Assembly (NCBI GenBank): GCA_018992565.1
Contig: JACVGW010000009.1
Coordinates: forward strand, 1 to 57,311
Source: Theionarchaea archaeon
Lineage (GTDB): Archaea > Methanobacteriota_B > Thermococci > Methanofastidiosales > SZ-28-30
Reading direction: 5' to 3'
DNA: 57,311 nt
Part shown: positions 1 to 57,311 of the stretch, in pieces
How positions within the stretch are numbered: the stretch's first letter is position 1
How the letters are laid out: each line of letters starts with the position of its first letter
Translations under genes and position numbers: made by a program
The notes under the pieces: generated by a model
What the model was told of the DNA's origin: nothing
Databases searched by the model: none
Seen by the model: the letters and a program-made list of their open reading frames with translations, nothing else

Positions 1-190
1 TTTCTTCCTGCACTATCGCGATACACTTTGGCAGAAGGGAAGTACTCCATGTCCATTCAGCCGTCTCGTTCACATCGTTTCGAAAGGTACCTTGTATAGT
101 ATGTACCGTCAGAACGGGGGGTTCTCCACCTCTCTGTGCACCTCTGGGAAGCCACGCAAACCATTATAAATGGAATGGCTATTCTACTGC

Positions 191-634
191 ATGAATGCCG
201 TGTTGGAACTTATCTTTATTTCAGTGCTTCCCTGGATCGAGCTTAGGGGTGGCATACCTGTAGGAATCAGCATGGGTCTTGATCCTCTCTACGTCTTTGC
301 TATTTGTACCTTGACGGATATTTTCCTCATCCCAGTGATTTTGGTCTTCCTGCGATATGCAGTCCCGCTGGTTCTTAGGATTGAAAGAATAAATCAACTG
401 TACCAATGGAATGTGGTAAGAACGCTAAAAAGATACGAGAAATACAGGAAATGGGAAGAACTGGGACTGGCTCTGTTTGTGGCCATACCATTACCATTTA
501 CGGGTGTATATTCAGGGACTCTAGTATCATATGCTCTGAACCTCAGAAAGAGGGAAGCGTTTCTTTCAATATCAGCAGGTGCAACGCTGGCAGGGATTTT
601 GGTCACTGTTTTAAGCCTTGGCATCCTGGGATAA
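191..634 (+). CDS. Small multi-drug export-like membrane protein (COG2426-like)
   Basis: Motifs 'LPWIELRGGIP' and 'FVAIPLPFTGVYSG', hydrophobic helices. Start moved to ATG 191, ~21 nt after TTATAAA (leaderless). Confidence 0.8.
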   Translation: MNAVLELIFISVLPWIELRGGIPVGISMGLDPLYVFAICTLTDIFLIPVILVFLRYAVPLVLRIERINQLYQWNVVRTLKRYEKYRKWEELGLALFVAIPLPFTGVYSGTLVSYALNLRKREAFLSISAGATLAGILVTVLSLGILG

Positions 635-663
635 CTATATAAACTGAAAAAGGAGGTGGGTTT

Positions 664-1203
664 ATGCAAGCTCACGTACACAAGGAAGATGATTCTGGTT
701 ATAGATCAGGAAGAGGATACTCTTTATCTGAAGTTGAAAAGAGTGGGTTGCGTGTTTCTCAGGTCCGGAACCTGGGGATATTCATAGATTCCCGCAGGAG
801 GACTCTTCATGAGTTTAATGTTCAACAATTGAAAGCACTTGTAGAAGAACGACAGAACCAATTGAGAGAAGAAGCAGAGAAAGCACGTGAAGAAGAACTT
901 GAAAGGAGAGAAGAGAAAGTATCCAGGAAGAAAGCCAGGAAAGAAGAAGAGAAAAAGAAGGCGAAAAAAGAAGAGAAAAAGAAAATCGAGAAGGTAGAAG
1001 TCAAGAAAGAGAAACCTGGCAAACCATCTCCTGATCTTACCGAAATAAAGGGCGTCGGAAAGAAAAGAGCAGAAGCCTTTAACAAAGCAGGAATTTTCAC
1101 TGTAGATGACCTCATTGCTGCTGATACTGGTAACCTGGCAAGAGAGACTCAGTTCACAGAGGACTATATTGAAACACTGAAAGAGAGGGCCAAGACACTA
1201 TGA
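664..1203 (+). CDS. rpl13e: Ribosomal protein eL13 (L13e) fused via a Lys/Glu-rich linker to a C-terminal helix-hairpin-helix domain
   Basis: N-term 'RSGRGYSLSEV...LGIFIDSRRRTLHEFNVQQLK' is the eL13 signature. C-term 'DLTEIKGVGKKRAEAFNKAGIFTVDDL' is HhH-like. RBS GGAGGTGG. Confidence 0.75.
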   Translation: MQAHVHKEDDSGYRSGRGYSLSEVEKSGLRVSQVRNLGIFIDSRRRTLHEFNVQQLKALVEERQNQLREEAEKAREEELERREEKVSRKKARKEEEKKKAKKEEKKKIEKVEVKKEKPGKPSPDLTEIKGVGKKRAEAFNKAGIFTVDDLIAADTGNLARETQFTEDYIETLKERAKTL

Positions 1204-1703
1204 GCCCTGAGGAAGCATTGTTCCTCCTCAGAGAGGCGGCCTGTCCGGATAATGTTGTTGAGCACTGCGTGGCTGTGGCTGATACGGGTATGGCTCTGGC
1301 CAGGAACATGCAGGATGACCATGTTGTTGACATTCGCCTGGTGCAGGCAGGAGGTCTCCTCCATGACATTGGGAGAGCACTCACTCATGGAATTGACCAT
1401 GGTGTAGTGGGTGCCCAGCTCCTGAGAGAACGGGGGGTTAGTAGTGCGCTCCAGAAAATCTGTGAGCGTCACGTATGCGCGGGAATTCCCAGGGAGGTGG
1501 CTGTTGAAATCGGGCTGCCTCCTCGAGATTTCATCCCCCTCACTCTTGAGGAAAAGATTGTATGTCATGCAGACAACCTGACGAACCACACAGTTGAAGA
1601 TCTTCAGCAGACCTGGCAGAATTTCTTTGGAAAGAAGAACGGTGAAATCATAGTACGCTACCTGGACAACCTCCACGAAGAGCTCAGCCCATACCTGGTC
1701 TGA
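1200..1703 (+). CDS. HD-superfamily (HDIG) metal-dependent phosphohydrolase
   Basis: 'VVEHC...GGLLHDIGR...HG..GA...ERH...EEKIVCHAD'. ATGA overlap with the upstream gene. Confidence 0.85.
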   Translation: MSPEEALFLLREAACPDNVVEHCVAVADTGMALARNMQDDHVVDIRLVQAGGLLHDIGRALTHGIDHGVVGAQLLRERGVSSALQKICERHVCAGIPREVAVEIGLPPRDFIPLTLEEKIVCHADNLTNHTVEDLQQTWQNFFGKKNGEIIVRYLDNLHEELSPYLV

Positions 1704-1778
1704 GACATCCCCCACTCCCTGAGTCATTGCCCAGGCCCAACTACTTTTACAAACCCTTAAATAGATTCTCTCCCATGA

Positions 1779-2006
1779 ATGAGTATGGTCACTGCGTTTG
1801 TGTTGTGTGGGGTTGCTCCTGGAGCAGAGCGCTCAGTGCTGCAGAAACTGCGGAGAATCTCTCAGGAAGCCCACCTCATTTATGGACAGTATGACCTTAT
1901 CGCCAAGATCTCTGTGGATCGGTGCGAAGATTTAGAAGCTTTTATAAGTAAGTTGCGCAACATTAAAGAAATCCAGAATACTCATACCTGGATTACAATG
2001 GATTGA
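1779..2006 (+). CDS. Stand-alone Lrp/AsnC ligand-binding (RAM) domain protein
   Basis: 'AFVL...G.E..V...L...EAHLIYGQYDLIAKI...T.T.I' pattern, 75 aa. Confidence 0.8.
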   Translation: MSMVTAFVLCGVAPGAERSVLQKLRRISQEAHLIYGQYDLIAKISVDRCEDLEAFISKLRNIKEIQNTHTWITMD

Positions 2007-2023
2007 GTAGGTTAGGTGATATT

Positions 2024-2338
2024 GTGGAGTTTTGTCCTGAATGCGGCGGCCTTCTCATGCCCAAAGAAGGGCGGCTTCAATGTCGCTGCGGATACAGTAA
2101 GGAGATAGGAAAAGAAGAGAAAGAACGGTACACTCTTAAAGAAGAGCCAAAAGAAGCAAGAGAAATCCCTGTCATAGAAGAAGAGCTGCAGCAGATGCCC
2201 ACGGCACGAGTCCAGTGCAGAAAGTGTGGTAATGTAGAAGCGTACTACTGGATGCTTCAGACACGATCTGCCGATGAACCTGCAACCAAGTTCTATCGAT
2301 GCACAAAGTGCAAGTACACGTGGAGAGAATACGACTAG
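2024..2338 (+). CDS. tfs: Archaeal transcription factor S (TFS)
   Basis: Two Zn ribbons (CPEC..CRC; CRKC...CTKC) and the acidic hairpin 'QTRSADEP'. GTG start after GGTGA. Confidence 0.92.
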   Translation: MEFCPECGGLLMPKEGRLQCRCGYSKEIGKEEKERYTLKEEPKEAREIPVIEEELQQMPTARVQCRKCGNVEAYYWMLQTRSADEPATKFYRCTKCKYTWREYD

Positions 2339-2340
2339 AG

Positions 2341-2943
2341 CTAGTCACCAAACAGGCGCAGTACGTTCATGGAAAGTCGGTGGACTTCCATTTCCTTCTC
2401 CAGGAGACTGAGCTGCTTCACAGAGAGAGATGAAGGGTCCAGAGGAATAATGAGGGTTGCATTGTTCAGGATTATGAGATCGTTGAGAGCCTGGAGAAAT
2501 CGCAGCGTTGTCTCAAATCCATTATGCATAATCAAGTATTCCAACCCATCTAGAAAGACAACAGCAGATTCTCTTTCTCTTATGAAGTCCCTGATGAGAT
2601 GCGTGAGTTTGGCCAGGCTGGTGGGATCGATGCTGTAGGGGCTCTCTTCTCTGGACAGCCACAGAATGTTGATATCATCAAGCATCTCGCTCTTTGATAT
2701 CTTATCAGGAAATGTTCGGGTAATAACCATTCCATTGCGCTTTCTATCTTCAGTCAACTTGTGGAAGAGGGATATCCCTCTATTGTACCCTTTTTCTTTA
2801 ACGAGGTACGAAATTCCCAGCTCCCATTCGGTTTCCGCACGGCCTCTCAGGTATTCAAAGACATAGTAGAGGAGGACTACTACCGTTATCGCTGTCCCTA
2901 CCGCAAGAATAGCCAAAACTGTAACCGCACCTATACCTACCAT
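2341..2943 (-). CDS. DUF835-domain membrane-anchored protein
   Basis: N-terminal TM helix; 'IDPTSL...VVFLDGLEYLIMHNGFETTLRFLQALND'. Confidence 0.8.
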   Translation of the reverse strand: MVGIGAVTVLAILAVGTAITVVVLLYYVFEYLRGRAETEWELGISYLVKEKGYNRGISLFHKLTEDRKRNGMVITRTFPDKISKSEMLDDINILWLSREESPYSIDPTSLAKLTHLIRDFIRERESAVVFLDGLEYLIMHNGFETTLRFLQALNDLIILNNATLIIPLDPSSLSVKQLSLLEKEMEVHRLSMNVLRLFGD

Positions 2944-3127
2944 GGTTTCTACCCTTCATGGGTTCTATTCTCCCGCTTAAAAAGTTTTTGGACGCATTGG
3001 CCGATCTTCGAAAATACTTGTGAATTCTCCAATCATCACCTGGACTGGGTGACGGGAGCGACATTGAGGAGATGGGCAATGCCAAAATTTATATGGTCTT
3101 CTGGGTTACCCTGTGAAAGGTGAGTTC

Positions 3128-4525
3128 ATGTCCCTCAATGTGTATAATACTCTAACTAACCAGAAAGAGGAGTTCCGTCCTCTGGAGAAGAATAAGGTGA
3201 GAATGTACGTATGTGGCCCAACGGTGTATGACAAGTGTCATATAGGTCACGCCAGATGTTATGTTGCTTTCGATGTCATCCGGAGGTACCTGGAGTACTG
3301 TGGGCATGACGTCACCTTTGTGGAGAACTTCACGGATGTTGACGATAAGATTATCAAGAAATCCAATGAGACAGGAGAAGACCCCTTTGAAATTGCAGAG
3401 CGGAATATCAAGGATTATTTCAGGGACATGGATGCCCTGAACGTTCAGCGGGCAGACTTGTACCCAAGGGCTACCAAGCATGTCGCAGACATGATCGCGT
3501 TCATTGAACGACTGCTGGAGAAGGGCTATGCCTATGTGGCTGATGGTGATGTTTACTTTTCTGTGGAGAAAGTGGCAGACTACGGAAAGCTTTCAGGGGT
3601 CAATATTGAGCAGATGAAAGCTGGAGCCAGAATTGCTGTCGATGAGAAAAAGAGAGACCCCCTGGACTTTGCGTTGTGGAAGAAGGCTAAAGAAGGTGAA
3701 CCCAGCTGGGAGAGTCCCTGGGGAGAAGGAAGACCTGGCTGGCATATTGAGTGTTCCACCATGACTCTCAAGCACCTGGGGGAGACACTGGATATTCATG
3801 GAGGTGGCCAGGACCTCATTTTTCCCCACCATGAGAACGAGATAGCTCAATCTGAGGCGTATTCGGGGAAGCAGTTTGTGCGTTACTGGCTGCACAACGG
3901 GTTTGTCACCATTCGGGAAGAGAAAATGTCAAAGTCTCTGGGAAATATTGTTGCTGTAGGGGACTTGCTTCAGCAGTATTCTCCCGAAACCTTGAGGTAC
4001 TTTTTGGTGGCATCTCACTACAGGAAACCCATAGATTTTGACGAAGCTGTCCTTGAGGAATCCCGGAAGGCAGTTACGCGGCTGCTGAATACTGTGGATC
4101 TGGTAAAGGGGGCCCTTCAGGGAGGACCGACTGGTGAATCCTTTTCTGTAAAGGAATACAGGGAACGATTCCAGGAAGCAATGGATGATGACTTCAACAC
4201 GCCTGGGGCCTTGTCAGTGTTGTTTGAGCTTGTCAGAGATACCAACAGGCGAATTGAAGAGAAGAATATTGATAGGGCATCGCTGGAGGATGTGCTGGAT
4301 ACTTTCAGGGTGCTGGCTGGCGATGTTCTGGGGTTATTCTTTGAGGTGAAGACTGAGGAAGTCTCTGAAGAGCTTCTTGAAATACTGATTGCTGTGAGAG
4401 AAATGGTCAGGCAGAAGAAGCTGTGGGACGTTTCAGATACCATACGGGATCGCCTTAGAGAGATCGGGATTGTCCTGGAGGATACACCTGAAGGTACCCG
4501 GTGGAAATTGGTTCGAGACCAGTGA
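3128..4525 (+). CDS. cysS: Cysteine--tRNA ligase
   Basis: 'YVCGPTVY', HIGH, 'DFALWK', 'GRPGWHIEC', KMSKS. ATG 3128 after AGGTGA. Confidence 0.97.
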   Translation: MSLNVYNTLTNQKEEFRPLEKNKVRMYVCGPTVYDKCHIGHARCYVAFDVIRRYLEYCGHDVTFVENFTDVDDKIIKKSNETGEDPFEIAERNIKDYFRDMDALNVQRADLYPRATKHVADMIAFIERLLEKGYAYVADGDVYFSVEKVADYGKLSGVNIEQMKAGARIAVDEKKRDPLDFALWKKAKEGEPSWESPWGEGRPGWHIECSTMTLKHLGETLDIHGGGQDLIFPHHENEIAQSEAYSGKQFVRYWLHNGFVTIREEKMSKSLGNIVAVGDLLQQYSPETLRYFLVASHYRKPIDFDEAVLEESRKAVTRLLNTVDLVKGALQGGPTGESFSVKEYRERFQEAMDDDFNTPGALSVLFELVRDTNRRIEEKNIDRASLEDVLDTFRVLAGDVLGLFFEVKTEEVSEELLEILIAVREMVRQKKLWDVSDTIRDRLREIGIVLEDTPEGTRWKLVRDQ

Positions 4526-4868
4526 GAACTCACGTCTGAGTGGATGCTGAATGCTACGGGGAGCCTTGACTGCAAGAGCACTGAAACCCCTCTGCTACAG
4601 GAGTTACTTTTTTATTGCGAGATGTATTCACTCAGTCAATGGAACTCCGCATTGAAGATATCATAGAGCGATCTAACCGTACCTTTGTGCACATCGGCGG
4701 AGATTTCGTCCTCATCAAAGATTCTCCCATACAGTGCCCGTTCCTGCGAATTGGCTCCTGGCAGGAGGCATGGATTGCCCTATATTTGAGAAAACTGCAG
4801 TTCGGGCAATTCACTGAAGAGAGACAGATCAGAGATGCATGTAAGTATGTTCCCTTTGGTGCTACTGA

Positions 4869-4968
4869 NNNNNNNNNNNNNNNNNNNNNNNNNNNNNNNN
4901 NNNNNNNNNNNNNNNNNNNNNNNNNNNNNNNNNNNNNNNNNNNNNNNNNNNNNNNNNNNNNNNNNNNN
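4869..4968. other. Assembly gap (100 N)
   Basis: Run of N; contiguity across it is not guaranteed. Confidence 0.99.
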
Positions 4969-5033
4969 CCTGAGAGACGAGGGTGCAGCCGGGATTGAGC
5001 AATCTTTTTATACACAGACCCCTTCACCATACT

Positions 5034-5912
5034 ATGGAACCTGAAAGAAAGAAAAGAAGTATCGATGTAGGAGGAATTCTCTTTGCGCTCTTTGTCCTGC
5101 TCCTGGGAGCTTTCTCACTCTTGCTTGATGTATCACCTTTCAGTGGCATATTCTACTTGCTGAGGTTATGGCCATTGATACTAGTAGGTGTAGGTATATG
5201 GTTGATCTTCAAACATGCACAGCATGAGGGAGTAGGTGCTGTGGTTCTGGCTATACTTCTTGTTGTCGCAATGTACAGCGCTTTCTCTGAAGTGGAGGTA
5301 CAGTCATTGCGTACCGAAGAGGAGGAGTTTTCTTCGGACCTGTCAGAGTTTGAAGCATCCTTGGACCTATTGTTTGGTGTATTCTCCGTGGACGCTACTT
5401 CAGACAACCTTTATGTCCTTCAGGGATATGAATCCATGGACTCTACCTTCTATGTTGCAGGGGACACTGGGCACCTCGACCTGTCACTGACTGCAGAGTC
5501 TTTCATTCCTCTGGCTGGCTCGCACGAGGCAGAAATTCTCCTCACCAGCAACCTGCCATTAGTGGTGGACGCAGATATTGCCTTTTCAACGGTTGAGTTT
5601 GATGCTTCTCGTCTGGAAATAAAGGAGCTCACAATCACTGGAGGACTGTCCAGCCTTAAGCTGATACTGGGCGAGACAAATGCTGACATCTCTTTTTCCA
5701 TGGGCATGTCATCTGTCACCATCTATATCCCCAGGACAGTGGGCCTGAGGGTTGTCTCCACCGGGCTGACTTCCTTGTCTGTGCCTTCAGGGTGGATAAA
5801 AATCGATGATGGATATATGAGTCCTGACTATGATACCGCTCTCTACAAGATCGAAGTGAATTCCAGTACGGGGCTGGGAACAATCGTCATAAAATACGTT
5901 GAATCGTTCTGA
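5034..5912 (+). CDS. LiaF/LiaI-like membrane protein (N-terminal TM bundle plus beta-rich C-terminal domain)
   Basis: Three TMs with 'LWPLILVGVG', then a repetitive beta-strand region ('GMSSVTIYIPRTVGLRV'). Start moved to ATG 5034 after TTTTTATA. Confidence 0.6.
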   Translation: MEPERKKRSIDVGGILFALFVLLLGAFSLLLDVSPFSGIFYLLRLWPLILVGVGIWLIFKHAQHEGVGAVVLAILLVVAMYSAFSEVEVQSLRTEEEEFSSDLSEFEASLDLLFGVFSVDATSDNLYVLQGYESMDSTFYVAGDTGHLDLSLTAESFIPLAGSHEAEILLTSNLPLVVDADIAFSTVEFDASRLEIKELTITGGLSSLKLILGETNADISFSMGMSSVTIYIPRTVGLRVVSTGLTSLSVPSGWIKIDDGYMSPDYDTALYKIEVNSSTGLGTIVIKYVESF

Positions 5913-6632
5913 ACCAGTCAATCCTCTCACACGCTTTCACTGAATGGTCAGGTGAATTCATTCGTCATGTCCAGGTGACCTGTAGAACCAATCCTGGAAG
6001 AGGCTACAGGGTGCTCTGCTCATGGCAGAAATCGTGCAGCAAGAAAAGTCTTACAGGGGGTTCACATTTAGAACTGACGCCCATGATGACTCCATCACGG
6101 ACAAACAGGAAAAACGCGTGAGACTTTTGTTACAGAAGTTCCTGCTCATCTCGAAATGACGCATGAGGTCAGCAATGACAGGTATGATATACTGGCATAG
6201 TGGTTTACATGAAGGAGCATACACTGATCTTAACCCCAGTGGGTAGTGTCGTCAATATTTCGAGTAACTCTGGATGCACCGCACAGGCTGTGCCCTGCAT
6301 CAAGCAGGGAATCTCCTCCGTAGAGACTGATTGATTCTTGGCCTTCTTTCTCATGCTCCTTGAGGTGACGTGATACGATTTCTGGGTTTCAATGAATTGG
6401 AATTTGATAACACCAGATCTCCCTTACCTTCGGAAGTAGCTGTTATGACGTATGTAGAACCTCTCTGAATCAGAGTGCATCAGCTCTCATAAGCTCTATC
6501 ACTGGTCAATCATTGGATTCATTCATCATCTGCACTACGTGTATCTACTCCTTTTGAAACCTCCAGATCCAGCCGAATCACTGGTTACAGAGGACTGATC
6601 AAGCACTACTTCTCGGGACCTCATTCGGTGGG

Positions 6633-6764
6633 TCAGTCTTTTGCCAGACTCTCCACAAGGTTCAACCGCTCTTCTTCTTCAAGGATCATCAGATTGCCGC
6701 AATGTGAGCATCTGAGGGCTTTCCTTTTCCTTCCGTCTATCATAACTTCTTCGACTTTCGCCAT
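6633..6764 (-). CDS. 43-aa microprotein with CxxCG knuckle (MAKVEEVMIDGRKRKALRCSHCGNLMILEEEERLNLVESLAKD)
   Basis: Hand-translated; below the ORF-track cutoff. Strong RBS AGGAGGT before the ATG and a TATA-like TATATAAA about 55 nt upstream. Confidence 0.7.
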   Translation of the reverse strand: MAKVEEVMIDGRKRKALRCSHCGNLMILEEEERLNLVESLAKD

Positions 6765-6977
6765 GAAATACCTCCTGGAAATTCGAACTCTGAACGTTCT
6801 AATCTTTCAGATTACTTTATATATATTTCGGTCTACTTGGAATATTTCCAATTTACAAGTGGTGGGTTCGCTTATCTAGAGTGGAATGGTGAAGATTCGC
6901 TTCCATTTCTTTTGGTGCAGTCCCCTTGTCCGGAGGAGAGAAGGTATCTATTTATAGAAACCCACTGAAGAATTTCC

Positions 6978-7529
6978 ATGAAAGTAGTCCGATCTCCTGA
7001 AATACTCTTGTACCCCAGTGGTGTGGTTCTGGCCACCTCATCATACCAAGGGAAAGACAATATTATAACCCTGGCCTGGATCTCAACAGTCTGTTTTGAC
7101 CCTCCCCTGGCTGGCTGTGCTATCAGGGACACCAGGTTCTCTCATGAACTGATTAGTAAGAGCAAAGAGGTTGTTCTCAACATACCCTCTGAGAACCAGG
7201 TTCGTGAAACAGATTATTGCGGGCAGGTATCAGGAAGAACAGTTGATAAGTTTGCTGCGTGCAAATTCACCAGGCTCCCTGCTTCCAAGGTCAATGCCCC
7301 ACTCATAAAGGAATGTCCTGTCAACATTGAGTGCAGGGTAATCAAGACTGTTCAACTGGGCACCCATGACCTGTTTATTGGGGAAGTGGTTGCAGTAAAT
7401 GCAGATGAAGAAGTGGTAGAAGAGAGCGGGGTATCATTTGGGAAGTTCAACCCCATTGCCTATGCTAGAGGTGAGTACTGGACCCTGGGGAACTCCCTGG
7501 GGAAGTATGGGTTTTCAAAGAAGCCCTGA
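6978..7529 (+). CDS. Flavin reductase family protein (flavoredoxin-like)
   Basis: 'NIITLAW', 'DYCGQVSGR.VDKF', 'APLIKECPVNIEC', 'GTHDLFIGEV'. Confidence 0.9.
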   Translation: MKVVRSPEILLYPSGVVLATSSYQGKDNIITLAWISTVCFDPPLAGCAIRDTRFSHELISKSKEVVLNIPSENQVRETDYCGQVSGRTVDKFAACKFTRLPASKVNAPLIKECPVNIECRVIKTVQLGTHDLFIGEVVAVNADEEVVEESGVSFGKFNPIAYARGEYWTLGNSLGKYGFSKKP

Positions 7530-8253
7530 GCCACTCTAGGGAAGAATTGATTTCCTCTTGCGTGTCGTGGGGAGCTTCCAGTGTGTAGGCACCTCTGTAC
7601 CCTGACCTGGAGATAGCAGAAAAAATAGACGGGAAATCAAGAATCCCCTCCAGGGGCTTGAGGTACCTCCTCTTTCCATCACGTATCCACTGGCCGTCAT
7701 AATCTCTCACATGGATGTTATTGATGTGGGGTGCATGGACCAGGACTTCATCCAGGCAGTCATACTTACTGGTGTATTCAAGGTCGACCGTAAATAGAGG
7801 ATTCCGCAGAGTCCTGTTGAAAAAAGAAGCCAGATCAGTAATTTTGATTGCCATATGGGGAATCAGTTCAACACTCAATGTGACGGAGCACTGCTCAGCA
7901 TGCTCTTGTAGGGTGTTCACAGTAGCTGCTATATGATCAAGGTTTGGAGACTCATTCAGCGAATTGTAAGCATGGAGGACAAGAGTGGACGCCTCCACCT
8001 TATGGGCCACGTCAATGTCCTGGATGATAAGATCTTTTCCTTTTTCAGTGTCCTCTTCCAGAATGACGCACGCCTGTTTTGCCCCATGTACAGAAAAAAA
8101 AGGATAACCAGTAAACACGGTGGAAACCTCCTTTTTGTCCCAGGCATTGAACAGAAACAGTTCAAAGTGGTCAGCATCAAGATGAGACAGGAAGGGTTCT
8201 ACCGTTTCAGGTTCACGGCGCGGTATGCAACACGTGGAACAGCCGACTGTCAT
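7465..8253 (-). CDS. Sugar-phosphate isomerase/epimerase-like TIM-barrel protein
   Basis: 'SVH', 'LVLH', 'LSVE', 'NIHVRD', 'GYRGAYTLE' metal-binding pattern. Confidence 0.7.
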   Translation of the reverse strand: MTVGCSTCCIPRREPETVEPFLSHLDADHFELFLFNAWDKKEVSTVFTGYPFFSVHGAKQACVILEEDTEKGKDLIIQDIDVAHKVEASTLVLHAYNSLNESPNLDHIAATVNTLQEHAEQCSVTLSVELIPHMAIKITDLASFFNRTLRNPLFTVDLEYTSKYDCLDEVLVHAPHINNIHVRDYDGQWIRDGKRRYLKPLEGILDFPSIFSAISRSGYRGAYTLEAPHDTQEEINSSLEWLRASLKTHTSPGSSPGSSTHL

Positions 8254-8402
8254 GCCGCTTGAAGGGAATGGGAATATAAGAACCTTTCACGCGTTGTGAG
8301 AATCTGATGGGTCATGTTGCCAGGTACCTTGCTCCCAGCCCACCCGGCCAGCTGGTCACTCTGTAGCAGAGGCTTTTTAATCAATGCGTCATAGTGTCTT
8401 CT

Positions 8403-10658
8403 ATGAAAGGGCTCATACTTCATCCCACCTACAGAACCCACGGCGGAAAGTCATTTGTCCACGTGTACGGCAGGCTGGAAAACGGGGAATCATTCCTTGC
8501 TATTAATGAGTTTCGTCCCTACTTCTATATCAAGAGGTCAGACTTACATGCTGCCCTCAATGTGGAGCCACTGGAATTTAAAGAGACTGACATGAAAACA
8601 TTTTCAGGAGATCTGGTGGTCAGAATTTTCACACAATACCCCAAGGAGGTTGCTGATCTCAGAAGAACTCTGGAAAAGAAAGGCATTGAATGTTTTGAGG
8701 CTGATATTCGCTTCGCGTATAGGTTTCTTATTGATTATGATTTGAGGGGGTTCTGTAATGTTGAAGGTGAATACAGGAAAGGAGAACGGGTGGACAGGAT
8801 CTATGAGAATCCACAGGTGACTCCGGCGGAACCCTGCGATATCCCTGTCACTACAGTGTCACTGGATATTGAGGTAGATGAATCCACAGGGGAAATAGTA
8901 TGCGTCACGTTGTATGATGGTGAGTACTGCACCTTCTTGCTGAACCAGCATTGCGAGAAGGCGGTGACCTGTACCTCTGAGGTAGAACTGCTGGGAAGAC
9001 TGAAAGAAGCACTGCTGGAACACGATCCTGATATTATCACAGGATGGAATGTGGTGGATTTTGACCTGAAGTATATACAGGACCGATTCAGGCATTACGG
9101 GCTCACCTTTGATGCAGGAAGATCGGGAAGCTCTACCAGGTTCAGAGTGGAATCTTCATTTATCAGGGCATCACGTGCTACTATTGATGGAAGAATGGTT
9201 CTCGATGCCATGCATCTCTTGAGGGATTTTTTTATAAAATTAGAGGACTACAAATTAGACACAGCAGGAAAAGCAATCCTGGGAGAGGGGAAGGTAGACA
9301 TTGAAAAGGATATAGCTAAGGTCTGGAAAGAAACACCTTCTCTCCTGGTGGAATACAACCAAAAGGACACCAGGCTCGTGTATGATATCATTTGCAAGAA
9401 ACATCTCATTGAGCTGGCCACGAGAATGACAGGTATCACAGGTCTGCAGCTGGATAGAGTGAAGGCGGCCATTGCTTCTCTGGACTCACTGTACCTGAGA
9501 GAGTCCCGGAAGAAGGGGATTGTGTGCCCCTCTGTGTCAGGAGGGAGCAGAAAGCGAGTGACCGGTGGGCTGGTACAGGAACCTAAATACGGCATATATG
9601 AGTATGTGCTCCTCTTTGATTTCAAGAGCCTGTATCCATCTATCATGGCAACCTTCAACATCGATCCCTTAACCTATACAGAGAAGGAAACTTCGATAAG
9701 AGCACCTAATGGGGCTTATTTTATGGAAGAGCCGGGTATTCTCCCCGAGATCATTCTGACCCTTCTGGAACGGAGAGGACAGGCTTCAATTTACGAGGAG
9801 CAGTATGCCATTAAGATCATAATGAATTCTCTGTTTGGTGTCCTGGGAAACCCCAATTGCAGGTTTTATAACTCACGGATCGCCAATGCCATCACATCTT
9901 TTGGCCGATATTTCCTGGAAGAAACCACAGAAAAAGTGAAAGCCATGGACTATGAGGTCATCTACGGGGACACGGATTCTGTATTTGTCGTCTCCAGGGC
10001 GAAATCCATGGAAGAGGCCACAGCCATGGGGCAGGCAATTGAAAAGACTATCAATGAGTTTTATGATGGATACGTCAGGGAGAATTACAATAGGAAGAAT
10101 TACCTTATGCTGGAGCTGGAACAGGCGTACGAGAAGTTCTTACTGCCAAGACAGCGTCATGAAAAGAGAGGGGCTAAGAAACGGTATGCAGGGTACCATA
10201 ATGGGGAAATCGACATTGTGGGATTGGAATACGTCAGGAGGGACTGGACTGAACTGGCAAGGGAGTTCCAGTACACCATGCTAAAAAAGGTGTTTACAGG
10301 AGAGAATTTTGAAGAATACATCAGAAAAACAGTCAAAGAGCTGAAAGCTGGTAACCTGGATCATCTCCTCATCTATAAGAAGGGCGTCAGGAAGGACCTG
10401 GGTGAATATACCAAGACCACTCCTCCTCATGTTAAAGCAGCTCGCAAGATGGATGGGTTTTCTGACAGGATCATCTCATACGTGATGACCAAACGGGGTC
10501 CCGAGCCAGTGGACAACCACCCTGCACGCATTGATTATGACCACTATGTGGAGAAACAGCTCAAGCCCATAGCCAACAGCATTCTGCACTTCTACGACAG
10601 GAGTTTTTCTGATGTAGTTACAGGGAAAAGACAGACAAGTCTTGAACATTTCATGTAG
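8403..10658 (+). CDS. polB: Family B DNA polymerase (Pol II-like) with C-terminal PIP box
   Basis: Exonuclease motifs DIE, 'GWNVVDFD', 'YNQKD'. Polymerase motifs 'DFKSLYPS', 'KIIMNSLFG', 'YGDTDS'. C-terminal 'QTSLEHFM'. Confidence 0.93.
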   Translation: MKGLILHPTYRTHGGKSFVHVYGRLENGESFLAINEFRPYFYIKRSDLHAALNVEPLEFKETDMKTFSGDLVVRIFTQYPKEVADLRRTLEKKGIECFEADIRFAYRFLIDYDLRGFCNVEGEYRKGERVDRIYENPQVTPAEPCDIPVTTVSLDIEVDESTGEIVCVTLYDGEYCTFLLNQHCEKAVTCTSEVELLGRLKEALLEHDPDIITGWNVVDFDLKYIQDRFRHYGLTFDAGRSGSSTRFRVESSFIRASRATIDGRMVLDAMHLLRDFFIKLEDYKLDTAGKAILGEGKVDIEKDIAKVWKETPSLLVEYNQKDTRLVYDIICKKHLIELATRMTGITGLQLDRVKAAIASLDSLYLRESRKKGIVCPSVSGGSRKRVTGGLVQEPKYGIYEYVLLFDFKSLYPSIMATFNIDPLTYTEKETSIRAPNGAYFMEEPGILPEIILTLLERRGQASIYEEQYAIKIIMNSLFGVLGNPNCRFYNSRIANAITSFGRYFLEETTEKVKAMDYEVIYGDTDSVFVVSRAKSMEEATAMGQAIEKTINEFYDGYVRENYNRKNYLMLELEQAYEKFLLPRQRHEKRGAKKRYAGYHNGEIDIVGLEYVRRDWTELAREFQYTMLKKVFTGENFEEYIRKTVKELKAGNLDHLLIYKKGVRKDLGEYTKTTPPHVKAARKMDGFSDRIISYVMTKRGPEPVDNHPARIDYDHYVEKQLKPIANSILHFYDRSFSDVVTGKRQTSLEHFM

Positions 10659-10834
10659 GAGAATGAGAATATCCCTCTCACAAGTGCTATGACTCCTATG
10701 AGAGCACGCAGGTGGGTGCAGCACATGAAATTCCAGGTTTATTTCCCATTACAGGCGTTAGAACATATCTAATTTTAGGTTCGGACACTTGTCCCCGGAA
10801 ACCTTTATAAGTCAGAAGCTCCACGTCCTCACTT

Positions 10835-12718
10835 ATGAAACGAATCTACATTGTGTGTTTTATCCTGTTATTCTCCTTATGGACACCAATGTATGCTGAG
10901 GATCAGCATCAGGCCACCATTACGGCGCCTGCGGTGGAGAGGACAGCTGATGGGCTGCGAGGAGTACTCTCCTACATGACTGTGGTCACCCAGCAAGGGT
11001 CAGGGCATATATACATTGATACCTGGCCACTGGCTGAAGTGGATATCCAGGGTTCAGCCCGGCTGGCAGTTCAGGTGGCCTGTGACGTTGTCCATAAGAA
11101 CCGAGAGCAGTATGACTTCTTCATTACGGTGCGCTCTGATTCACCCATTATTGGGGGCCCATCGGCCGGAGGAGCCATGACAGTAGCAATCATTGCCTCA
11201 CTGCAAGGGTGGGAACTCAGTACTGATGTCGTCATGTCCGGCACTATTAACCCTGATGAAACAGTTGGCCCTGTAGGAGGGTTGTATCAGAAAGCTCAGG
11301 CTGCTTCTGAAGTAGCTCATACGTTCTTGGTCCCTGACGGTCAGACCACCATCGTTGTTGAAGAGCAGACGGTCAAGCAACAGGGCCCATTCACCTATGT
11401 TACAACCAGTCAGAAGCAACTGGATCTGGTAGAAGAAGGAAAGACCATGGGGCTCCAGGTAGAAGAAGTATATGATATCAGAGAAGCAGTCTATTACTTC
11501 ACGGGGCATGAAATTGAGACTCCCCAAGTGGAGGCTGAACCCATGAAAGCGGATTTCATGAAACCCTACGCACAACAACAGGTAGAGAGAATTGAAGATG
11601 AGTATGAATCAGTGAATGACAGTGTTCAGGAGTATACAGGTTCGTACAAAGGAGACCTGCAGCGTGTGCTGGAGTCTGCACAGGAACAGATTTCGTTTTC
11701 TCATACAACCTATGATGCTGGCAACTACTACACCTCTATGAGTGCCAGTTATGTAGCAGGGCTGTACATCACCTATGCACGGAATTTGCTGTTGTACTTT
11801 GAAAATCCGTCAGTGGAAGAGATCTTCTCTGACCTTACTCGTGAGATCGACAGTGTCTATACAATGACTACTGAAGAACATCCATACGGTATGACTGCTC
11901 TCCAGTGTATTGCTGCTGCACAGAACCGCATCTTTGAAGCGCGAGAATATGTGAAGAGAGCTCAGGGACAACAGTCAGCCTTCAGCCAGATCGAATATGC
12001 TTCGTATGCTGAAAGGAGGATGGAGAGTGCCGAATACTGGCTTGAACTGGCCGAGGAGTATCAGGATGGGAGTGAGATAAGTCAGGAGGTTCTACGTAAT
12101 GCTGCTTCTTCCATGCTGAATACAGCAGAACTCTCCCTGGTGTATGCATCATCTATCCTCTCAACAGGTGACCTCCTGAATGAGGCCCAATCCAGGCTGC
12201 AGAATGCACAGGAACAATTCGTGGAGGAAGTGTATGCAGCTTCCCTGTTTTCGGCTGTGGAAAGCAGAGTCTACTGTGAAGTAGCTTTGATCTCCTATTC
12301 TGCTCAGGATGAAGCGCTGGACCAGAAAGTGGATAGAGCACGAGAACGCGCCACAAAGGCAATAGAAACGTCCCGACAGCAGGGCATTGAACCCGTTCTG
12401 GCAGTGAGTTTCTATGAACTGACCCAGTCCATAGATGACCCTACACAATCGTTGATCTATCTGGGATATGCTGAGGAAGTGGCCTCAATGGCCAAGTACA
12501 TAGAGGCACAACCTTCTCTTTCAGTGGTCACCGGAGAACCTTCAGAAGGAGGCAGCACATCAGGGTCTGGTACAGAATCATCAACTCCAGAACTTCCAGA
12601 GAGTGAGCCTGCGCAACAGAATGACAGCTCTGTGGGGACTCTCGGGATCCTGGGAGCTGGAATAGTAATCGGGATACTTGGCTCCTGGTTCGTGATGAGG
12701 TTAGCACACAGACAATGA
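10835..12718 (+). CDS. Secreted, membrane-anchored Lon-like (S16) serine protease
   Basis: Signal peptide; 'GGPSAGGAM' catalytic Ser; 'GPVGGLYQKA' Lys; no AAA domain; S/T/E linker and C-terminal TM. Confidence 0.85.
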   Translation: MKRIYIVCFILLFSLWTPMYAEDQHQATITAPAVERTADGLRGVLSYMTVVTQQGSGHIYIDTWPLAEVDIQGSARLAVQVACDVVHKNREQYDFFITVRSDSPIIGGPSAGGAMTVAIIASLQGWELSTDVVMSGTINPDETVGPVGGLYQKAQAASEVAHTFLVPDGQTTIVVEEQTVKQQGPFTYVTTSQKQLDLVEEGKTMGLQVEEVYDIREAVYYFTGHEIETPQVEAEPMKADFMKPYAQQQVERIEDEYESVNDSVQEYTGSYKGDLQRVLESAQEQISFSHTTYDAGNYYTSMSASYVAGLYITYARNLLLYFENPSVEEIFSDLTREIDSVYTMTTEEHPYGMTALQCIAAAQNRIFEAREYVKRAQGQQSAFSQIEYASYAERRMESAEYWLELAEEYQDGSEISQEVLRNAASSMLNTAELSLVYASSILSTGDLLNEAQSRLQNAQEQFVEEVYAASLFSAVESRVYCEVALISYSAQDEALDQKVDRARERATKAIETSRQQGIEPVLAVSFYELTQSIDDPTQSLIYLGYAEEVASMAKYIEAQPSLSVVTGEPSEGGSTSGSGTESSTPELPESEPAQQNDSSVGTLGILGAGIVIGILGSWFVMRLAHRQ

Positions 12719-13022
12719 TTGGCCGCCAAGATTCACTCCATCTCAGGTATTTTTCTGTTCCTTTTTGGTTTTGGTTTCTTGAATTACTGATGATGAACTT
12801 TTTTGAAGTACTGGTAATGAGTGGTGATTTCGGGTTTACACTAAATGATACACACCAAATGATTAAATCATGGAAAGCTCCAAAAGAAATGGAAGTGAGA
12901 TTGAAGCCCGATCTCGAGGTTGAACGGGGGCACCAGTTGAGTTCATGGGGACGGCTCTCCCTCACTTCCTTCAATTCAGGGTTCCAGCAGTATCATGAGT
13001 TGAAAAAGAGAAGAGGGAGAGA

Positions 13023-14126
13023 CTACTCCATTGATTCAAATCGGTTCTTGAATCTCTCCAGTACCTTGGGGAGAGTGGTGTACTCCATATCTTCCTGCGG
13101 CAACCTGTGTGGTTCAAATGGTCCATGCCTGCGCATGTAGTCTGCAATCTTCTGAGCTTGCCTCCTTGTCCTGTCAAAGGCAGGATCATCAAACAGGTCA
13201 ACAGGTCCTATGAGGGTTCCACCAGAGCACTGGAATCCCAGCGCCACCACACGGGGTGGTCCATCAAACCGGGTACATCGAGCACTTCTTTGCGCTACAG
13301 GCATAATGGGCCCATTGTGGCTTCCTCTCATCCATCCCGACACCAGATGGGGGAACGCAAAGGGTTCCAGGACTTCACCTAGGGCGGGTAGCCCGGATTG
13401 AGCCCTCACAATTGCTACAGGATCATCCTTACCTACATACTCACCTGCTATTAATGACAGCTTTTCTGTGCTGATACAGGCAACCGGTTCATCTGCAGGA
13501 AGTTTTCCTCCCTGTTTGGGATAGACTCTCTTTATCACATATCGGGACTTTGCCCCAATCAAAGCCAGCATGTCATACATCTCTTCCGGACAGGACATCA
13601 TGACTTTTTTATGTTCTTTAATGTCCCACACTTCAAACCTGAATCCCTGATGGAAGGAAGGGTCAATGATGAGCCCAGCGGTACTGAAGGGATCTGCAAA
13701 CATTCGAAATATGGGAAGGTTGAAGGCTCCCGGTTCAGTTTTGTCCATTAAAAAGGTTACGACCGGTTCTGCTTTTCTTTCTGTAAATTCTATCTCTGCA
13801 ATTCCGGGGCCCATTCCTCGGATATTGCCTGAGAATGCATCTTTTAACAGATCCTGTCCTGCTCCATAGAGTCTGAGTTCTTTTGCTCTGTTGGCAGCTT
13901 TTTCAAATGTGTCCCACGCTAGCTGATGGATCTTGTCTGAGTCCACCCCATGGTGATGAGTCATGATCAACTCCAGGTCATCTCCGCAGTTGGTCACTAC
14001 ATAGTCTATGAGAAGGTCGGTCTCTTTCAGTGCCTTTTCTGCTGTTTTGATCAGATCTGGATGAACAACAGCATGTCCCGGACACGAGCCAACATCAGCT
14101 TTAATGAGAGATATGGTCGTTTTCAT
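13023..14126 (-). CDS. fbp: Bifunctional fructose-1,6-bisphosphate aldolase/phosphatase
   Basis: 'SLIKADVG', 'YGAGQDLL', 'DKTEPGAFN', 'YVGKDDP', 'GWMRGSH', 'EYTTLP'. Confidence 0.96.
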   Translation of the reverse strand: MKTTISLIKADVGSCPGHAVVHPDLIKTAEKALKETDLLIDYVVTNCGDDLELIMTHHHGVDSDKIHQLAWDTFEKAANRAKELRLYGAGQDLLKDAFSGNIRGMGPGIAEIEFTERKAEPVVTFLMDKTEPGAFNLPIFRMFADPFSTAGLIIDPSFHQGFRFEVWDIKEHKKVMMSCPEEMYDMLALIGAKSRYVIKRVYPKQGGKLPADEPVACISTEKLSLIAGEYVGKDDPVAIVRAQSGLPALGEVLEPFAFPHLVSGWMRGSHNGPIMPVAQRSARCTRFDGPPRVVALGFQCSGGTLIGPVDLFDDPAFDRTRRQAQKIADYMRRHGPFEPHRLPQEDMEYTTLPKVLERFKNRFESME

Positions 14127-14270
14127 ATATGCCCTACCTAGACAGGTAATATAAATCTTATGCATTAACGTGAGGAATGAGACCACCCAGCCCTTTCGCT
14201 ACGATTTCATTGATTGTCACGAGCTGATATTATCAAAGGAAAAAAGAGGGTAAAAGAGGAAATGAAATGA

Positions 14271-14729
14271 TTACTTCTGCATGATCTCCAGGACTTCCCC
14301 AATATCAGGAAGCTGAGAAATTGGATAGACCTTGACCATGACTACCTTCTGATCTTCATCAATTACCACATTTGCCCGTTCAGAAAATCCATCCTTCTCC
14401 CTGAACAGCCCATACTTTCCTGAGACTTCACCATGGGGCCAGAAATCGGATAGTAGTTGAATGTTCCTGATTCCGAGATGATCTGCCCAGGCCTTCTTGC
14501 AGGGAACACTATCCACACTCAGCCCGAATGCTCTTGCATGTGCTTTCTCAAGTACATGCCAGTGCTGTTCCAGAGATTTCATCTGCTCTGCACACACCTT
14601 CGTCCAGGCCAGAGGATGGAAGGACAGGAGTACCTTGTTCCCTCTGTTATGAGATAGCTGTATCTCTTTTCCATTCTGGTCTTTTAATGCAAAATCGGGC
14701 GCCTGATCGCCAGGGTTGATTAATGTCAT
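14271..14729 (-). CDS. Peroxiredoxin (AhpE/BCP-like)
   Basis: 'APDFALKDQNG', PxxxTxxC ('PLAWTKVC'), 'LSDFWPHG', 'SERA'. Confidence 0.9.
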   Translation of the reverse strand: MTLINPGDQAPDFALKDQNGKEIQLSHNRGNKVLLSFHPLAWTKVCAEQMKSLEQHWHVLEKAHARAFGLSVDSVPCKKAWADHLGIRNIQLLSDFWPHGEVSGKYGLFREKDGFSERANVVIDEDQKVVMVKVYPISQLPDIGEVLEIMQK

Positions 14730-14737
14730 GGCATCAC

Positions 14738-15574
14738 CTATATAGGCAGTAGATTCCTCATTCTATTGATCCTCTCCTCTCTCCTGAGAGAGTCTCTCAC
14801 CGGATTTCCTCCCCCATACAGCTCCTTGTGATATACTGGCTTTTCCACCTGATAGAACACTCCAATATACAATGGATTTTGAATCCGGGCTGTACTAATA
14901 GCTTTTTCCAGTGTATCTGGCGTCTCCTCAAGTATTTTCACCTGTTCATTATACAGCCTGTAGGTATCATTATACGTCACACATGGCTGAAGTACCTCTA
15001 CCAGCGAGAATCCTTCATGTTCTACTGCCTTGACTACCATGTCTGCCAGATGAGCAATCTTCCCCGAATAGGATCGTGCAACAAAGGTGGCCCCTGTCTC
15101 CAGGATTACAGCCAGAGGATTCAACGGGTCTTCTACACTCCCCTCAGGTGTGGACCCTCCTTTGAACCCTTTCTTGCTGGTGGGGGTGAACTGGCCTGTT
15201 GTCAATCCATATACCTTATTGTCATGAACCACCACCGTAATGTCTGCATTCCTTTTGGCAGCAAAGAGCACGTGGGCAAGGCCTTCACCATATGCATCGC
15301 CATCTCCCACAAAGGTCATAACCTTCAAATCAGGGTTGGCAACCTTCATACCCTCCACAGTGGCTATGGACCTCCCGTGAATGGAATAGAACCCACTGAT
15401 CCTCAGGTAGTCAAAGATTTTCCCGTGACATCCAATCCCCGCAGACATCATCAACCTATCTGCACCAACTCCTCTCTCAGAGAGTATTTTCACTGCTCTC
15501 GTCACTGCATTCATTATGCCAAAATTCCCACATCCGGGGCACCAGGTGTTCTCCGCGTATGTTCCAAGTTCCAC
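14738..15574 (-). CDS. korB: 2-oxoacid:ferredoxin oxidoreductase beta subunit (substrate unknown)
   Basis: 'WCPGCG', 'GIGCHG', TPP motif 'GDGD...DN', 'QPCVTYN'. Confidence 0.9.
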   Translation of the reverse strand: MELGTYAENTWCPGCGNFGIMNAVTRAVKILSERGVGADRLMMSAGIGCHGKIFDYLRISGFYSIHGRSIATVEGMKVANPDLKVMTFVGDGDAYGEGLAHVLFAAKRNADITVVVHDNKVYGLTTGQFTPTSKKGFKGGSTPEGSVEDPLNPLAVILETGATFVARSYSGKIAHLADMVVKAVEHEGFSLVEVLQPCVTYNDTYRLYNEQVKILEETPDTLEKAISTARIQNPLYIGVFYQVEKPVYHKELYGGGNPVRDSLRREERINRMRNLLPI

Positions 15575-17229
15575 TACACCACCTCCTTTATACGTGATGC
15601 CAGTTCCTGTGGATCAAAAGGTCTCCCGTCATACTTTGTGATGACCTCGGAATCAACCCGGGCTTTCTCCTTCAAGAGGGTGGCAAATTGCCCTGTTGAG
15701 CTCTGCTCTATCACCAGAGCTGTATCGTACCCTGCGAACTCCCACACAGGGAAGGGTCTCAGGTACACTGGCTGCACGACGGTGGCATCAATGTCCCCTG
15801 CTCTCAATGCTTCCAGAACACTCATAGTGGTGCTCCCATAGGTCATGATAACAGGATATCCCGGGTTATACACATTCACTGTCGTGATAGTCTTCATGTA
15901 TGCTGTTAATGTCTCCAGTTTCTTCTTTCGCTTGTCATGCATGGCTGCGATTCTCTCTGCTTTGTCTGTCGTGATTCCGAGTTCATCATGTTCATAGCTG
16001 TTCCACTTTATTACTTCAGATGAGGGTGGAAACAGCAGGGGAGAAATCCCATCATCCGTGATCGTGTATCTCTTATATTCACCTGAGCCATGGGAGGAAA
16101 AATCTGCCCATGCTGCTCTTTCTGGATCAATAGTGACTGTATGACTGCTTTCTGAGAGGTGCTTGTCCAGAACAAGCGTCCCGGGAGTCTGGAATTTCCA
16201 TACCAGCATCAGTAATTCTGCTGCTACGTAGTAAGTTTCTTCAACACTCCCCGGGGCTGCAACAATCCTGGGGAATTCCCCATGACCCTGGTTCAAGGCA
16301 AAGTGTAGATCTCCCTGCTCCGTATAGGTGGGAACTCCTGTTGAAGGACCACTCCTGGAGGAGAGAACAAATACTACAGGTGCTTCAGTCATTCCGGCCA
16401 GTGAGTAGGTTTCTTCCATGAGAGCAAGCCCCCCTCCACTTGATCCCACCATGGTCTTCGCTCCTGCGAATGCAGCCCCCACTGCCATGTTGGCCACGGC
16501 AATCTCGTTCTCAGGGTGAATAGCCACCACCTGCAGATCCTTCGTATGTCCTGCCAGAAAGTGGAGGATAGAGGTAGAAGGAGTCATGGGATAGGCGAAA
16601 TATATGTCCAGTCCTGCACTGTAAGCACCCAGGGCTGCTGCCTGGTTTCCCGTCAGCACAGACGAGGTATGCTCTCCTCTTTCCAGATGGAGTTTTCCCA
16701 TCACTTCTGAAGGAATCAACTCATAAACTGCCCTGGCGTAGTCAATATTCTTCTCAACTTCCCGGGGATATTCCATTCTTATAATGTCCTCCAGCTGGTC
16801 TAGAGATACGCCAATGGCAGCAGCCAGCACTGTCACAGAACCCACACCCATTCTCAACATGGTGTTGGGAGGATACTTTCTGGCTTCTGTTGTCATGGGT
16901 ATTCCTATGCCTCTCACATCTTCTCCAACCTCATCAGAATTATATACCACAATTCCTTCTGGCTTTACCTGAGACTGGTGTTCTGCGTAGCTTCTCTCGT
17001 CATGAAGTACCAGGAGATCGGCCTTCATATAGTGACTGGTGATGACGTCTGCTGCTGTGCTCACAACAGTAAAATTGTGACCTCCCCTGATGAGACTCGG
17101 GTAGTCGTCCATTTCAAAAGCAGCTCTGCCCATCCGTGAAAACATGTTCATAGCCACGGTTCCAGCCTTTTTCACACCTTCACCTGCTTTACCACCCACT
17201 AGGTAGGTAAATACTTCATCTTTTTTCAT
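15574..17229 (-). CDS. korA: 2-oxoacid:ferredoxin oxidoreductase alpha (gamma-alpha fusion) subunit
   Basis: 'GGKAGEG', 'YPSLIRGGHN', 'YPMTPST', 'SGGGLALM', 'RSGPSTGVPT'. Confidence 0.9.
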   Translation of the reverse strand: MKKDEVFTYLVGGKAGEGVKKAGTVAMNMFSRMGRAAFEMDDYPSLIRGGHNFTVVSTAADVITSHYMKADLLVLHDERSYAEHQSQVKPEGIVVYNSDEVGEDVRGIGIPMTTEARKYPPNTMLRMGVGSVTVLAAAIGVSLDQLEDIIRMEYPREVEKNIDYARAVYELIPSEVMGKLHLERGEHTSSVLTGNQAAALGAYSAGLDIYFAYPMTPSTSILHFLAGHTKDLQVVAIHPENEIAVANMAVGAAFAGAKTMVGSSGGGLALMEETYSLAGMTEAPVVFVLSSRSGPSTGVPTYTEQGDLHFALNQGHGEFPRIVAAPGSVEETYYVAAELLMLVWKFQTPGTLVLDKHLSESSHTVTIDPERAAWADFSSHGSGEYKRYTITDDGISPLLFPPSSEVIKWNSYEHDELGITTDKAERIAAMHDKRKKKLETLTAYMKTITTVNVYNPGYPVIMTYGSTTMSVLEALRAGDIDATVVQPVYLRPFPVWEFAGYDTALVIEQSSTGQFATLLKEKARVDSEVITKYDGRPFDPQELASRIKEVV

Positions 17230-17270
17230 AGTATCACCTTCAGGACGAAAAAAGTGTAGGTGCCCGTTTC

Positions 17271-18101
17271 CTATATCAGCCCTGCAGAGAGTATCCCGGA
17301 TGCAGCCGTGACGATAAGCAGCACAAGTGTCACTCTACTGAACCATATGTGCATCCCGCGAATTCCCGGACTGGGAGGTCTCCTTTTCAATGACACCATT
17401 CCCACTACAGGAGTCAGAATGGCAAGGAGAAGAGTCACTATTCCCAGATACGCGTGGTACACTCTGAAATGAGGCCCTCCACGTGCAGATACCATGTACA
17501 ATGCCAGTAACAGACCCACTACAACGAGAATGACACCCAGGACTCCCACTGCTTTGTGAACACGCAACCAGGATGTCTTTGGCGTCTTGTTCATTGCACT
17601 GGTGGCTGCCACAAGTGCCAGTACCAGCCCCGACACCATTAGTGCTGCATGAAATGGCCAGAATTCAGGGACAGCAGTCACAGTGAGAGGTCCACCAATA
17701 ATCAGCGATCCAGAAATAGACCCTCCCAGGTTACAGTCAGCTGTCACTTCCACAGTGTCTCCAGGACGAGCAGGCAGAAGAAATTCATACGTAAATTGGG
17801 AATCAGTGGGCTGGCTTTCGTATTCATAGGTTGCCACAGTGCCATTCAGGCTGACGTGTATCAGGTTCACGTAGTGGGTTGCAGGGTCGGATACTCTATG
17901 CGAGAGCGTGACCCGTAGTGTCTGGGAATCTGCGTCATAGTCAAGCACAATGTCAGAAGGTGGATGAGCCAGCACAGGTAACACTGTGACCAGAAAGGCA
18001 AGACACAGAATACTCAACACACGTTGCAGCCGGGGAGAAGGCTTCGACCTACCTGTCTGATACACAGATGATTTCCTGCCGAATACAGAATGTTGATTCA
18101 T
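17271..18101 (-). CDS. Extracytoplasmic His/Cys beta domain fused to a cytochrome b561-like 4-TM domain
   Basis: Signal-like segment, then 'HPPS...H.V.DP..HY...DCN'. Four TMs each carry a His (PFHAAL, RVHKAVG, YHAYLG, MHIWFSR). Confidence 0.6.
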   Translation of the reverse strand: MNQHSVFGRKSSVYQTGRSKPSPRLQRVLSILCLAFLVTVLPVLAHPPSDIVLDYDADSQTLRVTLSHRVSDPATHYVNLIHVSLNGTVATYEYESQPTDSQFTYEFLLPARPGDTVEVTADCNLGGSISGSLIIGGPLTVTAVPEFWPFHAALMVSGLVLALVAATSAMNKTPKTSWLRVHKAVGVLGVILVVVGLLLALYMVSARGGPHFRVYHAYLGIVTLLLAILTPVVGMVSLKRRPPSPGIRGMHIWFSRVTLVLLIVTAASGILSAGLI

Positions 18102-18114
18102 GTGACCCTCCGTA

Positions 18115-18402
18115 TCACTTCTTCTCTGTGAGTTCTTCCACTTCCTGCCGTCCTTCTTCCAGCTCTCGCACCTGTTCCTCGTCCATTCTCAGCAGCATGG
18201 TCTGGAACTCTCCGACGTGAGTCTTTTCTTCCCCTGCAATGTCCAGGAGAATCGTCTTGATATCCTCATCCTTGGCCATTGCAGCCATTTGTTCGTACAG
18301 GTTTATGGCATCTAATTCTGCAATCACTGCTGCCCTCAAAATTTCTTTATCCAGGTCTTCTCTTTTCACTTTGTCCAAATTAATTGGTATTGCTGACAAC
18401 AT
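18115..18402 (-). CDS. Ferritin-like (half-rubrerythrin/EncFtn-type) protein
   Basis: 'RAAVIAELDAINLYEQMA...DIAGEEKTHVGEF' diiron motif. Confidence 0.88.
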   Translation of the reverse strand: MLSAIPINLDKVKREDLDKEILRAAVIAELDAINLYEQMAAMAKDEDIKTILLDIAGEEKTHVGEFQTMLLRMDEEQVRELEEGRQEVEELTEKK

Positions 18403-18570
18403 TTTCTTCCTCCTACTGTGATATAAACATCCATCGTTTTAAACTTTCTCATGATTATTCTGCAGAAGACGCTCTTTTCAAAAATAGTGACGTTACTTGA
18501 TAGGGTTTGGAGCATAATAGCAGGCCAAAAGTCTTTTGCCAGATACATCCCGGTGTCTCACCGCAACAGT

Positions 18571-19398
18571 CTACTCCAGGTATTTTCGTATAGACAGCAT
18601 GGCTGTTACCAGATCCTCCCAGTTACCAGATGAAAGCCCCCCTTCAGGTTCCATTGTCACCAGTCCGGAGTATCCCCAGCTTTCAATAGTATCCAGTGCT
18701 TCCCAAAACCCAAATGGCGAGTTGTTCAGTACCCAGGCAGCATTTTCCAGGGTTCCCCGAAGGTGTACATTGATGATGCGATCTCTTACTGATTCAAACG
18801 CTTTGAGTTCGTTGTATTTTGCTGCCCATCTCATGTCCAGTGTTATCCATTCAAAGTGTTCAACCAATCCACGAGGAGTTGTGCTTTCAATGTGGGTGGG
18901 GACGTTCTCTACACTCGCTTTGACAGCAAAGGACGGCGTGACTTCACCTAACCACTTTCCCAGAGCAGCCATATCAAGGTTTCGTTTCCATGTATCCCAC
19001 AAATGAAAAACACAAACACCTGCCTGAAGAGTCTCTGCCAGAACAAGGGATTGTTCCACCATTTCTTTTCCTTTCTTCTGGTCCTGGCTGTTGCCACACA
19101 ATAAAATGCCCACATCTCTATTAGCATGAACAGAAAAAACGGGCAATCCCTCTAGATGAGAGAGCAGGTCCTCTGTTGTATATTTGAGACTTTTTTCCCA
19201 GGCAATGCGCCTGTCTCCAGTGACATCGTCTCTGGGAGGATGCTCTTTGCTCCATTCGGCCAGATGCTGCACCTCGAATCCATCCACTGCTCTATCCTTC
19301 AAGAGGCTTTTCATCACAGTGAGTGTGGTTTGCAGGTCGTAGTACGGAGTTCTCATGATGGCAGTGGTAGGGGCTGAGGAGATTGCCAGATTGAACAT
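18571..19398 (-). CDS. Sugar-phosphate isomerase/epimerase-like TIM-barrel protein
   Basis: 'SVH', 'VFHLWD', 'SVENVP', 'TLD', 'NVHLR', 'GYSGLVTMEP'. Confidence 0.7.
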   Translation of the reverse strand: MFNLAISSAPTTAIMRTPYYDLQTTLTVMKSLLKDRAVDGFEVQHLAEWSKEHPPRDDVTGDRRIAWEKSLKYTTEDLLSHLEGLPVFSVHANRDVGILLCGNSQDQKKGKEMVEQSLVLAETLQAGVCVFHLWDTWKRNLDMAALGKWLGEVTPSFAVKASVENVPTHIESTTPRGLVEHFEWITLDMRWAAKYNELKAFESVRDRIINVHLRGTLENAAWVLNNSPFGFWEALDTIESWGYSGLVTMEPEGGLSSGNWEDLVTAMLSIRKYLE

Positions 19399-19683
19399 GT
19401 ATTCCCCATACTACAGGGTAATATACTCTTTTCCTCTCCTTCCTGATGCCAGCACGTAATCAGAGCCACAGAGGGTTAAGGAGCGTTTCACAAACAAGGT
19501 TTTCTAACTGAGTCTTCCTGGATCTTTCATATTCACATAATATGATATTAATGCCGTCTAAAAGGAGAAGAGTGAGTGTTCTGTAACGGAAGAACCATCT
19601 TATTGAGAACCAACGCTTTACTTTCTGTGAAGAGACCGGATTCTTCCACTACATTTATATACCCTATGCACGTATGTACTGAT

Positions 19684-19783
19684 GACCGGGAGGGTAAATC
19701 CCCGAGAGGCTCAACAAACTATTGCCCCCATAAATCTTCTTTTCAAACACAATAGCCTCTAGAGGAGAGCCCATATCCCGGTT
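19684..19783 (+). ncRNA. Candidate structured small RNA (long interrupted hairpin)
   Basis: TTTATATA at 19654-19661. Nested stems GACCGGGA/TCCCGGTT, GGGT/GCCC, AGAGG/CCTCT and CTATTG/CAATAG in an intergenic region with no ORF >=60 aa. Confidence 0.3.
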
Positions 19784-19886
19784 GTTACCACAGATGATCA
19801 TGCATGATTTACAGTCAGTAACCTATACCAGCAGTGGTCCTTGAGTCTTTTCCTCTGTGAGAATCTTCTCTATCTCTATTGTGCAG

Positions 19887-20285
19887 TTATTCTTCTTGTT
19901 CTAAGGATTCATAGACATATCGTCCTTTCTTATTCCTGCTCTCTCGCTTTCCCAGTTTGCCTTTCCTGACCAGATCTTCCAGGATTCTCTCCACGCGCTC
20001 CTTGTCATTGACCTTGTACTTGTTATTGAGAGCAGCAATGGAGAGAGATTCCTTCTGCAGTCTGTTGAGGAAGTAGCTTGCCAGTTGCTCATCATCTCGT
20101 TCATCTGGGAGTACACTCACTACCTTATCAGGCTCAGCGGCCACTTTTGAAGGCCGAGGTTCGCTTATAGTACGTTCCCTCTCGATCATTGAAAAGATTA
20201 CGTCCCGGGGAGTCATCTCCAATAATTCTGATACGTCATTCAGTGTCTTATTTCCATGACTCAGGATATCCTTTATATCTGACAT
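19887..20285 (-). CDS. Hypothetical protein with C-terminal winged-helix-like domain
   Basis: RBS AGGTGA before ATG 20285; 'ERVERILEDLVRKGKLGKRESRNKKGRYVY' is a wHTH wing pattern. Confidence 0.55.
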   Translation of the reverse strand: MSDIKDILSHGNKTLNDVSELLEMTPRDVIFSMIERERTISEPRPSKVAAEPDKVVSVLPDERDDEQLASYFLNRLQKESLSIAALNNKYKVNDKERVERILEDLVRKGKLGKRESRNKKGRYVYESLEQEE

Positions 20286-20479
20286 GGTATCACCTGATTT
20301 ACTTCTGAATCTCATTCCTGCAGTCGAGGGATATAAAGCATTCCATATACTACAGGGAGAGATTCAGGTATACCTGTACGTGTCTCTTCTCCCAGGTTTA
20401 AAAGCATTATGGATCATCCAGCCTTCTCTCTGCAGGAGTGAACGCCAACATTTATAAACCACAGAGAAAACAGCCTTCA

Positions 20480-20899
20480 ATGAACAAACTGGTATATCTT
20501 TCCATAATCATTATTGCACTGGGAGCTGTCTATTTTCTGTTTCCACAGGAACAATCGTCGTCTACTGAGGTTACAACCCTGGAAGAAGCAGTTCTGATGG
20601 CCAGGGAAGAGAATAAACTTGTATTTCTCTACATCAATTCCCAGAACTGTCCCTACTGCCGTATGCTGGAAGAGGAATTCTCAGAATCCGAGGAATTTCA
20701 AAGAGTGATACATGAGGAGTACATATGGATAACCCTGGACTTTACAAAGAACCTCAACCTGGCTCGACGATTTGGCCTCCAGGGTCCCCCCGCCATGATA
20801 ATTCTGGACCAGAACGGTACAGCCATTACGGGTATACCGGGATATCCTCCGGAGGGCGTCCGGGATGTCATTGCCATGCTGAAAGAGGTCTCGCAATGA
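20480..20899 (+). CDS. Membrane-anchored thioredoxin-fold protein (SoxW/DsbJ-like)
   Basis: N-terminal TM, CPYC active site, cis-Pro region 'GPPAMIILD'. Confidence 0.85.
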   Translation: MNKLVYLSIIIIALGAVYFLFPQEQSSSTEVTTLEEAVLMAREENKLVFLYINSQNCPYCRMLEEEFSESEEFQRVIHEEYIWITLDFTKNLNLARRFGLQGPPAMIILDQNGTAITGIPGYPPEGVRDVIAMLKEVSQ

Positions 20900-22671
20900 G
20901 TTTCTCAAGTTTTGATGTCCGCGAAATGGTAGAAGAACTCCAGGAAGTCGTGGGCATGCGTTGTAACACAGTTTATCAAATCGGCAATCTGGTGAGAATC
21001 AAACTCTTCGGGAAGGGAAGAAAAGATCTGGCGATCACGAATGAAGCGTTCTATAATACCAGATATCCGCGTCAGGCTCCCCAGAAAGCCACTAATTTTG
21101 CCATGCTTCTCAGAAAGTACCTGAAGGGATGCTGGCTGTACCAGATCAACCAGGTGAATTTTGATCGGGTTGTGGAATTCCATTTTGGGTACAGTGAAGA
21201 ATCCCACTTTGTCCTGGTGGCAGAGCTCTTTGGGAAGGGAAATATCATCCTGCATTCACACAATGAGATTATTGGAGTGCTGCGCAAGGAGAAATGGAAG
21301 GACCGCATACTCTACCCTCACAAAGAGTATTCATATCCTCCTACCAGGTTGTCTATTGACCTGCCTCTTGCAGAGTTTGAAAAGCTGAACATCCAGACGG
21401 AAAAGGATCTGGCAGTGAACTTCAACTTGGGGAACCTGTATGCCAGAGAAGTCTTCCTGAGAGCAAAGAGCCCGTCTGCAGAGGATTTGTATGAAGCACT
21501 GCATTCTTTTGAAAAGAATCCAAATATCCTTGAGAACAACAGTGTGCTCCCCTATGATTTACTGGTGTACAAAGACTGTGAAAAGGAGTTTTTCCCTACC
21601 TTCACTGAAGCTGTGGATGAATTCTACAGACGGAAGGAAGACCTTTCTGTGGGGGAAGAAACTGAATCCCAGGAAGATAAAATTCTCAGGTTACAAAAAG
21701 AGGCTATCAAAGATTTTGAGGCAAAGAGAGACTTGTATAAGACATGTGGGGATCTCATATACCAAAACTACACCCTGGTGGAGGATGTCTTGAAGACTCT
21801 CATGGAAGCCAGAAAGACACATCCCTGGGAGGAGATTATATCCATTGTACAAAAAAGTGACCATAAAATTGCTCAGAAGATTATGGATATTGATTATCGT
21901 AATGCAAAAGTCGTAGTCGGGTTGAGTGAGCCTGTAACTCTTGATTTAACCCTGAATATTAATGAAAATGCGGCAGACTACTATGAAAGGGCCAAAAAAA
22001 TGGAAAGAAAGATTGAGGGTGCCAAAAAGGCAATGAAAAAACCGAAGAAAATTGAAAAAGTACCTCTTCCGAAACGGACTATTCTGCGGAAGAGAGAATG
22101 GTTCGAGAAGTTCCACTGGTGCCTGTCTTCAGAGGGTCATCTCATCTTGGGAGGAAGGGATACCAGAACTAATGAGTTACTGGTCAAGAAGTACATGGAA
22201 CCTACTGATGTGTATGTTCACGCAGATATTCAGGGCGCCACTTCAGTGGTTGTGAAGAAGGGGAAGGAAGCATCAACATACACTCTGGAAGAGGCAGCAC
22301 AATTCGCAGCTGCCTACTCCCGTGCCTGGAACCACTTTGGATCTCTGGAGTGCTACTGGGTGAATCCTGAACAGGTGACCAAGAGCCCACCGTCAGGGGA
22401 GTATTTGACTCCCGGGGCATTCTTCATTGCAGGATCCAAGAATTTCATGAAAGTGGACCTGGGTATTGCCCTGGGACTTCATGATGACAAAATCATGGGC
22501 GGTCCTGAGTCTGCAGTGAAGACTCATACGTCAGCCCACGTAGTTGTGGGATTTGGAGATGAGAAAAAGGAACGACTGGCCAAACAGATTGGGAAGATAT
22601 TAGACTATCCAGACATTGATGAAATCATAAGAGCCCTTCCTGGGAAGGGCAGAATTCTCAGCAGGAAGTGA
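20896..22671 (+). CDS. rqcH: Ribosome quality control factor Rqc2/RqcH (NFACT family)
   Basis: 'FAMLLRKYL', 'FDRVVEF', 'AELFGKGN', 'WFEKFHW', 'GGRD...NE', 'HADIQGA'. Real start ATG 20896 (ATGA overlap). Confidence 0.9.
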   Translation: MSFSSFDVREMVEELQEVVGMRCNTVYQIGNLVRIKLFGKGRKDLAITNEAFYNTRYPRQAPQKATNFAMLLRKYLKGCWLYQINQVNFDRVVEFHFGYSEESHFVLVAELFGKGNIILHSHNEIIGVLRKEKWKDRILYPHKEYSYPPTRLSIDLPLAEFEKLNIQTEKDLAVNFNLGNLYAREVFLRAKSPSAEDLYEALHSFEKNPNILENNSVLPYDLLVYKDCEKEFFPTFTEAVDEFYRRKEDLSVGEETESQEDKILRLQKEAIKDFEAKRDLYKTCGDLIYQNYTLVEDVLKTLMEARKTHPWEEIISIVQKSDHKIAQKIMDIDYRNAKVVVGLSEPVTLDLTLNINENAADYYERAKKMERKIEGAKKAMKKPKKIEKVPLPKRTILRKREWFEKFHWCLSSEGHLILGGRDTRTNELLVKKYMEPTDVYVHADIQGATSVVVKKGKEASTYTLEEAAQFAAAYSRAWNHFGSLECYWVNPEQVTKSPPSGEYLTPGAFFIAGSKNFMKVDLGIALGLHDDKIMGGPESAVKTHTSAHVVVGFGDEKKERLAKQIGKILDYPDIDEIIRALPGKGRILSRK

Positions 22672-22900
22672 CTGCCTGCAGCAACAGATGGCACGTAAAT
22701 TCAAACCTCGATGGATACATACAGAACACGTTGTTACAGCAACGGGAGGAGCACTCTTCCATGGCACTGGGGGTATCATGGGTTGTTATAATGATCCCTC
22801 ACAGAAGATTTCTACATGGTCACTTCAAGGCTGCCCCGCACCACGTTGAGAATCCCCATATGTTTATATCAACTCGAATGAATAAAGAACCGTTGATACT

Positions 22901-23359
22901 ATGAGAGAGATCAACTTTCGTGATACAGACACTGCCGTGAGAGATAACGTGAAGGAACTTGAAGGTTCCATTGAATACTGTTATCAGTGCGGTACCTGTA
23001 CAGCATCCTGTCCCGTTTTTGAGGTTCATCCCGATTATAACCCACGAAAGATTATTCGAATGCTCGTACTGGGAATGCAGGACGTTGTAAGAGAAGACTT
23101 CGTATGGTTATGCAGTTCCTGCTATGCCTGTCAGGAGAGATGTCCTCAGGGTGTTCTGATACCACGCGTTATGAGGATTCTCACAAACATGGCCTTCTCT
23201 GAGGGATATGTGCCTCACGGTGTTGGTGTGCAGTATCAAAAGGTCAAGAATGATGGAGTTCTCTACACCCCATCTTCCTATGACAACAGAAAGAGGAAGA
23301 GCCTCCACCTGGAGGAAATTAATGAAGAATACGATGTTGCAGAGATCTTTGGGGGCTGA
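22901..23359 (+). CDS. hdrC: Heterodisulfide reductase subunit C
   Basis: 'CYQCGTCTASCP' and 'WLCSSCYACQERCP'. Confidence 0.9.
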   Translation: MREINFRDTDTAVRDNVKELEGSIEYCYQCGTCTASCPVFEVHPDYNPRKIIRMLVLGMQDVVREDFVWLCSSCYACQERCPQGVLIPRVMRILTNMAFSEGYVPHGVGVQYQKVKNDGVLYTPSSYDNRKRKSLHLEEINEEYDVAEIFGG

Positions 23360-23361
23360 CT

Positions 23362-24192
23362 ATGGACTATGCTCTCTACACTGGGTGTACCACCCCTGTG
23401 ATTGCACCGCACTATGAAGTATCTGCCAGGAGAGTCTGTGAATCTCTCAATATTGACCTCGAACTGCTGCATGCACCCTGTTGTGGCAATCCTCTAAAAC
23501 CAGTAAACGAGAAGGAAGCTGTAACCATGGCTCTGTATGTTTTGAGTCTTGCTGGCAGAGCCCCTTTGATGACCCTGTGCAGTGCATGCACGTCATCTCT
23601 GTTGGAAGCTAAGAAAAGGGCGGATACGGAGGCCCTGGAGAGGCTACATGTAGATAGGGAGAAAATCGAGAGGTTACAGGTCAAGCATTTTATACAGGTT
23701 TTGGTCGAGGAGTATGGACTGGAGCCTCTCAGGGATAGAATAGAAATTCCTCTGGACTGCAGAGTGGCTGTGCACTATGGATGCCATTTTCATCGTCCTT
23801 CTTCCCTGTATTCTGAGGACCCAGAATATCCCCATTTACTGGATGACCTGGTGGAAATCTGCGGAGCCTGTTCAGTTCCCTACAGGAGAAAATCCATGTG
23901 CTGTGGTTCTCCTGTGATGGGAGTGGACTTTGATGTTTCAGTGCAGATGACTGCCAAGAAACTGCAGGATATCAAAGGAAAGGCAGATATTATGGTTATT
24001 ACCTGTTCGGGATGTGGGTTCATGTTTGATAGAAAGCAGAAGAGTGTAGAATCTCTTACCGGGGAATTGAATATTCCTGTCCTGTACTATTCTCAGTTCC
24101 TTGGGTTAGCCCTGGGGATTCCTCCCGAGAAATTGGGATTTGAAATCAACAGGGTGCCGGTGAAATCGTTCTTGGAGAAGGTGCTTTCATGA
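23362..24192 (+). CDS. hdrB: Heterodisulfide reductase subunit B
   Basis: Two CCG domains: YTGC..PCCG..CSAC and HYGCH..MCCG..CSGC. Confidence 0.9.
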   Translation: MDYALYTGCTTPVIAPHYEVSARRVCESLNIDLELLHAPCCGNPLKPVNEKEAVTMALYVLSLAGRAPLMTLCSACTSSLLEAKKRADTEALERLHVDREKIERLQVKHFIQVLVEEYGLEPLRDRIEIPLDCRVAVHYGCHFHRPSSLYSEDPEYPHLLDDLVEICGACSVPYRRKSMCCGSPVMGVDFDVSVQMTAKKLQDIKGKADIMVITCSGCGFMFDRKQKSVESLTGELNIPVLYYSQFLGLALGIPPEKLGFEINRVPVKSFLEKVLS

Positions 24193-26870
24193 GGTCAGCC
24201 ATTATTGGTGCGGGTGTAGCAGGGGTGAGGGCTGCAGTAGAACTGGACAGCAGGGGTGCCAGTGTCTTACTCATTGAGAAGAATTATTACATTGGCGGGA
24301 AATTGACAGAATTGTCCAGGTTATACCCGGTCTGCGAATTGTATTATGCTCCTCGGTTTTTCTCCCAGTTGAATGACTCTCCCAATGTAGAAATCATGAC
24401 AGGGTCTGAAATCGTGAATATAGAAAGAAATGAGAAAGACATGTACGTCTTGACAATCCGGAAGACTCCCCGGTACGTCACTGAAGCCTGCACGCTCTGC
24501 CTGAAGTGTGTGGAAGTCTGCTCCCGTGGGGCTGTCCAGAAGCCTCCTTTTCAATCCGTACCTCAAATAATGGTTATTGACAGGGAAACATGTGGAGACT
24601 GCAGGATGTGTCAGGAGAGTTGCCCGGAACATGCCATCACCTTCAATGAGAAGGAAGAGATTGTCAGGAGAGAAGTGAAGGACATCATATTCTGTACAGG
24701 CTCAGAGTTGGTTGATCCAGGAGTGTATAGCGAGCTTGGATATGGACGGTTCCCGGATGTTATTACGTCCATGGAACTGGAGAAAATGCTTCATCCGTCC
24801 TTTGAATCAAAATTTACCAGACCTTCAGATGGGAAAAGACCTCAAAGAATTGCATTTCTCCAATGCGTGGGCTCACGAGATTCTGTACGAGGGGAGCCTT
24901 ACTGTTCCCGCGTCTGCTGCATGCAGGCACTGAATGAAGCCAGGATTATCAGAGAGAGGTATCCTGATACTGAGACGGTTATATTTTTCATCGATCTGCA
25001 GTGCGCAGGAAAGAGGTGGGAGGAGTTTTGTGAGAAGGCCAGGAGGATGGGGGTCACCTGTATCAGGTATCGAATACCTTCAGTGTATGAGGAGGACGGA
25101 AGAATCACTATATCCTATGCAGACGATGGACTGACAACCCTGAAGGTGGATCTGGTGGTACTGTCCACAGGTATTGCCCCTCCTGCGCGGACGTATGGGC
25201 TGCCCAGGAATGAGGTTGGATTTCCCACAGAAAAGGCATGTGGATTCTTCTTACACCCGGCAGATATCACTGAATCTGTTCAGGAGGCCCTGGCGTCTCT
25301 TTCCAGAATCCCCGGGTGCTCTTCCAGTGAGCCTGTGCATACCTGTGAGCCCGGGCTTGAAATCATCATATGCAGGTGCGGCAATGATTATTCGCAGCTT
25401 TCAGATGCGCTGAGGAATCGAGGGCATACAGTCCGTGAGGTTGACAACGTTTGTAAAGCAATACCACATGGGCTCCTGAGAAAGGAGAGAACAGTGGTGG
25501 GTGCGTGTGCTCTCCATGAACACCTGTTCATGAAGCTGGCTCGAGCAGGTGCCTCCTTTGTGGAAGTCATTCCATTGCGGGAAATGAATTGGACAGCAGG
25601 AGATCTAACCCAAAGAGAGAAGCTCATACAGATGGCAGTGGCCAGCCTGGAGCGGTTGGATACTTCGAGAGTTGTATGGTCACAGACAGATACGCTCCCC
25701 GCCGTGGTGGTCATTGGCGGTGGGGTGGCAGGGTTAACAGCAGCACTTGATCTGGCAGATACGTATAAAGTCTTCATCATTGAGAAGAGCCCACGCCTGG
25801 GTGGGAGAGCCCTCACTATCCAGTATTCTCTGGGATACAGTCCCCAGGAAATTGTACAGGACCTGATAACCAGAGCTGAAACTCATTCCAACATTGACAT
25901 TTTGACAGGAACTGAGATCACCACTCTGACAGGAGAACCGGGCAGGTTTACTGTGGGAACGGCCCGGGATGACATTGACTGTGGAGCCATAATACTGGCA
26001 GCAGGTGCAGATGAATTCCAGCACCAGTACAGCCACCCGAAGATCATCACACAGATGGAGCTCGAAGAGAGAATCCGGAAGAATGATATTCCGCAGCTGG
26101 TGGTCATGGTCCAGTGTGTGGGTTCGAGAACGCAGGAACATCCCTGGTGTTCTGCCGTCTGCTGTTCAAAAGCTGTCTCCAATAGCCTCAAGATCCTGGA
26201 GAAAACACAGTCTCAAATTCTCATCCTGTACAGAGATATGCGAACGTATGGATTTCAGGATGTCTCCTACAGGAAGGCCAGGGAAAAAGGGGTCATATTC
26301 CTGCAACAAGATGAGATGCCCGTAATACGGGTGGACACTTCTTTATCTGTGGTGTATGAAGATCCTGTTCTGCATACAAGAATAGTCATTGAACCTGATC
26401 TGCTTGTTTTGAGTACTGGTATCACGCCAAAAGAGGAATCTGGTGAACTGGCAAAGATTTTGGGGGTCTCTCTGGATCAAAATGGATTTTTCAGGGAATT
26501 ACATCCACTATTCTATCCAACAGACTCTGTAAGGAAAGGAATTTTTATATGTGGGCTCTGTCATTCTCCCCAGAACGTCATGGAGACCATGATACAGGCT
26601 AAGGCTGCAGCCTCCAGGGCGAGAACCTTCCTTTCTTCAGAATATGAGACGCATACTGCAATCACTGTTGATAGAGAGGTATGTACTGGCTGTTCTATTT
26701 GTGTGGAGGTGTGTCCATTCGGAGCTCTTTCTCTTGAGTCAGGTACCCTTTCTGTTGAGATGAGTCTCTGCAAGGACTGCGGTCTCTGTGTGGGCTCCTG
26801 TCCGGTGAGCGCTTTGAGCCAAACTGCACTCTCTGACGAGCAGGTTCTGGGAATGGTGGGGGCCCTATGA
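24189..26870 (+). CDS. hdrA: Large HdrA-like flavoprotein (two FAD modules plus ferredoxin domains)
   Basis: Two GxGxxG motifs, two 'QCVGSR...CSxVCC' motifs, internal and C-terminal 2x[4Fe-4S] motifs. Confidence 0.88.
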   Translation: MRSAIIGAGVAGVRAAVELDSRGASVLLIEKNYYIGGKLTELSRLYPVCELYYAPRFFSQLNDSPNVEIMTGSEIVNIERNEKDMYVLTIRKTPRYVTEACTLCLKCVEVCSRGAVQKPPFQSVPQIMVIDRETCGDCRMCQESCPEHAITFNEKEEIVRREVKDIIFCTGSELVDPGVYSELGYGRFPDVITSMELEKMLHPSFESKFTRPSDGKRPQRIAFLQCVGSRDSVRGEPYCSRVCCMQALNEARIIRERYPDTETVIFFIDLQCAGKRWEEFCEKARRMGVTCIRYRIPSVYEEDGRITISYADDGLTTLKVDLVVLSTGIAPPARTYGLPRNEVGFPTEKACGFFLHPADITESVQEALASLSRIPGCSSSEPVHTCEPGLEIIICRCGNDYSQLSDALRNRGHTVREVDNVCKAIPHGLLRKERTVVGACALHEHLFMKLARAGASFVEVIPLREMNWTAGDLTQREKLIQMAVASLERLDTSRVVWSQTDTLPAVVVIGGGVAGLTAALDLADTYKVFIIEKSPRLGGRALTIQYSLGYSPQEIVQDLITRAETHSNIDILTGTEITTLTGEPGRFTVGTARDDIDCGAIILAAGADEFQHQYSHPKIITQMELEERIRKNDIPQLVVMVQCVGSRTQEHPWCSAVCCSKAVSNSLKILEKTQSQILILYRDMRTYGFQDVSYRKAREKGVIFLQQDEMPVIRVDTSLSVVYEDPVLHTRIVIEPDLLVLSTGITPKEESGELAKILGVSLDQNGFFRELHPLFYPTDSVRKGIFICGLCHSPQNVMETMIQAKAAASRARTFLSSEYETHTAITVDREVCTGCSICVEVCPFGALSLESGTLSVEMSLCKDCGLCVGSCPVSALSQTALSDEQVLGMVGAL

Positions 26871-27250
26871 GGATAGTGGCTTTTGTCTGCAACTGGTGTG
26901 CCCGGGCTGGCGTGGAACTGGCACACTATGAACGGATTGACTATCCCGATGTTGGACTTATTTATGTTAATTGCACAGGGAGAATCGATGTCCAGTTGAT
27001 TCTACAGACTCTGGAAAAAGCAGATGGCATCCTGATTTGCGCATGCCATCTGGGAGATGACCACTACGGGACAGGTAACTATAAGACACTAAAGAAAGTG
27101 TTGCTGACAAGGAAAATACTGGAACAGCAGGGTATCAATCCGGAGAGACTTCGTCTCGAATGGATTTCCTCCACAGAGGCTGAAAAATTCGTTGAAGCAG
27201 TCAAAAAGATGCAAGAGATCCTTGAAGAAGATACCTTTCCAGAGCGTTAG
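26867..27250 (+). CDS. mvhD: MvhD/FlpD-type iron-sulfur subunit
   Basis: 'AFVCNWC', 'CTGRID', 'CHLGDDHY..GN', 'GINPERLRLEWIS'. Confidence 0.88.
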   Translation: MRIVAFVCNWCARAGVELAHYERIDYPDVGLIYVNCTGRIDVQLILQTLEKADGILICACHLGDDHYGTGNYKTLKKVLLTRKILEQQGINPERLRLEWISSTEAEKFVEAVKKMQEILEEDTFPER

Positions 27251-27508
27251 AAATTCCCCTCATCCGGGTGGGCATTCACCTGTGTTATAGAGGGAAAGAG
27301 GGTTGCCATCCTCTACTTTCTGAATCGTCTACCTGGCGTCTTGCAGTCCCTGTTCAGATGTCTCCTATCCCCGTGAGAGGTTCTCTCCTGTTGTCATAGA
27401 ACATGTGTCAGTTGGATCAGACCTCGCAGAAACAGTCAGAGCTACCAGTAAGGATGCAGTTTGAGGGAAAGACCTGCATCCCGCTGTTATCTTCATTGGA
27501 ACCAGCAG

Positions 27509-27955
27509 TCAGCTTTCACTTCGGTCTCTCTTGCTCAGATACAGGATATCTTCACCTACAAGATATCCCATCCTCTGAAACAGATTGAGAGAAGGCACAT
27601 TATCTTCGTATATCAGGATCCCAATTACCTCAGCACCTCTCTTTCTCAGAGCATCCTCGGCACCCGTAATGAGGATCTGGGCAATTCCCTGCCTTCGATG
27701 TTCAGGAAGAACAGCCAGCCTGTTGATCCATCCCTTCCTCCCATCGAAGGTGGCAATAATACATCCCACCAGTTCACCTTCCAGGAAAGCCCCCAGGAAG
27801 AAATCAGGATTCTCTTCCATCTGTCTGCATATTTCTTCTCTGCTGTCTCTGCCTCCAGGCCTGAATGGCAATCCTGCCTTTTCCCAGAGGGATACGAGGT
27901 GATCGTAATGCTCCGGCAAGAGTACTCTTATCTCGATCATCCTGTCCACTGTCAA
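27509..27955 (-). CDS. GNAT acetyltransferase (YpeA-like)
   Basis: 'DGRKGWINRLAVLPEHRRQGIA', 'N..SL.LF..MGY'. Confidence 0.88.
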   Translation of the reverse strand: MTVDRMIEIRVLLPEHYDHLVSLWEKAGLPFRPGGRDSREEICRQMEENPDFFLGAFLEGELVGCIIATFDGRKGWINRLAVLPEHRRQGIAQILITGAEDALRKRGAEVIGILIYEDNVPSLNLFQRMGYLVGEDILYLSKRDRSES

Positions 27956-28014
27956 GTATACCTTTAAAAATATTCACATGCAGGAGGAGAAAACGAATTG
28001 CACCAGGTGATTTC

Positions 28015-28758
28015 ATGAACCTTGAAACGGTTACTGAATTTCTGGATGGATATTTGCGGACACAAGAAATCGAGGATGACTGCAATAATGGACTGCAGGT
28101 TGAATGTGAAACAGACATCAGGAAAATCGGATTTTCTGTTGATGCTTCAATGGAATTATTCAACCGAGGTAAAACCGATGAGTGTCAATTGCTCATTGTT
28201 CATCATGGGCTGATCTGGGGAGGTATCTCCTATATCAGAGGATATCAATACAGGAGAATCAGAGAGCTACTCAGGAATAATATAGGATTGTATGCAGCTC
28301 ATCTCCCTCTGGACGTACATCCAGAAGTGGGGAACAACGTTGTCCTTGCCAGGTTACTGGGATTGAAGATATCAGGCGACTTTTTCACCTACAAGAATGT
28401 GAATCTTGGATTGCTCTGTCAAACCAATGTCGCCAGAGAAGAACTCATTGGGAGAATAAAGCAGGAGGTGGGAGACTGTACTGTACTGGACTTCGGACCT
28501 GATCACGTTGAAACGGTGGGCGTAGTAACTGGGTCCGGCATGCAGGCTCTTGAATCAGCAGCCCAGTCCGGATGTGACACCTTCATAACGGGGGAGTCCA
28601 AGCATGCATCGTACCATGTGGCAAAGGAATTGAAGATCAATGTTGTCTATGCAGGTCATTACCAGACGGAGACTCTGGGAGTCAAAGCACTTATGAAGAA
28701 AGTGAGTGCCACCTGTGAAGCAGAACCAGTATTTTATGATATACCAACAGGATTTTAA
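28015..28758 (+). CDS. Nif3-like dinuclear metal centre protein (YbgI family)
   Basis: 'NGLQVE', 'VHHGLIW', 'HLPLDVHPEVGNN', 'GHYQTE'. ATG 28015 after AGGTGA. Confidence 0.92.
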   Translation: MNLETVTEFLDGYLRTQEIEDDCNNGLQVECETDIRKIGFSVDASMELFNRGKTDECQLLIVHHGLIWGGISYIRGYQYRRIRELLRNNIGLYAAHLPLDVHPEVGNNVVLARLLGLKISGDFFTYKNVNLGLLCQTNVAREELIGRIKQEVGDCTVLDFGPDHVETVGVVTGSGMQALESAAQSGCDTFITGESKHASYHVAKELKINVVYAGHYQTETLGVKALMKKVSATCEAEPVFYDIPTGF

Positions 28759-28804
28759 GGATTGGATGTGGAGAGTGCAGGATTCCAGAAAGCCTCAGCG
28801 TAGT

Positions 28805-29266
28805 CTATGTCCTGTATTTTTCCTTCAAGGTCAGTAACCATTTTGCCAACCCCACTTTCTCTATCTGTCTGTTCGTATCTATGATTGACTTTCTGGCTTC
28901 AGGAAGAGTCCCTTTCTGAAGGTTCTTGCAGGGAAAACAATCACATTGATAGCAGAAGTCTACTCCCTTTCGTATGCAGCAGTCACGAGGTGGACAGTCT
29001 TTCCACCAGGACCATCCTCCCCCGAACCTGCATCCCTTACATGGTTCAGTCTGCGAAGCAATCCATTTCAGTCCTTTGGTGAACTCATGGTAGTCACAGG
29101 TCTCATATGCTTCCGCCATGAGCTTCAGCGATCCGGTTCTTTCAACGAATGTCAGGAGTGTATTGGCCGCCTCGACTATTGTCCCTTTATGGTAAGAGCA
29201 GAGGGCACAGTAGTGTCTCCCGCAATATGAAACATATTGATACTCACCTTCCAACATTTTTTTCAC
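28805..29266 (-). CDS. DUF3795-like Cys-rich protein
   Basis: 'YCGRHYCALC', 'CKGCR', 'C..RDCC..KGVDFCYQC..FPC'. Confidence 0.75.
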   Translation of the reverse strand: MKKMLEGEYQYVSYCGRHYCALCSYHKGTIVEAANTLLTFVERTGSLKLMAEAYETCDYHEFTKGLKWIASQTEPCKGCRFGGGWSWWKDCPPRDCCIRKGVDFCYQCDCFPCKNLQKGTLPEARKSIIDTNRQIEKVGLAKWLLTLKEKYRT

Positions 29267-29313
29267 CGTTGACGACTACACAGACCCTCCTTAAGAATGT
29301 GTGCCCTCTCTGT

Positions 29314-29916
29314 CTAGCTGATGTACTGGGCGAAGAGGCTGACCAGGAAAGGAACCAACAGGGTTATGATCACTCCACTGATAACAGCCAGTACGCCCAC
29401 AGTCTTGGATGTGCATTGAATGATGACAGGTAATGTTGTGTCCATAGAGGTTGCCCCACCAGAGGCTAGAGGTGCCAACCTGCTGATCCGGGCCAAAATG
29501 GGGCAGGTGACAACAGTCAGGATCTCTCTGAAGATATTGGACAGGAAAGCCAGAGTCCCCAGCGTGGTGCCCACTGCCTGGGTGAGGATAATGCTTGACA
29601 AGGTGTAGTAGCCCATTCCAGAGGCGACGGCCAATGATTCATACAGAGCTACATCCGTGAGAACCGAGGCTACCATTCCTCCCAGCAAGCTCCCTGCAGT
29701 AATGGCCAGAGGTAACACAAGGATTTTCGCACCCATTCTTTTCAGATCTGCCAGTACTTCCTTGTTTCCCCCCACGTCTATTCCCACCAGAAAGAGCAAG
29801 GCGATTAATAACCACCGTGAACAGAGACCCACACCACCCAGAGCAGCCTCAGGAAGTATGTTGAAGAACCCAAGAGCGACTCCCATGACCAGAGCACACA
29901 CAATCAGTGCTATCAC
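29314..29916 (-). CDS. LysO/DUF340 family transporter, large subunit
   Basis: 'GMGYYTLSS', 'FLSNIFRE', 'GGATSMDTTLP'. Real start GTG 29916 overlaps the upstream stop. Confidence 0.82.
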   Translation of the reverse strand: MIALIVCALVMGVALGFFNILPEAALGGVGLCSRWLLIALLFLVGIDVGGNKEVLADLKRMGAKILVLPLAITAGSLLGGMVASVLTDVALYESLAVASGMGYYTLSSIILTQAVGTTLGTLAFLSNIFREILTVVTCPILARISRLAPLASGGATSMDTTLPVIIQCTSKTVGVLAVISGVIITLLVPFLVSLFAQYIS

Positions 29917-30188
29917 GACATCACACCTGCCTTCTCCACAGCCAGCACAGCCAGCACACTCCCTGAAATAGTGACTACTGCAAACAGAGCCGCGTATACA
30001 CCAATCGTGGACAAATTCCCCATAATCGACTTGTTCATCCCAATTTGCAGTCCCATAAATAGAATCAAAAGAAAAATCACTGCAGTATACCCCTTTTGTA
30101 TGAGAATCTTGTGGGATTCCTTGAGAGGGAGGATTCTCCCTATAATGATGCCGCAGACCAGTGAAAGAATAATATCTATCATAGTCAT
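29913..30188 (-). CDS. LysO/DUF340 family small membrane subunit
   Basis: 91 aa, three TMs, 'LLILFMGLQIG.N'; translationally coupled to the next gene. Confidence 0.75.
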   Translation of the reverse strand: MTMIDIILSLVCGIIIGRILPLKESHKILIQKGYTAVIFLLILFMGLQIGMNKSIMGNLSTIGVYAALFAVVTISGSVLAVLAVEKAGVMS

Positions 30189-30278
30189 TGGTCTTTGCCA
30201 GTGTTTTTAAGGGTTCATGTAGTGTAGAAAGCTCGACTTCCCGCAAAGGTTTATCTTCCTGTGAGATACTAGACTCCC

Positions 30279-31484
30279 ATGATAGACCAGTACAGAAAGA
30301 CCCATTCCCGATCCTGGAAATTCCATCAGAGGGCAGCAAAGGTCTTGCCCGGTGGAGATACCAGGTCAGTCACCTATTTCGATCCGTATCCCTGCTTCAT
30401 TGAGTCTGGTTCTGGATGCAGGATCTATGATGTGGATGGAAATGAGTATCTGGACTTTCTCAATAATTATACGGCCCTCATTCTGGGCCACGCCCATCCG
30501 CAGGTGGTGGCCAGAGTCACTCACCAGATCAAGAAAGGCACCGTCTATCCGGCACCCATTGAGGTTCAGACGGTGCTGGCAGAGGTCCTCACCAGGAGAA
30601 TTTCTTCCTGCAAGAAGATTAGATTCTGCAATTCAGGTACTGAAGCCAATATTCAGGCTCTTCGAGCTGCAAGAGCATTCACAAAGAGAAAGAAAGTGGT
30701 AAAAGTGTACCGGGGATACCATGGCAGTTTTGATTTTGATGACTCTGTTGATATTACCTTTAACGACCTGGAAAAGGCGGAAGGAATCATAAGAGAGAAC
30801 AAGGATGAGATTGCCTGCGTTATCATCGAACCTATCCTGGGCAAAGGAATGATACCTGCCACAAGAGAGTTCCTTTGCGGGCTGAGGGAGGTTACAGCTC
30901 AGTATGATATACTCCTTATCCTGGATGAAGTGGTGACCTTCAGATTGGATCTCGGAGGTGTGCAGAGCGTATACAAGGTCGAACCCGACATCACGGTGCT
31001 GGGAAAAGTGATTGGAGGAGGATTTCCGGTGGGGGCCTTCGGAGGAAGAGAGGACATACTGATGCAATTCTCTCCCCAGGAAGATGGGTTTATCCCGCAC
31101 TCAGGAACCTTCAATGGAAATCCCGTTACCATGGCTGCTGGACTGGAGACACTGAAGATACTGGATGGTCCTGCAATTAAGAGGCTGAACGACATGGGAG
31201 AGCACCTGAAAAAGGACCTCAATACTCTCCTGGAAGGTAAGGCATGCATATCAGGGATGGGTTCTCTTCTGCACTTCCAGGCTGCTGAAACACCTGCGTC
31301 AAGTGCTGAAGAATTCGAAACCCAGGATAGAGACTTCTTCAGGAACCTGCACATCCTCACGCTGTTGAATGGGATATACATGGCGCCCAGGGGGCTCTTC
31401 AATGTGTCTTTGCCCATGGGCGATACGGAGTTGGGTCAATTTACTGGATGTATCGAAGGGATCATTGATGATATAGCTCCTTAA
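30279..31484 (+). CDS. Class III PLP aminotransferase (glutamate-1-semialdehyde aminomutase-like)
   Basis: 'DVDGNEYLD', 'NSGTEA', 'YHG', 'LILDEVVT', 'LGKVIGGGFPVGAFGG', 'SGTFNGNP'. Confidence 0.88.
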   Translation: MIDQYRKTHSRSWKFHQRAAKVLPGGDTRSVTYFDPYPCFIESGSGCRIYDVDGNEYLDFLNNYTALILGHAHPQVVARVTHQIKKGTVYPAPIEVQTVLAEVLTRRISSCKKIRFCNSGTEANIQALRAARAFTKRKKVVKVYRGYHGSFDFDDSVDITFNDLEKAEGIIRENKDEIACVIIEPILGKGMIPATREFLCGLREVTAQYDILLILDEVVTFRLDLGGVQSVYKVEPDITVLGKVIGGGFPVGAFGGREDILMQFSPQEDGFIPHSGTFNGNPVTMAAGLETLKILDGPAIKRLNDMGEHLKKDLNTLLEGKACISGMGSLLHFQAAETPASSAEEFETQDRDFFRNLHILTLLNGIYMAPRGLFNVSLPMGDTELGQFTGCIEGIIDDIAP

Positions 31485-31875
31485 TGAGGAAATCCTGGCT
31501 TGATATCAGGCGTAATTCCTGAAGATTGTGTATTATCGGATTTCAAAAGAAGGTGCATTCTGAATTCAAGAAACACATATAAACATACCTTATTTACACT
31601 GTGAACAGAGGCTTTCACACCCTCTGAGGAGTCGGAAATATAAGGATTTTGAGATGTGCAGTCCTCTTTCGGATTTCGACTCCTCATTTCCTGTGGTTTT
31701 TCTTGCTCAAAGATTCAGAGTGTTACGGTGCAGTGCTCTATATGCTCCAGTTCTGTTGAAGATGCTTGATTCTGATATGTTGATGTGTAGCATTTGATTT
31801 TTTATACAAGAAAGAGACACATGCAAAAAAGAAATGGATCCCTGTATGATGGATATGCAGATAGTCTTCAAGAGT

Positions 31876-32055
31876 CTAGGTTGTGCGGAGAAAAATCACT
31901 TCAAGGCCTTTTTGCTCGCGATAGACTCCGGAGAACGAAAGGCTGCATCTCAATGGGAGCCCGCCGCAATAGGCACCAGTGGCTGTTAGTGTGCCCATGC
32001 GCCTGCAACCGACATTTCCTTTTCCTCCAGGGTATATGTGGTTCTCACTTTCCAT
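31876..32055 (-). CDS. Possible 59-aa small protein (MESENHIYPGGKGNVGCRRMGTLTATGAYCGGLPLRCSLSFSGVYREQKGLEVIFLRTT)
   Basis: GAGGAG RBS and an island-type promoter at ~32147-32184; no recognisable family. Confidence 0.3.
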   Translation of the reverse strand: MESENHIYPGGKGNVGCRRMGTLTATGAYCGGLPLRCSLSFSGVYREQKGLEVIFLRTT

Positions 32056-32573
32056 GAGATACGTCTCCTCTTATCTTCCAAAATCCGCACTACTGTTTCT
32101 CGGGATCCTAAAGAGAAACAAGTATCTCTCGATCATGTGTATTATTCTTAAGGTTTTGTGACAGTGATGTTGCAGTTTTTTTTTCAGAGTCCAGAATCGG
32201 GCAGGAAAACGAAATCCAGAACCCAGAGATCAGGAACCTCGGCCCTTTTCACTATCTTTTTACATAATACTTTTCACAAATAATCACTCTTCATCGGGGA
32301 TAACTCATATAAATTGCACGATCTAGCATATCGTGCCTCTTGATTGAAGAAATCAAGGATAGGCCGGCCCTTCTGGGGCGCTTACTGCGTCTTACAGTCT
32401 CTTCATGTTTTCCCTCTGTGAAGATATTGGTGAGCTCCCAAGGGCCACAGCCTATTTCTCTGTTGAAATGGTGATTTCGCAACAAACGCATCGGATTCTG
32501 TCCCAAATGCTACAGACAGAAGGGAAAGGTAGTGGCGGCCTTTTCAGAGCCAGACATCAAGCAGACTCCATAC

Positions 32574-33203
32574 TTACTCAATATAGGTGAGAATCTGTTG
32601 AACTGATTTGCGTGGCGGAGAATCAGGGTTATGATCGGGAATTCCAACAGGAACGAGGGCCAGTATCTCCCATGGCTCATGAATATTGAGAAGTCTTTCC
32701 AGTTCATCATGGGCATAGTATGGGATGCGAACCCAGCATGAACCATATCCACAGTCGAGAGCTGTCAGCAGGAGATTCTGAACTGCAGCCCCAACGCTCT
32801 GGACACTGACGAATCCCCCGTATCGATCAATGGCTCTATCTCTGAGGGCGCGTTCTTCTTGAAATATACGGAAATTTGGATCTCTCTCCAGGGAAAAGGG
32901 CATGACCAGCACTGCAAAGACCAGAGGTGCAGTCGAGAAAACCAATGAGGAGGCAATGCGCCGGGCCGCAGATTTATTATCTGTGTGGTTGAAGAAGGCA
33001 ACTCCCTCGTCATGGATAATGCGTCTCATCTCATCTCTATATCCCTTGTTTGTTATAGCGATAAACCGCCACGGCTGCAGGTTTCCACCACTTGGCGCCA
33101 GGGAAGCTGCGTGAATCATTTTTTCAATATCTTTTCTGGGCACAGGATCGGACTTGAATCGCCGGATGCTTCGCCTTTCACGTATGACAACTTGAAGATC
33201 CAT
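32574..33203 (-). CDS. Nitroreductase family flavoprotein
   Basis: 'RRSIRRF', 'APSGGNLQPWRF', 'GAAVQNLLL.A...GYGSCW'. Confidence 0.9.
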   Translation of the reverse strand: MDLQVVIRERRSIRRFKSDPVPRKDIEKMIHAASLAPSGGNLQPWRFIAITNKGYRDEMRRIIHDEGVAFFNHTDNKSAARRIASSLVFSTAPLVFAVLVMPFSLERDPNFRIFQEERALRDRAIDRYGGFVSVQSVGAAVQNLLLTALDCGYGSCWVRIPYYAHDELERLLNIHEPWEILALVPVGIPDHNPDSPPRKSVQQILTYIE

Positions 33204-33675
33204 ATAGACACCTACGAAGACACATCACTCCCAGTGCCGCTTTGTTGACCTGTGATATTCTGAAGAGTGATAGAGCTCCAGCAATCCACGTATCCGTAAA
33301 TGAATTGTGGTCTCCATCTTGGGCACAAGAGGTACTCGACAGAATCCAGATGCATTCATATAGGTTTGCCATACTTCAAGAGCAGTTACTTTTGAGGTGG
33401 AGCCCATGAAAGGACTAGTCTTTGATCCACGCAGGATACATCCCCTGTGAGACCCTGCGCTCTTCTGCCGGCTCTGCTTATCCGTTCTCACGCACACAGA
33501 GACTCTCTCCCGGATGAGTCGCCGTTTTTCCATGACGTTACCATGAGCACAGCCTGACTCCCACGTAATTTCAGCAGTTAATTTCCAAAAAAAACGACCT
33601 TTTATCCCTGAAAACTCATATAAACTTTCCTGACAAGAAGTCACATCTATGTGCTCTGTAATAAGAGGTGAAAAC

Positions 33676-34260
33676 ATGAAACCTTCGGACATAAATGCAG
33701 ACAAGGAGTATCTAGCATGGGATGAGAACTGCATCTGGTTGTGTAGAGAAAATGATGCTATCATTACGAGAATCCATTCAATTGGAGCGCAGCTCACCGT
33801 GAGGGTCAATGCAGAAGGGGTAAGCCTCTGGAAATTGTGTGATGGAACTCGGACTCTTGAAGACATCATTACTTTCCTGGAAGATGAGTACTATACCCCA
33901 CGTGAAATCCTGATACGAGACGTGGCATGTGCAGTGGAAGCTCTTTCAGGAATGGGATTGATTGTCACGAGAAAGGAAAAGAAGCAGTCTTTCCAGCATA
34001 TCTACAGTGTAGAAAACCATGTACGCTGGGCAGATGATGTAATACTCAGAGAAGAGGATGGAGAACTCATATTGATGAACCTGAGTACCAGTCATGTATA
34101 TGAGTTGCCTCATAAATTCCTGCCTATACTAGAAGAATGCAAAAAAGGCCACACAATAGCAGAAATCCAGAATCAGGTGGGAGAAGGGTGTGATGTAGTG
34201 AACTACGTGCTTGAATATCTGGACAACCTTGGTCTGATTGTTGTCAATTCCCAAGAGTGA
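33676..34260 (+). CDS. Tandem PqqD/RRE peptide-binding protein 1
   Basis: Two PqqD-like repeats ('NAEGVSLWKLCDGTRTLEDI...L...Y...DV...L...GLI' and a degenerate second copy). RBS GAGGTGA. Confidence 0.82.
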   Translation: MKPSDINADKEYLAWDENCIWLCRENDAIITRIHSIGAQLTVRVNAEGVSLWKLCDGTRTLEDIITFLEDEYYTPREILIRDVACAVEALSGMGLIVTRKEKKQSFQHIYSVENHVRWADDVILREEDGELILMNLSTSHVYELPHKFLPILEECKKGHTIAEIQNQVGEGCDVVNYVLEYLDNLGLIVVNSQE

Positions 34261-34265
34261 CTATC

Positions 34266-35624
34266 ATGAGAGTCAGTCTTTTCACACAGCTTTTGAAGAT
34301 GGATGAAGGGAGGTATCTTCTTCTCAATCCCGTCTCTGGGAACATACGTGTTGTAGATAATGAAGTCGCAGACTTCCTTTCAGAATATAGTGAGACAGGA
34401 TTGGATGGAGAGAGAATTGAAGGGCGGTTACTGGAAATACTCAAAAGAGAGGGGTATATCACTGATTTTACTGAAGAAGAGGAGAAAAATAGAATACTAG
34501 ATGCAAGTAGTGCTGTATCACAACGTCCTGTTTATGCGCATGCGATTATCATCACCTATAGATGTAACCTTGAATGTTCATACTGCATCAACAGTTCTTT
34601 GCTCGGTAGCGCTCCTTCCTGGCTGAATAAGAGAATCTCCAGAGATTCTGTTGACAAGGCCTTCGCCGTCATGAAGGATATGAAGGAAAAAACGGTAAGA
34701 CGTCATCCCATTTACGTGACAGGAGGGGAGCCCCTCCTTCCAGAAAACAGAGCGATTGTGGAGTATATACTGGATCTTTCTGCGCATTCAGGGGACAAGG
34801 TAGCTGCAAACACCAATGGATATTACCTTGCTCAATATGCTGATCTCTTTGAAAAGTATGGGACCTTCACCATGGCGGGAGTCACGCTTGATGGCCCCCC
34901 CACTGTGCACGACAGAAGAAGGAAGACAGGACAGGGCCCGGGTTCCTTCTGGAGAATCGTTGAAGGAATTGAGGCCATCAGGCCCCTTTCAATACATGTA
35001 GGCATTCGGGTCAATGTTGATAAAACGAATATTGATGCTCTTCCCGAACTTGTTGCCTTTTTTGAAGAGCGCGGATGGGCAGACGACAAGCATTTCTCGT
35101 TTTGTGTGTGCAGAGTTCTCAGGACAGGTACTCCACATGATGCCTGTCTCCTGACTCCGCTCGAGGCCATACAGAAGATAATTACCATGCATACAGAAGG
35201 TGTGCTACCTCGGTACATGAAATATGAATGTTCTTACAGCAACCCCGGGACTCTCTGGGGCACCTTGCAGGGAAAAGGACCGCTTCGTCCCCGATTGTAC
35301 TATTGTCCGGGTCTCGGTGAGACCTTCATATATGATCCTCATGGTGATATCTATGGTTGTCCACAGCTGGTGGGAAATCCGGAATACAGAATCGGAACAT
35401 ATGCCCCTCACTTCAAGCTGGAGCCCTTTCTTGATACGCTTAAGGCGAGGACGCCGTTGAACATGGCTGAATGCAGGGAGTGTACGTACGCTCTCTTATG
35501 TGGCGGAGGATGTGGCTACAATGCCCACATTGAACATGGCTCTTTCATGTCACCATATTGCGAGGAAACTGAGGCCTTCCTCACGTACTGGGTCCCCTTC
35601 TACCTCAAAAGACTCATTCAGTAG
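34266..35624 (+). CDS. Radical SAM/SPASM peptide maturase with N-terminal RRE (rSAM-1)
   Basis: CNLECSYC, GGEP, 'HDRRR...GSF'; SPASM C..DPHGDIYGC...CRECTYALLCGGGC...PYC. Confidence 0.9.
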   Translation: MRVSLFTQLLKMDEGRYLLLNPVSGNIRVVDNEVADFLSEYSETGLDGERIEGRLLEILKREGYITDFTEEEEKNRILDASSAVSQRPVYAHAIIITYRCNLECSYCINSSLLGSAPSWLNKRISRDSVDKAFAVMKDMKEKTVRRHPIYVTGGEPLLPENRAIVEYILDLSAHSGDKVAANTNGYYLAQYADLFEKYGTFTMAGVTLDGPPTVHDRRRKTGQGPGSFWRIVEGIEAIRPLSIHVGIRVNVDKTNIDALPELVAFFEERGWADDKHFSFCVCRVLRTGTPHDACLLTPLEAIQKIITMHTEGVLPRYMKYECSYSNPGTLWGTLQGKGPLRPRLYYCPGLGETFIYDPHGDIYGCPQLVGNPEYRIGTYAPHFKLEPFLDTLKARTPLNMAECRECTYALLCGGGCGYNAHIEHGSFMSPYCEETEAFLTYWVPFYLKRLIQ

Positions 35625-35647
35625 TTGAAAGCAGTCAAGCGACGAAC

Positions 35648-36349
35648 ATGGCAGAGGTATCACAGAGACCCTGGGAAGCTGCGTACAGTAAGGGAGTAGG
35701 CATAGTGGAGAGACCTGCGTTTCTTACCTATCTGGCAGCTGAGATGATGAAGAGGGAAACCCTCAAGAGCGTACTGGATATTGGCTGTGCCGCAGGCAGA
35801 AATTCAGTCTTCCTGGCGAGAGAAGGATTTGATGTCGTGGGCATTGAACCACAGTCAACTATTCTGGAAGTAGCACGCAGCAAAGTATCTGATGAGGGTG
35901 CAAAGCCACGGCTTCTGCTGGGAGACCTGGTTGATCTTCCCTTCAAGGAGTCATCATTTGATGCTGTCCTGTGTTTATATGTCCTCATGTTCCTCCCAGT
36001 GGTGAAATTGGCCACGTGCGTGCGGAATATTTTTCAAGTCCTTCGGGACTCAGGAATGGCATTTTTTGCTTTCTATTCTCCTGAAGACGCAAGTTTTGAA
36101 ATGGGAGAATGTCTCCATGAGAACACCATACGATGGGACAGGAGGATGGGCCCCTGGGCAGGAATTGAAGCACACTATTTCACTCACGAGGAAATTCTTC
36201 ACCTTTTCAACACAGTTGAGATTCTATCTCTTCACCTGGTAACGCAGAGGGAAACACATGATGGAGTACCCCATGTACATAGGTTCTGGCAGGTTATTTG
36301 CAGAAAAGACTCCACAACCTGTACTCCCGTGAAAGAGAGAACAGGGTGA
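35648..36349 (+). CDS. Class I SAM-dependent methyltransferase (island-associated)
   Basis: 'VLDIGCAAGR', 'LPFKESSFDAVLC'; begins 23 nt after rSAM-1. Confidence 0.88.
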   Translation: MAEVSQRPWEAAYSKGVGIVERPAFLTYLAAEMMKRETLKSVLDIGCAAGRNSVFLAREGFDVVGIEPQSTILEVARSKVSDEGAKPRLLLGDLVDLPFKESSFDAVLCLYVLMFLPVVKLATCVRNIFQVLRDSGMAFFAFYSPEDASFEMGECLHENTIRWDRRMGPWAGIEAHYFTHEEILHLFNTVEILSLHLVTQRETHDGVPHVHRFWQVICRKDSTTCTPVKERTG

Positions 36350-36371
36350 AAGGGTTATGCTGGAAAAGTCC

Positions 36372-37538
36372 TCAGAGGCTTCTTCTTCCTGGTGGTACAG
36401 AACATTGCGGATCTGGCATGAATGGATCACCATAGTATCCGTAGGAAATGCATGAGGCCCCTCCAGAGCAGAGGTATGGAGCATTGGTATTGAAATAGCA
36501 GGTCTGGCACTTCCCTTTGACGTGCTTTGACTTCCGTCGGAGTTTCCACAGGAGAGGGTGGCCCCATATGTCCTGGATGTCTTGTGTCAGGATATTGCCT
36601 ATAGGAATGGGAAGTCTCCGACATGGATAGACACTACCATCTTCCATGACATTGATGATATTCTTACCAATGTTGCCACCGATTCCGCATGAAACTCCAT
36701 TCTTGGCGTGATTTGATGTATCAGCAGGGTCTTGGTATATGACAGGCCAGTCACATCGAGAGCGAGTGAGCACGGGCTTGGGAATAAGGGGCGCAGCTTC
36801 TCTCGTCATGGAATCAAGATCGTCGCTGAGGTTCCTGTATAGAGCATACGTCTCCTGAGAAGTCAGCATTGTGTTCAGCATCTCTTTCCCCCTTCCCCAG
36901 GGCACGAGGCGAGTCACTGTCAATACATCCACATCTAGTTCCTTTGCCAGGGCCATAATGTGGAAGGCATCTTTGTAGTTGCCCTTATGAACAACAAAGT
37001 GCATATGGACCTCCAGTGATGTGAGAGTCAGTGTCCTGATAGCCTGTATCGCTTCCTGGAATCTCCCGCTGCCCCGAATTCTATCATGGGTTTCAGCCGA
37101 AACACCGTCCACACTGATTTGAATATAATTGACAGCTCTGTTTTCCTCGAGTCTATCAGCAAGTGTCCTGGTGGTGGTAGATCCATTGGACAGGACTGCA
37201 ACATGGACGGGAGTCAGGTGATCTTCAACATAATCCTGCAAGTAGGCAAGGATATCCCAGAAGTGAGGTGAAATTGTGGGCTCCCCTCCAGATATCCAGA
37301 TATAGGGAGTTCTTCCCCACTTCTTCATGGTTGTCAGGAACTTGTCAATCACGAGCATACACTGATCAAGTGGCATGTCATAGTGCGGTTCATCTTCATT
37401 GTAGCAATGTCTGCAGCGCAGGTTACACCGACCGGTGATCTGAAATTGCATAACAAAGAACTTCCTCCTGTCAGTTCTCTCAGTTGTCCTGATATCTCTC
37501 TTTCTCGAGACGTAACCTGGTTCACTCGGTTCTCTCAT
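36372..37538 (-). CDS. Radical SAM/SPASM protein without RRE (rSAM-2, class II)
   Basis: 'MQFQITGRCNLRCRHCY', GGEP, 'TRLVPWGRG', 'RCDWP'; SPASM 'YPCRRLP...CQTC...CSGGASC...DPQC'. Confidence 0.9.
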   Translation of the reverse strand: MREPSEPGYVSRKRDIRTTERTDRRKFFVMQFQITGRCNLRCRHCYNEDEPHYDMPLDQCMLVIDKFLTTMKKWGRTPYIWISGGEPTISPHFWDILAYLQDYVEDHLTPVHVAVLSNGSTTTRTLADRLEENRAVNYIQISVDGVSAETHDRIRGSGRFQEAIQAIRTLTLTSLEVHMHFVVHKGNYKDAFHIMALAKELDVDVLTVTRLVPWGRGKEMLNTMLTSQETYALYRNLSDDLDSMTREAAPLIPKPVLTRSRCDWPVIYQDPADTSNHAKNGVSCGIGGNIGKNIINVMEDGSVYPCRRLPIPIGNILTQDIQDIWGHPLLWKLRRKSKHVKGKCQTCYFNTNAPYLCSGGASCISYGYYGDPFMPDPQCSVPPGRRSL

Positions 37539-38907
37539 GAGGTATTCCCTCTCTCCATTTTCCTCTCATCTCGTAAAGAAACTGCAGGTATGAATTGACC
37601 CAGGAGTCTGTGATGTCTCGCGGTAGTGGGCATATTGGATTCTCAAAAGACCCCGTTGTCTGGAAAGCTTCGTATGCGCAGCCTGAGCCGCAGAGCAACC
37701 CATACTTACATCTCCTGCACTGCTCAATACGTGCTACATTCCTGGTTCTCATTTTCTGACGTTCTTCGTCATAGAGTTCGAATGTTGGGGAATATCTGCC
37801 GATTTCATGTTGCAGGACAGTGCACGAATAGATTATCCCTTCAGGGTCAAATACAAATCCGTATGGCGTATAGCAGCAGTTGACAGACAGCAGGTCCTCT
37901 CTTGCTTCGAATTTTCGAGACGCAGAGAGCTTCAACCATGAGTCAAAGAAATTTGTGAAGGTATTATAGAAGTTGAAGAGTCGAGTTGAAGGAAATTTCC
38001 TGTGTAATTCCATGAGTCTTTCCAGCATGTCATACCATTTCAAAAAATAGGGATATTCTGAGCTCACGAATTTTATTGTACTGACTACAAATGAGAGATG
38101 CCTGTCTTCATGCCATCCTCGAGATATCACAAAGTCTGCAACCTCAGGCAAATACTCTATGTTCTGGCTATCTGCATTGAACTTCAGTACTATGTTCACA
38201 TGTTTACGTGCTTCCTCTATATTCTGCACGATAGACTCAAATGTCCCACTGCCATCTCTTCTGATTCGTCGTTTGTCATGAATTCGCTGAGGACCATCCA
38301 GGGATACCTTAACCGGTATCTGATATTTTCTCAGCAGCGGAAGATATACATCCATATCCACTCCATTTGTGGTTATGCTGAGAAGGTTCATCTTCCTCTT
38401 TGCAGCCTCATGAAGAATTGAAGAGACTATGTCTTCATGTGCGGGCAGCAGAGGTTCCCCTCCTGTCAGGGACAATTGGGAAGAGGTGATCCCTTCCTGA
38501 TCAAAGAGCTTATCAAGGGCAGCACTGAACAAATCAATGGGCAGCTTCTTTGAGGGTGAGTCATTCTTTATATCAGATCGTAATCTCCGGAAGCAGTAGA
38601 CGCACTTCAGCTGGCAATCGTAGGAAGGTATTGCAATACATACTGCTATCTTCCTCCATGTCGCTGCCTCTTTTTGGTGCAGATCTTCTACGAGTGCTTC
38701 ATCCTCGCGATAGTCTTCGACTATGTAATGATTTCTTTTTAGGAATTCTTGAGTATCTTCCTGTCCTCCCCCGGTTCTATCGGCGTCTGGGCATGTGAGT
38801 ACTCTAATGACATCCTCATCGACTTCGTGCATCGTTCCTCGAAGGAAGTTCATTAGGAGATACTTCCCTTCCGAGACTTTACAGTAATGAGTGTACGGGC
38901 TGATCAT
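37522..38907 (-). CDS. Radical SAM/SPASM peptide maturase with N-terminal RRE (rSAM-3)
   Basis: CQLKCVYC, GGEP; SPASM 'DPEGIIYSC...CRRCKYGLLCGSGC...PIC'. ATG 38907 after GGAGG, directly downstream of precursor P1. Confidence 0.9.
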   Translation of the reverse strand: MISPYTHYCKVSEGKYLLMNFLRGTMHEVDEDVIRVLTCPDADRTGGGQEDTQEFLKRNHYIVEDYREDEALVEDLHQKEAATWRKIAVCIAIPSYDCQLKCVYCFRRLRSDIKNDSPSKKLPIDLFSAALDKLFDQEGITSSQLSLTGGEPLLPAHEDIVSSILHEAAKRKMNLLSITTNGVDMDVYLPLLRKYQIPVKVSLDGPQRIHDKRRIRRDGSGTFESIVQNIEEARKHVNIVLKFNADSQNIEYLPEVADFVISRGWHEDRHLSFVVSTIKFVSSEYPYFLKWYDMLERLMELHRKFPSTRLFNFYNTFTNFFDSWLKLSASRKFEAREDLLSVNCCYTPYGFVFDPEGIIYSCTVLQHEIGRYSPTFELYDEERQKMRTRNVARIEQCRRCKYGLLCGSGCAYEAFQTTGSFENPICPLPRDITDSWVNSYLQFLYEMRGKWREGIPHERTE

Positions 38908-38920
38908 CCTACTCTCCTCC

Positions 38921-38933
38921 AAAAAAAGAAAAA
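38921..38933 (-). terminator. Oligo-T tract between P1 and rSAM-3 (probable leaky archaeal terminator)
   Basis: TTTTTCTTTTTTT on the minus strand, 10 nt after the P1 stop. Confidence 0.45.
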
Positions 38934-38943
38934 TGTGGCAAGG

Positions 38944-39093
38944 CTAAAACCACACCATGCTACAATGGCACTCCTGGCCTAGGCACGCACAGCATGCGCA
39001 GCCACAAATACCGCACGGATTGTTATCTGGGGTAGTGCCTTCGATGTTAATGGTTATTCCTTGCCACGTTTTGCCTACTTCCTTGATTTTCAT
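38944..39093 (-). CDS. RiPP precursor P1, 49 aa, 8 Cys: MKIKEVGKTWQGITINIEGTTPDNNPCGICGCACCACLGQECHCSMVWF
   Basis: Hand-translated. RBS AAGGTGAG, TATA CTTATAAG at 39133-39140, Cys-free leader plus Cys-dense core, first gene of the rSAM-3/rSAM-2 operon. Confidence 0.85.
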   Translation of the reverse strand: MKIKEVGKTWQGITINIEGTTPDNNPCGICGCACCACLGQECHCSMVWF

Positions 39094-39475
39094 GTTCTCA
39101 CCTTCAATTATATGTGAGAGACCAAAGTGCTTCTTATAAGTTTTGTACGGTCCAAAGGCAGTTTTTTTGCAGGGGAACTTCCATGAATTAGTTACTGGGT
39201 TCTCCCTTTACAGGAAAAGAGCTTTCATACAACAGAGCTGGAAAACACCACAGCACACAATGGAATCTATGCCTCAGAAAGAGCAGTTGCATTCTTGACA
39301 ACTGTACCTCTTATGAGGCATGTTCCCAAAGATAATTCTCTTATTAGAGGTATCAAGATGAAAAAAGCACTAATTGAGTAGATTTGATGTCCGATGTGTG
39401 GCAGCCAATTGGGACCGGTACACGTCTTGAAATGTGAAGGGATTGAAGGCCAGTCCATGCAGTGGATTAATCCCT

Positions 39476-40447
39476 TCAAAGGTTCTTTGCTATATGATAT
39501 TCAATGATAGCATGTTCTTCACTGTGGATTATCTCTTTTTTCAGCAGCTTATTTGTCAATGAGAGCAGACAGGGTTGGAACCCCTGGAATCCTTTGAAGT
39601 CGTTGCTTCTGACAATGTCCTTCTTCAGATGTGCGAGCACAAATAGTCTGTCTGAAACTCTGAAGAAAAGACTTGATGTAGGAATCTGGGAAAACAGGTC
39701 TATGATAAAGTCCTCGTACTCTGTTCGAAAACAGAAGAGGTAGGGATCATATTCTGAGATTCCTTCAGGGAAGTAACTGGTGGTGACAGTGCAGCACGTG
39801 GGCAATTTTGCCAGGAACTTGTAAACCTTCGCTGTAGTGATCAAATGCTCTCTCATTACGGGAATGAACGTTTTCCTCAGGTTATGCCTGAAATACGTCA
39901 GTAGGTTCTCATCTTCTGAATCCCACTCTGCGGTCTCATTCCAATGTGTCCTTATGGCACATTGGGGGTTATATCTCAGAGGGCTAAAATCGTCTATCTT
40001 ATTCCTGATGGTTTCAAGCGCTTGATTCCATGAGCAGTCTGGAGCGTAGGACATGTAGTAATCGGAACGAGGAGCTTCTACCAGGATTTCCCCACTAATG
40101 TCCACTCTTTCTTTTGAAATAATCCATGAATTTGCAAACCCAGTCATTTTCGCATGATAGGATATATTTGAGTCTTTTTCAAGACGTGTGTACGTTTCGA
40201 GAGGATCCTTTGCACTACAAAAAGAAATGTATTCCTTCATGTTAGCATATGAACGCTTCCTGACATGAGGACCCAGTATGTGACTTCCTTCCATTGCTTC
40301 TTCTATTCTCCTGCTCGCGGTGCGGGGATCCACGCCAAGAGCAGCTGCTATCTCTTTCTTCTTGATTCGAGGGTTCTTGAACCACAGAATTTCATACAGC
40401 CTCCTATACTGCTTCATCCTATCCTCAAGACTGATGAGCATTTTCAC
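39476..40447 (-). CDS. ~320-aa winged-HTH putative transcription regulator, paralog A
   Basis: N-term 'NPRIKKKEIAAALGVDPRTASRRI' is an Lrp-like HTH; paralogous over its full length to 50851-51816. Confidence 0.7.
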   Translation of the reverse strand: MKMLISLEDRMKQYRRLYEILWFKNPRIKKKEIAAALGVDPRTASRRIEEAMEGSHILGPHVRKRSYANMKEYISFCSAKDPLETYTRLEKDSNISYHAKMTGFANSWIISKERVDISGEILVEAPRSDYYMSYAPDCSWNQALETIRNKIDDFSPLRYNPQCAIRTHWNETAEWDSEDENLLTYFRHNLRKTFIPVMREHLITTAKVYKFLAKLPTCCTVTTSYFPEGISEYDPYLFCFRTEYEDFIIDLFSQIPTSSLFFRVSDRLFVLAHLKKDIVRSNDFKGFQGFQPCLLSLTNKLLKKEIIHSEEHAIIEYHIAKNL

Positions 40448-40946
40448 TTCCTCCCTTCTTCGAAACAGGAATGCTACTACTGATCTGCAGATAAACCATC
40501 GAATGAGATAGATATCATGCTGCTCATGCCATCTGAGTCTTTTCCAGGTTCTTCTTCTCTCAGTCTCCAGCTCCTCACTTCACTCGGTTTTGATTGTATA
40601 TGTTGAATTCCTACTATTAGATGTAGTAGCTAGTGTTTCTTTTCCTTTTGATATTTATATCTATTTCCCAAACCTCATTGGTATTTTTTTTTAAAGGGAG
40701 ATTTTGTAGGGATTTCCTTCAACCAAGACTCTTTCAAAGGGATTTGATGAATTTATTCCCCCTCTTACAGTCACAAAGGTGAGGAGGTCACACACATCGT
40801 TCCACACGGATCATGGATCTCAGCTCGTATTTGCTATAGTTGCCCAGTATCTCATCTCAGCGTAATCGCTGATAGAGAAACAGGGAGGCATAGACTACGA
40901 GAATAAAAGAACATGTGTCTTGAACCGTTGAGACTGAACCTGCTGC

Positions 40947-40984
40947 AAAAAATTACGTTCTGAGCATTAAGAAATCATATAAAC
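40947..40984 (+). promoter_or_regulatory. P2 promoter: A-tract plus BRE/TATA (CATATAAAC)
   Basis: A-tract starts at 40947, CATATAAAC at 40976-40984, 132 nt before the P2 ATG; same layout at other island promoters. Confidence 0.55.
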
Positions 40985-41107
40985 TACAGGAACCACTATC
41001 AATAGAAAGTAATTCTTCAAGATGCCCGCCCGATTCTCCAACTTTTTGCATCCTGAAATAGTGGGCTCCTGTAAGAATAGTGAAAAACAGAAAAGAGGTG
41101 ATACAGC

Positions 41108-41272
41108 ATGAAAGCAATCTCACTAAACAAGAAGCTGTGGACAGATGTGACTATGGACAGTCTCGATTTTGTGTCTCCAGACTGTGAGGGACCTCTGATC
41201 AATGGTTGCGGAGGAGGCGGCTGCTATTTCAGTCCGTGTCCGCCCTGGATTTGGCCATGTAACTTCTTTTAG
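41108..41272 (+). CDS. RiPP precursor P2, 54 aa, 5 Cys: MKAISLNKKLWTDVTMDSLDFVSPDCEGPLINGCGGGGCYFSPCPPWIWPCNFF
   Basis: Hand-translated. RBS GAGGTGA, T-tract after the stop, paralog of P3 with mostly synonymous leader differences. Confidence 0.9.
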   Translation: MKAISLNKKLWTDVTMDSLDFVSPDCEGPLINGCGGGGCYFSPCPPWIWPCNFF

Positions 41273-41278
41273 ATTCAC

Positions 41279-41296
41279 TTTTTTTCTCTTTTTCTT
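41279..41296 (+). terminator. Oligo-T terminator after P2
   Basis: TTTTTTTCTCTTTTTCTT just after the stop codon. Confidence 0.55.
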
Positions 41297-41599
41297 CTGA
41301 GAGTTGTTGAGGGATTCTGTGTGGATGCTAATTCTGAAAGTTCCAGGAAGGTACTATCGGGTTTCAATAGTCTTTCCTTGTCAAAAGTCATCAAGAAAGG
41401 AGGGAACCCGCTTTCACTTATTCTTCCTCCTCCTGAAACCAGAAGGGGGAGAGGCAACATGCATGAGAATTTTTCCCGGAAAAAATACGCATTCCAGTGG
41501 CTGACAAATCATATAAGTATGAAGTGCCATCCCTCACCATACTGGAGGACAGCCACCCTCTTGTCCACAGGAGAAGAAGAGCTTCCCATCAGTGTTGGA

Positions 41600-41812
41600 G
41601 TGAATATCATGAGAATGAGCACATACTGCATTGCAGTACAGGCAGATGAGGATGAATACCTGCTCATCAATTCCTTAACAGGAGCTGTTGATGTTGTGGA
41701 TACTGATGTTATCAACCTACTCCAGACTGACCTCTCTCAGGGCGATCCTTCAATCCTCAACTTTCTTCAAGAGAGAGGACATATTACAGATGCCTCTTCT
41801 CAAGAGGAATTC
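41600..41812 (+). repeat. 213-bp inverted repeat, copy 1 (RBS plus RRE of rSAM-4)
   Basis: 41600-41700 is identical to the reverse complement of 50164-50264; 16 mismatches over the next 112 bp (manual alignment). Confidence 0.92.
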
Positions 41813-42961
41813 AGCCACATGGAAGACTTCTATAGAGGAGTTCGTCCAGGAATCTGCAACCGTAAGAGACACATCATCATACCAACGTACAAGTGTAACC
41901 TGCGGTGTACGTATTGTTGGGAAAGCGCCCTATATAAGAATGGAGCATCCTGGATGGAGAAGACTCTCTCTTTCCAGGAGGTTGATTCACTCTTTGAGGC
42001 CGTTGGAGAACTCGACAAGGGAGTACAGCAGCTGGAACCTCTCATATACTTTGGAGGAGAACCTATGCTCCCCGAGAATGTAAATCTCATAGCCCATATG
42101 ATGAAAGAAGGCACAGAAAGGGGATACGAGCACTATTTCGTGACCAATGGCGTCACTATTCCGGACTATCTGGACTTGTTAGTATCCCATCCAATTAAAG
42201 GTATTCAGATAACAGTGGATGGAATGCAGTCAACTCATGATTCGCGAAGGAAGGGTCCAAGGGGCGAAGGTTCCTTTCATCGGATTGTGGAGGGAGTGGA
42301 GCTTCTGAGAGATCACAGCATCAAGACATATATCCGGGTGAATGTTGATAAACTGAACATCAATTCTATTGGGGAGCTGGCTTCTTTCTTTAAAGAATAT
42401 GGATGGCATGATGATGCTTATCTTACCATGTATCTTGCTCCTGTCTTCCCACATGGATGTGGCGGTTACTCCAAAGCGTTCACTCGAGAAGCATCCATAT
42501 CAGGTCTTATATCTCTGTGGAACAACCATGATGTATGGGACGTCTTCAAGAAAGGAATCAGTGATTTTCATCCGGTCGAGTCTGCTCTCAGGGGTGAGGC
42601 GTGGAGCCCTCAGTTCTTCAACTGCGGCGCTCATTGTGACCAGCTCTTCTTTGATGCTCACGGCAGCATATACACGTGCTGGGAAGCTGTGGGAGAAACC
42701 CAGCATTGCGTGGGGCGGTTTATTCCTCACCTGCAGTTCAATGAAAACTACAAGAAATGGATGGAGAGGACTGTCTTCACTATTGAAAAGTGCAGGAGCT
42801 GTGAACTTGCTTTCCTCTGTGGAGGAGGATGCGCTTATGATGCTTATGAGCAGCATCATACGATCTCAGAACCAACCTGCGGGCATGCTGAGAAAGTGTT
42901 AAGAGAATACATTCCCTTCTACTACAACTATGTGCTTCGAGGCAATTCACATTCGAAGTGA
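41609..42961 (+). CDS. Radical SAM/SPASM peptide maturase with N-terminal RRE (rSAM-4)
   Basis: CNLRCTYC, FGGEP; SPASM 'CGAH...IYTC...CRSCELAFLCGGGC...PTC'. Start set at ATG 41609 by homology to rSAM-8. Confidence 0.9.
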   Translation: MRMSTYCIAVQADEDEYLLINSLTGAVDVVDTDVINLLQTDLSQGDPSILNFLQERGHITDASSQEEFSHMEDFYRGVRPGICNRKRHIIIPTYKCNLRCTYCWESALYKNGASWMEKTLSFQEVDSLFEAVGELDKGVQQLEPLIYFGGEPMLPENVNLIAHMMKEGTERGYEHYFVTNGVTIPDYLDLLVSHPIKGIQITVDGMQSTHDSRRKGPRGEGSFHRIVEGVELLRDHSIKTYIRVNVDKLNINSIGELASFFKEYGWHDDAYLTMYLAPVFPHGCGGYSKAFTREASISGLISLWNNHDVWDVFKKGISDFHPVESALRGEAWSPQFFNCGAHCDQLFFDAHGSIYTCWEAVGETQHCVGRFIPHLQFNENYKKWMERTVFTIEKCRSCELAFLCGGGCAYDAYEQHHTISEPTCGHAEKVLREYIPFYYNYVLRGNSHSK

Positions 42962-43085
42962 TTTATGGGAATTATTTTCGCTGGATTCAATGGAGGTGAA
43001 GAGGGATAATGTGCTTTGCAGTCTGAGCCAGACGAAAGCAATCTGGTATCATACATGGGTTCCAACTACTTTCTATGGTGAATGA

Positions 43086-44237
43086 CTAGTGAAGAACGTG
43101 ATTCTCCCTATCTGTACCTGCAGGTGCCTGAGAGGGGTCCACGGGACATTGCGGGTCTGGCTGGAAGGGGTCATTGTACACTGCATACGCAATACAGGAT
43201 GCACCTCCGCTGCAGATACGGGGAGCTTCTACGTTGAAAAAGCACTCCTGACACTTGCCCTGGACAAATCTGTGTTTTCTCCGGAATTTCCACAACAGGG
43301 GATGCTGCCAGATCGTCATGAGATCCTCTTCAAAGACATTCCCTATTTTGATGGGCATCCGCCTGCAGGGGTACACATCCCCATTTTCCTGAATATTGAT
43401 ATACGATCGCCCCACTCCACATCTGAAGCCATTCTTGGTGGAGGCCTCAGGAGTGGAAGGATCAGGGTAAATAATAGGCCAGTCACACCGAGCTCGAGAA
43501 ATGAGGGCCCCTGGTGAGTCATCAGCATCCATGATTTCATCCAGATCATCACTGAGGCTCTTAAAAAGGTTCTTGACTTGTTCTGGAGAGAGCATCTTCT
43601 CATAGAGCTTTCCCCCCCTTCCCCAGGGGACGAGGCGGGTCACTGTCAGTACGTCTGCCCCCAGCGCTTTTGCTACGTCGGGCATGGTGAAAGCATCATC
43701 ATAATTATCTCTGTGAACCACAAAATGAATGTGGGTTTCTATTGCAGTTGGGGTTAGCAGCTCAAGTGCAGCAACTGCTTTCTCAAAACTTCCTTTCCCG
43801 CGTATAGCATCGTGTGTTTCAGCTCGTGCTCCGTCCAGGCTTATCTGTACATATATGTCTAAGGGGTGCTCCTCAAGTCTTTTGACGAATTCCTCTGTGA
43901 AGTTGATTCCGTTGGAGAGAACAGCCACTAATGAATGCGCATTTATTAAGTCCGAGTGGATCTTAATGTAGTCAAGGATGTGCCAGAACTGTGGATGGAG
44001 AGTAGGCTCACCGCCAGTCAGCCAGATAACGGGTGTTCTTTTCCATAGGCAACACAAAGCAAAGAATTGGTCAAGTATGTTTTCACAGCTCTCTACAGGC
44101 ATATCCTGATGATCTTCTGCATCATCATAGCAGTGCGTGCAGCGGAGGTTGCATCGTCCGGTAATTGAAAGTTGCAGTATGAAACCTGCTTCCTCTCTTT
44201 TTTCAGAATGTGAACCTTCACCATATATTTCGTCCAC
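43086..44237 (-). CDS. Radical SAM/SPASM protein without RRE (rSAM-5, class II; paralog of rSAM-2)
   Basis: 'LQLSITGRCNLRCTHCY', 'TRLVPWGRG', 'RCDWP', 'YPCRRMP...CQEC...CSGGASC...DPQC'. GTG 44237 after GGTGA; ATG 44291 is an alternative start. Confidence 0.88.
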   Translation of the reverse strand: MDEIYGEGSHSEKREEAGFILQLSITGRCNLRCTHCYDDAEDHQDMPVESCENILDQFFALCCLWKRTPVIWLTGGEPTLHPQFWHILDYIKIHSDLINAHSLVAVLSNGINFTEEFVKRLEEHPLDIYVQISLDGARAETHDAIRGKGSFEKAVAALELLTPTAIETHIHFVVHRDNYDDAFTMPDVAKALGADVLTVTRLVPWGRGGKLYEKMLSPEQVKNLFKSLSDDLDEIMDADDSPGALISRARCDWPIIYPDPSTPEASTKNGFRCGVGRSYINIQENGDVYPCRRMPIKIGNVFEEDLMTIWQHPLLWKFRRKHRFVQGKCQECFFNVEAPRICSGGASCIAYAVYNDPFQPDPQCPVDPSQAPAGTDRENHVLH

Positions 44238-44642
44238 TTTATCACCACATGATTTTTCCTGACTGTCATTCTCAGCAGATTTCTGCAGCATGGTTCTATA
44301 TGGTTTGGCAAGAGGAGAAATGCTGCTTTTCTTTTGCGCCCTCTTGCAGCTTTCCAAAAGAAAAGAACAGGCAATAGGGGAATATTTCGTCTGTCAGTAA
44401 GGACTCTCTTACCAATATCTGTTTTTATTTTGTTGCGATAGTTATCTGTTGAAAGAATACTATTTGAAGAAGCCACTCCCGTAAAATTTCCGTTATGCCC
44501 CCTGTAGAAAAAACATACAGTCACTGTTTCATAAACTCATATAAGGTTGGTTAGACACTTCTACATAACTGAGAAGAAGGATGCTGGGACAGCCCAGTTT
44601 GTGCTTCAGGAAGACTTTCAGGGCAAGAATGAAGGAGACCTC

Positions 44643-46082
44643 ATGAGAATGAAGGAGCGTGAGAGTATGAAACCTCTAAAGAAAAGCATTGTCATTGATT
44701 TGAAAGATGGAGATTATCTTCTTATCAATCCGTATCGAGGACTCGGTGATGTTGTAGATAAGGAGACTCTCAAAGAGCTTTCTTCTCAAGATGTAGAGAT
44801 TTCCAATGGGACCATGCAGGCTCTTGCACGGAGAGGACATCTGGTAGAGGATGGAGAAGAGGACGACCTTATTCAGGCATTGAGAAGACGTGCCAACAAA
44901 ATGCACACAGAGTCGAAAAAGATCAAAGGTCATGGGATAGTAATAACATATGACTGCAATCTCCGCTGTCCTTATTGTTACGAGAGACATCTGTTTGCAA
45001 AAGAACAGAAGCGCCGTGCCACTATGAGCAGGAAAACTGTAGATATGCTTTTTGAAACAATACAGGTTATTGATTCAGAAGACAACGATGGAGGGGCCTC
45101 GGAGAATCGAGAAGAGAACCCCATGACGCTCATAGGAGGAGAACCTCTGCAGAAAGAGAACTTCTCCATCGTTGAATACATACTCAAAAAAGGTGCAGAG
45201 CTGGGATACCCCTTTTCTATTGTTACCAATGGGGCTGATCTCTCCCATTTTGCTCCCCTCTTATCTCAATATGACATCAAGAAGATCCAGATTACTATTG
45301 ACGGCGTCAAGGAAGTGCACGATAAGAGACGATACCGAAAAGGTAATCGAGGCAGCTTTGATGATATAGTAAAGGGTATAGATGAAGCGCATAAGAATGG
45401 TCTTCCTGTGGTTATTAGAATTAATGCTGATTCTGACAATATCGACAGAGTCCCGGAATTTGCAGAGTTCTACATGGACAAGGGATGGTATCCAGACATA
45501 CCAGCTCACGTATCAAATGTAACAGCCTCGGAGTGTCTGATGTACTCTCCCCTCATTACTGCTGAGCAGTTTACTAAAAAGACTATTGATCTCTTCCTGA
45601 AAGATGAGAGGATGAAAGTCTTCCGGCATTCACTCCTGACTCACAACGATCTCTTGAGACATCTCGTAAGGGACGAGGAGTTTAGCTTGAAGTTCTGGTA
45701 TTGTGGTGCTCAAGTATCAATGCTGATGTATGACCCACTGGGGGACATATATCCCTGCTTTGAAGCCGTCGGCCATGATAGTCAGAAGATTGGAGAATAT
45801 ATTCCAGAATTGAAGTTCAATGAGACCATGAACCAATGGCAGAGTCGAACAGTATTCACCATTCCTGAGTGCCTGGAATGTAACCTGGCATTTATCTGTG
45901 GCGGAGGATGTGCATACGGTGCGATAAGGACTATGGGGTCACTGAACAAGCCCTATTGCGACAGGATGAAATTCATCATTGAACATGAATTTCCCTATGT
46001 ATATCACCTGATGAAGACGGAAGAGGGGGGTTTCAAAAAAGCAGAGTCACAGGGCGGAATTCAGAAGCCCTCGCATCCTTGA
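44643..46082 (+). CDS. Radical SAM/SPASM peptide maturase with N-terminal RRE (rSAM-6)
   Basis: 'YLLINPYRG', CNLRCPYC, GGEP; SPASM 'WYCGA...DIYPC...CLECNLAFICGGGC...PYC'. Start 44643 or 44667. Confidence 0.9.
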   Translation: MRMKERESMKPLKKSIVIDLKDGDYLLINPYRGLGDVVDKETLKELSSQDVEISNGTMQALARRGHLVEDGEEDDLIQALRRRANKMHTESKKIKGHGIVITYDCNLRCPYCYERHLFAKEQKRRATMSRKTVDMLFETIQVIDSEDNDGGASENREENPMTLIGGEPLQKENFSIVEYILKKGAELGYPFSIVTNGADLSHFAPLLSQYDIKKIQITIDGVKEVHDKRRYRKGNRGSFDDIVKGIDEAHKNGLPVVIRINADSDNIDRVPEFAEFYMDKGWYPDIPAHVSNVTASECLMYSPLITAEQFTKKTIDLFLKDERMKVFRHSLLTHNDLLRHLVRDEEFSLKFWYCGAQVSMLMYDPLGDIYPCFEAVGHDSQKIGEYIPELKFNETMNQWQSRTVFTIPECLECNLAFICGGGCAYGAIRTMGSLNKPYCDRMKFIIEHEFPYVYHLMKTEEGGFKKAESQGGIQKPSHP

Positions 46083-46228
46083 TTGCATTCTAAAAGGCAC
46101 TTCAGAGTAGGACAATTATCCAGAGAAGAGAAAAACGTGCATTTCGGTGGTCAACAATCACATACGTTGTGGGGATTCAACCTGCAGGGAGATGTGACAG
46201 ACCAGTCAGGTGAGGAGGTTGATTCAAT

Positions 46229-46855
46229 ATGAAAGAAAATCAACAAAAGTATGTCCGATGGTCAGAAAATTGTGTCTGGCAACCAGTTGGAGAAATGCTT
46301 TTCATTGCGAAAGTTCTCCACCATAATGAAGGACTCACCCCAGCCCGGGAGAAGAATGACGGCAAGAAGTTGAATGGAGCAGGAAAAGACATCTGGGACC
46401 TTTGTGACGGTACCAGAACCATGGAGGAGATTGTGAATCAATTGATGGAAGAGTATACAGGTGACCCTGAAGAGATTCACAGTGATGTACAGAATGCAGT
46501 CTCAAAACTCATAGAAGAAGAATTCCTGGTTTGGGGAGAGAAATCAGAGAAATGTCACCCCCTTGAGATTAAGATGAAGGAGTATCCGACCTGGGATGGC
46601 AATGTGTTGTGGAACCAGGTTGATAATGAAGTTGTTGTCATTAATAATGTAACAGGACTGGACTATGGGTTCAGGGACGACGTGGCTGAGACATGGAAGC
46701 TCTGCAGTGGGAAGCAGTCGCTGGACGAAATCCTCAGTATACTAGAGGAAAGAGGAATCATCAATGAAGAAAATCCGCCTGTTCGATTCAAACTATTGAT
46801 CAAGCAATTCATCAACATTGGCGTTGTCACCATGAGAAAGGAGCCTGGTTCCTGA
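46229..46855 (+). CDS. Tandem PqqD/RRE peptide-binding protein 2
   Basis: 'LNGAGKDIWDLCDGTRTMEEIVNQLMEEY' and 'AETWKLCSGKQSLDEILSIL'. RBS GAGGAGGT. Confidence 0.85.
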   Translation: MKENQQKYVRWSENCVWQPVGEMLFIAKVLHHNEGLTPAREKNDGKKLNGAGKDIWDLCDGTRTMEEIVNQLMEEYTGDPEEIHSDVQNAVSKLIEEEFLVWGEKSEKCHPLEIKMKEYPTWDGNVLWNQVDNEVVVINNVTGLDYGFRDDVAETWKLCSGKQSLDEILSILEERGIINEENPPVRFKLLIKQFINIGVVTMRKEPGS

Positions 46856-47079
46856 ATGGGAACTGGAATATGAAGCGGATCATGACATATTAGAACGTGA
46901 CCGTCTTCCAGAGCAGAGGATACTACACATTTATTACTTATTTTGGGAACCCGTAAGCCGCACGACGCTTTCTGATTTCATAATAGACAAGGAATATTCC
47001 TATTTCACAGAGAAAATTCACTTTGCAGAGTATTTTCTAGAGGTGAAAGTACATTTCAGAAGCGTTGGTTTTCAACAAG

Positions 47080-47118
47080 AAAATTAGTGCTCTTTAATCG
47101 CAAAAAAATCATATAAAC
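47080..47118 (+). promoter_or_regulatory. P3 promoter: A-tract plus BRE/TATA (CATATAAAC)
   Basis: CATATAAAC at 47110-47118, again exactly 132 nt before the precursor ATG. Confidence 0.55.
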
Positions 47119-47241
47119 ATGACGTTAGAAGGAGAACCGAGGAATATTCCTGGATGCACTGAAGCACCGCTGAGGGCAGAGTGCCCGATACGTGGTGAGT
47201 TTTGAAGTGCAAGAAAACCATGAACCAGGAGGTGATATATC

Positions 47242-47409
47242 ATGAAGGCAATTTCACTGAACAAGAAGCTATGGAGAGATGTGGCCATGGGTGATCTTGA
47301 TTTCGTATCTCCAGACTGTGATGTACCGCTGGTGACTGGCTGTGGGTCTATACCGTGCCCCTCCCTTTGCATACTGCATTGCTATCCCCATATGTGTATT
47401 CACTTCTGA
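47242..47409 (+). CDS. RiPP precursor P3, 55 aa, 6 Cys: MKAISLNKKLWRDVAMGDLDFVSPDCDVPLVTGCGSIPCPSLCILHCYPHMCIHF
   Basis: Hand-translated. RBS AGGAGGTGA; 27/35 N-terminal residues identical to P2. Confidence 0.9.
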   Translation: MKAISLNKKLWRDVAMGDLDFVSPDCDVPLVTGCGSIPCPSLCILHCYPHMCIHF

Positions 47410-47566
47410 GCAACAGCTTTTTACAACATCCCTGCCCCCATATCGCCCATTGCAGCTTTTGCGGTAGGGATGGTAACCTGTGATGCATTGCGAGAGACAC
47501 AAAGAAAACTTCACAGCAACTCAGAACCCACAAGACTGAAGAATGATTCCAATGAAAGATGTTGTA

Positions 47567-48925
47567 TTATTCTCCCGGGATATTTTCCTGGGTTCTTTTT
47601 CTTTCTCCCTGAATCATTTTCCCGAACAAGGGATAATAGACATCTACTGCTTGGTTTGAGAACTCGCAATCAGGCTTCAGAAGGTCCCCCTTGGTCTGGG
47701 CAGCATAGTTGCCACAACCTCCCCCACAGATCATGGCATACCTGCAGTGTCTGCAAGATTTCATATTGAAAATTGTTCTTTCTTTCCATTGATTGAATCG
47801 CTCATTGAAGGTGACCTCAGGATAGTATGTGCCAACTGCCTCTTCTTTATTGCCTAGAGTGTCAGTACAGAGGTAGATATCTCCGAAAGGATCGAACCAT
47901 GTCTGCGATAGATAGGAACGGCAGTAACTCATTTGGGGAAGCCACTTATCTACAAAACCAAGTTTTTGGGCTATTGGACCTAACCCTCTCAGGAAAACGT
48001 CTCTGAGAACCTCATCCCCCAACAAGAACTGCAGGTCTTCTTTTTTCAGGTTATGCATAAAATTGTAGCAACCTCCTGGTGTATGATGGCGAACTGGCGA
48101 GAGGTAGATCATATTGTCTCTCTGATCCCATCCTTTCTCGTGGGCAAATTCCATAAAACTGGGCAATGTCCTCACTGTGGAATGATCAATATTGACTCTC
48201 ACATACACAGTAAAGCCTGCTTCTGCGAGCTGATCTATAGATTCAACAATCTGGCAAAAAGAACCAGTTCCATCAGCTCTTTTCTTCCTCCTGTTGTGGA
48301 TTTCCTCTATTCCATCTACTGTGATTTGGAGTGATGTGATCTTGCTCTCAAGGAGGAGAGGGAGAAAGAGGCTGCTCTCCAATCCATTGGTTACAATAAT
48401 GAAGGATTTATCACAGCGCGTTCCTCTTGTCAGGATGTACTCGATGAGTTCATAGTTGCTTGAGATGAGAGGTTCTCCACCCAGTAAATGTATGGGTGCT
48501 CTTGTATGAGGATTCAGAGTTTCCATTGCCTTGAAAGCTGCATCCACCTGCGAATGAGTCATTTTTCGCTGTAACCAGGGTTCATCTCGTGTGAAGACAG
48601 ATGAAACATAGCAGTAGTCACACCGCATGTTGCAGTCATACGTGGGTATAAGAGCAAACAGTGTGTGGTCTCTGTGCAGACTTTGAATTGATTCCAGGCT
48701 CTTGAATGCTTTTTCAGTTTCCTCTTTTGGAGAGAGTTCTGTGAGAAACCCCTGGGAAACGAGAGCAGACACTTCTTCTGAAGTCTCTTGTTCAGGATTC
48801 ACACCATTGAGGATTCGCAGTATTTCCTCTGGGCCAAAGAGGATAGCCCCTGTGAATGTATTAACAAAAAGAAATTCTCTGTTCTGGAGAGGTATCACCA
48901 GGACGTATCGACTACGTCTGAGCAA
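47567..48925 (-). CDS. Radical SAM/SPASM peptide maturase with N-terminal RRE (rSAM-7)
   Basis: CNMRCDYC, LGGEP; SPASM 'SYC...DIYLC...CRHCRYAMICGGGC...PDC'. Probable start TTG 48925 after GGAGGGAGG, coupled to the rSAM-8 stop. Confidence 0.88.
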   Translation of the reverse strand: MLRRSRYVLVIPLQNREFLFVNTFTGAILFGPEEILRILNGVNPEQETSEEVSALVSQGFLTELSPKEETEKAFKSLESIQSLHRDHTLFALIPTYDCNMRCDYCYVSSVFTRDEPWLQRKMTHSQVDAAFKAMETLNPHTRAPIHLLGGEPLISSNYELIEYILTRGTRCDKSFIIVTNGLESSLFLPLLLESKITSLQITVDGIEEIHNRRKKRADGTGSFCQIVESIDQLAEAGFTVYVRVNIDHSTVRTLPSFMEFAHEKGWDQRDNMIYLSPVRHHTPGGCYNFMHNLKKEDLQFLLGDEVLRDVFLRGLGPIAQKLGFVDKWLPQMSYCRSYLSQTWFDPFGDIYLCTDTLGNKEEAVGTYYPEVTFNERFNQWKERTIFNMKSCRHCRYAMICGGGCGNYAAQTKGDLLKPDCEFSNQAVDVYYPLFGKMIQGERKRTQENIPGE

Positions 48926-50255
48926 GGTCCTCCCTCCGTGATCTATATAGATGGGGGACGACCACATTGAGAATTTCATGATATTCCAAGCAGAGAGGCC
49001 TGTCAAGTGACCCATATTTCTCCAGAGCTGCAAACCCACACCCCCCACCACATAAGAGAGCATACTTGCATTCTTTACATTCTGGAATGGTGAATATCGT
49101 TCTTTCTCTCCATTGACTGTATTTTTCATTCCACTTTAGTTCAGGATCGTACCTGCCGACTCTTCCAGCTTCGTCACCCACATGTTCAAAACAGACGTAG
49201 AGATCTCCGAAGGGATCATAAATAATCATGTCGTCGTTTGCCTCGCAGTACCAGAAGCGGGGAGCCCCTAATTCTCCCTTGAGGAAGAGCCTTTCAAGTA
49301 CTGCGATTCCTTTGTGGTCAAAAGAAACGGTGTTCAACTCTTGGTGAGAAGTTGCGTTGGAAACAACAGCCGTATACACATCCTTCCTTTGCATGGAATG
49401 CTTGTAAGTGCCACAGGTTTTCTCGAAGATAGGTGAGAAGTGCATGGAAAGGAGAGGATTATCCACCCATCCTTTTTTCCTGGCGAAATCTACTACTTCA
49501 GAGAGGGCACCAAGATTTTCACTATCAAGATTTGTCCTGAGAAAGACTCTCAGATTCTCCTTGAGTGCTGCGTCTATTCCAGCTGCAATCTGGTCAAAAG
49601 ATCCAGTACCATCCTTTCTTATTCGTCGTTTATCATGGAGGTTCTTTGGTCCGTCAATGGTGACCTGAAGGGTGACATTCCGGCCCCGCAGCAGGTCCAT
49701 ATACTGACATAGTGATACCCCATTTGTGAGTATGATGAAGGAATGTCCAAGCGATTCTCCCCTTTCCAGGATTTCTTCGACTGCCGGCATAGTTTTTTCC
49801 ATCAACGGCTCTCCACCATACAGGGCGATTCTACCTTTCTCAGTTCCATCAACTTCAGCAATGGCCTCGAATACCTTATCAATAAGTTCCTGACTGATGA
49901 CTGTGCTCAACCACTGGGTTCCTTTTTTCCGGAGATCTGAAAGAAAGCAGTATGGGCACACCAGGTTGCAATCATAGGTTGGAATGATCATATGTGTATG
50001 CAGGTTCTTCCTGTTTTCTGTAAACCTCTCATAGAGAGTTCGTATGTCTTCGAATTCCTCTTCAGGAGATGCTTGCGTTATATGTCCTCTCTCATGAAGG
50101 AAGTTGAGGATTGAAGGCTCCCCCTGGGAGAGGTCACTCTGAAGCAGGTTGATAACATCAGTGTCCACAACATCAACAGCTCCTGTTAAGGAATTGATGA
50201 GCAGGTATTCATCCTCATCTGCCTGTACTGCAATGCAGTATGTGCTCATTCTCAT
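48912..50255 (-). CDS. Radical SAM/SPASM peptide maturase with N-terminal RRE (rSAM-8)
   Basis: CNLVCPYC, YGGEP; SPASM 'WYC...DLYVC...CKECKYALLCGGGC...PLC'. ATG 50255 after AGGTGA. Confidence 0.9.
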   Translation of the reverse strand: MRMSTYCIAVQADEDEYLLINSLTGAVDVVDTDVINLLQSDLSQGEPSILNFLHERGHITQASPEEEFEDIRTLYERFTENRKNLHTHMIIPTYDCNLVCPYCFLSDLRKKGTQWLSTVISQELIDKVFEAIAEVDGTEKGRIALYGGEPLMEKTMPAVEEILERGESLGHSFIILTNGVSLCQYMDLLRGRNVTLQVTIDGPKNLHDKRRIRKDGTGSFDQIAAGIDAALKENLRVFLRTNLDSENLGALSEVVDFARKKGWVDNPLLSMHFSPIFEKTCGTYKHSMQRKDVYTAVVSNATSHQELNTVSFDHKGIAVLERLFLKGELGAPRFWYCEANDDMIIYDPFGDLYVCFEHVGDEAGRVGRYDPELKWNEKYSQWRERTIFTIPECKECKYALLCGGGCGFAALEKYGSLDRPLCLEYHEILNVVVPHLYRSRREDLAQT

Positions 50256-50264
50256 GATATTCAC
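50052..50264 (-). repeat. 213-bp inverted repeat, copy 2 (RBS plus RRE of rSAM-8)
   Basis: Reverse-complement match to 41600-41812. Confidence 0.92.
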
Positions 50265-50850
50265 CTTTTTCTTCATCCAGCCCGCACCAGTCCTACGGAA
50301 AAGACATTTACGAGGAGTTCTTTCATGAAAAGTCAACCTATTATTATCCTTGCAACAATAAACATCAGAGAATACTTATATGTATTTCCAGGGCACGAAA
50401 TGTATTTATTTTCTGGCAAAGGATCAAGAAGGGTTCCCTGTGATCTAATTCGTATCTCCACCTGGCATCCGTATTCACCTCCAGGTATGAGAAAGAAGTG
50501 CCAGGGCCCTATCCTTTCACTGCATGTTCCCGTCCCGGGGTCTGGAGGAGACAGTCTGATGTAGGACATGAGGCATATGAACAAGTTGTATTGTCACTAT
50601 CCTCATTGGTTCTGTTCGTGTGTTCAACTTGGATTCTTTCATTCTCAGGACGTAGTCCTCACACCCTTTGTGTGGAACTGCTCCCTTCTACAGCTCCCAC
50701 CTTTTCCAACCCCCCTTGCATGGGTTGTCCTTCTTCTATTGACATAGTTAGATTCTCATTCGATAAGTTTATAAGGTCTTGATAAGAATATTCTTAACGA
50801 ATGAGAATGATCTCACAAAACAGAATGTTTTAAAGGAGGACTGAGCGTTA

Positions 50851-51816
50851 ATGGATACAAGTAAAGAAGTCAGGAGGAGACATTACCGTGCGATCTACGA
50901 ACTTTTCTGGTCAGAGAACGCCCGAATCCACCTGAAGGATATTGCATCGAGACTCCGGGTCAATCCCCGTACGGCACGGAGAAGAGTAGAAGAAGCTTTT
51001 AGCCAGGGCTACGTTACAGGACCTCAGCTCAGGAAACGGTCATATGCGAATATGAAGGAATATGTTTGCTTCGTCAATTGTGAAAACCCCACTGAAGCAT
51101 ATCTCGATCTTAGCCAGGATGCAGCCGTTGTATATCACGCACGACTGGCAGGATTCGCCAGTTTATGGGTTAGTTCAACAAGAAAAGTGACCATTGATGG
51201 CACTCCCGTGATTAAAGGCCTGCGTTCAGACTATCATGTGTCATTTGCGCCCTATCGTTCATGGGAAAAGGCAATAGAAGTCATGCGGGGAAAGATTGAA
51301 TCCTTTCATCCAGAGTGTTATGAACCCACATCGCACATTAGCTCCCACTGGGATGAAACCATAACGTGGGATGAAGAAGATGAAAAGCTCTTTCGATACT
51401 TCGAGTCTGACTTGAGGAGGATTTTCGTACCTGTCATGAAGAAACATCTCATCAGCACAGGGAAAATCTACCAGTTCCTGGAAAGACTTCCTCAATGCTG
51501 TACTGTCACAACAAGCTTCTTTCCAGAGGGGATCTCAGCTTACGACCCTTATCTCTTTGTTTTTGGGACTGAATATGAGGATTTCATCGTTGATCTCTTT
51601 TCACAGATGCCGACATCAGCTTTCTTTTTCAAGGTCTCAGACATGCTCTTTCTTCATGCGCATGTAAAGAAGGACTTGATGAGATGCGAGGATTTGGGTG
51701 CTCCTAGCATACGTCAGCTGCCCATCCCGGGTCTCATCAGTGAACTCCTCAAGAAGGGAATCATTGAGAGTGAAGAACACGCTGTGGTTGAGTATCACTG
51801 GACAAAGAGTCTCTAG
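50851..51816 (+). CDS. ~320-aa winged-HTH putative transcription regulator, paralog B
   Basis: HTH 'NARIHLKDIASRLRVNPRTARRRV'; shares 'RKRSYANMKEY' and 'FPEGIS.YDPYLF.F.TEYEDFI.DLFSQ' with paralog A. Confidence 0.7.
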   Translation: MDTSKEVRRRHYRAIYELFWSENARIHLKDIASRLRVNPRTARRRVEEAFSQGYVTGPQLRKRSYANMKEYVCFVNCENPTEAYLDLSQDAAVVYHARLAGFASLWVSSTRKVTIDGTPVIKGLRSDYHVSFAPYRSWEKAIEVMRGKIESFHPECYEPTSHISSHWDETITWDEEDEKLFRYFESDLRRIFVPVMKKHLISTGKIYQFLERLPQCCTVTTSFFPEGISAYDPYLFVFGTEYEDFIVDLFSQMPTSAFFFKVSDMLFLHAHVKKDLMRCEDLGAPSIRQLPIPGLISELLKKGIIESEEHAVVEYHWTKSL

Positions 51817-51969
51817 CAGCCATGGTTTTACAGGGTACGGAGAGGTATGTACTAGACGGTTCAGGTACATGAGCATGAGTCCAGGTACCCGAACAAGAGG
51901 AGAGAACAGGTGAATGTTTATAAATGTCCTGTATTAAGGACGAGGAATGGAAAAATCGGTGGAAAAATC

Positions 51970-52584
51970 ATGACAGAGCAGATATTAGTAAAAGTCCTGG
52001 AAGATCCGAGACAGATAGAGCTGTTTGAGGATCCTCCCTACGGCCGCATCCTGGCTATCCTGCGGAATGGAGAACTCAACATAAAGGAGATACACAAGCG
52101 CTTCAATAAGAATTATGAGGACAAGAAAGCCCTTTCCTCTATCTACAGATATGTTGAGAAGCTGGTAGAACTGGACCTGGTTTATGTGAGCAAAGAAGTG
52201 AAAAAGAGGAAACATCTCACTGAAAGTTACTACTCAAGGACTGGTAAATTCTTTGTCTTTAGTGATAGAGATATTCTCAAGGCTGCAGCCGAACTACTCT
52301 CGCAAATGTATGGTCTCGATAAAGAGAAAGAACGAGAGCTTGAAGGACTCCTTGAGGAATATGATGGAAAAATATTGCGACACGACAGTGATTTCTACAG
52401 GGACTGTTCCCAGGCAATTCTTGAGATGGAAAAAGAATATGGATTCAAGATCCTTGCAGGGGCGACATATGTTATCCACCAGATACTTTATCCCAGGAAA
52501 TACCCTGAACTAGGCAAGGATGTATTTGAATTCCTTGAGAGTGCAGAAAATCCTTCAGCACTTCTTCCAGAGACGTCCACGTGA
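51970..52584 (+). CDS. ArsR-like winged-helix protein
   Basis: 'DPPYGRILAILRNGELNIKEI...SSIYRYVEKLVELDLV...ESYYSRTG'. Confidence 0.7.
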   Translation: MTEQILVKVLEDPRQIELFEDPPYGRILAILRNGELNIKEIHKRFNKNYEDKKALSSIYRYVEKLVELDLVYVSKEVKKRKHLTESYYSRTGKFFVFSDRDILKAAAELLSQMYGLDKEKERELEGLLEEYDGKILRHDSDFYRDCSQAILEMEKEYGFKILAGATYVIHQILYPRKYPELGKDVFEFLESAENPSALLPETST

Positions 52585-52783
52585 TCTCTACATGGAAATA
52601 TTACATTCTCAGTAGAGTGATGTCACCTTCAGGGCAGGAAGGCCAACTCAGGGAAGTTTACATCCAGCTCTGCCTCGTCTTTGATCCACTGATTGTTCTT
52701 TATATAATCGTCACTGCATTTCTTTTATTACGAGCCACAGCTGCTATGATGGTGTCAGATTTTCAGAGGATTGCCACCAAATT

Positions 52784-53662
52784 CTACGATATCCAGCTCA
52801 TGACACTGTCTTGAATTGACCACTCACCGTCCTCTTTGACAAGGAATACGTAATACCCTGCCCCGTATAGCCAGTCGCATTGTCCTCCCAGGTAGACGAC
52901 AGCTTTGTTCATATCAGAATTAAACCCTACCCGGGAAAAGGTGAGAATGCCCTGCGCGTCGGGATATCGCGAATAGAATTCGCTCCAGCCACCGGATTCC
53001 TGGAAAATCTCGCTGAATTCGTCTGGCTCAAGGAGGAGCACATCCTTCTGGATATCGAAGTTGTCCACAAGGGGATATGATTCTTCGTTCTTGTCAATGA
53101 AATCATCGATCATCTCCTGGGTGAGGGAGGGCATGTCGTCCCTCACCCATTCGAGAATGTCTAATAAGCCAGAGTCGCCGAACGTGTCTGGAGTGGTGTA
53201 CTTGTCAATCACAATCACTTCCACCTCATCATAGTCCCGAAAACAGGAAGCAATCATACCAAATCCCTTTTCGATCAGTGTACTGTATACATTGTACTCT
53301 TCTGCTAGTACTTCGTTTGTCGGAGACGGAGTAGAAGGTGGTGGAGGCGTATACCCACAGGACTCAGAATGTTCCTCAATGAGATGATCATATACGCATT
53401 CCCCATTTATGCAGGTCATTGCCCATAGTTCTGTCGAAATGCAGGCGTTCTCGCATACTACATCCCGACAGGGATCATATCCACAGCTTGGTGAATTTTC
53501 TTCCACAATTTGAGAGTCTACACATTCTCCATTAACGCATTCCTGTTTCCACAAGGTTTCTCCCCTGCACACATCACCACAGGTGACGTCCTTGCAGGGA
53601 TCCTGCCCAATGCATGAAAGCACCAATACGATAGAAATAATGAGCCCATACACATGTTTCAT
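52784..53662 (-). CDS. Putative lipoprotein with two 42-aa six-Cys repeats, a Pro linker and a C-terminal domain
   Basis: Lipobox 'LVLSC' after ATG 53662; repeats DPC..V.C...C....LW...C.NGECV....EE.S.SCGY. Confidence 0.7.
   Translation of the reverse strand: MKHVYGLIISIVLVLSCIGQDPCKDVTCGDVCRGETLWKQECVNGECVDSQIVEENSPSCGYDPCRDVVCENACISTELWAMTCINGECVYDHLIEEHSESCGYTPPPPSTPSPTNEVLAEEYNVYSTLIEKGFGMIASCFRDYDEVEVIVIDKYTTPDTFGDSGLLDILEWVRDDMPSLTQEMIDDFIDKNEESYPLVDNFDIQKDVLLLEPDEFSEIFQESGGWSEFYSRYPDAQGILTFSRVGFNSDMNKAVVYLGGQCDWLYGAGYYVFLVKEDGEWSIQDSVMSWIS
53351..53602 (-). repeat. Tandem 126-bp intragenic repeat (2 copies)
   Basis: DPCKDVTCGDVCRGETLWKQECVNGECVDSQIVEENSPSCGY / DPCRDVVCENACISTELWAMTCINGECVYDHLIEEHSESCGY. 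Confidence 0.85.
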
Positions 53663-53925
53663 GGTAATGGTAGTGCGTGGACTCATATAAAGGTTGCTGG
53701 CTCTTAACATATTCTTTTCCGCTTCTTCAGTGCACTGATCCAGGGAATCTCTTTTCATGCATTCCTGGCAGAACTGCCAGTTCTTCAACTGCGCATTTGA
53801 TTCTCAAAGCCTACATAGAAATCCTTTAGAACGTGCCAGTTGTCTTCAATGAATGCTGCAGGAAGAATGCAGTCCAGGGTTCTCTACAGAAGAGAAGAAA
53901 AATAGAATGAGAAAAAGAAGGAAAT

Positions 53926-54900
53926 TCATCTCTTCACAAGTAACCGCTTCATCATTCTCCCATGGATACGTGCGACAGCATTGAACAGATGAAGGCTTCC
54001 AGTCAGTAGCACAATCCCAATGACCGGGTATATGATAGTGTACGATGCAGTGCCGAACCATGCAAGACCAAGTTGTGCCCACGTATCTTCAAACAATTCA
54101 GTTGCTACAGGAACATACAGTATCTCGGGGAGTGGTGACACTGTCAGAGCTGTTGCTGCAGAGACTAGTACTGCAATCCCTGTAAAGTAGATGATCCCTA
54201 GAGGGAATATCAAGAACAGGCATCCTCCGGAGGTGTACAGTCTGGGGTCTCTGAGAATACTCGTCATTTTTCGCCATGTTGGTGTCGAAGTGAAGCCCCG
54301 TAGGTTCTTCAGGTCGTTCAGAGAATTTGCTATTTTCTGTCGAGTTGGTTCTGTTGTCATGAGCTTCCTCTTCTTTCGAGGCATTCGTATGCCCAGGAAA
54401 GCTTCACTTAGCCTCCCCTGGAACCATGAGAGTGCAAAAATGCTGAGGAGAAACAGAATTCCAAGAGGTATTCCCACTAATGTTATGACCAGTACCGCAA
54501 CCAGCATTGCAGCCACAGCAAGATACGAGAAGTAGGCGATACCGAGAGGGAATTGCAGCAACAGATATACCAGATTGAGATAGGTCTTGGGTTCCAGGTA
54601 AACACCGAATATCTGGTAGAGCAGAGAGCGCTTTTCCTTTTTGGTCGTATTTTCTCTTCCTTTCACTGGCTCCAATTTGCGGTACTCTTCAGCAATATCC
54701 AGAGGTGATCCGTACTCCTCAATAGCAAGGTTGAGGGCTTCCTGGTCAGGACTTTTCTTTCTGGATGTGATATCTTCTATACTGGATTCCAGGTGTTCTT
54801 CAGCATCATCAAGAGCGTCTGCAATTAGGGCAGGATCGAGCCCCTTTAAGGCGTGCTCCAAATCTTTCAGGTAGTGGTCGATGGATTCGTACTCACTCAT
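53926..54900 (-). CDS. HAAS-domain plus putative sensor-domain membrane protein
   Basis: N-term 'IDHYLKDL...DAEEHL...YGSP.DIA.EY' (HAAS), then TMs with 'YLLLQFPLGIAYF'; coupled to the PadR gene. Confidence 0.75.
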   Translation of the reverse strand: MSEYESIDHYLKDLEHALKGLDPALIADALDDAEEHLESSIEDITSRKKSPDQEALNLAIEEYGSPLDIAEEYRKLEPVKGRENTTKKEKRSLLYQIFGVYLEPKTYLNLVYLLLQFPLGIAYFSYLAVAAMLVAVLVITLVGIPLGILFLLSIFALSWFQGRLSEAFLGIRMPRKKRKLMTTEPTRQKIANSLNDLKNLRGFTSTPTWRKMTSILRDPRLYTSGGCLFLIFPLGIIYFTGIAVLVSAATALTVSPLPEILYVPVATELFEDTWAQLGLAWFGTASYTIIYPVIGIVLLTGSLHLFNAVARIHGRMMKRLLVKR

Positions 54901-55366
54901 TAGTCTCACCTCCCAGGATTTTTTCCACAAAATCTCTCGCACTGTACCAGGATTCCTTCCATATTTTCAGAGTTGCCTCTCCCTTGGCAGTTATCCAGTA
55001 ATATCTCCGAGCAGGACCGGAGTCTGATGCACGTATCTTGCTCTCCAGAAGCCCCTCTTTTTGCAGCATCCTCAATACAGGGTAGATAGTCCCCTGCTTC
55101 AACGTGACGTTCCCATTCTCTCTCGTTTCCATCTTCTTCCATATCAGGTAACCGTACAGGGGTTCTCTCGACGTGCTGATAATGGACAGGAGCACGAGTG
55201 AGATGATTCCTGAAATTAAGCTCTTTTCAAACTTTGGATCTCTTTCAGTTCTTTCTTCTTCCACTCTGTCATCTCCTGTCTTTTCCCCGCTCTTGTGCCC
55301 TGTCTCTGTTTCGTTTCTGGCTTGAGATCTAAAGGGTATTGTGGGATTCACTATATTGTATGTCAT
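54893..55366 (-). CDS. PadR family transcription regulator
   Basis: 'YGY.I', 'GTIYPVLRMLQKEGLL', 'GPARRYYWITAKG'; start may be downstream. Confidence 0.9.
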   Translation of the reverse strand: MTYNIVNPTIPFRSQARNETETGHKSGEKTGDDRVEEERTERDPKFEKSLISGIISLVLLSIISTSREPLYGYLIWKKMETRENGNVTLKQGTIYPVLRMLQKEGLLESKIRASDSGPARRYYWITAKGEATLKIWKESWYSARDFVEKILGGETNE

Positions 55367-55370
55367 TTAG

Positions 55371-55392
55371 TACTGTGTACAATACAATAGTA
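55371..55392. promoter_or_regulatory. Imperfect palindrome, candidate PadR operator
   Basis: TACTGTGTA-CAA-TACAATAGTA between the TATA box and the padR start. Confidence 0.35.
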
Positions 55393-55514
55393 TATAACCA
55401 TTTCGGTCTTGATCTCACGGTAGTTGATTGTACCATCAGGTGCTGCCTGATTTCAGAATGAATAGGCTGGTCATGGTAAAGAGCATATTCTTTCTTGAGA
55501 CGTCTCATTCATCG

Positions 55515-56267
55515 TTATTTTGTTGCCCAAATGCAGTATGTGCTGCTGTACTCTGATTTTCCATACATTCTTGCGTCTCTTTCTAGCTTCAGTATTTTCA
55601 TGCGGAATGCGCGGCTTAATTCATCGTCTTCGATGTTGGAAATGTAGTGAAGCATGTTTTCAATGTACTCTTCGAACGTATCGGATAATTCTCTCTCAGA
55701 GATTTTCTCATGGTAGACATCTTTGAATCCTGTGTCTCTCAAGGTCTCACAAACCCATTCAGGAGGTACTTCCTCATGATGGTGATCTCCAACTAGCTCA
55801 GCCACTGCCTTGTAGGTCCTCCAGGCATCCTGGGCAATTTCATCTGCTTTAGTTCTCACTGCAGCTGATTCGAGAGGGTAGTAATCAATGATGAGGAGAA
55901 TACCGCCCGGGTTGAGGACCCTGAAGAATTCTTTGAAGACCTGTTGTACCTTGAAAGGGGTCTCTGCAGGGATAGAGCTAATAGTGGAATGAGAGACAAT
56001 AGTATCAATGGAGGAGTCCTGCAGGAAATCCATACTGGCAAGGGTTCCCTTCACAACCTCAACTGGTGATGAAAGGTTGGCATCTTCAATCTTCTTTGTT
56101 GCACTATCTGCCGGATCTATGTCAACACTGATGACTTTTCCATTCGTTCTCTGTGCCAGTTCAAGAGTTACATTTCCTCCCCCCATTGCAGCATCAAGTA
56201 CTCTCAGATTATTGTTCTCAAGCTTCTGAAAGAGTTGATCCAGTACATTGACTATTTTTTCTTTCAC
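55515..56267 (-). CDS. Class I SAM-dependent methyltransferase
   Basis: 'VLDAAMGGG', 'SVDID', 'FFRVLNPGGILLIID'. Confidence 0.85.
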   Translation of the reverse strand: MKEKIVNVLDQLFQKLENNNLRVLDAAMGGGNVTLELAQRTNGKVISVDIDPADSATKKIEDANLSSPVEVVKGTLASMDFLQDSSIDTIVSHSTISSIPAETPFKVQQVFKEFFRVLNPGGILLIIDYYPLESAAVRTKADEIAQDAWRTYKAVAELVGDHHHEEVPPEWVCETLRDTGFKDVYHEKISERELSDTFEEYIENMLHYISNIEDDELSRAFRMKILKLERDARMYGKSEYSSTYCIWATK

Positions 56268-56420
56268 GTTTACACCACCGTATCGAAGGATTGACTAGTG
56301 AGAGGGGTTGCTGCTCTGGAGACACACTGCTGGGTTGGAGCATTTCTCGTCTCTGTGCATTCAATGGGCTGGCAGATAGTACTCATCACTAATTTTATGA
56401 TGTGTCATGAATATTCAAGT

Positions 56421-56834
56421 TTACTCGAGGATCTTTTTCATCCTTTCAAGGCTGGATTCCATATTTTTTTCCATTTCTTTTGAGATCTTGATCTTATCAA
56501 AAAGCTTCCCCAGGACCCCTGGAATATCATAGTCCATTACCATCTCAATTTCAGTTGCCTGCCCAGCAGGCTTGAGGCTCCAGGAGCCTGCAGCAACGAA
56601 GTCTCCCATGGATTTCCATGCGATCTTTTCGTTCTCAATATTTTCAGTCATTTCAGTATCAAATTCCATGGCTCTTCCCGCCATTTCCATTGTCCAGTGA
56701 GCTGTCTTGTCTCCTGTCATCTTGATCTCCTTGGCACCCTGCATGAACTTGGTATACCCTTCTATGTCAGAACAGAGAGCAAAGACTTTCTCTACAGGGG
56801 CCTTGACTTGTGAGGTCTTTTCAATTCTTGCCAA
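56421..56834 (-). CDS. SRPBCC/START-like (cyclase/dehydrase family) protein
   Basis: 'VKAPVEKVF...D.E.Y..FM', 'HW', 'IAWKS'; TTG start after GGAGGTGA. Confidence 0.85.
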   Translation of the reverse strand: MARIEKTSQVKAPVEKVFALCSDIEGYTKFMQGAKEIKMTGDKTAHWTMEMAGRAMEFDTEMTENIENEKIAWKSMGDFVAAGSWSLKPAGQATEIEMVMDYDIPGVLGKLFDKIKISKEMEKNMESSLERMKKILE

Positions 56835-57311
56835 TATATCACCTCCTTTTCTATGGTTCTGTTCTCTTTTCAGAAGAAGACTACAGTAAGCTTCTCTGTC
56901 TGCCTTCCAAGGATCAGGAGCAGCCAGAGTGACACTTCTTCCGCAATGAGATCTTGCAGTTCACAGCAAGAACCACTCTGACTGACATGGGCAGTCTTCT
57001 TTATAAGTTTTTGGGTTTTCTTTTCAAAATACTTCAATTCTCTAAAATAAGACCTTTTTATAGTGATTTGTATTTTGCGGATATGAATTATTAAGAATTT
57101 TGTTTCAAGTTGTCTTTTGACCTAAAATTAGAGCAGAAATTCTTCATTAAATCTGGATTCGCTTTATCTCTTTCGTAAATCTACCTGTTGACCTGTAGTG
57201 TTCTTGTAGCAAGAGTTTTTCAGTGATTGGAACAAAGAGTATGTGATGTAACCCTTCAGAAAGTCTCATAGACTATGTTGCATTATCTGCAGAGGAATTC
57301 TATGTGTGAAA

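Follow-up and report, generated by a model that had tools for sequence, protein, structure and literature searches.

Ranthipeptide and sactipeptide gene clusters are already known across Archaea from antiSMASH-type mining (PMC12144867), and ranthionine formation by the archaeal TIGR04463 enzyme CrpC has been demonstrated (PMC13692751). The kind of peptide maturation that concerns us here is thus already known. We analyzed an accessory island of ~19 kb from an uncultured sediment archaeon that contains three small Cys-rich peptide genes (P1, P2 and P3) and eight radical SAM (rSAM)/SPASM genes, and we regard it as probably a biosynthetic island for ribosomally made, post-translationally modified peptides. 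This reading draws on a conserved precursor family encoded beside rSAM genes, on a CteB-like enzyme architecture, and on a model of the leader-RRE complex that passes its controls. By analogy, the eight enzymes are predicted most likely to cross-link the three peptides. The pathway is of a known type (a ranthipeptide/sactipeptide-like rSAM RiPP), in an unusually enzyme-rich, undescribed form. A first-pass annotation had proposed an undescribed archaeal RiPP system, a description that stands for the family and not for the kind of system (PMC12144867 and PMC13692751). Judged from sequence, the novelty is at the family level only, with precursors that have no Pfam or NCBIfam model and enzymes that fall below curated cut-offs.

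CteB (PDB 5WHY/5WGG) is built from an RRE, an rSAM core and a seven-Cys SPASM domain, the same three parts as rSAM_D, to which it is 17-19% identical. The ranthipeptide systems of CteB and PapB resemble the island in having Cys-rich substrates that carry a leader. PapB-family HMMs match all six long island enzymes, at no more than 132 bits against a cut-off of 340 bits (rSAM_C 97.1, rSAM_F 132); the SCIFF model gives at most 100 bits against 425, and the island precursors match neither SCIFF nor any other model. To our knowledge, CteB/PapB-type systems use one enzyme per cluster, whereas the island has four to five rSAMs per precursor together with PqqD proteins, a methyltransferase and a nitroreductase. 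The top family for all six long enzymes, aligned from model position 1, is the CefB 'Cys-every-fifth' maturase (NF038107), for which our literature search found no paper. Its scores for the island enzymes, 110-168 bits, lie well under the cut-off of 600 bits (rSAM_A 137.5, rSAM_C 109.7, rSAM_D 168, rSAM_F 155, rSAM_G 133, rSAM_H 146) and the precursors have no NCBIfam match, although P2 shares the every-fifth spacing, with Cys at residues 34, 39 and 44. The CrpC/CrpA system of Methanococcus voltae (TIGR04463) likewise combines an archaeal RRE-rSAM-SPASM enzyme with a Cys-rich substrate that has a leader-like N-terminus, and five of the six long island enzymes have TIGR04463 as their runner-up family, with 84-150 bits where the cut-off is 525. 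The CrpC/CrpA system differs in having one enzyme rather than eight, and its substrate CrpA is a 28.8-kDa repeat protein (PMC13692751) rather than a peptide of 49-55 residues.

Within the window (the whole 57,311-nt stretch of DNA that was analyzed), synteny with a same-genus genome sets the island at ~31.5-50.8 kb; that genome has 2.5 kb in its place and retains a precursor and D-type rSAM pair. The right edge accordingly falls before Reg2, short of position 51,816, where the first-pass annotation had ended the island. The gene content, Cys motifs, fold, precursor conservation, enzyme co-occurrence and accessory nature of the island are established. rSAM/SPASM genes are greatly expanded in the genus; the present genome alone has 53 related ORFs. 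In its P1 part the island resembles a gene set on contig C140, and in its P2/P3 part one on contig C30. An earlier division into two related modules applies only loosely; P1 itself has no significant similarity to the P2/P3 family (E = 1.9; P1 is also absent from the best 15 matches listed for that family, the last of which has E = 1.1). An ABC-2 transporter pair adjoins the related set on C140.

Table 1. Features of the island and its right flank (window coordinates).
Feature	Coordinates	Strand	Description
Nitroreductase-family flavoenzyme	32574..33203	-	209 aa; PF00881 114.4 bits
PqqD1	33676..34260	+	two-domain PqqD/RRE-like, 194 aa from corrected start; PF05402 39.8 bits
rSAM_A	34266..35624	+	long RRE-rSAM-SPASM, 452 aa; PF04055
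Class I SAM methyltransferase	35648..36349	+	233 aa; Methyltransf_25/11
rSAM_B	36372..37538	-	short rSAM/SPASM without RRE, 388 aa, start uncertain; PF04055 and PF13186
rSAM_C	37522..38907	-	long RRE-rSAM-SPASM, 461 aa; PF04055
P1 precursor	38944..39093	-	49 aa, 8 Cys, C-terminal Phe
Reg1	39476..40441	-	winged-helix regulator inside island, 321 aa; HTH_24 21.8 bits
P2 precursor	41108..41272	+	54 aa, 5 Cys, C-terminal Phe
rSAM_D	41609..42961	+	long RRE-rSAM-SPASM, 450 aa; PF04055
rSAM_E	43086..44291	-	short rSAM/SPASM, ~401 aa, start uncertain; PF04055 and PF13186
rSAM_F	44667..46082	+	long RRE-rSAM-SPASM, 471 aa; PF04055
PqqD2	46229..46855	+	two-domain PqqD/RRE-like, 208 aa; PF05402 66.1 bits, residues 45-100
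P3 precursor	47242..47409	+	55 aa, 6 Cys, C-terminal Phe
rSAM_G	47567..48925	-	long RRE-rSAM-SPASM, 452 aa from TTG start; PF04055
rSAM_H	48912..50255	-	long RRE-rSAM-SPASM, 447 aa; PF04055
Reg2	50851..51816	+	Reg1 paralogue at right edge of island

The eight rSAM/SPASM genes of the first-pass annotation are all borne out: Pfam finds PF04055 and a script finds CxxxCxxC in 8/8, and SPASM-type Cys are present in each. The six long enzymes have the canonical SPASM core CX2CX5CX3C (in rSAM_A at residue 403, with CxxxCxxC at residue 100), and rSAM_F matches the SPASM model TIGR04085 at 51.2 bits (cut-off 27), while the Pfam SPASM model PF13186 matches the two short enzymes only. Pfam PqqD was found in 0/5 N-terminal domains of long enzymes tested, a point against our main reading. 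Several first-start ORFs are too long; likely starts are 41609 for rSAM_D, 50255 for rSAM_H, 48925 for rSAM_G (with a GGAGG site) and 44667 for rSAM_F, and further corrections apply to rSAM_C (38907, also behind GGAGG and 36 nt downstream of P1), rSAM_A (34266) and PqqD1 (33676, with the site AGAGGTGA upstream). D-type orthologues adjoin precursors on C29, G001 and L043, and rSAM_G has a 54% identical paralogue on C30 that likewise has an H-type gene upstream. rSAM_D and rSAM_H are identical at 61 of 67 N-terminal residues (91%) and at 125 of 377 elsewhere (33%), giving a near-common RRE with divergent catalytic parts, and the underlying DNA forms an inverted repeat (41600-41812 / 50052-50264, 92% identical). 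We count this common N-terminus, together with the near-identical leaders of P2 and P3, as a putative sign of recombination.

The short enzymes rSAM_B and rSAM_E, which are 52% identical and both without an RRE, carry the SPASM variant CX2CX9CX5C. Their best families all score below cut-off: for rSAM_B TIGR04053 (141 against 395 bits) and ACGX TIGR04340 (137 against 400), and for rSAM_E ACGX TIGR04340 (157.7 against 400) and MftC TIGR03962 (140.6 against 265). C30 and C140 carry paralogues of rSAM_E with 58-63% identity. A stand-alone RRE with a short SPASM rSAM is the arrangement of the PqqD/PqqE, MftB/MftC and ACGX systems, and C140 has PqqD, short rSAM and nitroreductase in one such co-directional run, the nitroreductase (63% identical to that of the island) directly following the other two. 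Unlike those systems, the island PqqD proteins have two domains, and PqqD adjoins an F-type long rSAM rather than a short one in five loci (C62, C97, C30, L041 and L043). The two PqqD genes, both above the PF05402 cut-off of 23.4 bits (39.8 and 66.1), had been described as tandem but are 12 kb apart; it is each protein that resembles two PqqD-like halves. PqqD1 aligns across both halves with PqqD2 and its paralogues, the PqqD2 halves are 26% identical to each other (E = 2e-4), and the two-unit pattern is retained in seven relatives. Pfam confirms the methyltransferase and the nitroreductase (114 bits) named earlier. A methyltransferase follows a long rSAM also in L043 and L041; the best NCBIfam matches of the nitroreductase, the FbiB C-terminus and BluB, are both far under cut-off, and its match to SagB is weak (E = 0.007).

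The three small genes are as first described: each has a strong ribosome-binding site (GGTGA/GGAGG, 6-8 nt 5' of the ATG) and a TATA-like box, and the translations have a Cys-free N-terminal part with MK..K.W..PD, then the Cys core and the final Phe. P2 and P3 also have TCATATAAA in common, in both cases 133 nt 5' of the ATG, and share a 117-nt direct repeat (79% identical). The precursors had been called unannotated; Pfam and NCBIfam indeed hold no model that matches them, but homologues do stand in public MAG records, as 'hypothetical protein'. The Cys-X-X-X-Asp/Asn sequence is the PapB-type acceptor motif, and no obvious repeat of it is present in the three cores, which also speaks against our main reading.

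The leader family of P2 and P3 (MKAxxLNKKLW) occurs five times in this genome and forms ~20 clusters in public metagenome data. Of 16 candidates from a 5.8-billion set, 13 match it at E <= 0.01; a search of 1.84 billion representatives gives 19 matches at E <= 0.001, a figure that includes P2 of the window itself and two long, probably spurious proteins. Across 21 members pairwise identity is 66% at residues 1-13 and 26% at residues 14-33, the first Cys falls at residue 25-35 in all 21, and most end in ...LIC. In 3/3 metagenome loci retrieved, homologues of the island rSAMs neighbour a member of the family; one locus has the order precursor, D (63%), PqqD (46%), F (54%), rSAM, methyltransferase. 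The P3 homologue P0004 has 7 substitutions in 55 residues, five of them in the last 12, and retains 6/6 Cys. For P1 a single homologue is known (P0016, 92% identical). These patterns, namely a leader family in genome and metagenomes beside rSAM homologues for P2 and P3, and a homologue with all 8 Cys for P1, indicate that the small ORFs are real genes. That they are substrates of the island rSAMs, in a ribosomal-peptide maturation pathway, is supported by computation.

Ten Cys, namely C96, C100 and C103 and seven C-terminal ones, are invariant among 82 aligned sequences of rSAM_D relatives. In the AF2 model of rSAM_D (pLDDT 94.9, pTM 0.92), three N-terminal strands with helices precede the rSAM core, and the overall architecture is RRE, rSAM, SPASM. 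The best solved match is CteB (5WHY; E = 1.8e-20, TM 0.64, 460 aligned columns) and the second-best is TigE, which we take to be a cyclopropylglycine synthase; anSME is also among the matches. A complex model of rSAM_D with P2 scored 0.74 (best control 0.00), a level reached by 116/157 solved complexes and 2/215 mismatched pairs, though it may pass through its likeness to the solved RRE-leader complexes of CteB, SuiB and ChlB. P2 residues 1-12 contact rSAM_D residues 18, 23-31, 33-34, 37 and 45-56, that is, the most conserved leader residues meet the RRE strand, which suggests that the P2 leader binds this RRE. Contacts agree by at least 52% between runs, and the partner's own fold is uncertain (pLDDT 47).

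In the pathway we propose, P1, P2 and P3 would be translated with their Cys-free leaders, of which the conserved residues 1-12/13 would dock as a strand against the N-terminal winged-helix RRE of the long enzymes. Different enzymes would act successively on each Cys-rich core, rSAM_D, rSAM_H, rSAM_F and rSAM_G on P2 and P3, and rSAM_C and rSAM_A on P1, while the RRE-less rSAM_B and rSAM_E would probably be served by the stand-alone two-domain PqqD proteins. The methyltransferase and the nitroreductase-type flavoenzyme could then tailor the products. This assignment of enzymes to peptides is our inference, and the products may or may not be exported.

Since no island enzyme attains any curated family cut-off (best 168 against 600 bits), the chemistry rests on analogy, which slightly favors Cys-derived thioether cross-linking (sactionine or ranthionine) as the main reaction. 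The heavy cross-linking named in the first-pass annotation is putative, as is the type of link. Each of the six long enzymes finds its best NCBIfam matches among peptide maturases (CefB, TIGR04463, PapB, Clo7bot and geopeptide). Main modifications of another sort, such as C-C cyclophanes at Trp, Phe or Tyr or thiooxazole- or cyclopropyl-type changes, seem possible but on balance doubtful. Tyr, Phe and Trp do sit between the Cys of the P2 core, and with four to five different enzymes for each precursor more than one reaction type could well occur; cyclophane-forming YhhB, FxsB and GrrM give 50-82 bits with the long enzymes, SbtM, a thio(seleno)oxazole maturase, gives 121-133 bits with the short ones, and TigE is the second-best fold. 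The top families and the best fold are nevertheless Cys-thioether maturases (CefB-type, TIGR04463/CrpC, PapB, CteB), and Cys are conserved throughout the cores, with all retained between strain variants.

The same enzymology could also serve another purpose, the modified peptides staying intracellular or leader-bearing, as metal- or sulfur-binding, redox-active or PQQ-/mycofactocin-like peptide-derived cofactors, rather than being exported antimicrobials. We think this unlikely. The island gene content includes no leader peptidase and no exporter, as such a role would suggest, but an ABC-2 pair accompanies the related C140 set. The short rSAMs match MftC at 116-141 bits, under the cut-off of 265 even at best (140.6), and co-occur with PqqD-type chaperones and a flavoenzyme, which echoes the logic of the MftB/MftC/MftD pathway. 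An aromatic end, Phe in P1, P2 and P3 and Trp in the C97 and C30 precursors, would fit a cofactor, yet ...LIC ends most family members, and variable cores, paralogous precursors and strain-level core variation are more typical of a natural-product RiPP. CrpC/CrpA, the only characterized archaeal relative, is discussed as possibly metal-related (PMC13692751). Far less probable, and already disfavored, is that the small ORFs are incidental and the rSAMs act on proteins, haem-type cofactors or sulfatase-like targets. The haem enzymes AhbD and NirJ give the short enzymes scores similar to those of peptide maturases, and the long enzymes match anaerobic sulfatase maturase at 52-79 bits, with anSME among the structural matches; against this, Pfam finds no sulfatase or haem-pathway genes in the island, the rSAM_D/P2 model passes its controls, and the small ORFs keep their frame, ribosome-binding sites and Cys pattern in genomes and metagenomes alike, invariably next to these enzymes.

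The two regulators (321-323 aa) are paralogous, as first noted, at 53% identity. Reg2 had been placed in the second module; its 78% identical orthologue at the syntenic site of island-free G001 marks it, on present sequence comparisons, as conserved backbone and not island-specific. Their HTH_24 matches are weak (21.8 and 19.3 bits; the cut-off is 21.9). Reg1 has 16 relatives in the genome and belongs to an archaeal HTH_24-bearing cluster of 1210 members (Atlas score 0.96).

The island of the Theionarchaea archaeon genome (G000; a bin of 2.8 Mb in 154 contigs, 88% complete) combines candidate precursor peptides with a large set of modification enzymes. Pfam places Radical_SAM in eight of the 21 ORFs tested between 32.5 and 51.8 kb and PqqD in two, alongside one class I methyltransferase, one nitroreductase and two paralogues of 321-323 aa with weak winged-helix matches, the regulators Reg1 and Reg2. 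The stand-alone PqqD proteins score above the PF05402 cut-off of 23.4 bits (PqqD1 39.8, PqqD2 66.1), and each is made up of two PqqD-like halves; those of PqqD2 align with each other at E = 2e-4, and the two-half pattern is kept across 7 relatives. The first-pass annotation had described eight radical SAM genes with CxxxCxxC and SPASM-type cysteines, and all eight were recovered, the radical SAM domain by Pfam and the CxxxCxxC motif (8/8) by script. The SPASM core is CX2CX5CX3C in the six long enzymes (rSAM_A, C, D, F, G and H) and a CX2CX9CX5C variant in the two short ones (B and E), only the latter matching Pfam SPASM. With CxxxCxxC and a seven-cysteine SPASM motif, these enzymes fall in the rSAM/SPASM class.

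The small ORFs P1, P2 and P3 are genes. A GGTGA or GGAGG site lies a few bases ahead of the ATG of each, and since these sites and the translations agree with what had been reported of the small ORFs at first pass, that description was correct. Family alignments and ribosome-binding sites indicate that the first-start ORF calls are overlong for several island genes, and corrected starts are listed in the table. An apparently non-coding stretch of ~340 nt separates P2 from the corrected rSAM_D start which, together with a ~100-nt leader implied by a TATA-like box, gives unusually long untranslated stretches around P2. The ORFs at 33225-33869 (overlapping PqqD1), 39267-39479, 47470-47769 and 50333-50584 have neither family nor paralogue and were set aside. 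The intergenic space of the island holds no further Cys-rich precursor candidate. Pfam detected no leader peptidase or exporter among the island ORFs or in the near flanks; these may be encoded elsewhere.

Coordinates of precursors, corrected gene starts and neighbouring features in the window
Feature	Position	Strand	Basis or translation
P1, candidate precursor (49 aa)	38944..39093	-	MKIKEVGKTWQGITINIEGTTPDNNPCGICGCACCACLGQECHCSMVWF
P2, candidate precursor (54 aa)	41108..41272	+	MKAISLNKKLWTDVTMDSLDFVSPDCEGPLINGCGGGGCYFSPCPPWIWPCNFF
P3, candidate precursor (55 aa)	47242..47409	+	MKAISLNKKLWRDVAMGDLDFVSPDCDVPLVTGCGSIPCPSLCILHCYPHMCIHF
PqqD1, corrected start	33676		family alignment and ribosome-binding site
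rSAM_A, corrected start	34266		family alignment and ribosome-binding site
rSAM_C, corrected start	38907		family alignment and ribosome-binding site
rSAM_D, corrected start	41609		family alignment and ribosome-binding site
rSAM_F, corrected start	44667		family alignment and ribosome-binding site
rSAM_G, corrected start	48925		family alignment and ribosome-binding site
rSAM_H, corrected start	50255		family alignment and ribosome-binding site
Apparently non-coding stretch after P2	41272-41609		
Heterodisulfide-reductase-like cluster	22901-27250		
DUF3795 protein	28805-29266		
PadR regulator and putative membrane sensor pair	53926-55366		

P2 and P3 belong to a peptide family defined by its leader. 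A first profile was built from P2, P3 and two copies from elsewhere in the genome, and profile searching of G000 gave five members at E <= 5e-10, two on the window contig (C13) and one on each of contigs C29, C30 and C97; P1 matches the P2/P3 profile at E = 1.9 only. In 5.8 billion proteins the alignment of the five G000 members (A2) found 16 candidates, 13 of them at E <= 0.01, and in 1.84 billion representatives it found 19 proteins at E <= 0.001. The 19 include P2 itself and two long proteins that we regard as spurious. Some family records are entered as 'hypothetical protein' from 'Candidatus Methanofastidiosia archaeon' or 'Theionarchaea archaeon', Theionarchaea being an archaeal class in the NCBI taxonomy. 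Every sequence of a 21-member alignment has Met1, Asn7, Lys9 and Trp11, as well as one Gly and one Cys that never vary. Pairwise identity averages 66% over residues 1-13 against 26% over residues 14-33, and the first Cys falls at residue 25-35 in every member. In P0004, a public strain variant of P3, 7 of 55 residues are different, five of them in the last 12, and 6/6 Cys are kept; the single P1 homologue found (P0016) is 92% identical and keeps 8/8 Cys.

The family lies outside the curated collections. NCBIfam has no credible match for any of the 21 members or for P1-P3, Pfam has none for P1-P3 and three further members, and an Atlas search with P2 returned nothing at or above 0.9. When P2 alone was compared with 60 relatives, one credible match was obtained, in the same-genus genome G001; the other matches (E = 0.04-0.7) lie in long frames or contain stops and were dismissed. 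Scanning the genome contigs with the five-row alignment produced 34 pattern matches, of which 0 were confirmed. A candidate precursor on contig C140 (GTG start at 15941) has marginal similarity only to P1, the observed score being reached 42 times in 2000 shuffles of the leader and 9 times in 2000 of the whole sequence, so that this ORF is possibly P1-like and is treated as a lead only.

Precursor and enzyme genes occur together. A precursor adjoins an rSAM gene in the window, on C29, C30 and C97, in G001 and at metagenome loci L042-L044; all three of these loci were found with the family profile, and the co-occurrence of small ORFs with homologues of the island rSAMs held at 3/3. A D-type gene (a homologue of rSAM_D; other types are named likewise) directly follows the precursor on C29, as one does at the corresponding syntenic position of G001. 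The order on C30 is PqqD, F-type, precursor, short E-type, G-type, H-type, which repeats the P3-centred set of the window with proteins 46-58% identical. L043 reads precursor, D (63%), PqqD (46%), F (54%), rSAM, methyltransferase, and L044 has an H-type gene beside its precursor. On L042 (1512-5145) the genes for a B12-binding rSAM and for a SPASM protein come before three tandem leader-family precursors, so that the partners of the leader family also include a B12-rSAM, which is probably a methylase. The P1-side set recurs on C140 as PqqD, A-type, methyltransferase, short rSAM and nitroreductase, adjoined by an ABC-2 transporter pair. An encoded precursor, a conserved leader, a variable core and adjoining enzymes, the features of a RiPP cluster, are thus all present. 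Around these sets we also observed a MatE efflux gene and a glycosyltransferase flanking the PqqD/F-type rSAM set on C62 and in G001, and an integrase-core (rve) fragment 3 kb from the C62 set (L020:427-876). Two rSAM sets, that of the island and that on C97, each have a gene for a DUF3795 protein a few kb away (L022:1691-2053 for C97), a proximity that may be coincidence.

Judged by curated profiles, none of the eight rSAMs is a member of a named family. For all six long enzymes the best family is CefB (NF038107), at 110-168 bits below a cut-off of 600. The same enzymes reach 84-150 bits for TIGR04463, the CrpC family (cut-off 525), and 94-132 bits for the PapB-type ranthipeptide maturase NF047865 (cut-off 340), with family alignments starting at model position 1-8. 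The SCIFF maturase model TIGR03974 gives 68-100 bits against 425, and P1-P3 have no SCIFF precursor match in NCBIfam. Among the matches listed, only the short enzymes hit the sactipeptide maturase AlbA (NF012164), at 58-83 bits against 850. Their best families are the ACGX-system rSAM TIGR04340 (rSAM_B 136.6 and rSAM_E 157.7 bits; cut-off 400), TIGR04053 and MftC (TIGR03962; rSAM_B 115.8 and rSAM_E 140.6 bits; cut-off 265), with AhbD and NirJ scoring about equally. The 119 relatives of rSAM_D at E <= 1e-20 comprise ~12 at 56-65% identity and a remainder ~30% identical, bacterial MAG proteins among them. Across 82 relatives the invariant cysteines are C96, C100 and C103 of the radical SAM motif and C339, C357, C395, C398, C404, C408 and C424 of the SPASM domain.

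The AF2 model of rSAM_D (pLDDT 94.9, pTM 0.92) starts with three strands and helices that form a winged helix like that of an RRE, the PqqD-like domain that binds leaders whether fused or stand-alone; Pfam PqqD was detected in 0 of 5 N-terminal domains of the long enzymes. Foldseek places CteB first (5WHY, E = 1.8e-20, 19% identity over 460 columns) in a full-length alignment, followed by TigE, anSME, ChlB and SuiB. A model of the rSAM_D-P2 complex, made from custom alignments, has a score of 0.74, and its best control has 0.00. It passes a mark that 116 of 157 solved complexes attain, as do 2 of 215 mismatches; because RRE-leader complexes have already been solved, likeness may account for part of the pass. 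The partner has a pLDDT of 47, and the runs share at least 52% of contacts. The confident contacts join P2 residues 1-12 to rSAM_D residues 18, 23-31, 33-34, 37 and 45-56, and so bring the conserved leader tag against the third RRE strand and the helices. The modelling supports a putative binding of the P2 leader by the rSAM_D RRE.

The N-terminal domains of rSAM_D and rSAM_H are identical at 61 of 67 positions, as against 125 of 377 elsewhere in the two proteins. For all other paralogue pairs compared, identity in the N-terminal domain and in the remainder agrees within about 0.2. At the DNA level the pair shares an inverted repeat of 213 nt with 92% identity, and a direct repeat of 117 nt spans the P2 and P3 starts. 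In our reading the D/H similarity reflects a probable recent swap of the leader-binding domain, made between two enzymes that differ in catalysis but serve the same leader. In four runs from four studies, two of these runs carrying a flag as possible source of the DNA, contigs break at the D/H repeat; three of these runs cover 29-30 of 30 island bins and X18 covers 13/30. Summed contig word-depth in the repeat bins is raised in two of the four runs, ~1.3-fold in X3 and ~1.5-fold in the first bin of X13 (lower in the second), with no rise in X18; as such sums are not copy numbers, they agree only weakly with a two-copy repeat.

The flanks of the island are collinear in G001, with proteins 75-87% identical over 18.5-31.5 kb and from Reg2 onward, and the intervening 19.4 kb is replaced there by 2.5 kb with an unrelated 329-aa ORF. 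Because of this arrangement we assign the island to the accessory genome and Reg2 to the backbone. As no tRNA gene was seen in the window and no integrase or transposase domain among the ORFs scanned, we propose no mechanism of insertion. The stretch 38.5-48 kb is found nearly word for word (share 0.96-0.99) in 20 DNA runs from 7 studies, all of marine, estuarine, mangrove, soil or sediment metagenomes, with 14 of the runs flagged as possible sources. A heterodisulfide-reductase-like cluster in the left flank of the island, likewise conserved in G001, encodes a 4Fe-4S dicluster protein, a protein with a CCG domain, an HdrA-like flavoprotein of 893 aa and an MvhD/FlpD-like subunit. The PadR regulator and putative membrane sensor pair is absent at the syntenic place in G001, where its neighbours are adjacent, and constitutes a second small indel between the two genomes.

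The enzyme class is expanded across the genome. Fifty-three G000 ORFs align with island rSAMs over at least 250 aa, both Cys motifs being present in 47, and CefB NF038107 gives 54 matches at E <= 1e-10. At E <= 1e-25 there are 30 CefB-like matches in G000, 13 and 9 in its two congeners and 0-2 in each of 38 further relatives searched. This expansion at the level of the genus suggests that these uncultured sediment archaea invest heavily in modifying peptides. Expansion sites include C154:3190-6036, C52, C64, C105, C128 and C71. The best CefB-like gene of the genome (C154:3359-4669) scores 388 bits, below the cut-off of 600, and is preceded by a different small Cys-bearing ORF (C154:3190-3306). 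Together, this ORF and the rSAM/SPASM expansion suggest further precursor families in G000.

In the working that we propose, the leader tag would dock on the RRE of D/H-type enzymes and probably also on the diverged N-terminal domains of the F and G types, successive enzymes would place cross-links in the Cys-rich core, the stand-alone double PqqD would serve the RRE-less short enzymes, and the methyltransferase and flavoenzyme would tailor the product. By analogy we lean slightly towards thioether as the cross-link chemistry, because it is Cys that the cores conserve and thioether synthases provide the nearest families and fold. Such a link would run from the Cys sulfur to a beta or gamma carbon in a ranthipeptide and to an alpha carbon in a sactipeptide. 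A broader and rather doubtful reading would join these elements into a genus-level combinatorial peptide-modification system, in which a private family of precursors sharing an N-terminal recognition tag meets four or five mechanistically different rSAM/SPASM enzymes per 50-residue peptide, RREs are swapped by recombination and so recruit new catalysts to an existing leader, and the hyper-cross-linked products have topologies, and perhaps chemistries, not yet seen. Their role might be sulfur or metal handling rather than antibiosis, since a peptidase and exporter are lacking from the island.

The proposal of an undescribed archaeal RiPP system stands for the precursor and enzyme families, for which no curated model or cut-off is reached, and falls for the kind. 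Genome mining reports rSAM/SPASM RiPP clusters across Archaea (PMC12144867) and CrpC (TIGR04463) of Methanococcus voltae puts ranthionine links on a 28.8-kDa protein (PMC13692751). CrpC thus acts on a large Cys-rich protein, whereas the island encodes peptides of 49-55 aa. Our literature search found nothing on this system (the supplements of both papers could list clusters of this lineage), nothing on 'Cys-every-fifth', nothing that appeared relevant by title or abstract for Theionarchaea with radical SAM or RiPP (PMC9258230 included) and, among the papers listed, nothing naming Methanofastidiosa. The novelty consists of a precursor family that no curated model covers, enzymes that belong to none of the curated families, the conserved grouping of four or five rSAMs to a precursor together with double PqqD, methyltransferase and nitroreductase, the putative RRE exchange between rSAM_D and rSAM_H, and the genus-level rSAM/SPASM gene expansion.

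The literature search found CrpC, with its large protein substrate, as the only biochemically characterised archaeal rSAM thioether enzyme, and found no characterised archaeal rSAM-modified peptide. Experiments on the island could draw on three short, synthesisable substrates and eight candidate enzymes, and on a predicted recognition rule, leader residues 1-12 on the RRE strand, that is open to test. The rSAM_D/rSAM_H pair would be a natural domain swap, one RRE on different catalytic bodies, and could reveal the way in which an existing leader acquires new chemistry in RiPP pathways.

The 9-mer TCATATAAA occurs five times on the + strand of the window (32305, 33616, 40975, 47109 and 53683) against 0.51 expected, a count reached by 1 of 100 shuffles. 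Four copies fall within the island: one 60 nt before PqqD1, one exactly 133 nt before P2, another at the same distance from P3, and one at 32305, where no obvious gene lies downstream. Genome-wide, 8 of 29 copies are <3 kb from an rSAM ORF, a zone making up 7.6% of the genome; the enrichment is post hoc (p about 0.001), and the four island copies are not independent. The 9-mer may be a shared promoter or operator.

Follow-up and report, generated by a model that had tools for sequence, protein, structure and literature searches.

The window, i.e. the whole 57,311-nt stretch of DNA analysed here (contig JACVGW010000009.1 of a Theionarchaea archaeon), carries a small cysteine-rich gene, P1, in a cassette of radical SAM/SPASM and accessory genes (Table 1). 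P1 heads a minus-strand trio with two radical SAM genes, rSAM-3 and rSAM-2, in which 36 nt separate the P1 stop codon from the rSAM-3 ATG (38907) and rSAM-3 overlaps rSAM-2 by 17 nt. On the plus strand, a methyltransferase gene follows the genes for a PqqD-like protein (PqqD-1) and rSAM-1, which share 4 nt, and the two oppositely oriented sets end 22 nt apart. This geometry agrees with the first-pass annotation, which had described a P1–rSAM-3–rSAM-2 operon converging on the PqqD, rSAM-1 and methyltransferase genes. The cassette as annotated here is larger than in that description, with the addition of a nitroreductase-family gene and an HTH gene, and such cassettes are expanded across the genus (see below).

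Second and third sub-clusters follow past the P1 cassette and contain P2, rSAM-4, rSAM-5, rSAM-6, PqqD-2, P3, rSAM-7, rSAM-8 and, beside rSAM-8 at 50851–51816, a paralog (52%) of the HTH protein, which has further paralogs elsewhere in the genome. Neither a protease nor an exporter was found among the ORFs of at least 150 aa at 15.5–19.4 kb and 20.7–56.3 kb of the window. Pfam scans found no metal transporter or receptor gene in the P1 cassette and no member of the O2-dependent MNIO (DUF692) family. YcaO was absent from the scanned window ORFs, and the single YcaO match of the genome was on another contig (C46). McrA had no match in this genome (88% completeness).

Table 1. Features of the P1 cassette and neighbouring precursor genes, in window coordinates
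Feature	Position	Strand	Description	Basis
Nitroreductase-family flavoprotein	32574..33203	(-)		Pfam Nitroreductase, E=7.9e-33
PqqD-1	33649..34260	(+)	Tandem PqqD-like (RRE) protein, 203 aa	Pfam PqqD at 51-105; internal repeat versus PqqD-2
rSAM-1	34257..35624	(+)	Long radical SAM/SPASM with N-terminal extension, 455 aa	Pfam and NCBIfam scans
Methyltransferase	35648..36349	(+)	Class I SAM-dependent methyltransferase, 233 aa	Pfam Methyltransf_25/11
rSAM-2	36372..37538	(-)	Short radical SAM/SPASM without RRE, 388 aa	Pfam Radical_SAM 33-191, SPASM 291-348
rSAM-3	37522..38907	(-)	Long radical SAM/SPASM with N-terminal RRE-like domain, 461 aa from ATG 38907	Pfam Radical_SAM
Possible partial oligo-T terminator	38921..38933	(-)	TTTTTCTTTTTTT, between P1 and rSAM-3	Sequence tract
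P1	38944..39093	(-)	Gene for a predicted 49-aa precursor peptide with its leader at residues 1-26 and its Cys-rich core at 27-49	Translation
Ribosome-binding site	39098..39102	(-)	GGTGA, 4 nt before P1 ATG	Read from the sequence
Candidate archaeal TATA box	39133..39144	(-)	AAAACTTATAAG, ~44 nt before P1 ATG	Sequence motif
HTH protein	39476..40447	(-)	Candidate regulator upstream of P1	Weak wHTH Pfam match
P2	41108..41272		Precursor, second/third sub-clusters	
P3	47242..47409		Precursor, second/third sub-clusters	

Sequence and signals of P1

The translation of P1 is MKIKEVGKTWQGITINIEGTTPDNNPCGICGCACCACLGQECHCSMVWF, followed by a stop codon. It was said initially to have a Cys-free leader and eight Cys within 18 residues, and the translation bears out both points: residues 1–26 contain no Cys, and in the core, CGICGCACCACLGQECHC, residues 27–44 have 8 Cys in 18 (44% Cys). 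These Cys are at positions 27, 30, 32, 34, 35, 37, 42 and 44, with successive gaps of 3, 2, 2, 1, 2, 5 and 2. Such a density is rare in the 2.8-Mb genome: among 53,052 open segments (six frames, at least 30 aa), 7 had an 18-residue window with 8 Cys, P1 included; two of the other six were within a simple repeat on contig C91. A search for an in-frame ATG, GTG or TTG further upstream of the P1 start found none, and the reading frame contains no in-frame TGA, no selenocysteine codon and no ACGX tandem repeat. P1 had no match in the Pfam scan and none in NCBIfam even at E≤10.

The sequence GAGGTGA was found at the site equivalent to the P1 ribosome-binding site in the five further precursors whose start is clear, namely P2, P3 and those on contigs C29, C30 and C97. 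Archaeal RNA polymerase terminates at oligo-T. On the 3' side of the P1 stop codon, the TTTTTCTTTTTTT tract, the sequence GGAGGAG and the ATG of rSAM-3 follow each other in this order. Judged from its sequence, P1 is a real-looking small gene with the features of small archaeal genes.

Conservation and occurrence of P1

Among 5.77 billion proteins, P1 had a single homologue, 92% identical, in a MAG named Candidatus Methanofastidiosia archaeon. It differs by four substitutions (V6I, N16D, A36V and E41A) and keeps all eight Cys. This second Methanofastidiosia MAG also has an ortholog of rSAM-3 (88% identical), the only one returned by a database search with rSAM-3, for which all other matches were at most 30% identical. 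In a search of 61 related genomes, no credible match to P1 was obtained besides P1 itself, the best non-self match having E=0.015.

Across 7 studies with marine, estuary, mangrove and soil samples, 20 DNA runs had contigs with a near-identical locus, so the organism is widespread enough for metatranscriptomics. No RNA run was among the listed holders of window positions 33600–40500. The contigs covering P1 in runs X20, X9 and X13, which come from three studies, had zero differences within the gene, and across the run contigs only 1–15 positions differed per long piece of the whole 4.2-kb stretch. Because this stretch is nearly identical between runs, the comparison has no power to detect selection on P1.

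The precursor family and the place of P1 in it

With P2 and P3 as queries, the small ORFs of the genome yielded additional precursors on C29, on C97 and, with a GTG start, on C30, and two more were found in the sister species. A profile of ten precursor peptides had 19 matches at E≤0.001 among 1.84 billion representatives. The 15 matches that were retrieved are peptides of 46–76 aa, in which a leader of the type MKA..LNKKLWTD precedes a Cys/Gly-rich core, for example GCGGCGCGGCCC..LC..LIC. Of the 19 matches, two were long proteins, P0027 and P0039, with 5–8 matching stretches each that are probably compositional. We also searched 185,579 species genomes with the DNA pattern MK....NKKLWT, which misses members starting with ME or with other leader variants, and obtained 17 stretches, one of which was a true member (in a Theionarchaea archaeon record, with a peptide identical to that of the sister species).

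The precursor cores are hypervariable across the family, and at least six different precursors in one genome end in unrelated C-termini (WF, FF, HF, HW, RW and IC). None of the database models names members of the family. These NKKLW-leader precursors appear to form a previously unnamed, lineage-restricted family.

P1 can be aligned with this family over both leader and core. The first-pass annotation had proposed that it shares the K.W and PD leader landmarks of P2 and P3; these landmarks are present and do align, but the likeness found no statistical backing, as profiles of the leader alone did not retrieve P1 at E≤50. Full-length profiles put it at the head of the non-members, but with E-values no lower than 0.0028. 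With a 17-member profile built without P1, it was the top non-member among 19,278 small ORFs (E=0.0028, 17.6 bits), and a five-member profile gave E=0.046. Since P1 is missed by the leader-only profiles, its family link rests mostly on the Cys/Gly core and the gene context, and P1 is at best a remote member of the family of NKKLW-leader Cys/Gly-rich precursors. A distinct subfamily with a P1-type leader was also considered and dropped, since a profile built from the three peptides whose leaders are W-x-G-I-like did not retrieve P1 either (E≤20).

Radical SAM enzymes of the window

The window encodes six long radical SAM enzymes of 455–546 aa (lengths as given by the ORF finder), which are 24–42% identical to each other, and two short ones, rSAM-2 and rSAM-5, which are 52% identical. 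The radical SAM domain of the short enzymes starts near residue 30, too close to the N-terminus for a recognition domain to fit. CefB was the best NCBIfam model for each of the six long enzymes (110–168 bits), and PapB was always within the top four; TIGR04463 ranked second in five cases and fifth in that of rSAM-3, whose best matches were CefB, PapB and the geopeptide maturase, all far below cut-off. The scores of rSAM-3 were 110 bits for CefB (NF038107, cut-off 600), 97 for PapB (NF047865, cut-off 340), 68 for the SCIFF maturase (TIGR03974, cut-off 425) and 84 for TIGR04463 (cut-off 525), and those of rSAM-1 were 138, 94, 78 and 100 bits, respectively. The best models for rSAM-2 were TIGR04053, the ACGX-system radical SAM enzyme, NirJ and SbtM, again all below cut-off, with 137 bits for ACGX (TIGR04340, cut-off 400), 121 for SbtM (TIGR04082, cut-off 350), 116 for MftC (cut-off 265) and 74 for PqqE (cut-off 381). 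No precursor and no maturase reached the cut-off of a curated family.

In rSAM-3, the CX3CX2C motif (C98/C102/C105) and seven SPASM Cys were invariant in an alignment of 16 sequences. In the AlphaFold (AF2) model of rSAM-3 (pLDDT 80.5), three strands and three helices come first, so that its N-terminal domain, as modelled, has the layout of a RiPP recognition element (RRE). CteB was the best solved match of rSAM-3 by both sequence and fold (5WHY/5WGG, 471–480 columns) and the best PDB sequence match of rSAM-1, while rSAM-2 best matched PqqE and SkfB. By these family and structure matches, the window enzymes are radical SAM/SPASM proteins of the peptide-maturase type. A complex prediction for rSAM-3 and P1, both entered as alignments, scored 0.05 against a mark of 0.32 and weighs neither way.

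Paralogous cassettes and expansion in the genus

In the genome of the window, 30 ORFs belong to the long radical SAM family (E≤1e-20) and 7 places match the short family. Genes like rSAM-3 (E≤1e-30) were found in 3 of 61 related genomes, and genes like rSAM-2 (E≤1e-60) in 3 of 133 from the phylum; in both searches, all three genomes belong to the window's genus. A search of the genome-contig and metagenome-contig collections found no rSAM-3 relatives with flanks. A tree of the 30 long paralogs contained recurring orthogroups: type 1 joined rSAM-1 with paralogs on C140 and C29 (support 99), type 4 joined rSAM-4 with C29, type 6, the PqqD-adjacent type, joined rSAM-6 with C62, C97 and C30, and types 7 and 8 joined rSAM-7 and rSAM-8, respectively, with C30. 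In this tree rSAM-3 was a long-branch singleton without a close paralog.

The cassette on C140 includes two short radical SAM enzymes (55% and 51% to rSAM-2), a long type-1 enzyme (34% to rSAM-1), a Cys-rich peptide frame, a PqqD-like protein, a methyltransferase (25% identical) and an adjoining ABC ATPase. Its best-conserved component is a nitroreductase that is 63% identical to the one in the window; because of this counterpart in a paralogous cassette, we counted the window nitroreductase in the P1 cassette, to which it probably belongs.

In the sister species (G001), a precursor is followed by three long radical SAM enzymes and a 616-aa fusion of PqqD with a short radical SAM/SPASM enzyme. 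A precursor is directly upstream of a long radical SAM gene in the cassettes on C29 and on the sister-species contig C10, the same position as that of P1. Cys-rich small ORFs were found within ~0.3 kb of long radical SAM genes on C29 and C30, one was found on the same contig as such a gene in the case of C97, and further ones were found in the sister species on C18 and C10.

Comparison with known systems

The P1 system resembles the ranthipeptides/SCIFF peptides (CteA–CteB, thermocellin; PapA–PapB, freyrasin) in its short precursor, where a leader free of Cys precedes a Cys-rich C-terminal core, and in the adjoining radical SAM/SPASM maturase with an N-terminal RRE, a CX3CX2C motif and a seven-Cys SPASM domain. 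However, the P1 enzymes are far below the SCIFF and PapB cut-offs, and P1 matches no SCIFF or other model. Whereas the ranthipeptide systems have one maturase, the P1 cassette combines three radical SAM/SPASM enzymes with a PqqD protein, a methyltransferase and a nitroreductase, the P1 core has far more Cys than classical acceptors, and the host is an archaeon.

Another point of reference is CrpA/CrpB/CrpC of Methanococcus voltae, which, as far as the available text of that study describes it, likewise pairs an archaeal RRE–rSAM–SPASM enzyme with Cys-rich substrate sharing a leader-like N-terminus (PMC13692751). CrpC, a methanogen member of TIGR04463, is described there as installing ranthionine at C-X-X-Q/D motifs, and a C-X-X-Q site resembling the CrpA motif occurs once in P1. 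CrpA is given in the same source as a 28.8-kDa protein with ten 17-residue repeats (PMC13692751), in contrast to the 49-aa P1 peptide. The Crp cluster has one radical SAM enzyme, and the long enzymes of the window score 84–150 bits against the TIGR04463 cut-off of 525.

The CefA/CefB ‘Cys-every-fifth’ system (NF038107) supplies the best model for all six of the long enzymes, one that also aligns with their N-terminal domains, but the scores of 110–168 bits are far from the cut-off of 600 and the Cys of P1 are not at every fifth position. Literature searches on this system, on the ACGX system (TIGR04340) and on TIGR04463 gave nothing relevant among the papers listed. In the PqqD-dependent systems with short radical SAM/SPASM enzymes (PqqE, MftC, SbtM, GeoRSP and ACGX), an RRE-less short enzyme is paired with a PqqD-family chaperone as it appears to be here, and the GeoRSP PqqD model weakly matched both PqqD-1 and PqqD-2. 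The window differs from them in that its PqqD protein is a tandem repeat and no model cut-off is reached. The likeness to SbtA/SbtM thio(seleno)oxazole RiPPs is likewise limited by the SbtM score of rSAM-2 (121 bits against 350) and by the P1 frame without in-frame TGA. Azole RiPPs (TOMM/linear azole peptides) differ in relying on YcaO, which is missing from the scanned window ORFs. The precursor of the ACGX-repeat peptide system has ACGX repeats; P1 has no such tandem repeat, and rSAM-2 reaches 137 of the 400 bits set for that system.

Proposed pathway and alternative readings

We consider it reasonably probable that P1 is the precursor peptide of a radical-SAM-dependent RiPP pathway leading to a multiply thioether-cross-linked product. 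In the pathway that we infer, from production of the peptide through enzyme–P1 binding to every chemical step, the P1 gene would be translated into a precursor peptide whose Cys-free leader (approximately residues 1–26) is bound by RiPP recognition elements. For this binding, rSAM-3 and rSAM-1 would use their own N-terminal RREs, while the stand-alone tandem PqqD-1 would present the peptide to the short, RRE-less rSAM-2, a pairing that is supported by the fusion of PqqD to a short radical SAM enzyme in the sister species. The core (residues 27–49, 8 Cys) would then be processed by three different radical SAM/SPASM enzymes. With CteB, PapB and QhpD as analogues, as they are described in the available part of PMC11002830, and likewise CrpC (PMC13692751), the CteB-like long enzymes would bind the leader via their own recognition domain and, after hydrogen abstraction from a nearby acceptor residue, link a Cys sulfur to a carbon of that residue, so that several intramolecular thioether rings of the ranthionine or sactionine type would result. 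Further tailoring of the product may be carried out by rSAM-2, the methyltransferase and the nitroreductase-family flavoprotein; thiooxazole formation by rSAM-2, as by SbtM, would be one possibility, which nothing specific favours.

The P1 core contains few classical acceptor residues. Its only site that matches the published acceptor motif (C-X-X-Q) is C37-L-G-Q40, and Q40 is the better acceptor candidate because the neighbouring E41 is Ala in the 92% identical homologue. A feature search of the Atlas placed P1 near bacteriocin clusters and radical-SAM-modified Cys-rich RiPP clusters with scores of 0.78–0.87, which we take as a lead only.

The high Cys content of the core would also suit a metal chelator, metallophore or metal chaperone for the sulfidic anoxic sediment, made by radical SAM chemistry (e.g. 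SbtM-like conversion of Cys to 5-thiooxazole) and retaining its remaining thiolates, a reading that we regard as unlikely. The conversion of Cys to thiooxazole by SbtM is described in the available part of PMC11002830, and the SbtM model was among the top five for the short enzymes (121 and 133 bits). A radical SAM route remains for such a product because neither a YcaO in the scanned window ORFs nor an MNIO in the Pfam scans was found, and the CrpABC cluster of Methanococcus voltae is reported to be upregulated on pyrite and proposed to bind metal, according to the available text of that study (PMC13692751). However, the SbtM scores are far under the cut-off of 350 and no better than those for NirJ, AhbD, MftC and ACGX, the cassette showed no gene for a metal transporter or receptor, and hypervariable cores such as those of the family are more usual in diversifying natural products than in a chelator with a fixed binding site.

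It is quite improbable that P1 is a scaffold consumed in making a small cofactor, in the manner of PqqA for PQQ and MftA for mycofactocin, with a few residues processed and then excised, because the cores and C-termini of the family differ widely. A cofactor pathway would keep the reacting residues, but at least six precursors with unrelated C-termini are found in one genome. The PqqD-family proteins and the conserved flavoprotein of the cassette would be in line with a cofactor scaffold, as would the scanned window ORFs, in which no exporter was seen, and the matches of the short enzymes to MftC (116 and 141 bits) and PqqE, the latter being also the best PDB match of rSAM-2. Those scores are nevertheless under the MftC (265) and PqqE (381) cut-offs, and the scaffold reading would leave two additional CteB-like maturases per cassette unexplained.

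We see very little room for P1 as an unmodified metallothionein-like or Fe-S-binding mini-protein that is merely located beside radical SAM genes, given its leader, its ribosome-binding site, its conserved Cys and its recurring gene context. Its Cys density would fit such a protein, as would the Cys-rich proteomes of methanogen-related archaea that the available text of PMC13692751 describes, but no metallothionein or other Pfam family is matched, the 26-residue Cys-free leader would have no role, and Cys-rich small ORFs recur near long radical SAM genes in this genome (C29, C30 and C97) and in the sister species (C18 and C10). The first-pass annotation had taken an occurrence of the peptide in genomes without radical SAM enzymes as the mark of a plain metallothionein; the MAG with the sole homologue also carries an rSAM-3 ortholog, so P1 was not seen apart from these enzymes. 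For the same reasons it is extremely improbable that P1 is a chance open frame, as its short length, the lack of a family match and the lack of an RNA run among the locus holders might suggest, since its ribosome-binding site is correctly spaced, a density of 8 Cys in 18 residues is limited to 7 open segments out of 53,052, a 92% identical peptide with every Cys kept was called in a second MAG, and P1 occupies the precursor position seen in the cassettes on C29 and the sister-species C10.

Implications

The most likely role of P1 is that of starting material for an as yet unstudied kind of heavily cross-linked peptide. The P1 system belongs with the radical SAM/SPASM-modified Cys-rich RiPPs, among which its multi-enzyme cassette, its unnamed precursor family and its archaeal host are unusual, and P1 is the most Cys-dense of the precursors and the one with the richest tailoring set. 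Our search of the literature on Methanofastidiosa/Theionarchaea and radical SAM enzymes found no description of a P1-type system among the papers listed. Archaeal radical SAM RiPP clusters are treated as predicted and uncharacterised in the available part of PMC12144867. The only archaeal SPASM thioether synthase that we found in the literature, reported in 2026, has a protein and not a peptide as its substrate according to the available text, and the supplement of that report has a list of RS-associated Cys-rich proteins that may include relatives (PMC13692751).

A more far-reaching proposal, which we regard as speculative and rather unlikely, is that P1 and its relatives constitute a new archaeal RiPP class, in which three to five radical SAM/SPASM enzymes, a tandem PqqD protein and a flavoprotein would turn nearly every residue of a Cys/Gly core ~20 residues long into part of a cage made up of thioethers, sulfur heterocycles or both. 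If this were true, organisms of sulfidic sediments would have in this class an oxygen-free way of making a metal-binding or redox-active peptide by radical chemistry, with a role analogous to that of methanobactin-like chelators.

Radical-SAM-modified peptides of archaea are almost unstudied, and here an uncultured sediment lineage has ~30 paralogous maturases together with a precursor family that has no database name. If the enzymes are active, the P1 system would offer new radical chemistry on a minimal substrate, a test case for the way in which several SPASM enzymes share a single core of 18 residues and, perhaps, a new anaerobic scaffold with metal-binding or antimicrobial properties.

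Expansion of the maturase family within the genus

In the 2.8-Mb genome containing the window (G000), the long rSAM/SPASM maturase family is represented by 30 ORFs, and 7 places match the short, RRE-less rSAM/SPASM. Maturase family matches lie on contigs C4, C29, C30, C52, C62, C64, C71, C97, C102, C105, C128, C132, C140 and C154. The sister species (G001) yielded 10 long and 4 short matches. Outside the genus, at the same thresholds (E ≤ 1e-30 for rSAM-3-like and E ≤ 1e-60 for rSAM-2-like proteins), no long-type match was found with the rSAM-3 query in 58 other genomes and no short-type match with the rSAM-2 query in 130.

Features in the window, its genome (G000) and the sister species (G001)
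Feature	Location	Strand
Ferredoxin-like, CCG-domain and 893-aa FAD/4Fe-4S oxidoreductase genes, in a row	window 22901-26870	+
~320-aa protein, weak N-terminal winged-helix match	window 39476-40447	-
~320-aa protein, weak N-terminal winged-helix match	window 50851-51816	+
P2 precursor gene	window 41108-41272	+
P3 precursor gene	window 47242-47409	+
Cys-rich peptide frame ...IPKVWKGIVVTTGEVQTNAVIQNPRGYCCGGCGSGCSFAGATGCK	G000:C140:15848-16096 (L033:3849-4097)	+
Small ORF starting MKCEKVE	G000:C71:19789-19899	+
Small ORF starting MKCEKVE	G000:C71:21374-21472	+
Small ORF starting MKCEKVE	G000:C71:21673-21771	+
Long rSAM gene	G000:C71:19884-21236	
Small ORF MNMTILIEAEEQIMEPLCITEGTGSWCCKICHPYV	G000:C154:3199-3306	+
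Open frame ..NCDTCCTCSCQVCICECY..	G000:C30:10148-10384	-
PqqD-short rSAM/SPASM fusion, 616 aa	L066:11302-13152 (G001:C10)	+

Precursors and their neighborhoods

P2 and P3 are homologous precursors that share the leader MKAISLNKKLW.DV and differ in their Cys-rich cores; GAGGTGAT precedes the ATG of both. Four orthogroups of long rSAM/SPASM enzymes are represented in their combined flanks, along with a single short rSAM and one tandem PqqD protein. The rSAM region of the window is bracketed by the two ~320-aa proteins with weak winged-helix matches (52% identity), which have at least 14 more paralogs dispersed across the genome; those examined among the dispersed copies all lay more than 5 kb from any long rSAM gene. 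Elsewhere in the window, the three genes at 22901-26870 form a heterodisulfide-reductase-like set, and no McrA match was found in this 88% complete genome.

On contig C10 of the sister species, downstream of an MFS transporter gene, the precursor MRMESLNE...KCGGCACGCFVVNCMGLSAC precedes three long rSAMs, and the PqqD-rSAM/SPASM fusion comes after them.

Other Cys-rich frames and candidate precursors

In the C140 frame a clear start codon is missing. The ATG located after a perfect GGAGGTGAG site there misses the reading frame of the Cys-rich core by one base, which could reflect an unusual start, a frameshift or an error in the assembly. Like P1, the C30 frame packs 8 Cys into 18 residues; it lies ~15 kb from the rSAM cassette on that contig. 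The C154 ORF, which immediately precedes a pair of long rSAM genes from the more distant clade, is a further candidate precursor. The three C71 ORFs, which flank a long rSAM gene and end in CPP.PC.C(I/V)NI, look like a second precursor family, unrelated to the first.

Follow-up and report, generated by a model that had tools for sequence, protein, structure and literature searches.

A candidate family of leader-bearing Cys-rich precursor peptides among radical SAM/SPASM enzymes of a Theionarchaea archaeon

A RiPP is a peptide that is made by the ribosome and then modified; its precursor gene is short, with a conserved leader, a variable core and modifying enzymes next to it. In sactipeptides the sulfur of Cys is joined to the alpha carbon of an acceptor residue, in ranthipeptides to its beta or gamma carbon. 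In known ranthipeptides, Asp, Asn, Thr or Gln acceptors follow the Cys residues. Prochlorosins, a group of lanthipeptides, arise through a single promiscuous enzyme from several precursor genes, which have a conserved leader and hypervariable cores. The mycofactocin precursor ends in Val-Tyr, and the SCIFF clusters are not known to contain a transporter or peptidase gene. Almost no modified peptides of archaea have been characterised. In the accessible part of one source, the only functionally characterised cases are two lanthipeptides of Haloarchaea, and radical-SAM classes are predicted only (PMC12144867). The accessible text of a 2026 study shows experimentally that CrpC of Methanococcus voltae, a member of TIGR04463, installs ranthionine links; its substrate is a protein (PMC13692751). 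In a literature search on Theionarchaea, 'radical SAM' was named only in passing and no 'biosynthetic gene cluster' paper was found. In the parts of the texts that were available on Methanofastidiosa and RiPPs, the terms likewise occur in passing only.

Here, two short genes, P2 and P3, are described from a stretch of 57,311 nucleotides (the window; positions 1 to 57,311 of the forward strand of contig JACVGW010000009.1, Theionarchaea archaeon assembly GCA_018992565.1). The host is an uncultured sediment archaeon. It is likely that P2 and P3 are translated precursors of an undescribed archaeal RiPP family whose maturation by radical SAM enzymes is guided by the leader, probably with formation of thioether links. 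The locus offers a compact, testable set: two substrates of 54-55 aa with one leader and different tails, defined enzyme partners and a confident structural model.

The P2 and P3 genes

Both ORFs are present on the + strand with the sequences given in a preliminary description of this DNA. The genes and the signals around them are as follows.

41108..41272, + strand: P2 precursor gene, 54 aa, leader MKAISLNKKLWTDVTMDSLDF (ORF, codon comparison, family HMM E 8.7e-23)
47242..47409, + strand: P3 precursor gene, 55 aa, leader as in P2 (ORF, codon comparison, family HMM E 9.4e-24)
40972..40984, + strand: promoter-like motif AAATCATATAAAC (A-rich stretch and TATA-like box), with its first nucleotide 136 nt upstream of the P2 ATG
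47106..47118, + strand: identical 13-nt promoter-like motif, with its first nucleotide 136 nt upstream of the P3 ATG
33613..33625, + strand: third copy of the 13-nt motif, differing at 1 position, ahead of the first PqqD gene in the cluster
41095..41103, + strand: Shine-Dalgarno sequence GAGGTGATA, with 4 nt between it and the P2 ATG
47228..47237, + strand: Shine-Dalgarno sequence GGAGGTGATA, with 4 nt between it and the P3 ATG
41279..41298, + strand: T-rich tract resembling an archaeal terminator, just past the P2 stop codon
47418..47422, + strand: T5 run past the P3 stop codon

A codon-by-codon check gave the 27 identical residues out of 35 at the N-terminus that had been counted before, and also the 11 synonymous differences; the first 35 codons consist of 16 identical, 11 synonymous and 8 non-synonymous ones. 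Identity at codon positions 1, 2 and 3 is 32/35, 30/35 and 20/35. The earlier proposal of purifying selection on the leader is borne out by a dS of 1.07, a dN of 0.13 and an omega of 0.12 (NG86, codons 2-35). By BLASTP, P2 and P3 share 28 of 39 residues (E 2e-19), and a repeat search paired 41095-41211 with 47229-47345 at 79%. The similarity exceeds chance. Around the genes, identity is 28% over the 103 nt from the upstream motif to the ribosome-binding site, compared in the same register, and 22% over the 200 nt downstream of the stop codons, against 78% in the leader. The flanking DNA is thus at random identity, that is, saturated, and only the 13-nt motif, the Shine-Dalgarno region and the leader codons have kept their similarity. 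Contigs of natural populations from four runs in four studies, searched over 40900-47500, are identical over P2, and the two that cover P3 are identical there; since they come from near-identical strains, they are uninformative on selection.

The cores diverge exactly as quoted in the preliminary description. P2 has Cys at positions 26, 34, 39, 44 and 51 and P3 at 26, 34, 39, 43, 47 and 52, so that C26, C34 and C39 are common to both, as is the terminal C-x-x-F (C-N-F-F in P2, C-I-H-F in P3). The aromatic and His residues of the tails are Y, F, W, W, F and F in P2, and H, Y, H, H and F in P3.

An GGAGGTGA-type ribosome-binding site and an oligo-T stretch past the stop codon were found in all 10 family genes inspected and also in P1, a Cys-rich peptide gene of the same cluster. 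No Rfam match was found in the window. A conserved RNA element in the 5′ untranslated regions was considered and rejected; the folds from the motif to the ATG have z values of -0.85 for P2 and -2.46 for P3, with no common structure.

The precursor family

The family is uncurated and is recognised by a leader of the type MKA..LNKKLWT followed by a Gly/Cys-rich core. The precursors match no Pfam or NCBIfam model; none of 20 sequences matched an NCBIfam family at E <= 0.01, and so no SCIFF precursor match was obtained. A leader-profile scan of the source genome, which the preliminary description had suggested, found 5 copies (E <= 2e-12 among 39,925 small ORFs; the next match has E 3). The three paralogues beyond P2 and P3 have the same leader and different Cys-rich tails. 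Among relatives, one copy lies in a genome of the same genus, and the family occurs in 2 of the 133 genomes of the class; a profile search of genome contigs with a narrower family alignment returned one locus, that of the same-genus genome. Among 1.84 billion representatives, 16 of 18 profile matches are peptides of 40-76 aa with the leader, forming 16 clusters. P0011 and P0018 are false matches (long repeat proteins), and P0027, a 561-aa protein that looks by eye like a prolyl-tRNA synthetase, is a clustering artefact.

The roughly 16 sequence clusters show which positions matter. In an alignment of 21 members, residues 1-12 are conserved most and conservation is weaker up to about residue 20; the tails are variable. 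Residues 33-35 (GCG) are already within the conserved beginning of the Cys-rich region. C39 hardly varies, C34 is kept in most rows, and Cys is the sole residue type enriched in every member. The conserved leader of 35 residues claimed earlier is therefore true of the P2/P3 pair but not of the family, where strong conservation is limited to residues 1-12; the longer stretch reflects the youth of the duplication rather than a recognition element. A typical core is GCGCGCGGCCCPxLC..LIC. P2 and P3 are atypical in having fewer Cys and many aromatic residues.

Other loci show how the family varies. On the metagenome contig L033 there are three precursor genes in tandem, and on L034 one precursor is followed by three enzymes. 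The orthologous precursors of C29 and of the same-genus G032 are both intact, with an omega of 0.18. Counterparts of P2 and P3 (P0005 and P0002) are annotated together on a single contig of a different MAG; the clade IV enzyme there is 80% identical. Between P3 and P0002 there are 2 differences in the 35 leader residues and 5 in the 20 tail residues; P2 and P0005 cannot be aligned past residue 35. Modifying enzymes adjoin the precursor in every locus with sufficient flank. The genes are thus short, with a conserved leader, a variable core and adjoining enzymes, as is general for RiPP precursor genes. Taken together, leader selection, the paralogues, the 16 clusters, the tandem on L033 and the enzyme context speak for the small natural library of RiPP type that had been suggested, as far as comparison of sequences can tell. 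P2 and P3 do not share one cassette; they lie in two different cassette architectures.

The gene cluster and its enzymes

The 18-kb cluster contains six CteB-like radical SAM/SPASM enzymes and two smaller SPASM enzymes, along with two tandem PqqD proteins, a methyltransferase and two paralogous HTH proteins.

33649..34260, + strand: tandem PqqD protein (block 33649..36349)
34257..35624, + strand: clade V radical SAM/SPASM enzyme (same block)
35648..36349, + strand: SAM methyltransferase (same block)
36372..37538, - strand: second type-B radical SAM/SPASM enzyme
37522..38922, - strand: radical SAM/SPASM maturase that follows P1, sister of the clade serving the LNKKLW family
38944..39093, - strand: P1 Cys-rich peptide gene, 49 aa, ending in VWF
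39476..40447, - strand: HTH protein, likely regulator, 53% identical to its paralogue at 50851-51816
41609..42961, + strand: clade I radical SAM/SPASM maturase directly after P2, with RRE, radical SAM and SPASM domains
41600..41812, + strand: arm 1 of an inverted repeat of 213 nt with 92% complementarity, over the RRE-coding part of the clade I enzyme
43086..44357, - strand: type-B radical SAM/SPASM enzyme without RRE, likely start about 44291 (401 aa)
44547..46082, + strand: clade II radical SAM/SPASM maturase
46229..46855, + strand: tandem PqqD-like peptide-chaperone protein with two RRE-type repeats
47567..49129, - strand: clade I' radical SAM/SPASM maturase, convergent with P3, true start probably inside the ORF
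48912..50255, - strand: clade IV radical SAM/SPASM maturase, 447 aa, ORF extending to 50336
50052..50264, - strand: arm 2 of the inverted repeat, over the RRE-coding part of the clade IV enzyme
50851..51816, + strand: HTH protein, likely regulator, second paralogue

The longest ORF of the clade I enzyme begins at 41321, and the ATG at 41609 matches its orthologues. P1 may be a distant relative of the precursor family (HMM E 0.11). About 30 such radical SAM enzymes are encoded in the 2.8-Mb host genome. Neither the 33.6-53.8 kb part of the window nor the paralogous cassettes that were inspected yielded a peptidase or transporter gene, so leader removal and export are unsupported. No candidate precursor ORF was found upstream of the clade IV enzyme (50336-50851).

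All eight radical SAM/SPASM enzymes of the window have CxxxCxxC and at least seven downstream Cys. In the clade I enzyme, C96, C100 and C103 and the SPASM residues C339, C357, C395, C398, C404, C408 and C424 are invariant among 36 aligned homologues. Its AF2 model (pLDDT 92) has three strands followed by helices at residues 7-84, which correspond to a winged-helix RRE. The best structural match is the thioether-forming SCIFF maturase CteB (5wgg_A, Z 27.4, rmsd 3.8 A, 397 aligned); the alignment extends over model residues 4-443 and so takes in the N-terminal RRE. For anSME and ChlB it begins only at residue 81-85, and TigE, a cyclopropylglycine synthase, is a full-length match (Z 22.8). CteB is also the best PDB match by sequence (E 1.7e-16). 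With CxxxCxxC, a seven-Cys SPASM domain and an N-terminal RRE, putatively for leader binding, the enzyme is an RRE-bearing CteB-like protein.

Five type-A enzymes (clades I, I', II and IV and the P1-adjacent one) were scanned against NCBIfam. NF038107 (CefB) was the best match for all five, with 110-168 bits (E 1e-31 to 3e-49) and a cut-off of 600. TIGR04463 (CrpC family, cut-off 525) came second for four of them with 128-150 bits and gave 84 for the P1-adjacent enzyme. NF047865 (PapB, cut-off 340) gave 97-132 bits (E 1e-27 to 2e-38), and TIGR03974 (SCIFF maturase, cut-off 425) gave 68-100. The two type-B enzymes reached 116 and 141 bits with TIGR03962 (MftC, cut-off 265) and also match PqqE or SkfB; the P2 and P3 tails end in NFF and IHF. 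Since all scanned enzymes lie far below the curated cut-offs of the named maturase families, their chemistry cannot be read off from homology.

Enzyme clade and precursor family go together. In a 35-row tree, all 15 enzymes adjoining LNKKLW precursors fall in one clade of 20 rows (support 96/88), and the enzymes beside other precursor families lie outside it. The enzyme directly 3′ of the precursor is orthologous in four loci (support 100/100). The tandem PqqD gene adjoins the clade II enzyme in 4/4 cassettes; P0190 and P0192-P0194, from relatives, are fusions of it with type-B enzymes. Between clades I and IV, the 213 nt that code for the RRE show 92% identity, against 34% at the protein level for the catalytic parts. 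This conversion tract suggests a way in which one leader and several recognition domains stay compatible.

Proposed maturation and relation to known systems

What is said here of binding, chemistry, cleavage site, export or function I infer. The N-terminal roughly 20 residues (MKA..LNKKLWT.V..E.LD) would act as the leader, docked by the RRE of the adjacent CteB-like enzymes, by the tandem PqqD protein, or by both. The Gly/Cys/aromatic-rich C-terminal part would then be modified, most likely by several Cys thioether cross-links, for which the enzymes around P2 and P3 (clades I, I', II and IV) are the candidates. The RRE-less type-B SPASM enzyme, aided by the tandem PqqD protein, and the methyltransferase may make further changes. 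As one leader would serve many cores, duplication and fast core divergence would yield a small set of products.

The typical core lacks the Asp, Asn, Thr and Gln acceptors of known ranthipeptides, which counts against the thioether reading. The six SPASM enzymes might instead mainly form cyclophane-type C-C links on aromatic residues, or catalyse epimerisation, methylation or C-terminal oxidative decarboxylation. The many aromatic residues in both tails would fit this, as would weaker NCBIfam matches to the cyclophane formers YhhB, XyeB and FxsB (E 1e-12 to 1e-23), the resemblance of the type-B enzymes to MftC, PqqE or SkfB, and the full-length match to TigE. In addition, members ending in F/W (P1, P2, P3 and C30) co-occur with a type-B enzyme in the cluster and those ending in LIC (C29, L034 and L035) do not. 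This correlation is based on 4 versus 3 loci, however, and since no convincing precursors were found beside the other type-B enzymes (C140, C50 and C4) or beside C62, it cannot be extended. Such chemistry is unlikely to be the main one, because Cys alone is enriched in all members, with C39 and C34 largely kept, and the strongest matches in sequence and structure are to Cys-directed enzymes.

It is still less probable that the products are intracellular precursors of cofactors or redox carriers, or metal binders, comparable to PQQ, mycofactocin or CrpA, and not secreted bioactives. PqqD-type chaperones and MftC/PqqE-like type-B enzymes in the cluster agree with this, as does the failure to find a transporter or peptidase; the Crp genes are up-regulated on pyrite, according to the accessible text (PMC13692751). 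Cofactor precursors are conserved, but the tails here differ strongly among paralogues and even close relatives (P2 and P0005), and there are several copies per genome, with tandem copies on L033. With 116 ORFs of 30 aa or more in 11 kb, short ORFs are frequent, so P2 and P3 might even be chance or regulatory upstream ORFs between radical SAM genes, or small Cys-rich peptides that stay unmodified. This is hardly credible given the low omega with saturated flanks, a leader profile that singles out 5 of 39,925 small ORFs, the occurrence of the same leader beside orthologous enzymes in other genomes and metagenomes, and the strong ribosome-binding sites and own terminator-like tracts.

Leader-guided maturation to thioether-linked peptides is thus the preferred reading. 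A bolder one, speculative and rather unlikely as a whole, is a combinatorial system of one Theionarchaea genus. Three different RRE types, borne by up to six paralogous radical SAM/SPASM enzymes, and a tandem PqqD protein would recognise one leader family, and gene conversion would hold the RREs of the different enzyme clades in step with that leader. The fast-changing Gly/Cys/aromatic tails would give polycyclic products whose links are undescribed (such as Cys to Gly or to an aromatic residue) and whose C-terminal Phe or Trp is altered. If true, archaea would have here their first radical-SAM family of peptide natural products that carries its own means of diversification.

Among known systems, SCIFF/CteB of Clostridium thermocellum (PDB 5WGG/5WHY) shares the enzyme architecture (N-terminal RRE, radical SAM and seven-Cys SPASM), a short Cys-rich precursor and a cluster without transporter or peptidase. 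However, the enzymes here score far under the TIGR03974 cut-off and the precursors match no model; the system is archaeal, with as many as six SPASM paralogues in a cluster against a single enzyme for SCIFF, and its tails are variable where SCIFF is conserved. CrpC is, like the enzymes here, an archaeal radical SAM/SPASM enzyme with an RRE, and CrpA and CrpB have a common N-terminal region and diverged Cys-rich C-terminal parts. In contrast to the 40-55-aa peptides here, CrpA is a 28.8-kDa protein in which a 17-residue motif occurs 10 times, and the C-X-X-Q/D motif is absent from the tails here (PMC13692751, accessible text). The 'Cys-every-fifth' system CefB/CefA (NF038107), on which the literature search found no paper, is the best match of the scanned type-A enzymes, and its spacing recurs in P2 (Cys 34, 39 and 44) and P3 (34 and 39, and 47 and 52), yet the scores are far under 600 and the precursors match no NCBIfam model. 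PapB (NF047865) is likewise a radical SAM/SPASM Cys-thioether enzyme, but its 330-position model covers the radical SAM/SPASM part and not the N-terminal domain, its scores are below the cut-off, and its acceptor motifs are absent from the tails here. Libraries of the prochlorosin type have a conserved leader, hypervariable cores and several genes per genome, as here, whereas the present system has numerous radical SAM paralogues, and a genome contains only 5 precursor copies. The precursor family is new; the kind of system is already known.

P2 and P3: islands of conservation within the peptide cluster

It was found that the paralogous putative precursor-peptide genes P2 (54 aa) and P3 (55 aa) lie where the preliminary description had placed them, inside a cluster at 33.6-51.8 kb. 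In the list below, type A denotes CteB-like radical SAM/SPASM enzymes with an RRE (an N-terminal winged-helix peptide-recognition domain; clades I, I', II, IV, and V, and the enzyme after P1), and type B denotes smaller, RRE-less SPASM enzymes.

Features of the cluster
33649-34260, +, tandem PqqD protein
34257-35624, +, SPASM enzyme, clade V
35648-36349, +, methyltransferase
36372-37538, -, type-B SPASM enzyme
37522-38922, -, SPASM enzyme (after P1)
38944-39093, -, P1, a further Cys-rich peptide gene
39476-40447, -, HTH protein, paralogue of 50851-51816
41108-41272, +, P2
41609-42961, +, SPASM enzyme, clade I
43086-44357, -, type-B SPASM enzyme
44547-46082, +, SPASM enzyme, clade II
46229-46855, +, tandem PqqD protein
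47242-47409, +, P3
47567-49129, -, SPASM enzyme, clade I'
48912-50255, -, SPASM enzyme, clade IV
50851-51816, +, HTH protein, 53% identical to its paralogue

No peptidase or transporter gene was found in the cluster or in the paralogous cassettes examined. A heterodisulfide-reductase-like run at 22901-27250 (ferredoxin, CCG-domain protein, large Fe-S flavoprotein, and MvhD/FlpD-like protein) seems unrelated to the peptide cluster.

The reported likeness of the two peptides is exact in every detail: 27 of the 35 N-terminal residues are identical, Cys 26, 34, and 39 and the C-x-x-F ends are common, and both quoted cores are as described. The first 35 codons comprise 16 identical, 11 synonymous, and 8 non-synonymous pairs, and BLASTP aligns the peptides with 28/39 identities (E 2e-19). 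Purifying selection on the leader was borne out by a dS of 1.07, a dN of 0.13, and an omega (dN/dS) of 0.12 (Nei-Gojobori, codons 2-35). When the two loci are compared in register (offset 6134 nt), 32, 30, and 20 of the 35 first, second, and third codon positions are identical, respectively. The identity is 28% in the 103 nt from an upstream motif to the ribosome-binding site, 25% in the tail codons, and 22% in the 200 nt past the stop codon. Thus, selection kept three islands: the upstream motif (13 nt), the ribosome-binding site, and the codons of the leader.

In both genes, a near-perfect Shine-Dalgarno sequence, (G)GAGGTGATA, ends 4 nt 5' of the ATG, and a T-rich tract immediately follows the stop codon. 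This layout is common to all ten inspected genes of the LNKKLW family, as the precursors sharing the MKA..LNKKLWT leader are called here, and to P1. In most of these genes, a TTTAAATA-like box lies some 35 nt 5' of the ATG; P2 and P3 lack it and instead carry AAATCATATAAAC, which starts exactly 136 nt upstream of the ATG in both. Despite this equal spacing, the intervening DNA of the two loci is no more alike than chance.

Copies of the motif AA(A/C)TCATATAAAC in the cluster
33613-33625, +, preceding the first PqqD gene of the cluster
40972-40984, +
47106-47118, +

With at most one mismatch, the window contains three copies of the motif (0.09 expected), all on the + strand and within the peptide cluster, and the 10-nt core of the motif occurs nine times in the 2.8-Mb genome. 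It may be a common promoter element.

Distribution of the precursor family

When the 39,925 small ORFs of the source genome were scanned with a leader-family profile, a check proposed in the preliminary description, exactly five genes were found: P2, P3, and three on other contigs.

Family genes on other contigs of the source genome
C29: 9269-9421
C97: 6233-6355
C30: 26636-26776

The next match was P1 (E 0.11 in the same set). P1 encodes 49 aa, MKIKEVGKTWQG...CGICGCACCACLGQECHCSMVWF, and has a ribosome-binding site and a T tract of its own; genes for a type-A and a type-B enzyme come after it. Judging from this profile match, P1 may be distantly related to the family. Among 133 genomes, the species representatives of the class, matches at E <= 0.001 were found only in the source genome and one same-genus genome, whose locus is titled 'Theionarchaea archaeon'; a looser scan returned the same true matches. 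In another same-genus genome (the third, 84% complete), no family match reached E <= 0.001. As for frameshifts or stops in relatives, the C29 gene is intact, as is its orthologue in the same-genus genome, and omega for this pair is 0.18.

Of the 18 matches obtained by searching 1.84 billion representatives with a profile, 16 are 40-76-aa peptides with the MKA..LNKKLWT leader and, usually, a GCG(CG)nCCCPxLC..LIC tail. The other two are unrelated repeat proteins. The family is found on two metagenome contigs, one with three tandem precursors and the other with a precursor followed by three enzymes. Pfam and NCBIfam models gave no meaningful match for any of 20 family members. Across 21 members, conservation is strongest over residues 1-12, intermediate as far as residue 20 or so, low at 21-32, and up again at the GCG.

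Together with P0002 and P0005 of a 'Candidatus Methanofastidiosia archaeon' MAG, P2 and P3 make up an atypical branch whose members are poorer in Cys and aromatic at the C-terminus. P0002 and P0005 are annotated as hypothetical proteins, and their locus tags, on a single 57.9-kb contig, differ by eight; the clade IV enzyme is 80% identical between this MAG and the window. P3 differs from P0002 at 2/35 leader and 5/20 tail positions. P2 and P0005 have 21/35 leader residues in common and are unalignable past the leader; judged only by locus tags, P0005 would be the positional counterpart of P2. Contigs from four runs (four studies) cover P2 without difference, two of them cover P3 and are likewise identical there, and no indels are listed; since the strains are near-identical, these contigs show no more than that the genes did not arise by misassembly.

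Other candidate precursors are present in the source genome. A second family, M.A.LIE.G... (50-55 aa, 3-4 Cys, strong ribosome-binding sites), adjoins a separate radical SAM/SPASM clade. More small Cys-rich families (MKCEKVE...CPPYPCGCINI; MYI.SEIEEISMEIDQCMCCA) adjoin radical SAM/SPASM enzymes, and small repeat-unit genes lie directly 5' of such enzymes.

Other candidate precursor genes of the source genome
C105: 1845-2003, 2147-2314, and 5525-5686, M.A.LIE.G...
C52: 5213-5365, M.A.LIE.G...
C97: 464-628, M.A.LIE.G...
C71: 19789-19899, 21374-21472, and 21673-21771, small Cys-rich
C4: 7390-7467 and 7764-7862, small Cys-rich
C128: 10549-10719, repeat unit CALEVQPTF x4
C132: 962-1195, repeat unit FCATLP x3

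Radical SAM/SPASM enzymes and their cassettes

In all eight radical SAM enzymes of the cluster, the CxxxCxxC motif is kept and is followed by at least seven further Cys. Orthologues of the clade I enzyme (56-65% identity) come from uncultured material only, one being named Theionarchaea; its bacterial relatives are below 40% identity. In its AF2 model (pLDDT 92.2, pTM 0.90), three strands and three helices precede the radical SAM barrel. CteB is the top structural match by both Foldseek (E 2e-20) and VIA-align (Z 27.4, rmsd 3.8 A, 397 aligned, model residues 4-443), and RRE-less enzymes align to the model only from residue 81-85. The best NCBIfam matches are CefB, TIGR04463, and PapB, each far under its cut-off. 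A 2026 study (PMC13692751) showed that CrpC, which belongs to TIGR04463, installs ranthionine links on a Cys-rich archaeal protein. For type B, the closest models are the ACGX-system, TIGR04053, and MftC, and the closest solved structures are SkfB and PqqE.

Four relatives (P0190 and P0192-P0194) are fusions in which a homologue of the tandem PqqD protein precedes a type-B enzyme at its N-terminus; P0190 matches the window PqqD protein over residues 6-192 (E 9e-24). BLASTP comparison makes an internal second repeat visible in both window copies. A PqqD-like gene adjoins the clade II enzyme in four of four cassettes.

PqqD-like genes (about 200-230 aa)
Window: 33649-34260 and 46229-46855
C30: 24464-25159
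L001 (related locus, C97): 2204-2818
L034 (related locus): 1952-2656

The source genome (2.8 Mb, 88% complete) encodes about 30 type-A and 7 type-B paralogues. In a maximum-likelihood tree of 35 type-A proteins (30 from this genome and five from the related loci L034 and L035), one 20-row clade (support 96/88) takes in all 15 enzymes near LNKKLW precursors, and the enzymes adjoining other candidate precursor families fall outside it. With support 100/100, the enzymes that directly follow the precursor in the window, C29, L034, and L035 are orthologues. The cassette of P3 (II, PqqD, P3, then convergent I' and IV) mirrors C30 (PqqD, II, precursor, then convergent B, I', and IV) and the visible part of C97. 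Thus, P2 and P3 belong to two different cassette types, despite having the most similar leaders.

A 213-nt inverted repeat, 92% identical (41600-41812, +; 50052-50264, -), spans only the RRE-coding part of the clade I and clade IV genes, whose proteins are 85% identical in the RRE and 34% in the catalytic parts. Public contigs end exactly at this repeat. It probably reflects gene conversion keeping two enzymes tuned to one leader.

Proposed maturation and its relation to known systems

It is rather likely that P2 and P3 are precursors matured by the neighbouring enzymes. Each precursor would be made from its own small transcription unit, and its leader would dock on the RRE of a SPASM enzyme, on the tandem PqqD protein, or on both. 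The SPASM enzymes would then cross-link the tail Cys, one clade per position or link type, and further changes might come from type B with PqqD and from the methyltransferase. If this precursor-and-maturase reading holds, thioethers are slightly favoured as the main chemistry. B12-binding radical SAM enzymes lie within two paralogous LNKKLW cassettes (L001, 4262-6082; L033, another related locus, 1512-2876), which hints at C-methylation in some members.

No publication on biosynthetic clusters of this lineage was found in the literature searched. The precursor family and the enzyme subfamilies are new, while the kind of system is a known one, that of radical SAM/SPASM-modified Cys-rich peptides.

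Follow-up and report, generated by a model that had tools for sequence, protein, structure and literature searches.

Analyses of a 57,311-nucleotide window (contig JACVGW010000009.1, assembly GCA_018992565.1) from an uncultured archaeon of the Methanofastidiosia/Theionarchaea group revealed that R4 and R8, two divergent radical SAM/SPASM maturases of the same cluster, begin with a near-identical N-terminal domain. The 5' end of the R8 gene was probably overwritten from the R4 clade by repeated gene conversion, with homogenisation favoured by docking on the leader shared by the precursors P2 and P3. The cluster holds eight rSAM genes, and about 30 such maturases are found in the genome. The features discussed below are the following.

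41600..41812, plus strand: converted tract, donor-type copy; Shine-Dalgarno and codons 1-68 of R4, covering the wHTH/RRE-like domain in full and the first part of the linker helix
50052..50264, minus strand: converted tract, recipient copy; Shine-Dalgarno and codons 1-68 of R8, an N-terminus that nests among those of the R4 clade
41609..42961, plus strand: R4, CteB-like radical SAM/SPASM peptide maturase of 450 aa, clade A in the core tree (Pfam Radical_SAM/Fer4_12, CteB match)
48912..50255, minus strand: R8, CteB-like radical SAM/SPASM peptide maturase of 447 aa, clade B in the core tree, sharing 14 nt with R7 downstream (Pfam, ortholog P0004)
44547..46082, plus strand: R6, long rSAM/SPASM paralog whose N-terminus is of a type of its own, probable start 44667 (core tree)
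47567..48925, minus strand: R7, long rSAM/SPASM paralog whose N-terminus is likewise of a type of its own; paralogous to C30:27989 (core tree)
43086..44357, minus strand: short rSAM/SPASM enzyme without N-terminal extension (Pfam/NCBIfam)
41108..41272, plus strand: P2, 54-aa Cys-rich precursor immediately upstream of R4 and paralogous to that of C29
47242..47409, plus strand: P3, 55-aa Cys-rich precursor, convergent with R7/R8
41095..41211, plus strand: leader repeat, copy 1; 13 nt upstream and codons 1-34 of P2, 79.5% identical to 47229-47345
47229..47345, plus strand: leader repeat, copy 2 (P3)
46229..46855, plus strand: stand-alone two-domain PqqD-family protein, a rival leader-binding candidate (Pfam PqqD 3.5e-18; hhalign to its second half)
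33649-34260: second stand-alone PqqD-family protein of the cluster (Pfam)
39476..40447, minus strand: HTH regulator, divergent from P2/R4, paralog of 50851-51816 (64% nt)
50851..51816, plus strand: HTH regulator paralog, divergent from R8

The pairwise alignment of 41600-41812 (plus) with 50264-50052 (minus) has no gaps and comprises 213 columns, of which 197 are identical. No mismatch occurs in columns 1-101, and all 16 mismatches fall in columns 102-213; the probability that they would all land in these last 112 positions by chance is 2.0e-5. Self-blastn of the window detected only four non-self repeat pairs in the 57 kb, including this one (92.5% identity, E 1.6e-85), and exactly two copies of the tract, those of R4 and R8, are present in the genome assembly (2.80 Mb, 154 contigs, 88% complete). 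The tract consists of 9 nt of upstream sequence with a GGTGA-type Shine-Dalgarno, followed by codons 1-68 from the ATG start codons at 41609 (R4) and 50255 (R8). It begins at the Shine-Dalgarno and stops five residues into the linker helix, in close agreement with the limits of the domain. Within the tract, 62 of the 68 residues are identical, as against 119/378 (31%) in the remainder of the proteins. These values reproduce those of a preliminary description of the locus (101 identical positions, 16 mismatches in 213, 62/68 residues), which had also described the catalytic domains as divergent. Over the same N-terminal columns, the remaining 14 pairs formed by the window's six long rSAM paralogs share 14-37% identity. 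The pS between R4 and R8 is 0.05 for codons 1-31, 0.32 for codons 32-68 and 0.77, i.e. saturated, from codon 69 to the end, and synonymous divergence amounts to 0.05-0.42 inside the tract. As silent sites are nearly unchanged inside the block and saturated outside, it represents a copied module and not ancient conservation.

The R4/R8 pair is an extreme outlier among the paralogs of the genome. For 406 pairs, formed by 29 paralogs after removal of a 30th without a comparable N-terminus, the N-terminal identity minus the core identity has a mean of -0.03 (sd 0.068); the value for R4/R8 is +0.60, and that of the next pair +0.26. In the core tree (45 rows, 379 columns), R4 groups with C29:9576 and G001:C18 (clade A, support 100/99) and R8 with C30:29316 (clade B, 100/98). 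Constraining R4 and R8 to group together in that tree costs 154.9 lnL (AU p 3.2e-95), whereas the N-terminal tree unites them at 100/97. Building separate trees had been proposed as a check, and the incongruence that was anticipated was indeed obtained, in strong form. With the R8 ortholog P0004 included, the N-terminal tree recovers R4 and R8 (98/86), then P0004 (100/99) and two clade-A rows (95/91), and this assemblage nests in a 13-row group that holds 11 of the 12 clade-A rows. Judging from these sequence comparisons, the donor was the R4 clade. The N-termini of clades A and B are 45-58% identical and thus unusually alike even without conversion; part of this similarity could reflect old shared constraint.

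P0004, from a sister species, helped establish the chronology, in a comparison based on this single ortholog and on its protein sequence only. Its core is 79% identical to that of R8 (300/379), and it already carries an R4-type N-terminus, so the first transfer predates the split of the two species. The N-termini of R4 and R8 nevertheless differ at 6 of 68 positions as against 12 of 68 between R8 and P0004, in spite of core identities of 31% and 79%, respectively. Conversion was therefore repeated. Along residues 1-39, R4 and R8 are identical and differ from P0004 at the same five sites, while along residues 40-68 the three proteins differ from each other by 6-7 residues. The module had initially been regarded as recently copied; this stands for the first ~100 nt, which were recently re-converted, but not for the first transfer. 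None of the recorded R4 orthologs exceeds 67% identity, and yet P0004 keeps the R4-type N-terminus, so that its retention does not depend on a nearby R4. Natural populations appear to differ in where the identical tract ends on its 3' side, at 101 nt versus about 143 nt.

Both proteins have features of radical SAM/SPASM peptide maturases. R4 matches CteB in sequence (5WGG, E 1.7e-16), and its full-length model matches CteB (5WHY, E 2.9e-19), TigE (4.3e-17), anSME (5e-15) and SuiB (2e-13) in Foldseek searches. The Pfam Radical_SAM signature is found in R4 and R8 with E-values of 1.8e-18 and 3.4e-15, respectively. In an alignment of 29 sequences, the cysteines of the CxxxCxxC motif (C96, C100 and C103) and C339, C357, C395, C398, C404 and C424 on the SPASM side are invariant, and C408 is conserved in at least 90%. 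Assignment to named NCBIfam equivalogs was rejected, the scores of R4 and R8 being 169 and 147 bits for CefB (NF038107, cutoff 600), 151 and 135 for TIGR04463 (cutoff 525), 113 and 115 for PapB (NF047865, cutoff 340), and 87 and 90 for the SCIFF maturase (TIGR03974, cutoff 425). By analogy, both are predicted to be peptide maturases, with a putative thioether chemistry of the sactionine or ranthionine type.

The AlphaFold2 model of R4 (pLDDT 91.9 for the full length, 90.8 for residues 1-86 and 91-97 across residues 1-70) shows an N-terminal b-b-b-a-a-a topology of three antiparallel strands and three helices, with strands at 7-11, 16-21 and 26-31, helices at 32-39 and 47-56, a short helix at 42-44 and a helix at 64-83. 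A VIA-align search of this domain against 48,161 chains yielded TigE residues 7-107 as the best match (Z 7.7, 85 aligned, rmsd 3.4), followed by TbiB1 with leader (6.2), lasso B1 (5.8), MibB (5.2), the PbtF RRE (5.0), PqqD (4.3), CteB (3.1) and SuiB (3.0), all Z-scores being below 8, in the range that the tool grades as middling. The RRE-fold assignment is based on the dominance in this list of RRE-bearing proteins, a status that we presume for several of them; in SuiB, the RRE reportedly does not coincide with the leader site. In Foldseek, the top rows for the isolated domain were TbiB1 (best, prob 0.99), TigE, CteB and LynD, none reaching E 1e-3. Pfam PqqD (PF05402) was not detected in R4 or R8 at E 0.01. 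A profile of 29 N-terminal sequences matched the PqqD-family protein of the cluster in hhalign (prob 78%, E 1.7e-5, 65 columns), in its second half, a region that Pfam does not call. According to the model, the tract encodes a complete winged-helix domain with an RRE-type fold. In the available part of PMC10878394, the RRE of TigE is defined to span residues 3-85, its beta3 and alpha3 form a groove, and the substrate leader of CteB is placed in the corresponding groove. R4 and R8 have the same beta3 and a single residue difference in alpha3. By analogy, their N-terminal domain is a putative docking site for a precursor leader.

Genes for Cys-rich precursors lie beside the maturases, P2 337 nt upstream of R4 and P3 within the R7/R8 sub-cluster. 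The two precursors have a common leader and different cores. Their similarity extends from position -13 to near codon 34, with 64 of 78 nt identical in codons 1-26 and 11 of 35 just upstream, in line with the shared leader noted in the preliminary description and compatible with the putative leader docking. The P3 leader resembles that of P2 and not that of the C30 cluster. The two stand-alone PqqD-family proteins of the cluster could be the true leader chaperones.

We propose that R4 and R8 are paralogous CteB-like RiPP maturases from different clades of the ~30-member family, and that non-reciprocal homologous recombination replaced the ribosome-binding site and codons 1-68 of R8 with R4-clade sequence. 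This would have occurred at least twice, a first conversion of the whole domain before the species split being followed by a later one of about the first 100 nt, now identical. As happens in CteB, strand addition at the beta3/alpha3 groove would dock the leader of the precursor on the domain, and both enzymes would install different cross-links in the Cys-rich cores of P2 and P3. Homogenisation of the RRE would be favoured because both enzymes must act on the near-identical leaders of P2 and P3. More tentatively, and with some doubt on our part, the leader and the recognition domain may constitute a single transferable cassette. Both an RRE of R4/P2 type and a leader of P2 type would have been written into R6-P3-R7-R8, a sub-cluster that has another ancestry and is paralogous to the C30 locus, and the RRE copies would be kept alike by recurrent conversion that still segregates in the wild.

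Conversion might also be real but neutral, without selection for a shared docking module, whether or not the leader is bound. The stretch would then have been homogenised because, of all the DNA of the inverted paralogs, the N-termini were the most alike beforehand, as the resemblance between the N-termini of clades A and B would suggest. R6 and R7, which lie beside the same precursors, manage with N-termini only 14-28% identical to those of R4 and R8, so a shared RRE is not required for acting on the P2/P3 leader; the presence of PqqD-family proteins and the retention of the domain in P0004 without a recorded R4 point the same way. Nevertheless, the ends of the tract match the domain closely, dN/dS is low in codons 32-68 (pN 0.081 vs pS 0.32), the leader of P3 is P2-like, and no second conversion tract was found among the 30 paralogs. 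We thus regard neutrality as rather unlikely.

It is also unlikely, in our estimation, that the N-terminal domain has a role other than leader docking, such as contacting a partner protein or the enzyme's own C-terminal tail, with the stand-alone PqqD-family proteins presenting the leader. Both such proteins are encoded in the cluster, and in the TigE crystal the groove is occupied by that protein's own C-terminal tail, as reported in the available part of PMC10878394. However, CteB, the closest solved relative, uses that groove for its leader, and the short SPASM enzymes devoid of an N-terminal domain would be the likelier clients of stand-alone PqqD proteins.

We consider it very improbable that the repeats function as a recombination switch, in which a crossover flips the 8.3-kb segment and swaps the promoter and precursor context of the catalytic cores. 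The repeats are identical over 101 nt, inverted and in frame, so that genes would be intact in either orientation, and contigs built with 31-nt words cannot phase them. Nevertheless, no inversion joint was found in the independent assemblies and no recombinase gene among the ORFs scanned from 33 to 52 kb, and a crossover alone would exchange the N-termini, not duplicate them.

The genome being a 154-contig metagenome assembly, a chimeric or collapsed repeat had to be considered, but this is contradicted by the data and highly implausible. The copies differ at 16 sites within one contig. In four runs from four studies, contigs end 30 nt into the repeat, at 50235 in every run and at 41629 in three, and the repeat unitig has about double depth in X6 (599 vs 236-243) and X9 (23.4 vs ~12). 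In one run, pieces with no more than two differences each cover the whole 10 kb, and the independent P0004 record has the same chimeric architecture. The shared 5' boundary and the double depth in two assemblies thus settle the earlier concern about assembly collapse in favour of a real repeat. Lastly, an ancient duplication without recombination, followed by very strong purifying selection restricted to the N-terminus, although the domain is functionally important in relatives, is contradicted and practically negligible, given that silent sites are conserved as well, that the average over the other 405 pairs shows weaker conservation of the N-terminus than of the core, and that the core tree rejects the grouping of R4 with R8.

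The shuffling of RRE domains among enzyme classes is assumed to date from deep time. Under our preferred reading, gene conversion from the R4 clade, the locus would represent RRE copying caught in the act at the DNA level, in which the donor clade is clear, two steps can be dated and the tract matches the domain boundary. R4/R8 and P2/P3 would be a natural counterpart of engineered leader/RRE swaps, with the same docking domain on 31%-identical cores and the same leader on different precursor cores. If true, the tentative cassette would amount to natural, ongoing 'plug-and-play' recruitment of new catalysts to an existing leader in RiPP pathways of archaea, which to our knowledge have been little explored for RiPPs.

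The nearest counterparts are CteB (thermocellin sactisynthase, 5WGG/5WHY) and TigE (cyclopropylglycine synthase, 8VPO), which have the same three-part layout as R4 and R8: a wHTH domain of RRE type at the N-terminus, a radical SAM barrel bearing CxxxCxxC, and a SPASM domain. Full-length R4 is matched best by CteB in both sequence and fold, and its N-terminal domain by the TigE RRE. Unlike them, R4 and R8 are archaeal, belong to a cluster of eight rSAM genes and share only 15-19% identity with these enzymes. In two-maturase sactipeptide systems, RumMC1 and RumMC2 likewise represent more than one rSAM/SPASM maturase for a family of related Cys-containing precursors, but the available text of PMC8188230 does not describe a DNA-level conversion tract confined to the RRE. 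As far as the accessible part of a 2026 review indicates, recombination between RiPP maturation enzymes is 'not commonplace' (PMC13500794). Gene conversion in modular PKS/NRPS systems, as presented there, similarly involves non-reciprocal copying within one biosynthetic cluster that alters or homogenises a module while the rest diverges; in our case, the converted module is the predicted substrate-recognition domain of stand-alone RiPP tailoring enzymes. In work on lasso peptides and LPPs, from what the accessible portion of PMC13381572 reports, the RRE and the leader also form a co-evolving pair that sets the match between pathway and precursor among coexisting pathways. There, divergence avoids cross-talk, whereas R4 and R8 illustrate the opposite, two RREs and apparently two leaders having been made alike.

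R4 and R8, two CteB-like radical SAM/SPASM peptide maturase genes of the window, begin with near-identical DNA, hereafter the tract. Ungapped alignment of 41600-41812 (+) with the reverse complement of 50052-50264 (the copy on the minus strand) gave 197 identical columns out of 213 with zero gaps. The first 101 columns are free of mismatches and all 16 mismatches lie in columns 102-213, a distribution with a chance of 2.0e-5 of falling entirely in the final 112 positions; the figures of the preliminary description, 101 identical bp and 16 mismatches in 213 bp, are thus reproduced. Since the start codons (ATG 41609 for R4, ATG 50255 for R8) and the GGTGA-type Shine-Dalgarno sequence before each are located within the tract, it consists of 9 nt 5' of the ATG followed by codons 1-68, in agreement with the earlier proposal that it spans the ribosome-binding site and the first 68 codons. 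The divergence of the catalytic parts noted then was also found, with 62 of 68 residues identical in the tract versus 119 of 378 (31%) outside it. The tract (inverted, 92.5% identity, E 1.6e-85) is one of four non-self repeat pairs in a self-comparison of the window. The remaining three pair up the genes of two HTH regulators (64.5% identity along 791 nt), the 5' ends of two small ORFs (117 nt, 79.5%) and two short SPASM genes (71% across 121 nt). Genome-wide (2.80 Mb in 154 contigs, 88% completeness), the tract occurs in these two copies only.

Main genes of the cluster (window positions; strand where assigned)
33649-34260, PqqD-family protein
34257-35624, R1, long radical SAM/SPASM gene
37522-38922, R3, long radical SAM/SPASM gene
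38944-39093 (-), P1, Cys-rich small ORF, candidate precursor
41108-41272 (+), P2, Cys-rich small ORF, candidate precursor
41609-42961 (+), R4, long radical SAM/SPASM gene
44547-46082 (+), R6, long radical SAM/SPASM gene
46229-46855, PqqD-family protein
47242-47409 (+), P3, Cys-rich small ORF, candidate precursor
47567-48925 (-), R7, long radical SAM/SPASM gene
48912-50255 (-), R8, long radical SAM/SPASM gene

The region 33.6-51.8 kb additionally encodes two short SPASM enzymes and one methyltransferase. The long enzymes match Pfam Radical_SAM and Fer4_12, and their best NCBIfam models are the peptide maturases CefB, TIGR04463, PapB and SCIFF, with scores far under the curated cutoffs. By sequence, their best solved relative is CteB (5WGG, E 1.7e-16), the alignment beginning at residue 93. 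No NCBIfam model matched P1, P2 or P3. P1 has a leader unlike those of P2 and P3 and is a neighbour of R3 and one short SPASM gene, so that the left half of the cluster resembles a pathway of its own. Two paralogous HTH proteins of ~320 residues, encoded at 39476-40447 (-) and 50851-51816 (+), lie on either side of the P2 to R8 block, inverted relative to each other and each arranged divergently with one of the two converted genes (64% nucleotide identity to one another); neither reached a curated NCBIfam cutoff, one having no match and the other three weak ones. Elsewhere in the window, archaeal-type housekeeping genes were detected above cutoff (archaeal RqcH, FBP aldolase/phosphatase), and the closest database homologs are labelled 'Candidatus Methanofastidiosia archaeon' and 'Theionarchaea archaeon'. 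At 23362-26870 lie heterodisulfide reductase genes of HdrB-like and HdrA2-like type, with scores under the curated equivalog cutoffs.

Compared with the genes that carry it, the tract is young. By the Nei-Gojobori method, pS between R4 and R8 is 0.05 over codons 1-31, 0.32 over codons 32-68 and 0.77 (saturated) from codon 69 to the end, with corresponding pN values of 0, 0.081 and 0.463. The other 14 pairs among the six window paralogs show 14-37% identity in the N-terminal columns. With 30 long CteB-like radical SAM/SPASM paralogs (hmmsearch score >150), the family is unusually expanded for a genome of such small size (2.8 Mb). They mostly form tandem pairs on at least 15 contigs (C4, C13, C29, C30, C52, C62, C64, C71, C97, C102, C105, C128, C132, C140 and C154). 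For the 29 with a comparable N-terminus (the match of the one dropped begins at model position 87), the excess of N-terminal over core identity has a mean of -0.03 (sd 0.068, 406 pairs). The value for R4/R8 is +0.60, and the next highest, +0.26, +0.21 and +0.14, all involve R4/R8 relatives. When the DNA of the 30 genes with 400-nt flanks was compared, no further pair of genes shared 100 nt or more at ≥80% identity; the 100% matches were overlapping extraction windows of neighbouring genes.

Separate trees of the N-terminus and the core were incongruent, as had been anticipated. In the core tree (379 columns, 45 family members from this genome and its relatives), R4 forms a clade with C29:9576 and the latter's counterpart from the same genus (support 100/99), and R8 groups with C30:29316 (100/98) elsewhere in the tree. 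A constraint that unites R4 and R8 lowers the log-likelihood by 154.9 (AU p 3.2e-95). In the N-terminal tree (68 columns) the two are paired (100/97); forcing the R8 N-terminus with its core sister C30:29316 is rejected (AU p 0.034), though weakly for a test on 68 columns taken by itself.

Searching the database with the R8 core returned 97 proteins at E ≤1e-60, among which P0004, the R8 ortholog of a sister species, has ~80% core identity and the others ≤56%. P0004 has the same length as R8 (300 of 379 core positions identical) and also harbours the R4-type N-terminus; a related-locus search of genome contigs found no locus for it. For the R4 core, none of the 14 matches at E ≤1e-100 exceeded 67% identity. 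In an enlarged N-terminal tree of 45 rows, from which two exact duplicates and two truncated rows were excluded, R4 and R8 pair (98/86), joined by P0004 (100/99) and then by two proteins with cores of clade A, that of R4 (95/91). All of these are nested in a 13-row group (83/89) that includes 11 of the 12 clade-A-core rows. The position of the R8 N-terminus among clade-A rows makes the R4 clade the donor and the R8 lineage the recipient. Residues 1-39 are the same in R4 and R8, with P0004 departing from the pair at five sites; over residues 40-68, the three mutually differ at 6-7 sites. The simplest history would have two steps, with at least two conversion events supported. The whole domain would have been transferred to the R8 lineage before the split of the two species, and a recent conversion over about the first 100 nt would have followed in the lineage of the window, which agrees with the step in pS along the tract. 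The proposal of a copied module is supported and sharpened, with the R4 clade as donor and at least two events, the first predating a speciation. The copying is borne out by pS and the trees; the recency holds for about the first 100 nt and fails for the first transfer, which precedes the speciation, as P0004 indicates.

The repeat was also looked for in sequencing data, since an assembly collapse had been raised as a possible artefact. Of 23 runs listed, 20 (from 7 studies) contain half or more of the words sampled from 41000-42400. For four runs, each from a different study, Logan contigs (31-nt words) were placed on 40900-50900. Left-side contigs end at 41629 in X7, X9 and X17, the three runs covering that side, and all four have right-side contigs that end at 50235; each of these stops is exactly 30 nt inside the repeat, as expected on entering a two-copy sequence. 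In run X6, a 101-nt piece (41600-41700) has a depth of 599 versus 236-243 for its single-copy neighbours; in X9, a 143-nt piece (41600-41742) has a depth of 23.4 versus ~12. Pieces with at most two differences tile the full 10 kb in X9, the sole run read completely; the lack of cover over 41.9-49.9 kb in three of the four runs, of which only about two thirds was read, is uninformative on presence. The stops and the roughly doubled depth thus argue for two copies; the phasing of tract with core is beyond such contigs, since 31-nt words cannot phase a 101-nt repeat, and the link rests on the original assembly and the independent record P0004. The 143-nt length of the double-depth piece of X9 suggests that the two copies are identical further along in that population than in the window, a hint of, not proof of, polymorphic tract ends. 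A minority branch with 41743 C>A and 41746 T>G was seen in X9 over 41743-41770, where the second copy of this population differs from R8 of the window. Several metagenome runs also contain strain variants in the intergenic region upstream of R8 (50509-50713): some ten SNPs and a 1-nt insertion, linked to one another and similar in depth.

The full-length AlphaFold2 model (29-sequence family alignment; pLDDT 91.9, pTM 0.90) shows strands at residues 7-11, 16-21 and 26-31 and helices at 32-39 and 47-56 with a short helical turn between them. A long helix, residues 64-83, links this part to the radical SAM barrel, which begins at 87. The tract (residues 1-68) thus takes in the entire small domain and reaches five residues into the linker. 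Matches to the full model are CteB (E 2.9e-19), TigE, anSME, ChlB and SuiB. Modelled alone (pLDDT 90.8), the domain had no Foldseek match at E 1e-3; the top rows short of that threshold were TbiB1 with bound leader (prob 0.99), TigE, CteB and LynD. VIA-align against representatives gave Z 7.7 for TigE residues 7-107, 6.2 for TbiB1, 5.8 for lasso B1 with leader, 5.2 for MibB, 5.0 for the PbtF RRE (RiPP recognition element), 4.3 for PqqD, 3.1 for CteB and 3.0 for SuiB, with MccB and McbB ranking between the PbtF RRE and PqqD, and TbtB, ThcOx, NisB and LynD between PqqD and CteB. Several of the matched regions are RREs. Neither R4 nor R8 has a PqqD domain according to Pfam; profile-profile alignment to the PqqD-family proteins of the cluster matched their second half (probability 78%, E 1.7e-5, 65 columns). 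These proteins, the window pair and C30:24464-25159, have ~200-230 residues and two apparent RRE-like halves, the first alone detected by Pfam and the second aligning to the radical SAM N-terminal profile. According to a TigE study (PMC10878394), the TigE RRE spans residues 3-85, a wHTH of three strands and three helices whose groove between beta3 and alpha3 resembles that of peptide-bound CteB. We conclude that the N-terminal domain has an RRE-type fold. When the complex of the R4 N-terminal domain and P2 was predicted (alignments of 29 and 5 rows, respectively), the score was 0.06, against a mark of 0.32, a result that weighs neither way.

The leader said to be common to P2 and P3 was found again. 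Their likeness begins 13 nt ahead of the ATG and ends near codon 34, with 64 of 78 nt identical over codons 1-26 and third positions agreeing in 20 of 34 codons; the preceding 35 nt are identical at 11 positions, and the core peptides are unrelated. The cluster is a mosaic by its paralogies: P2-R4 has a paralogous precursor and maturase on contig C29, whereas R6, P3, R7 and R8, with the PqqD-family gene and a short SPASM gene, have a paralogous locus on C30, which has the same R8-like/R7-like tandem. Both tandems show a 14-nt overlap of the R8-type gene with the beginning of the R7-type gene that follows it (window 48912-48925; C30:29313-29326), which suggests translational coupling of the two maturases. 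The P3 leader is closest to that of P2, less so to that of the C29 precursor and least to that of the C30 precursor; thus, in the C30-like half, the leader and one RRE are both of P2/R4 type. This single case is the best in silico support for a functional link. That the same docking domain would serve the same leader is plausible. Nevertheless, R6 and R7 keep N-termini that share 25-28% identity with their R4 and R8 counterparts, which counts against any simple rule of one leader per RRE. The motif LNKKLWT, in this or a closely similar form, is repeatedly present in the leaders of this family's Cys-rich precursors, on other contigs, in a same-genus genome and on two metagenome contigs (window 41108-41272 and 47242-47409; C29:9269-9421; C30:26636-26776; C97:6233-6352; L004:2998-3153; L104:1702-1863; L035:2597-2791). 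Among the 80 loci kept from a metagenome search with a clade A+B alignment and very generic patterns, L104 is the only one ≥50% identical and the sole one with an R4-like N-terminus (56.7%).

A targeted literature search, with most subscription journals outside its scope, found no earlier description of RRE-limited conversion. According to a 2026 review (PMC13500794), gene conversion is well documented within PKS and NRPS clusters, and recombination between RiPP maturation enzymes is 'not commonplace' owing to RRE sequence diversity. A 2026 study describes RREs that diverge, avoiding cross-talk between co-resident pathways (PMC13381572); R4 and R8 represent the converse case. RRE-bearing radical SAM maturases and intra-cluster gene conversion are both known already, and the R4/R8 case is a variant of both.
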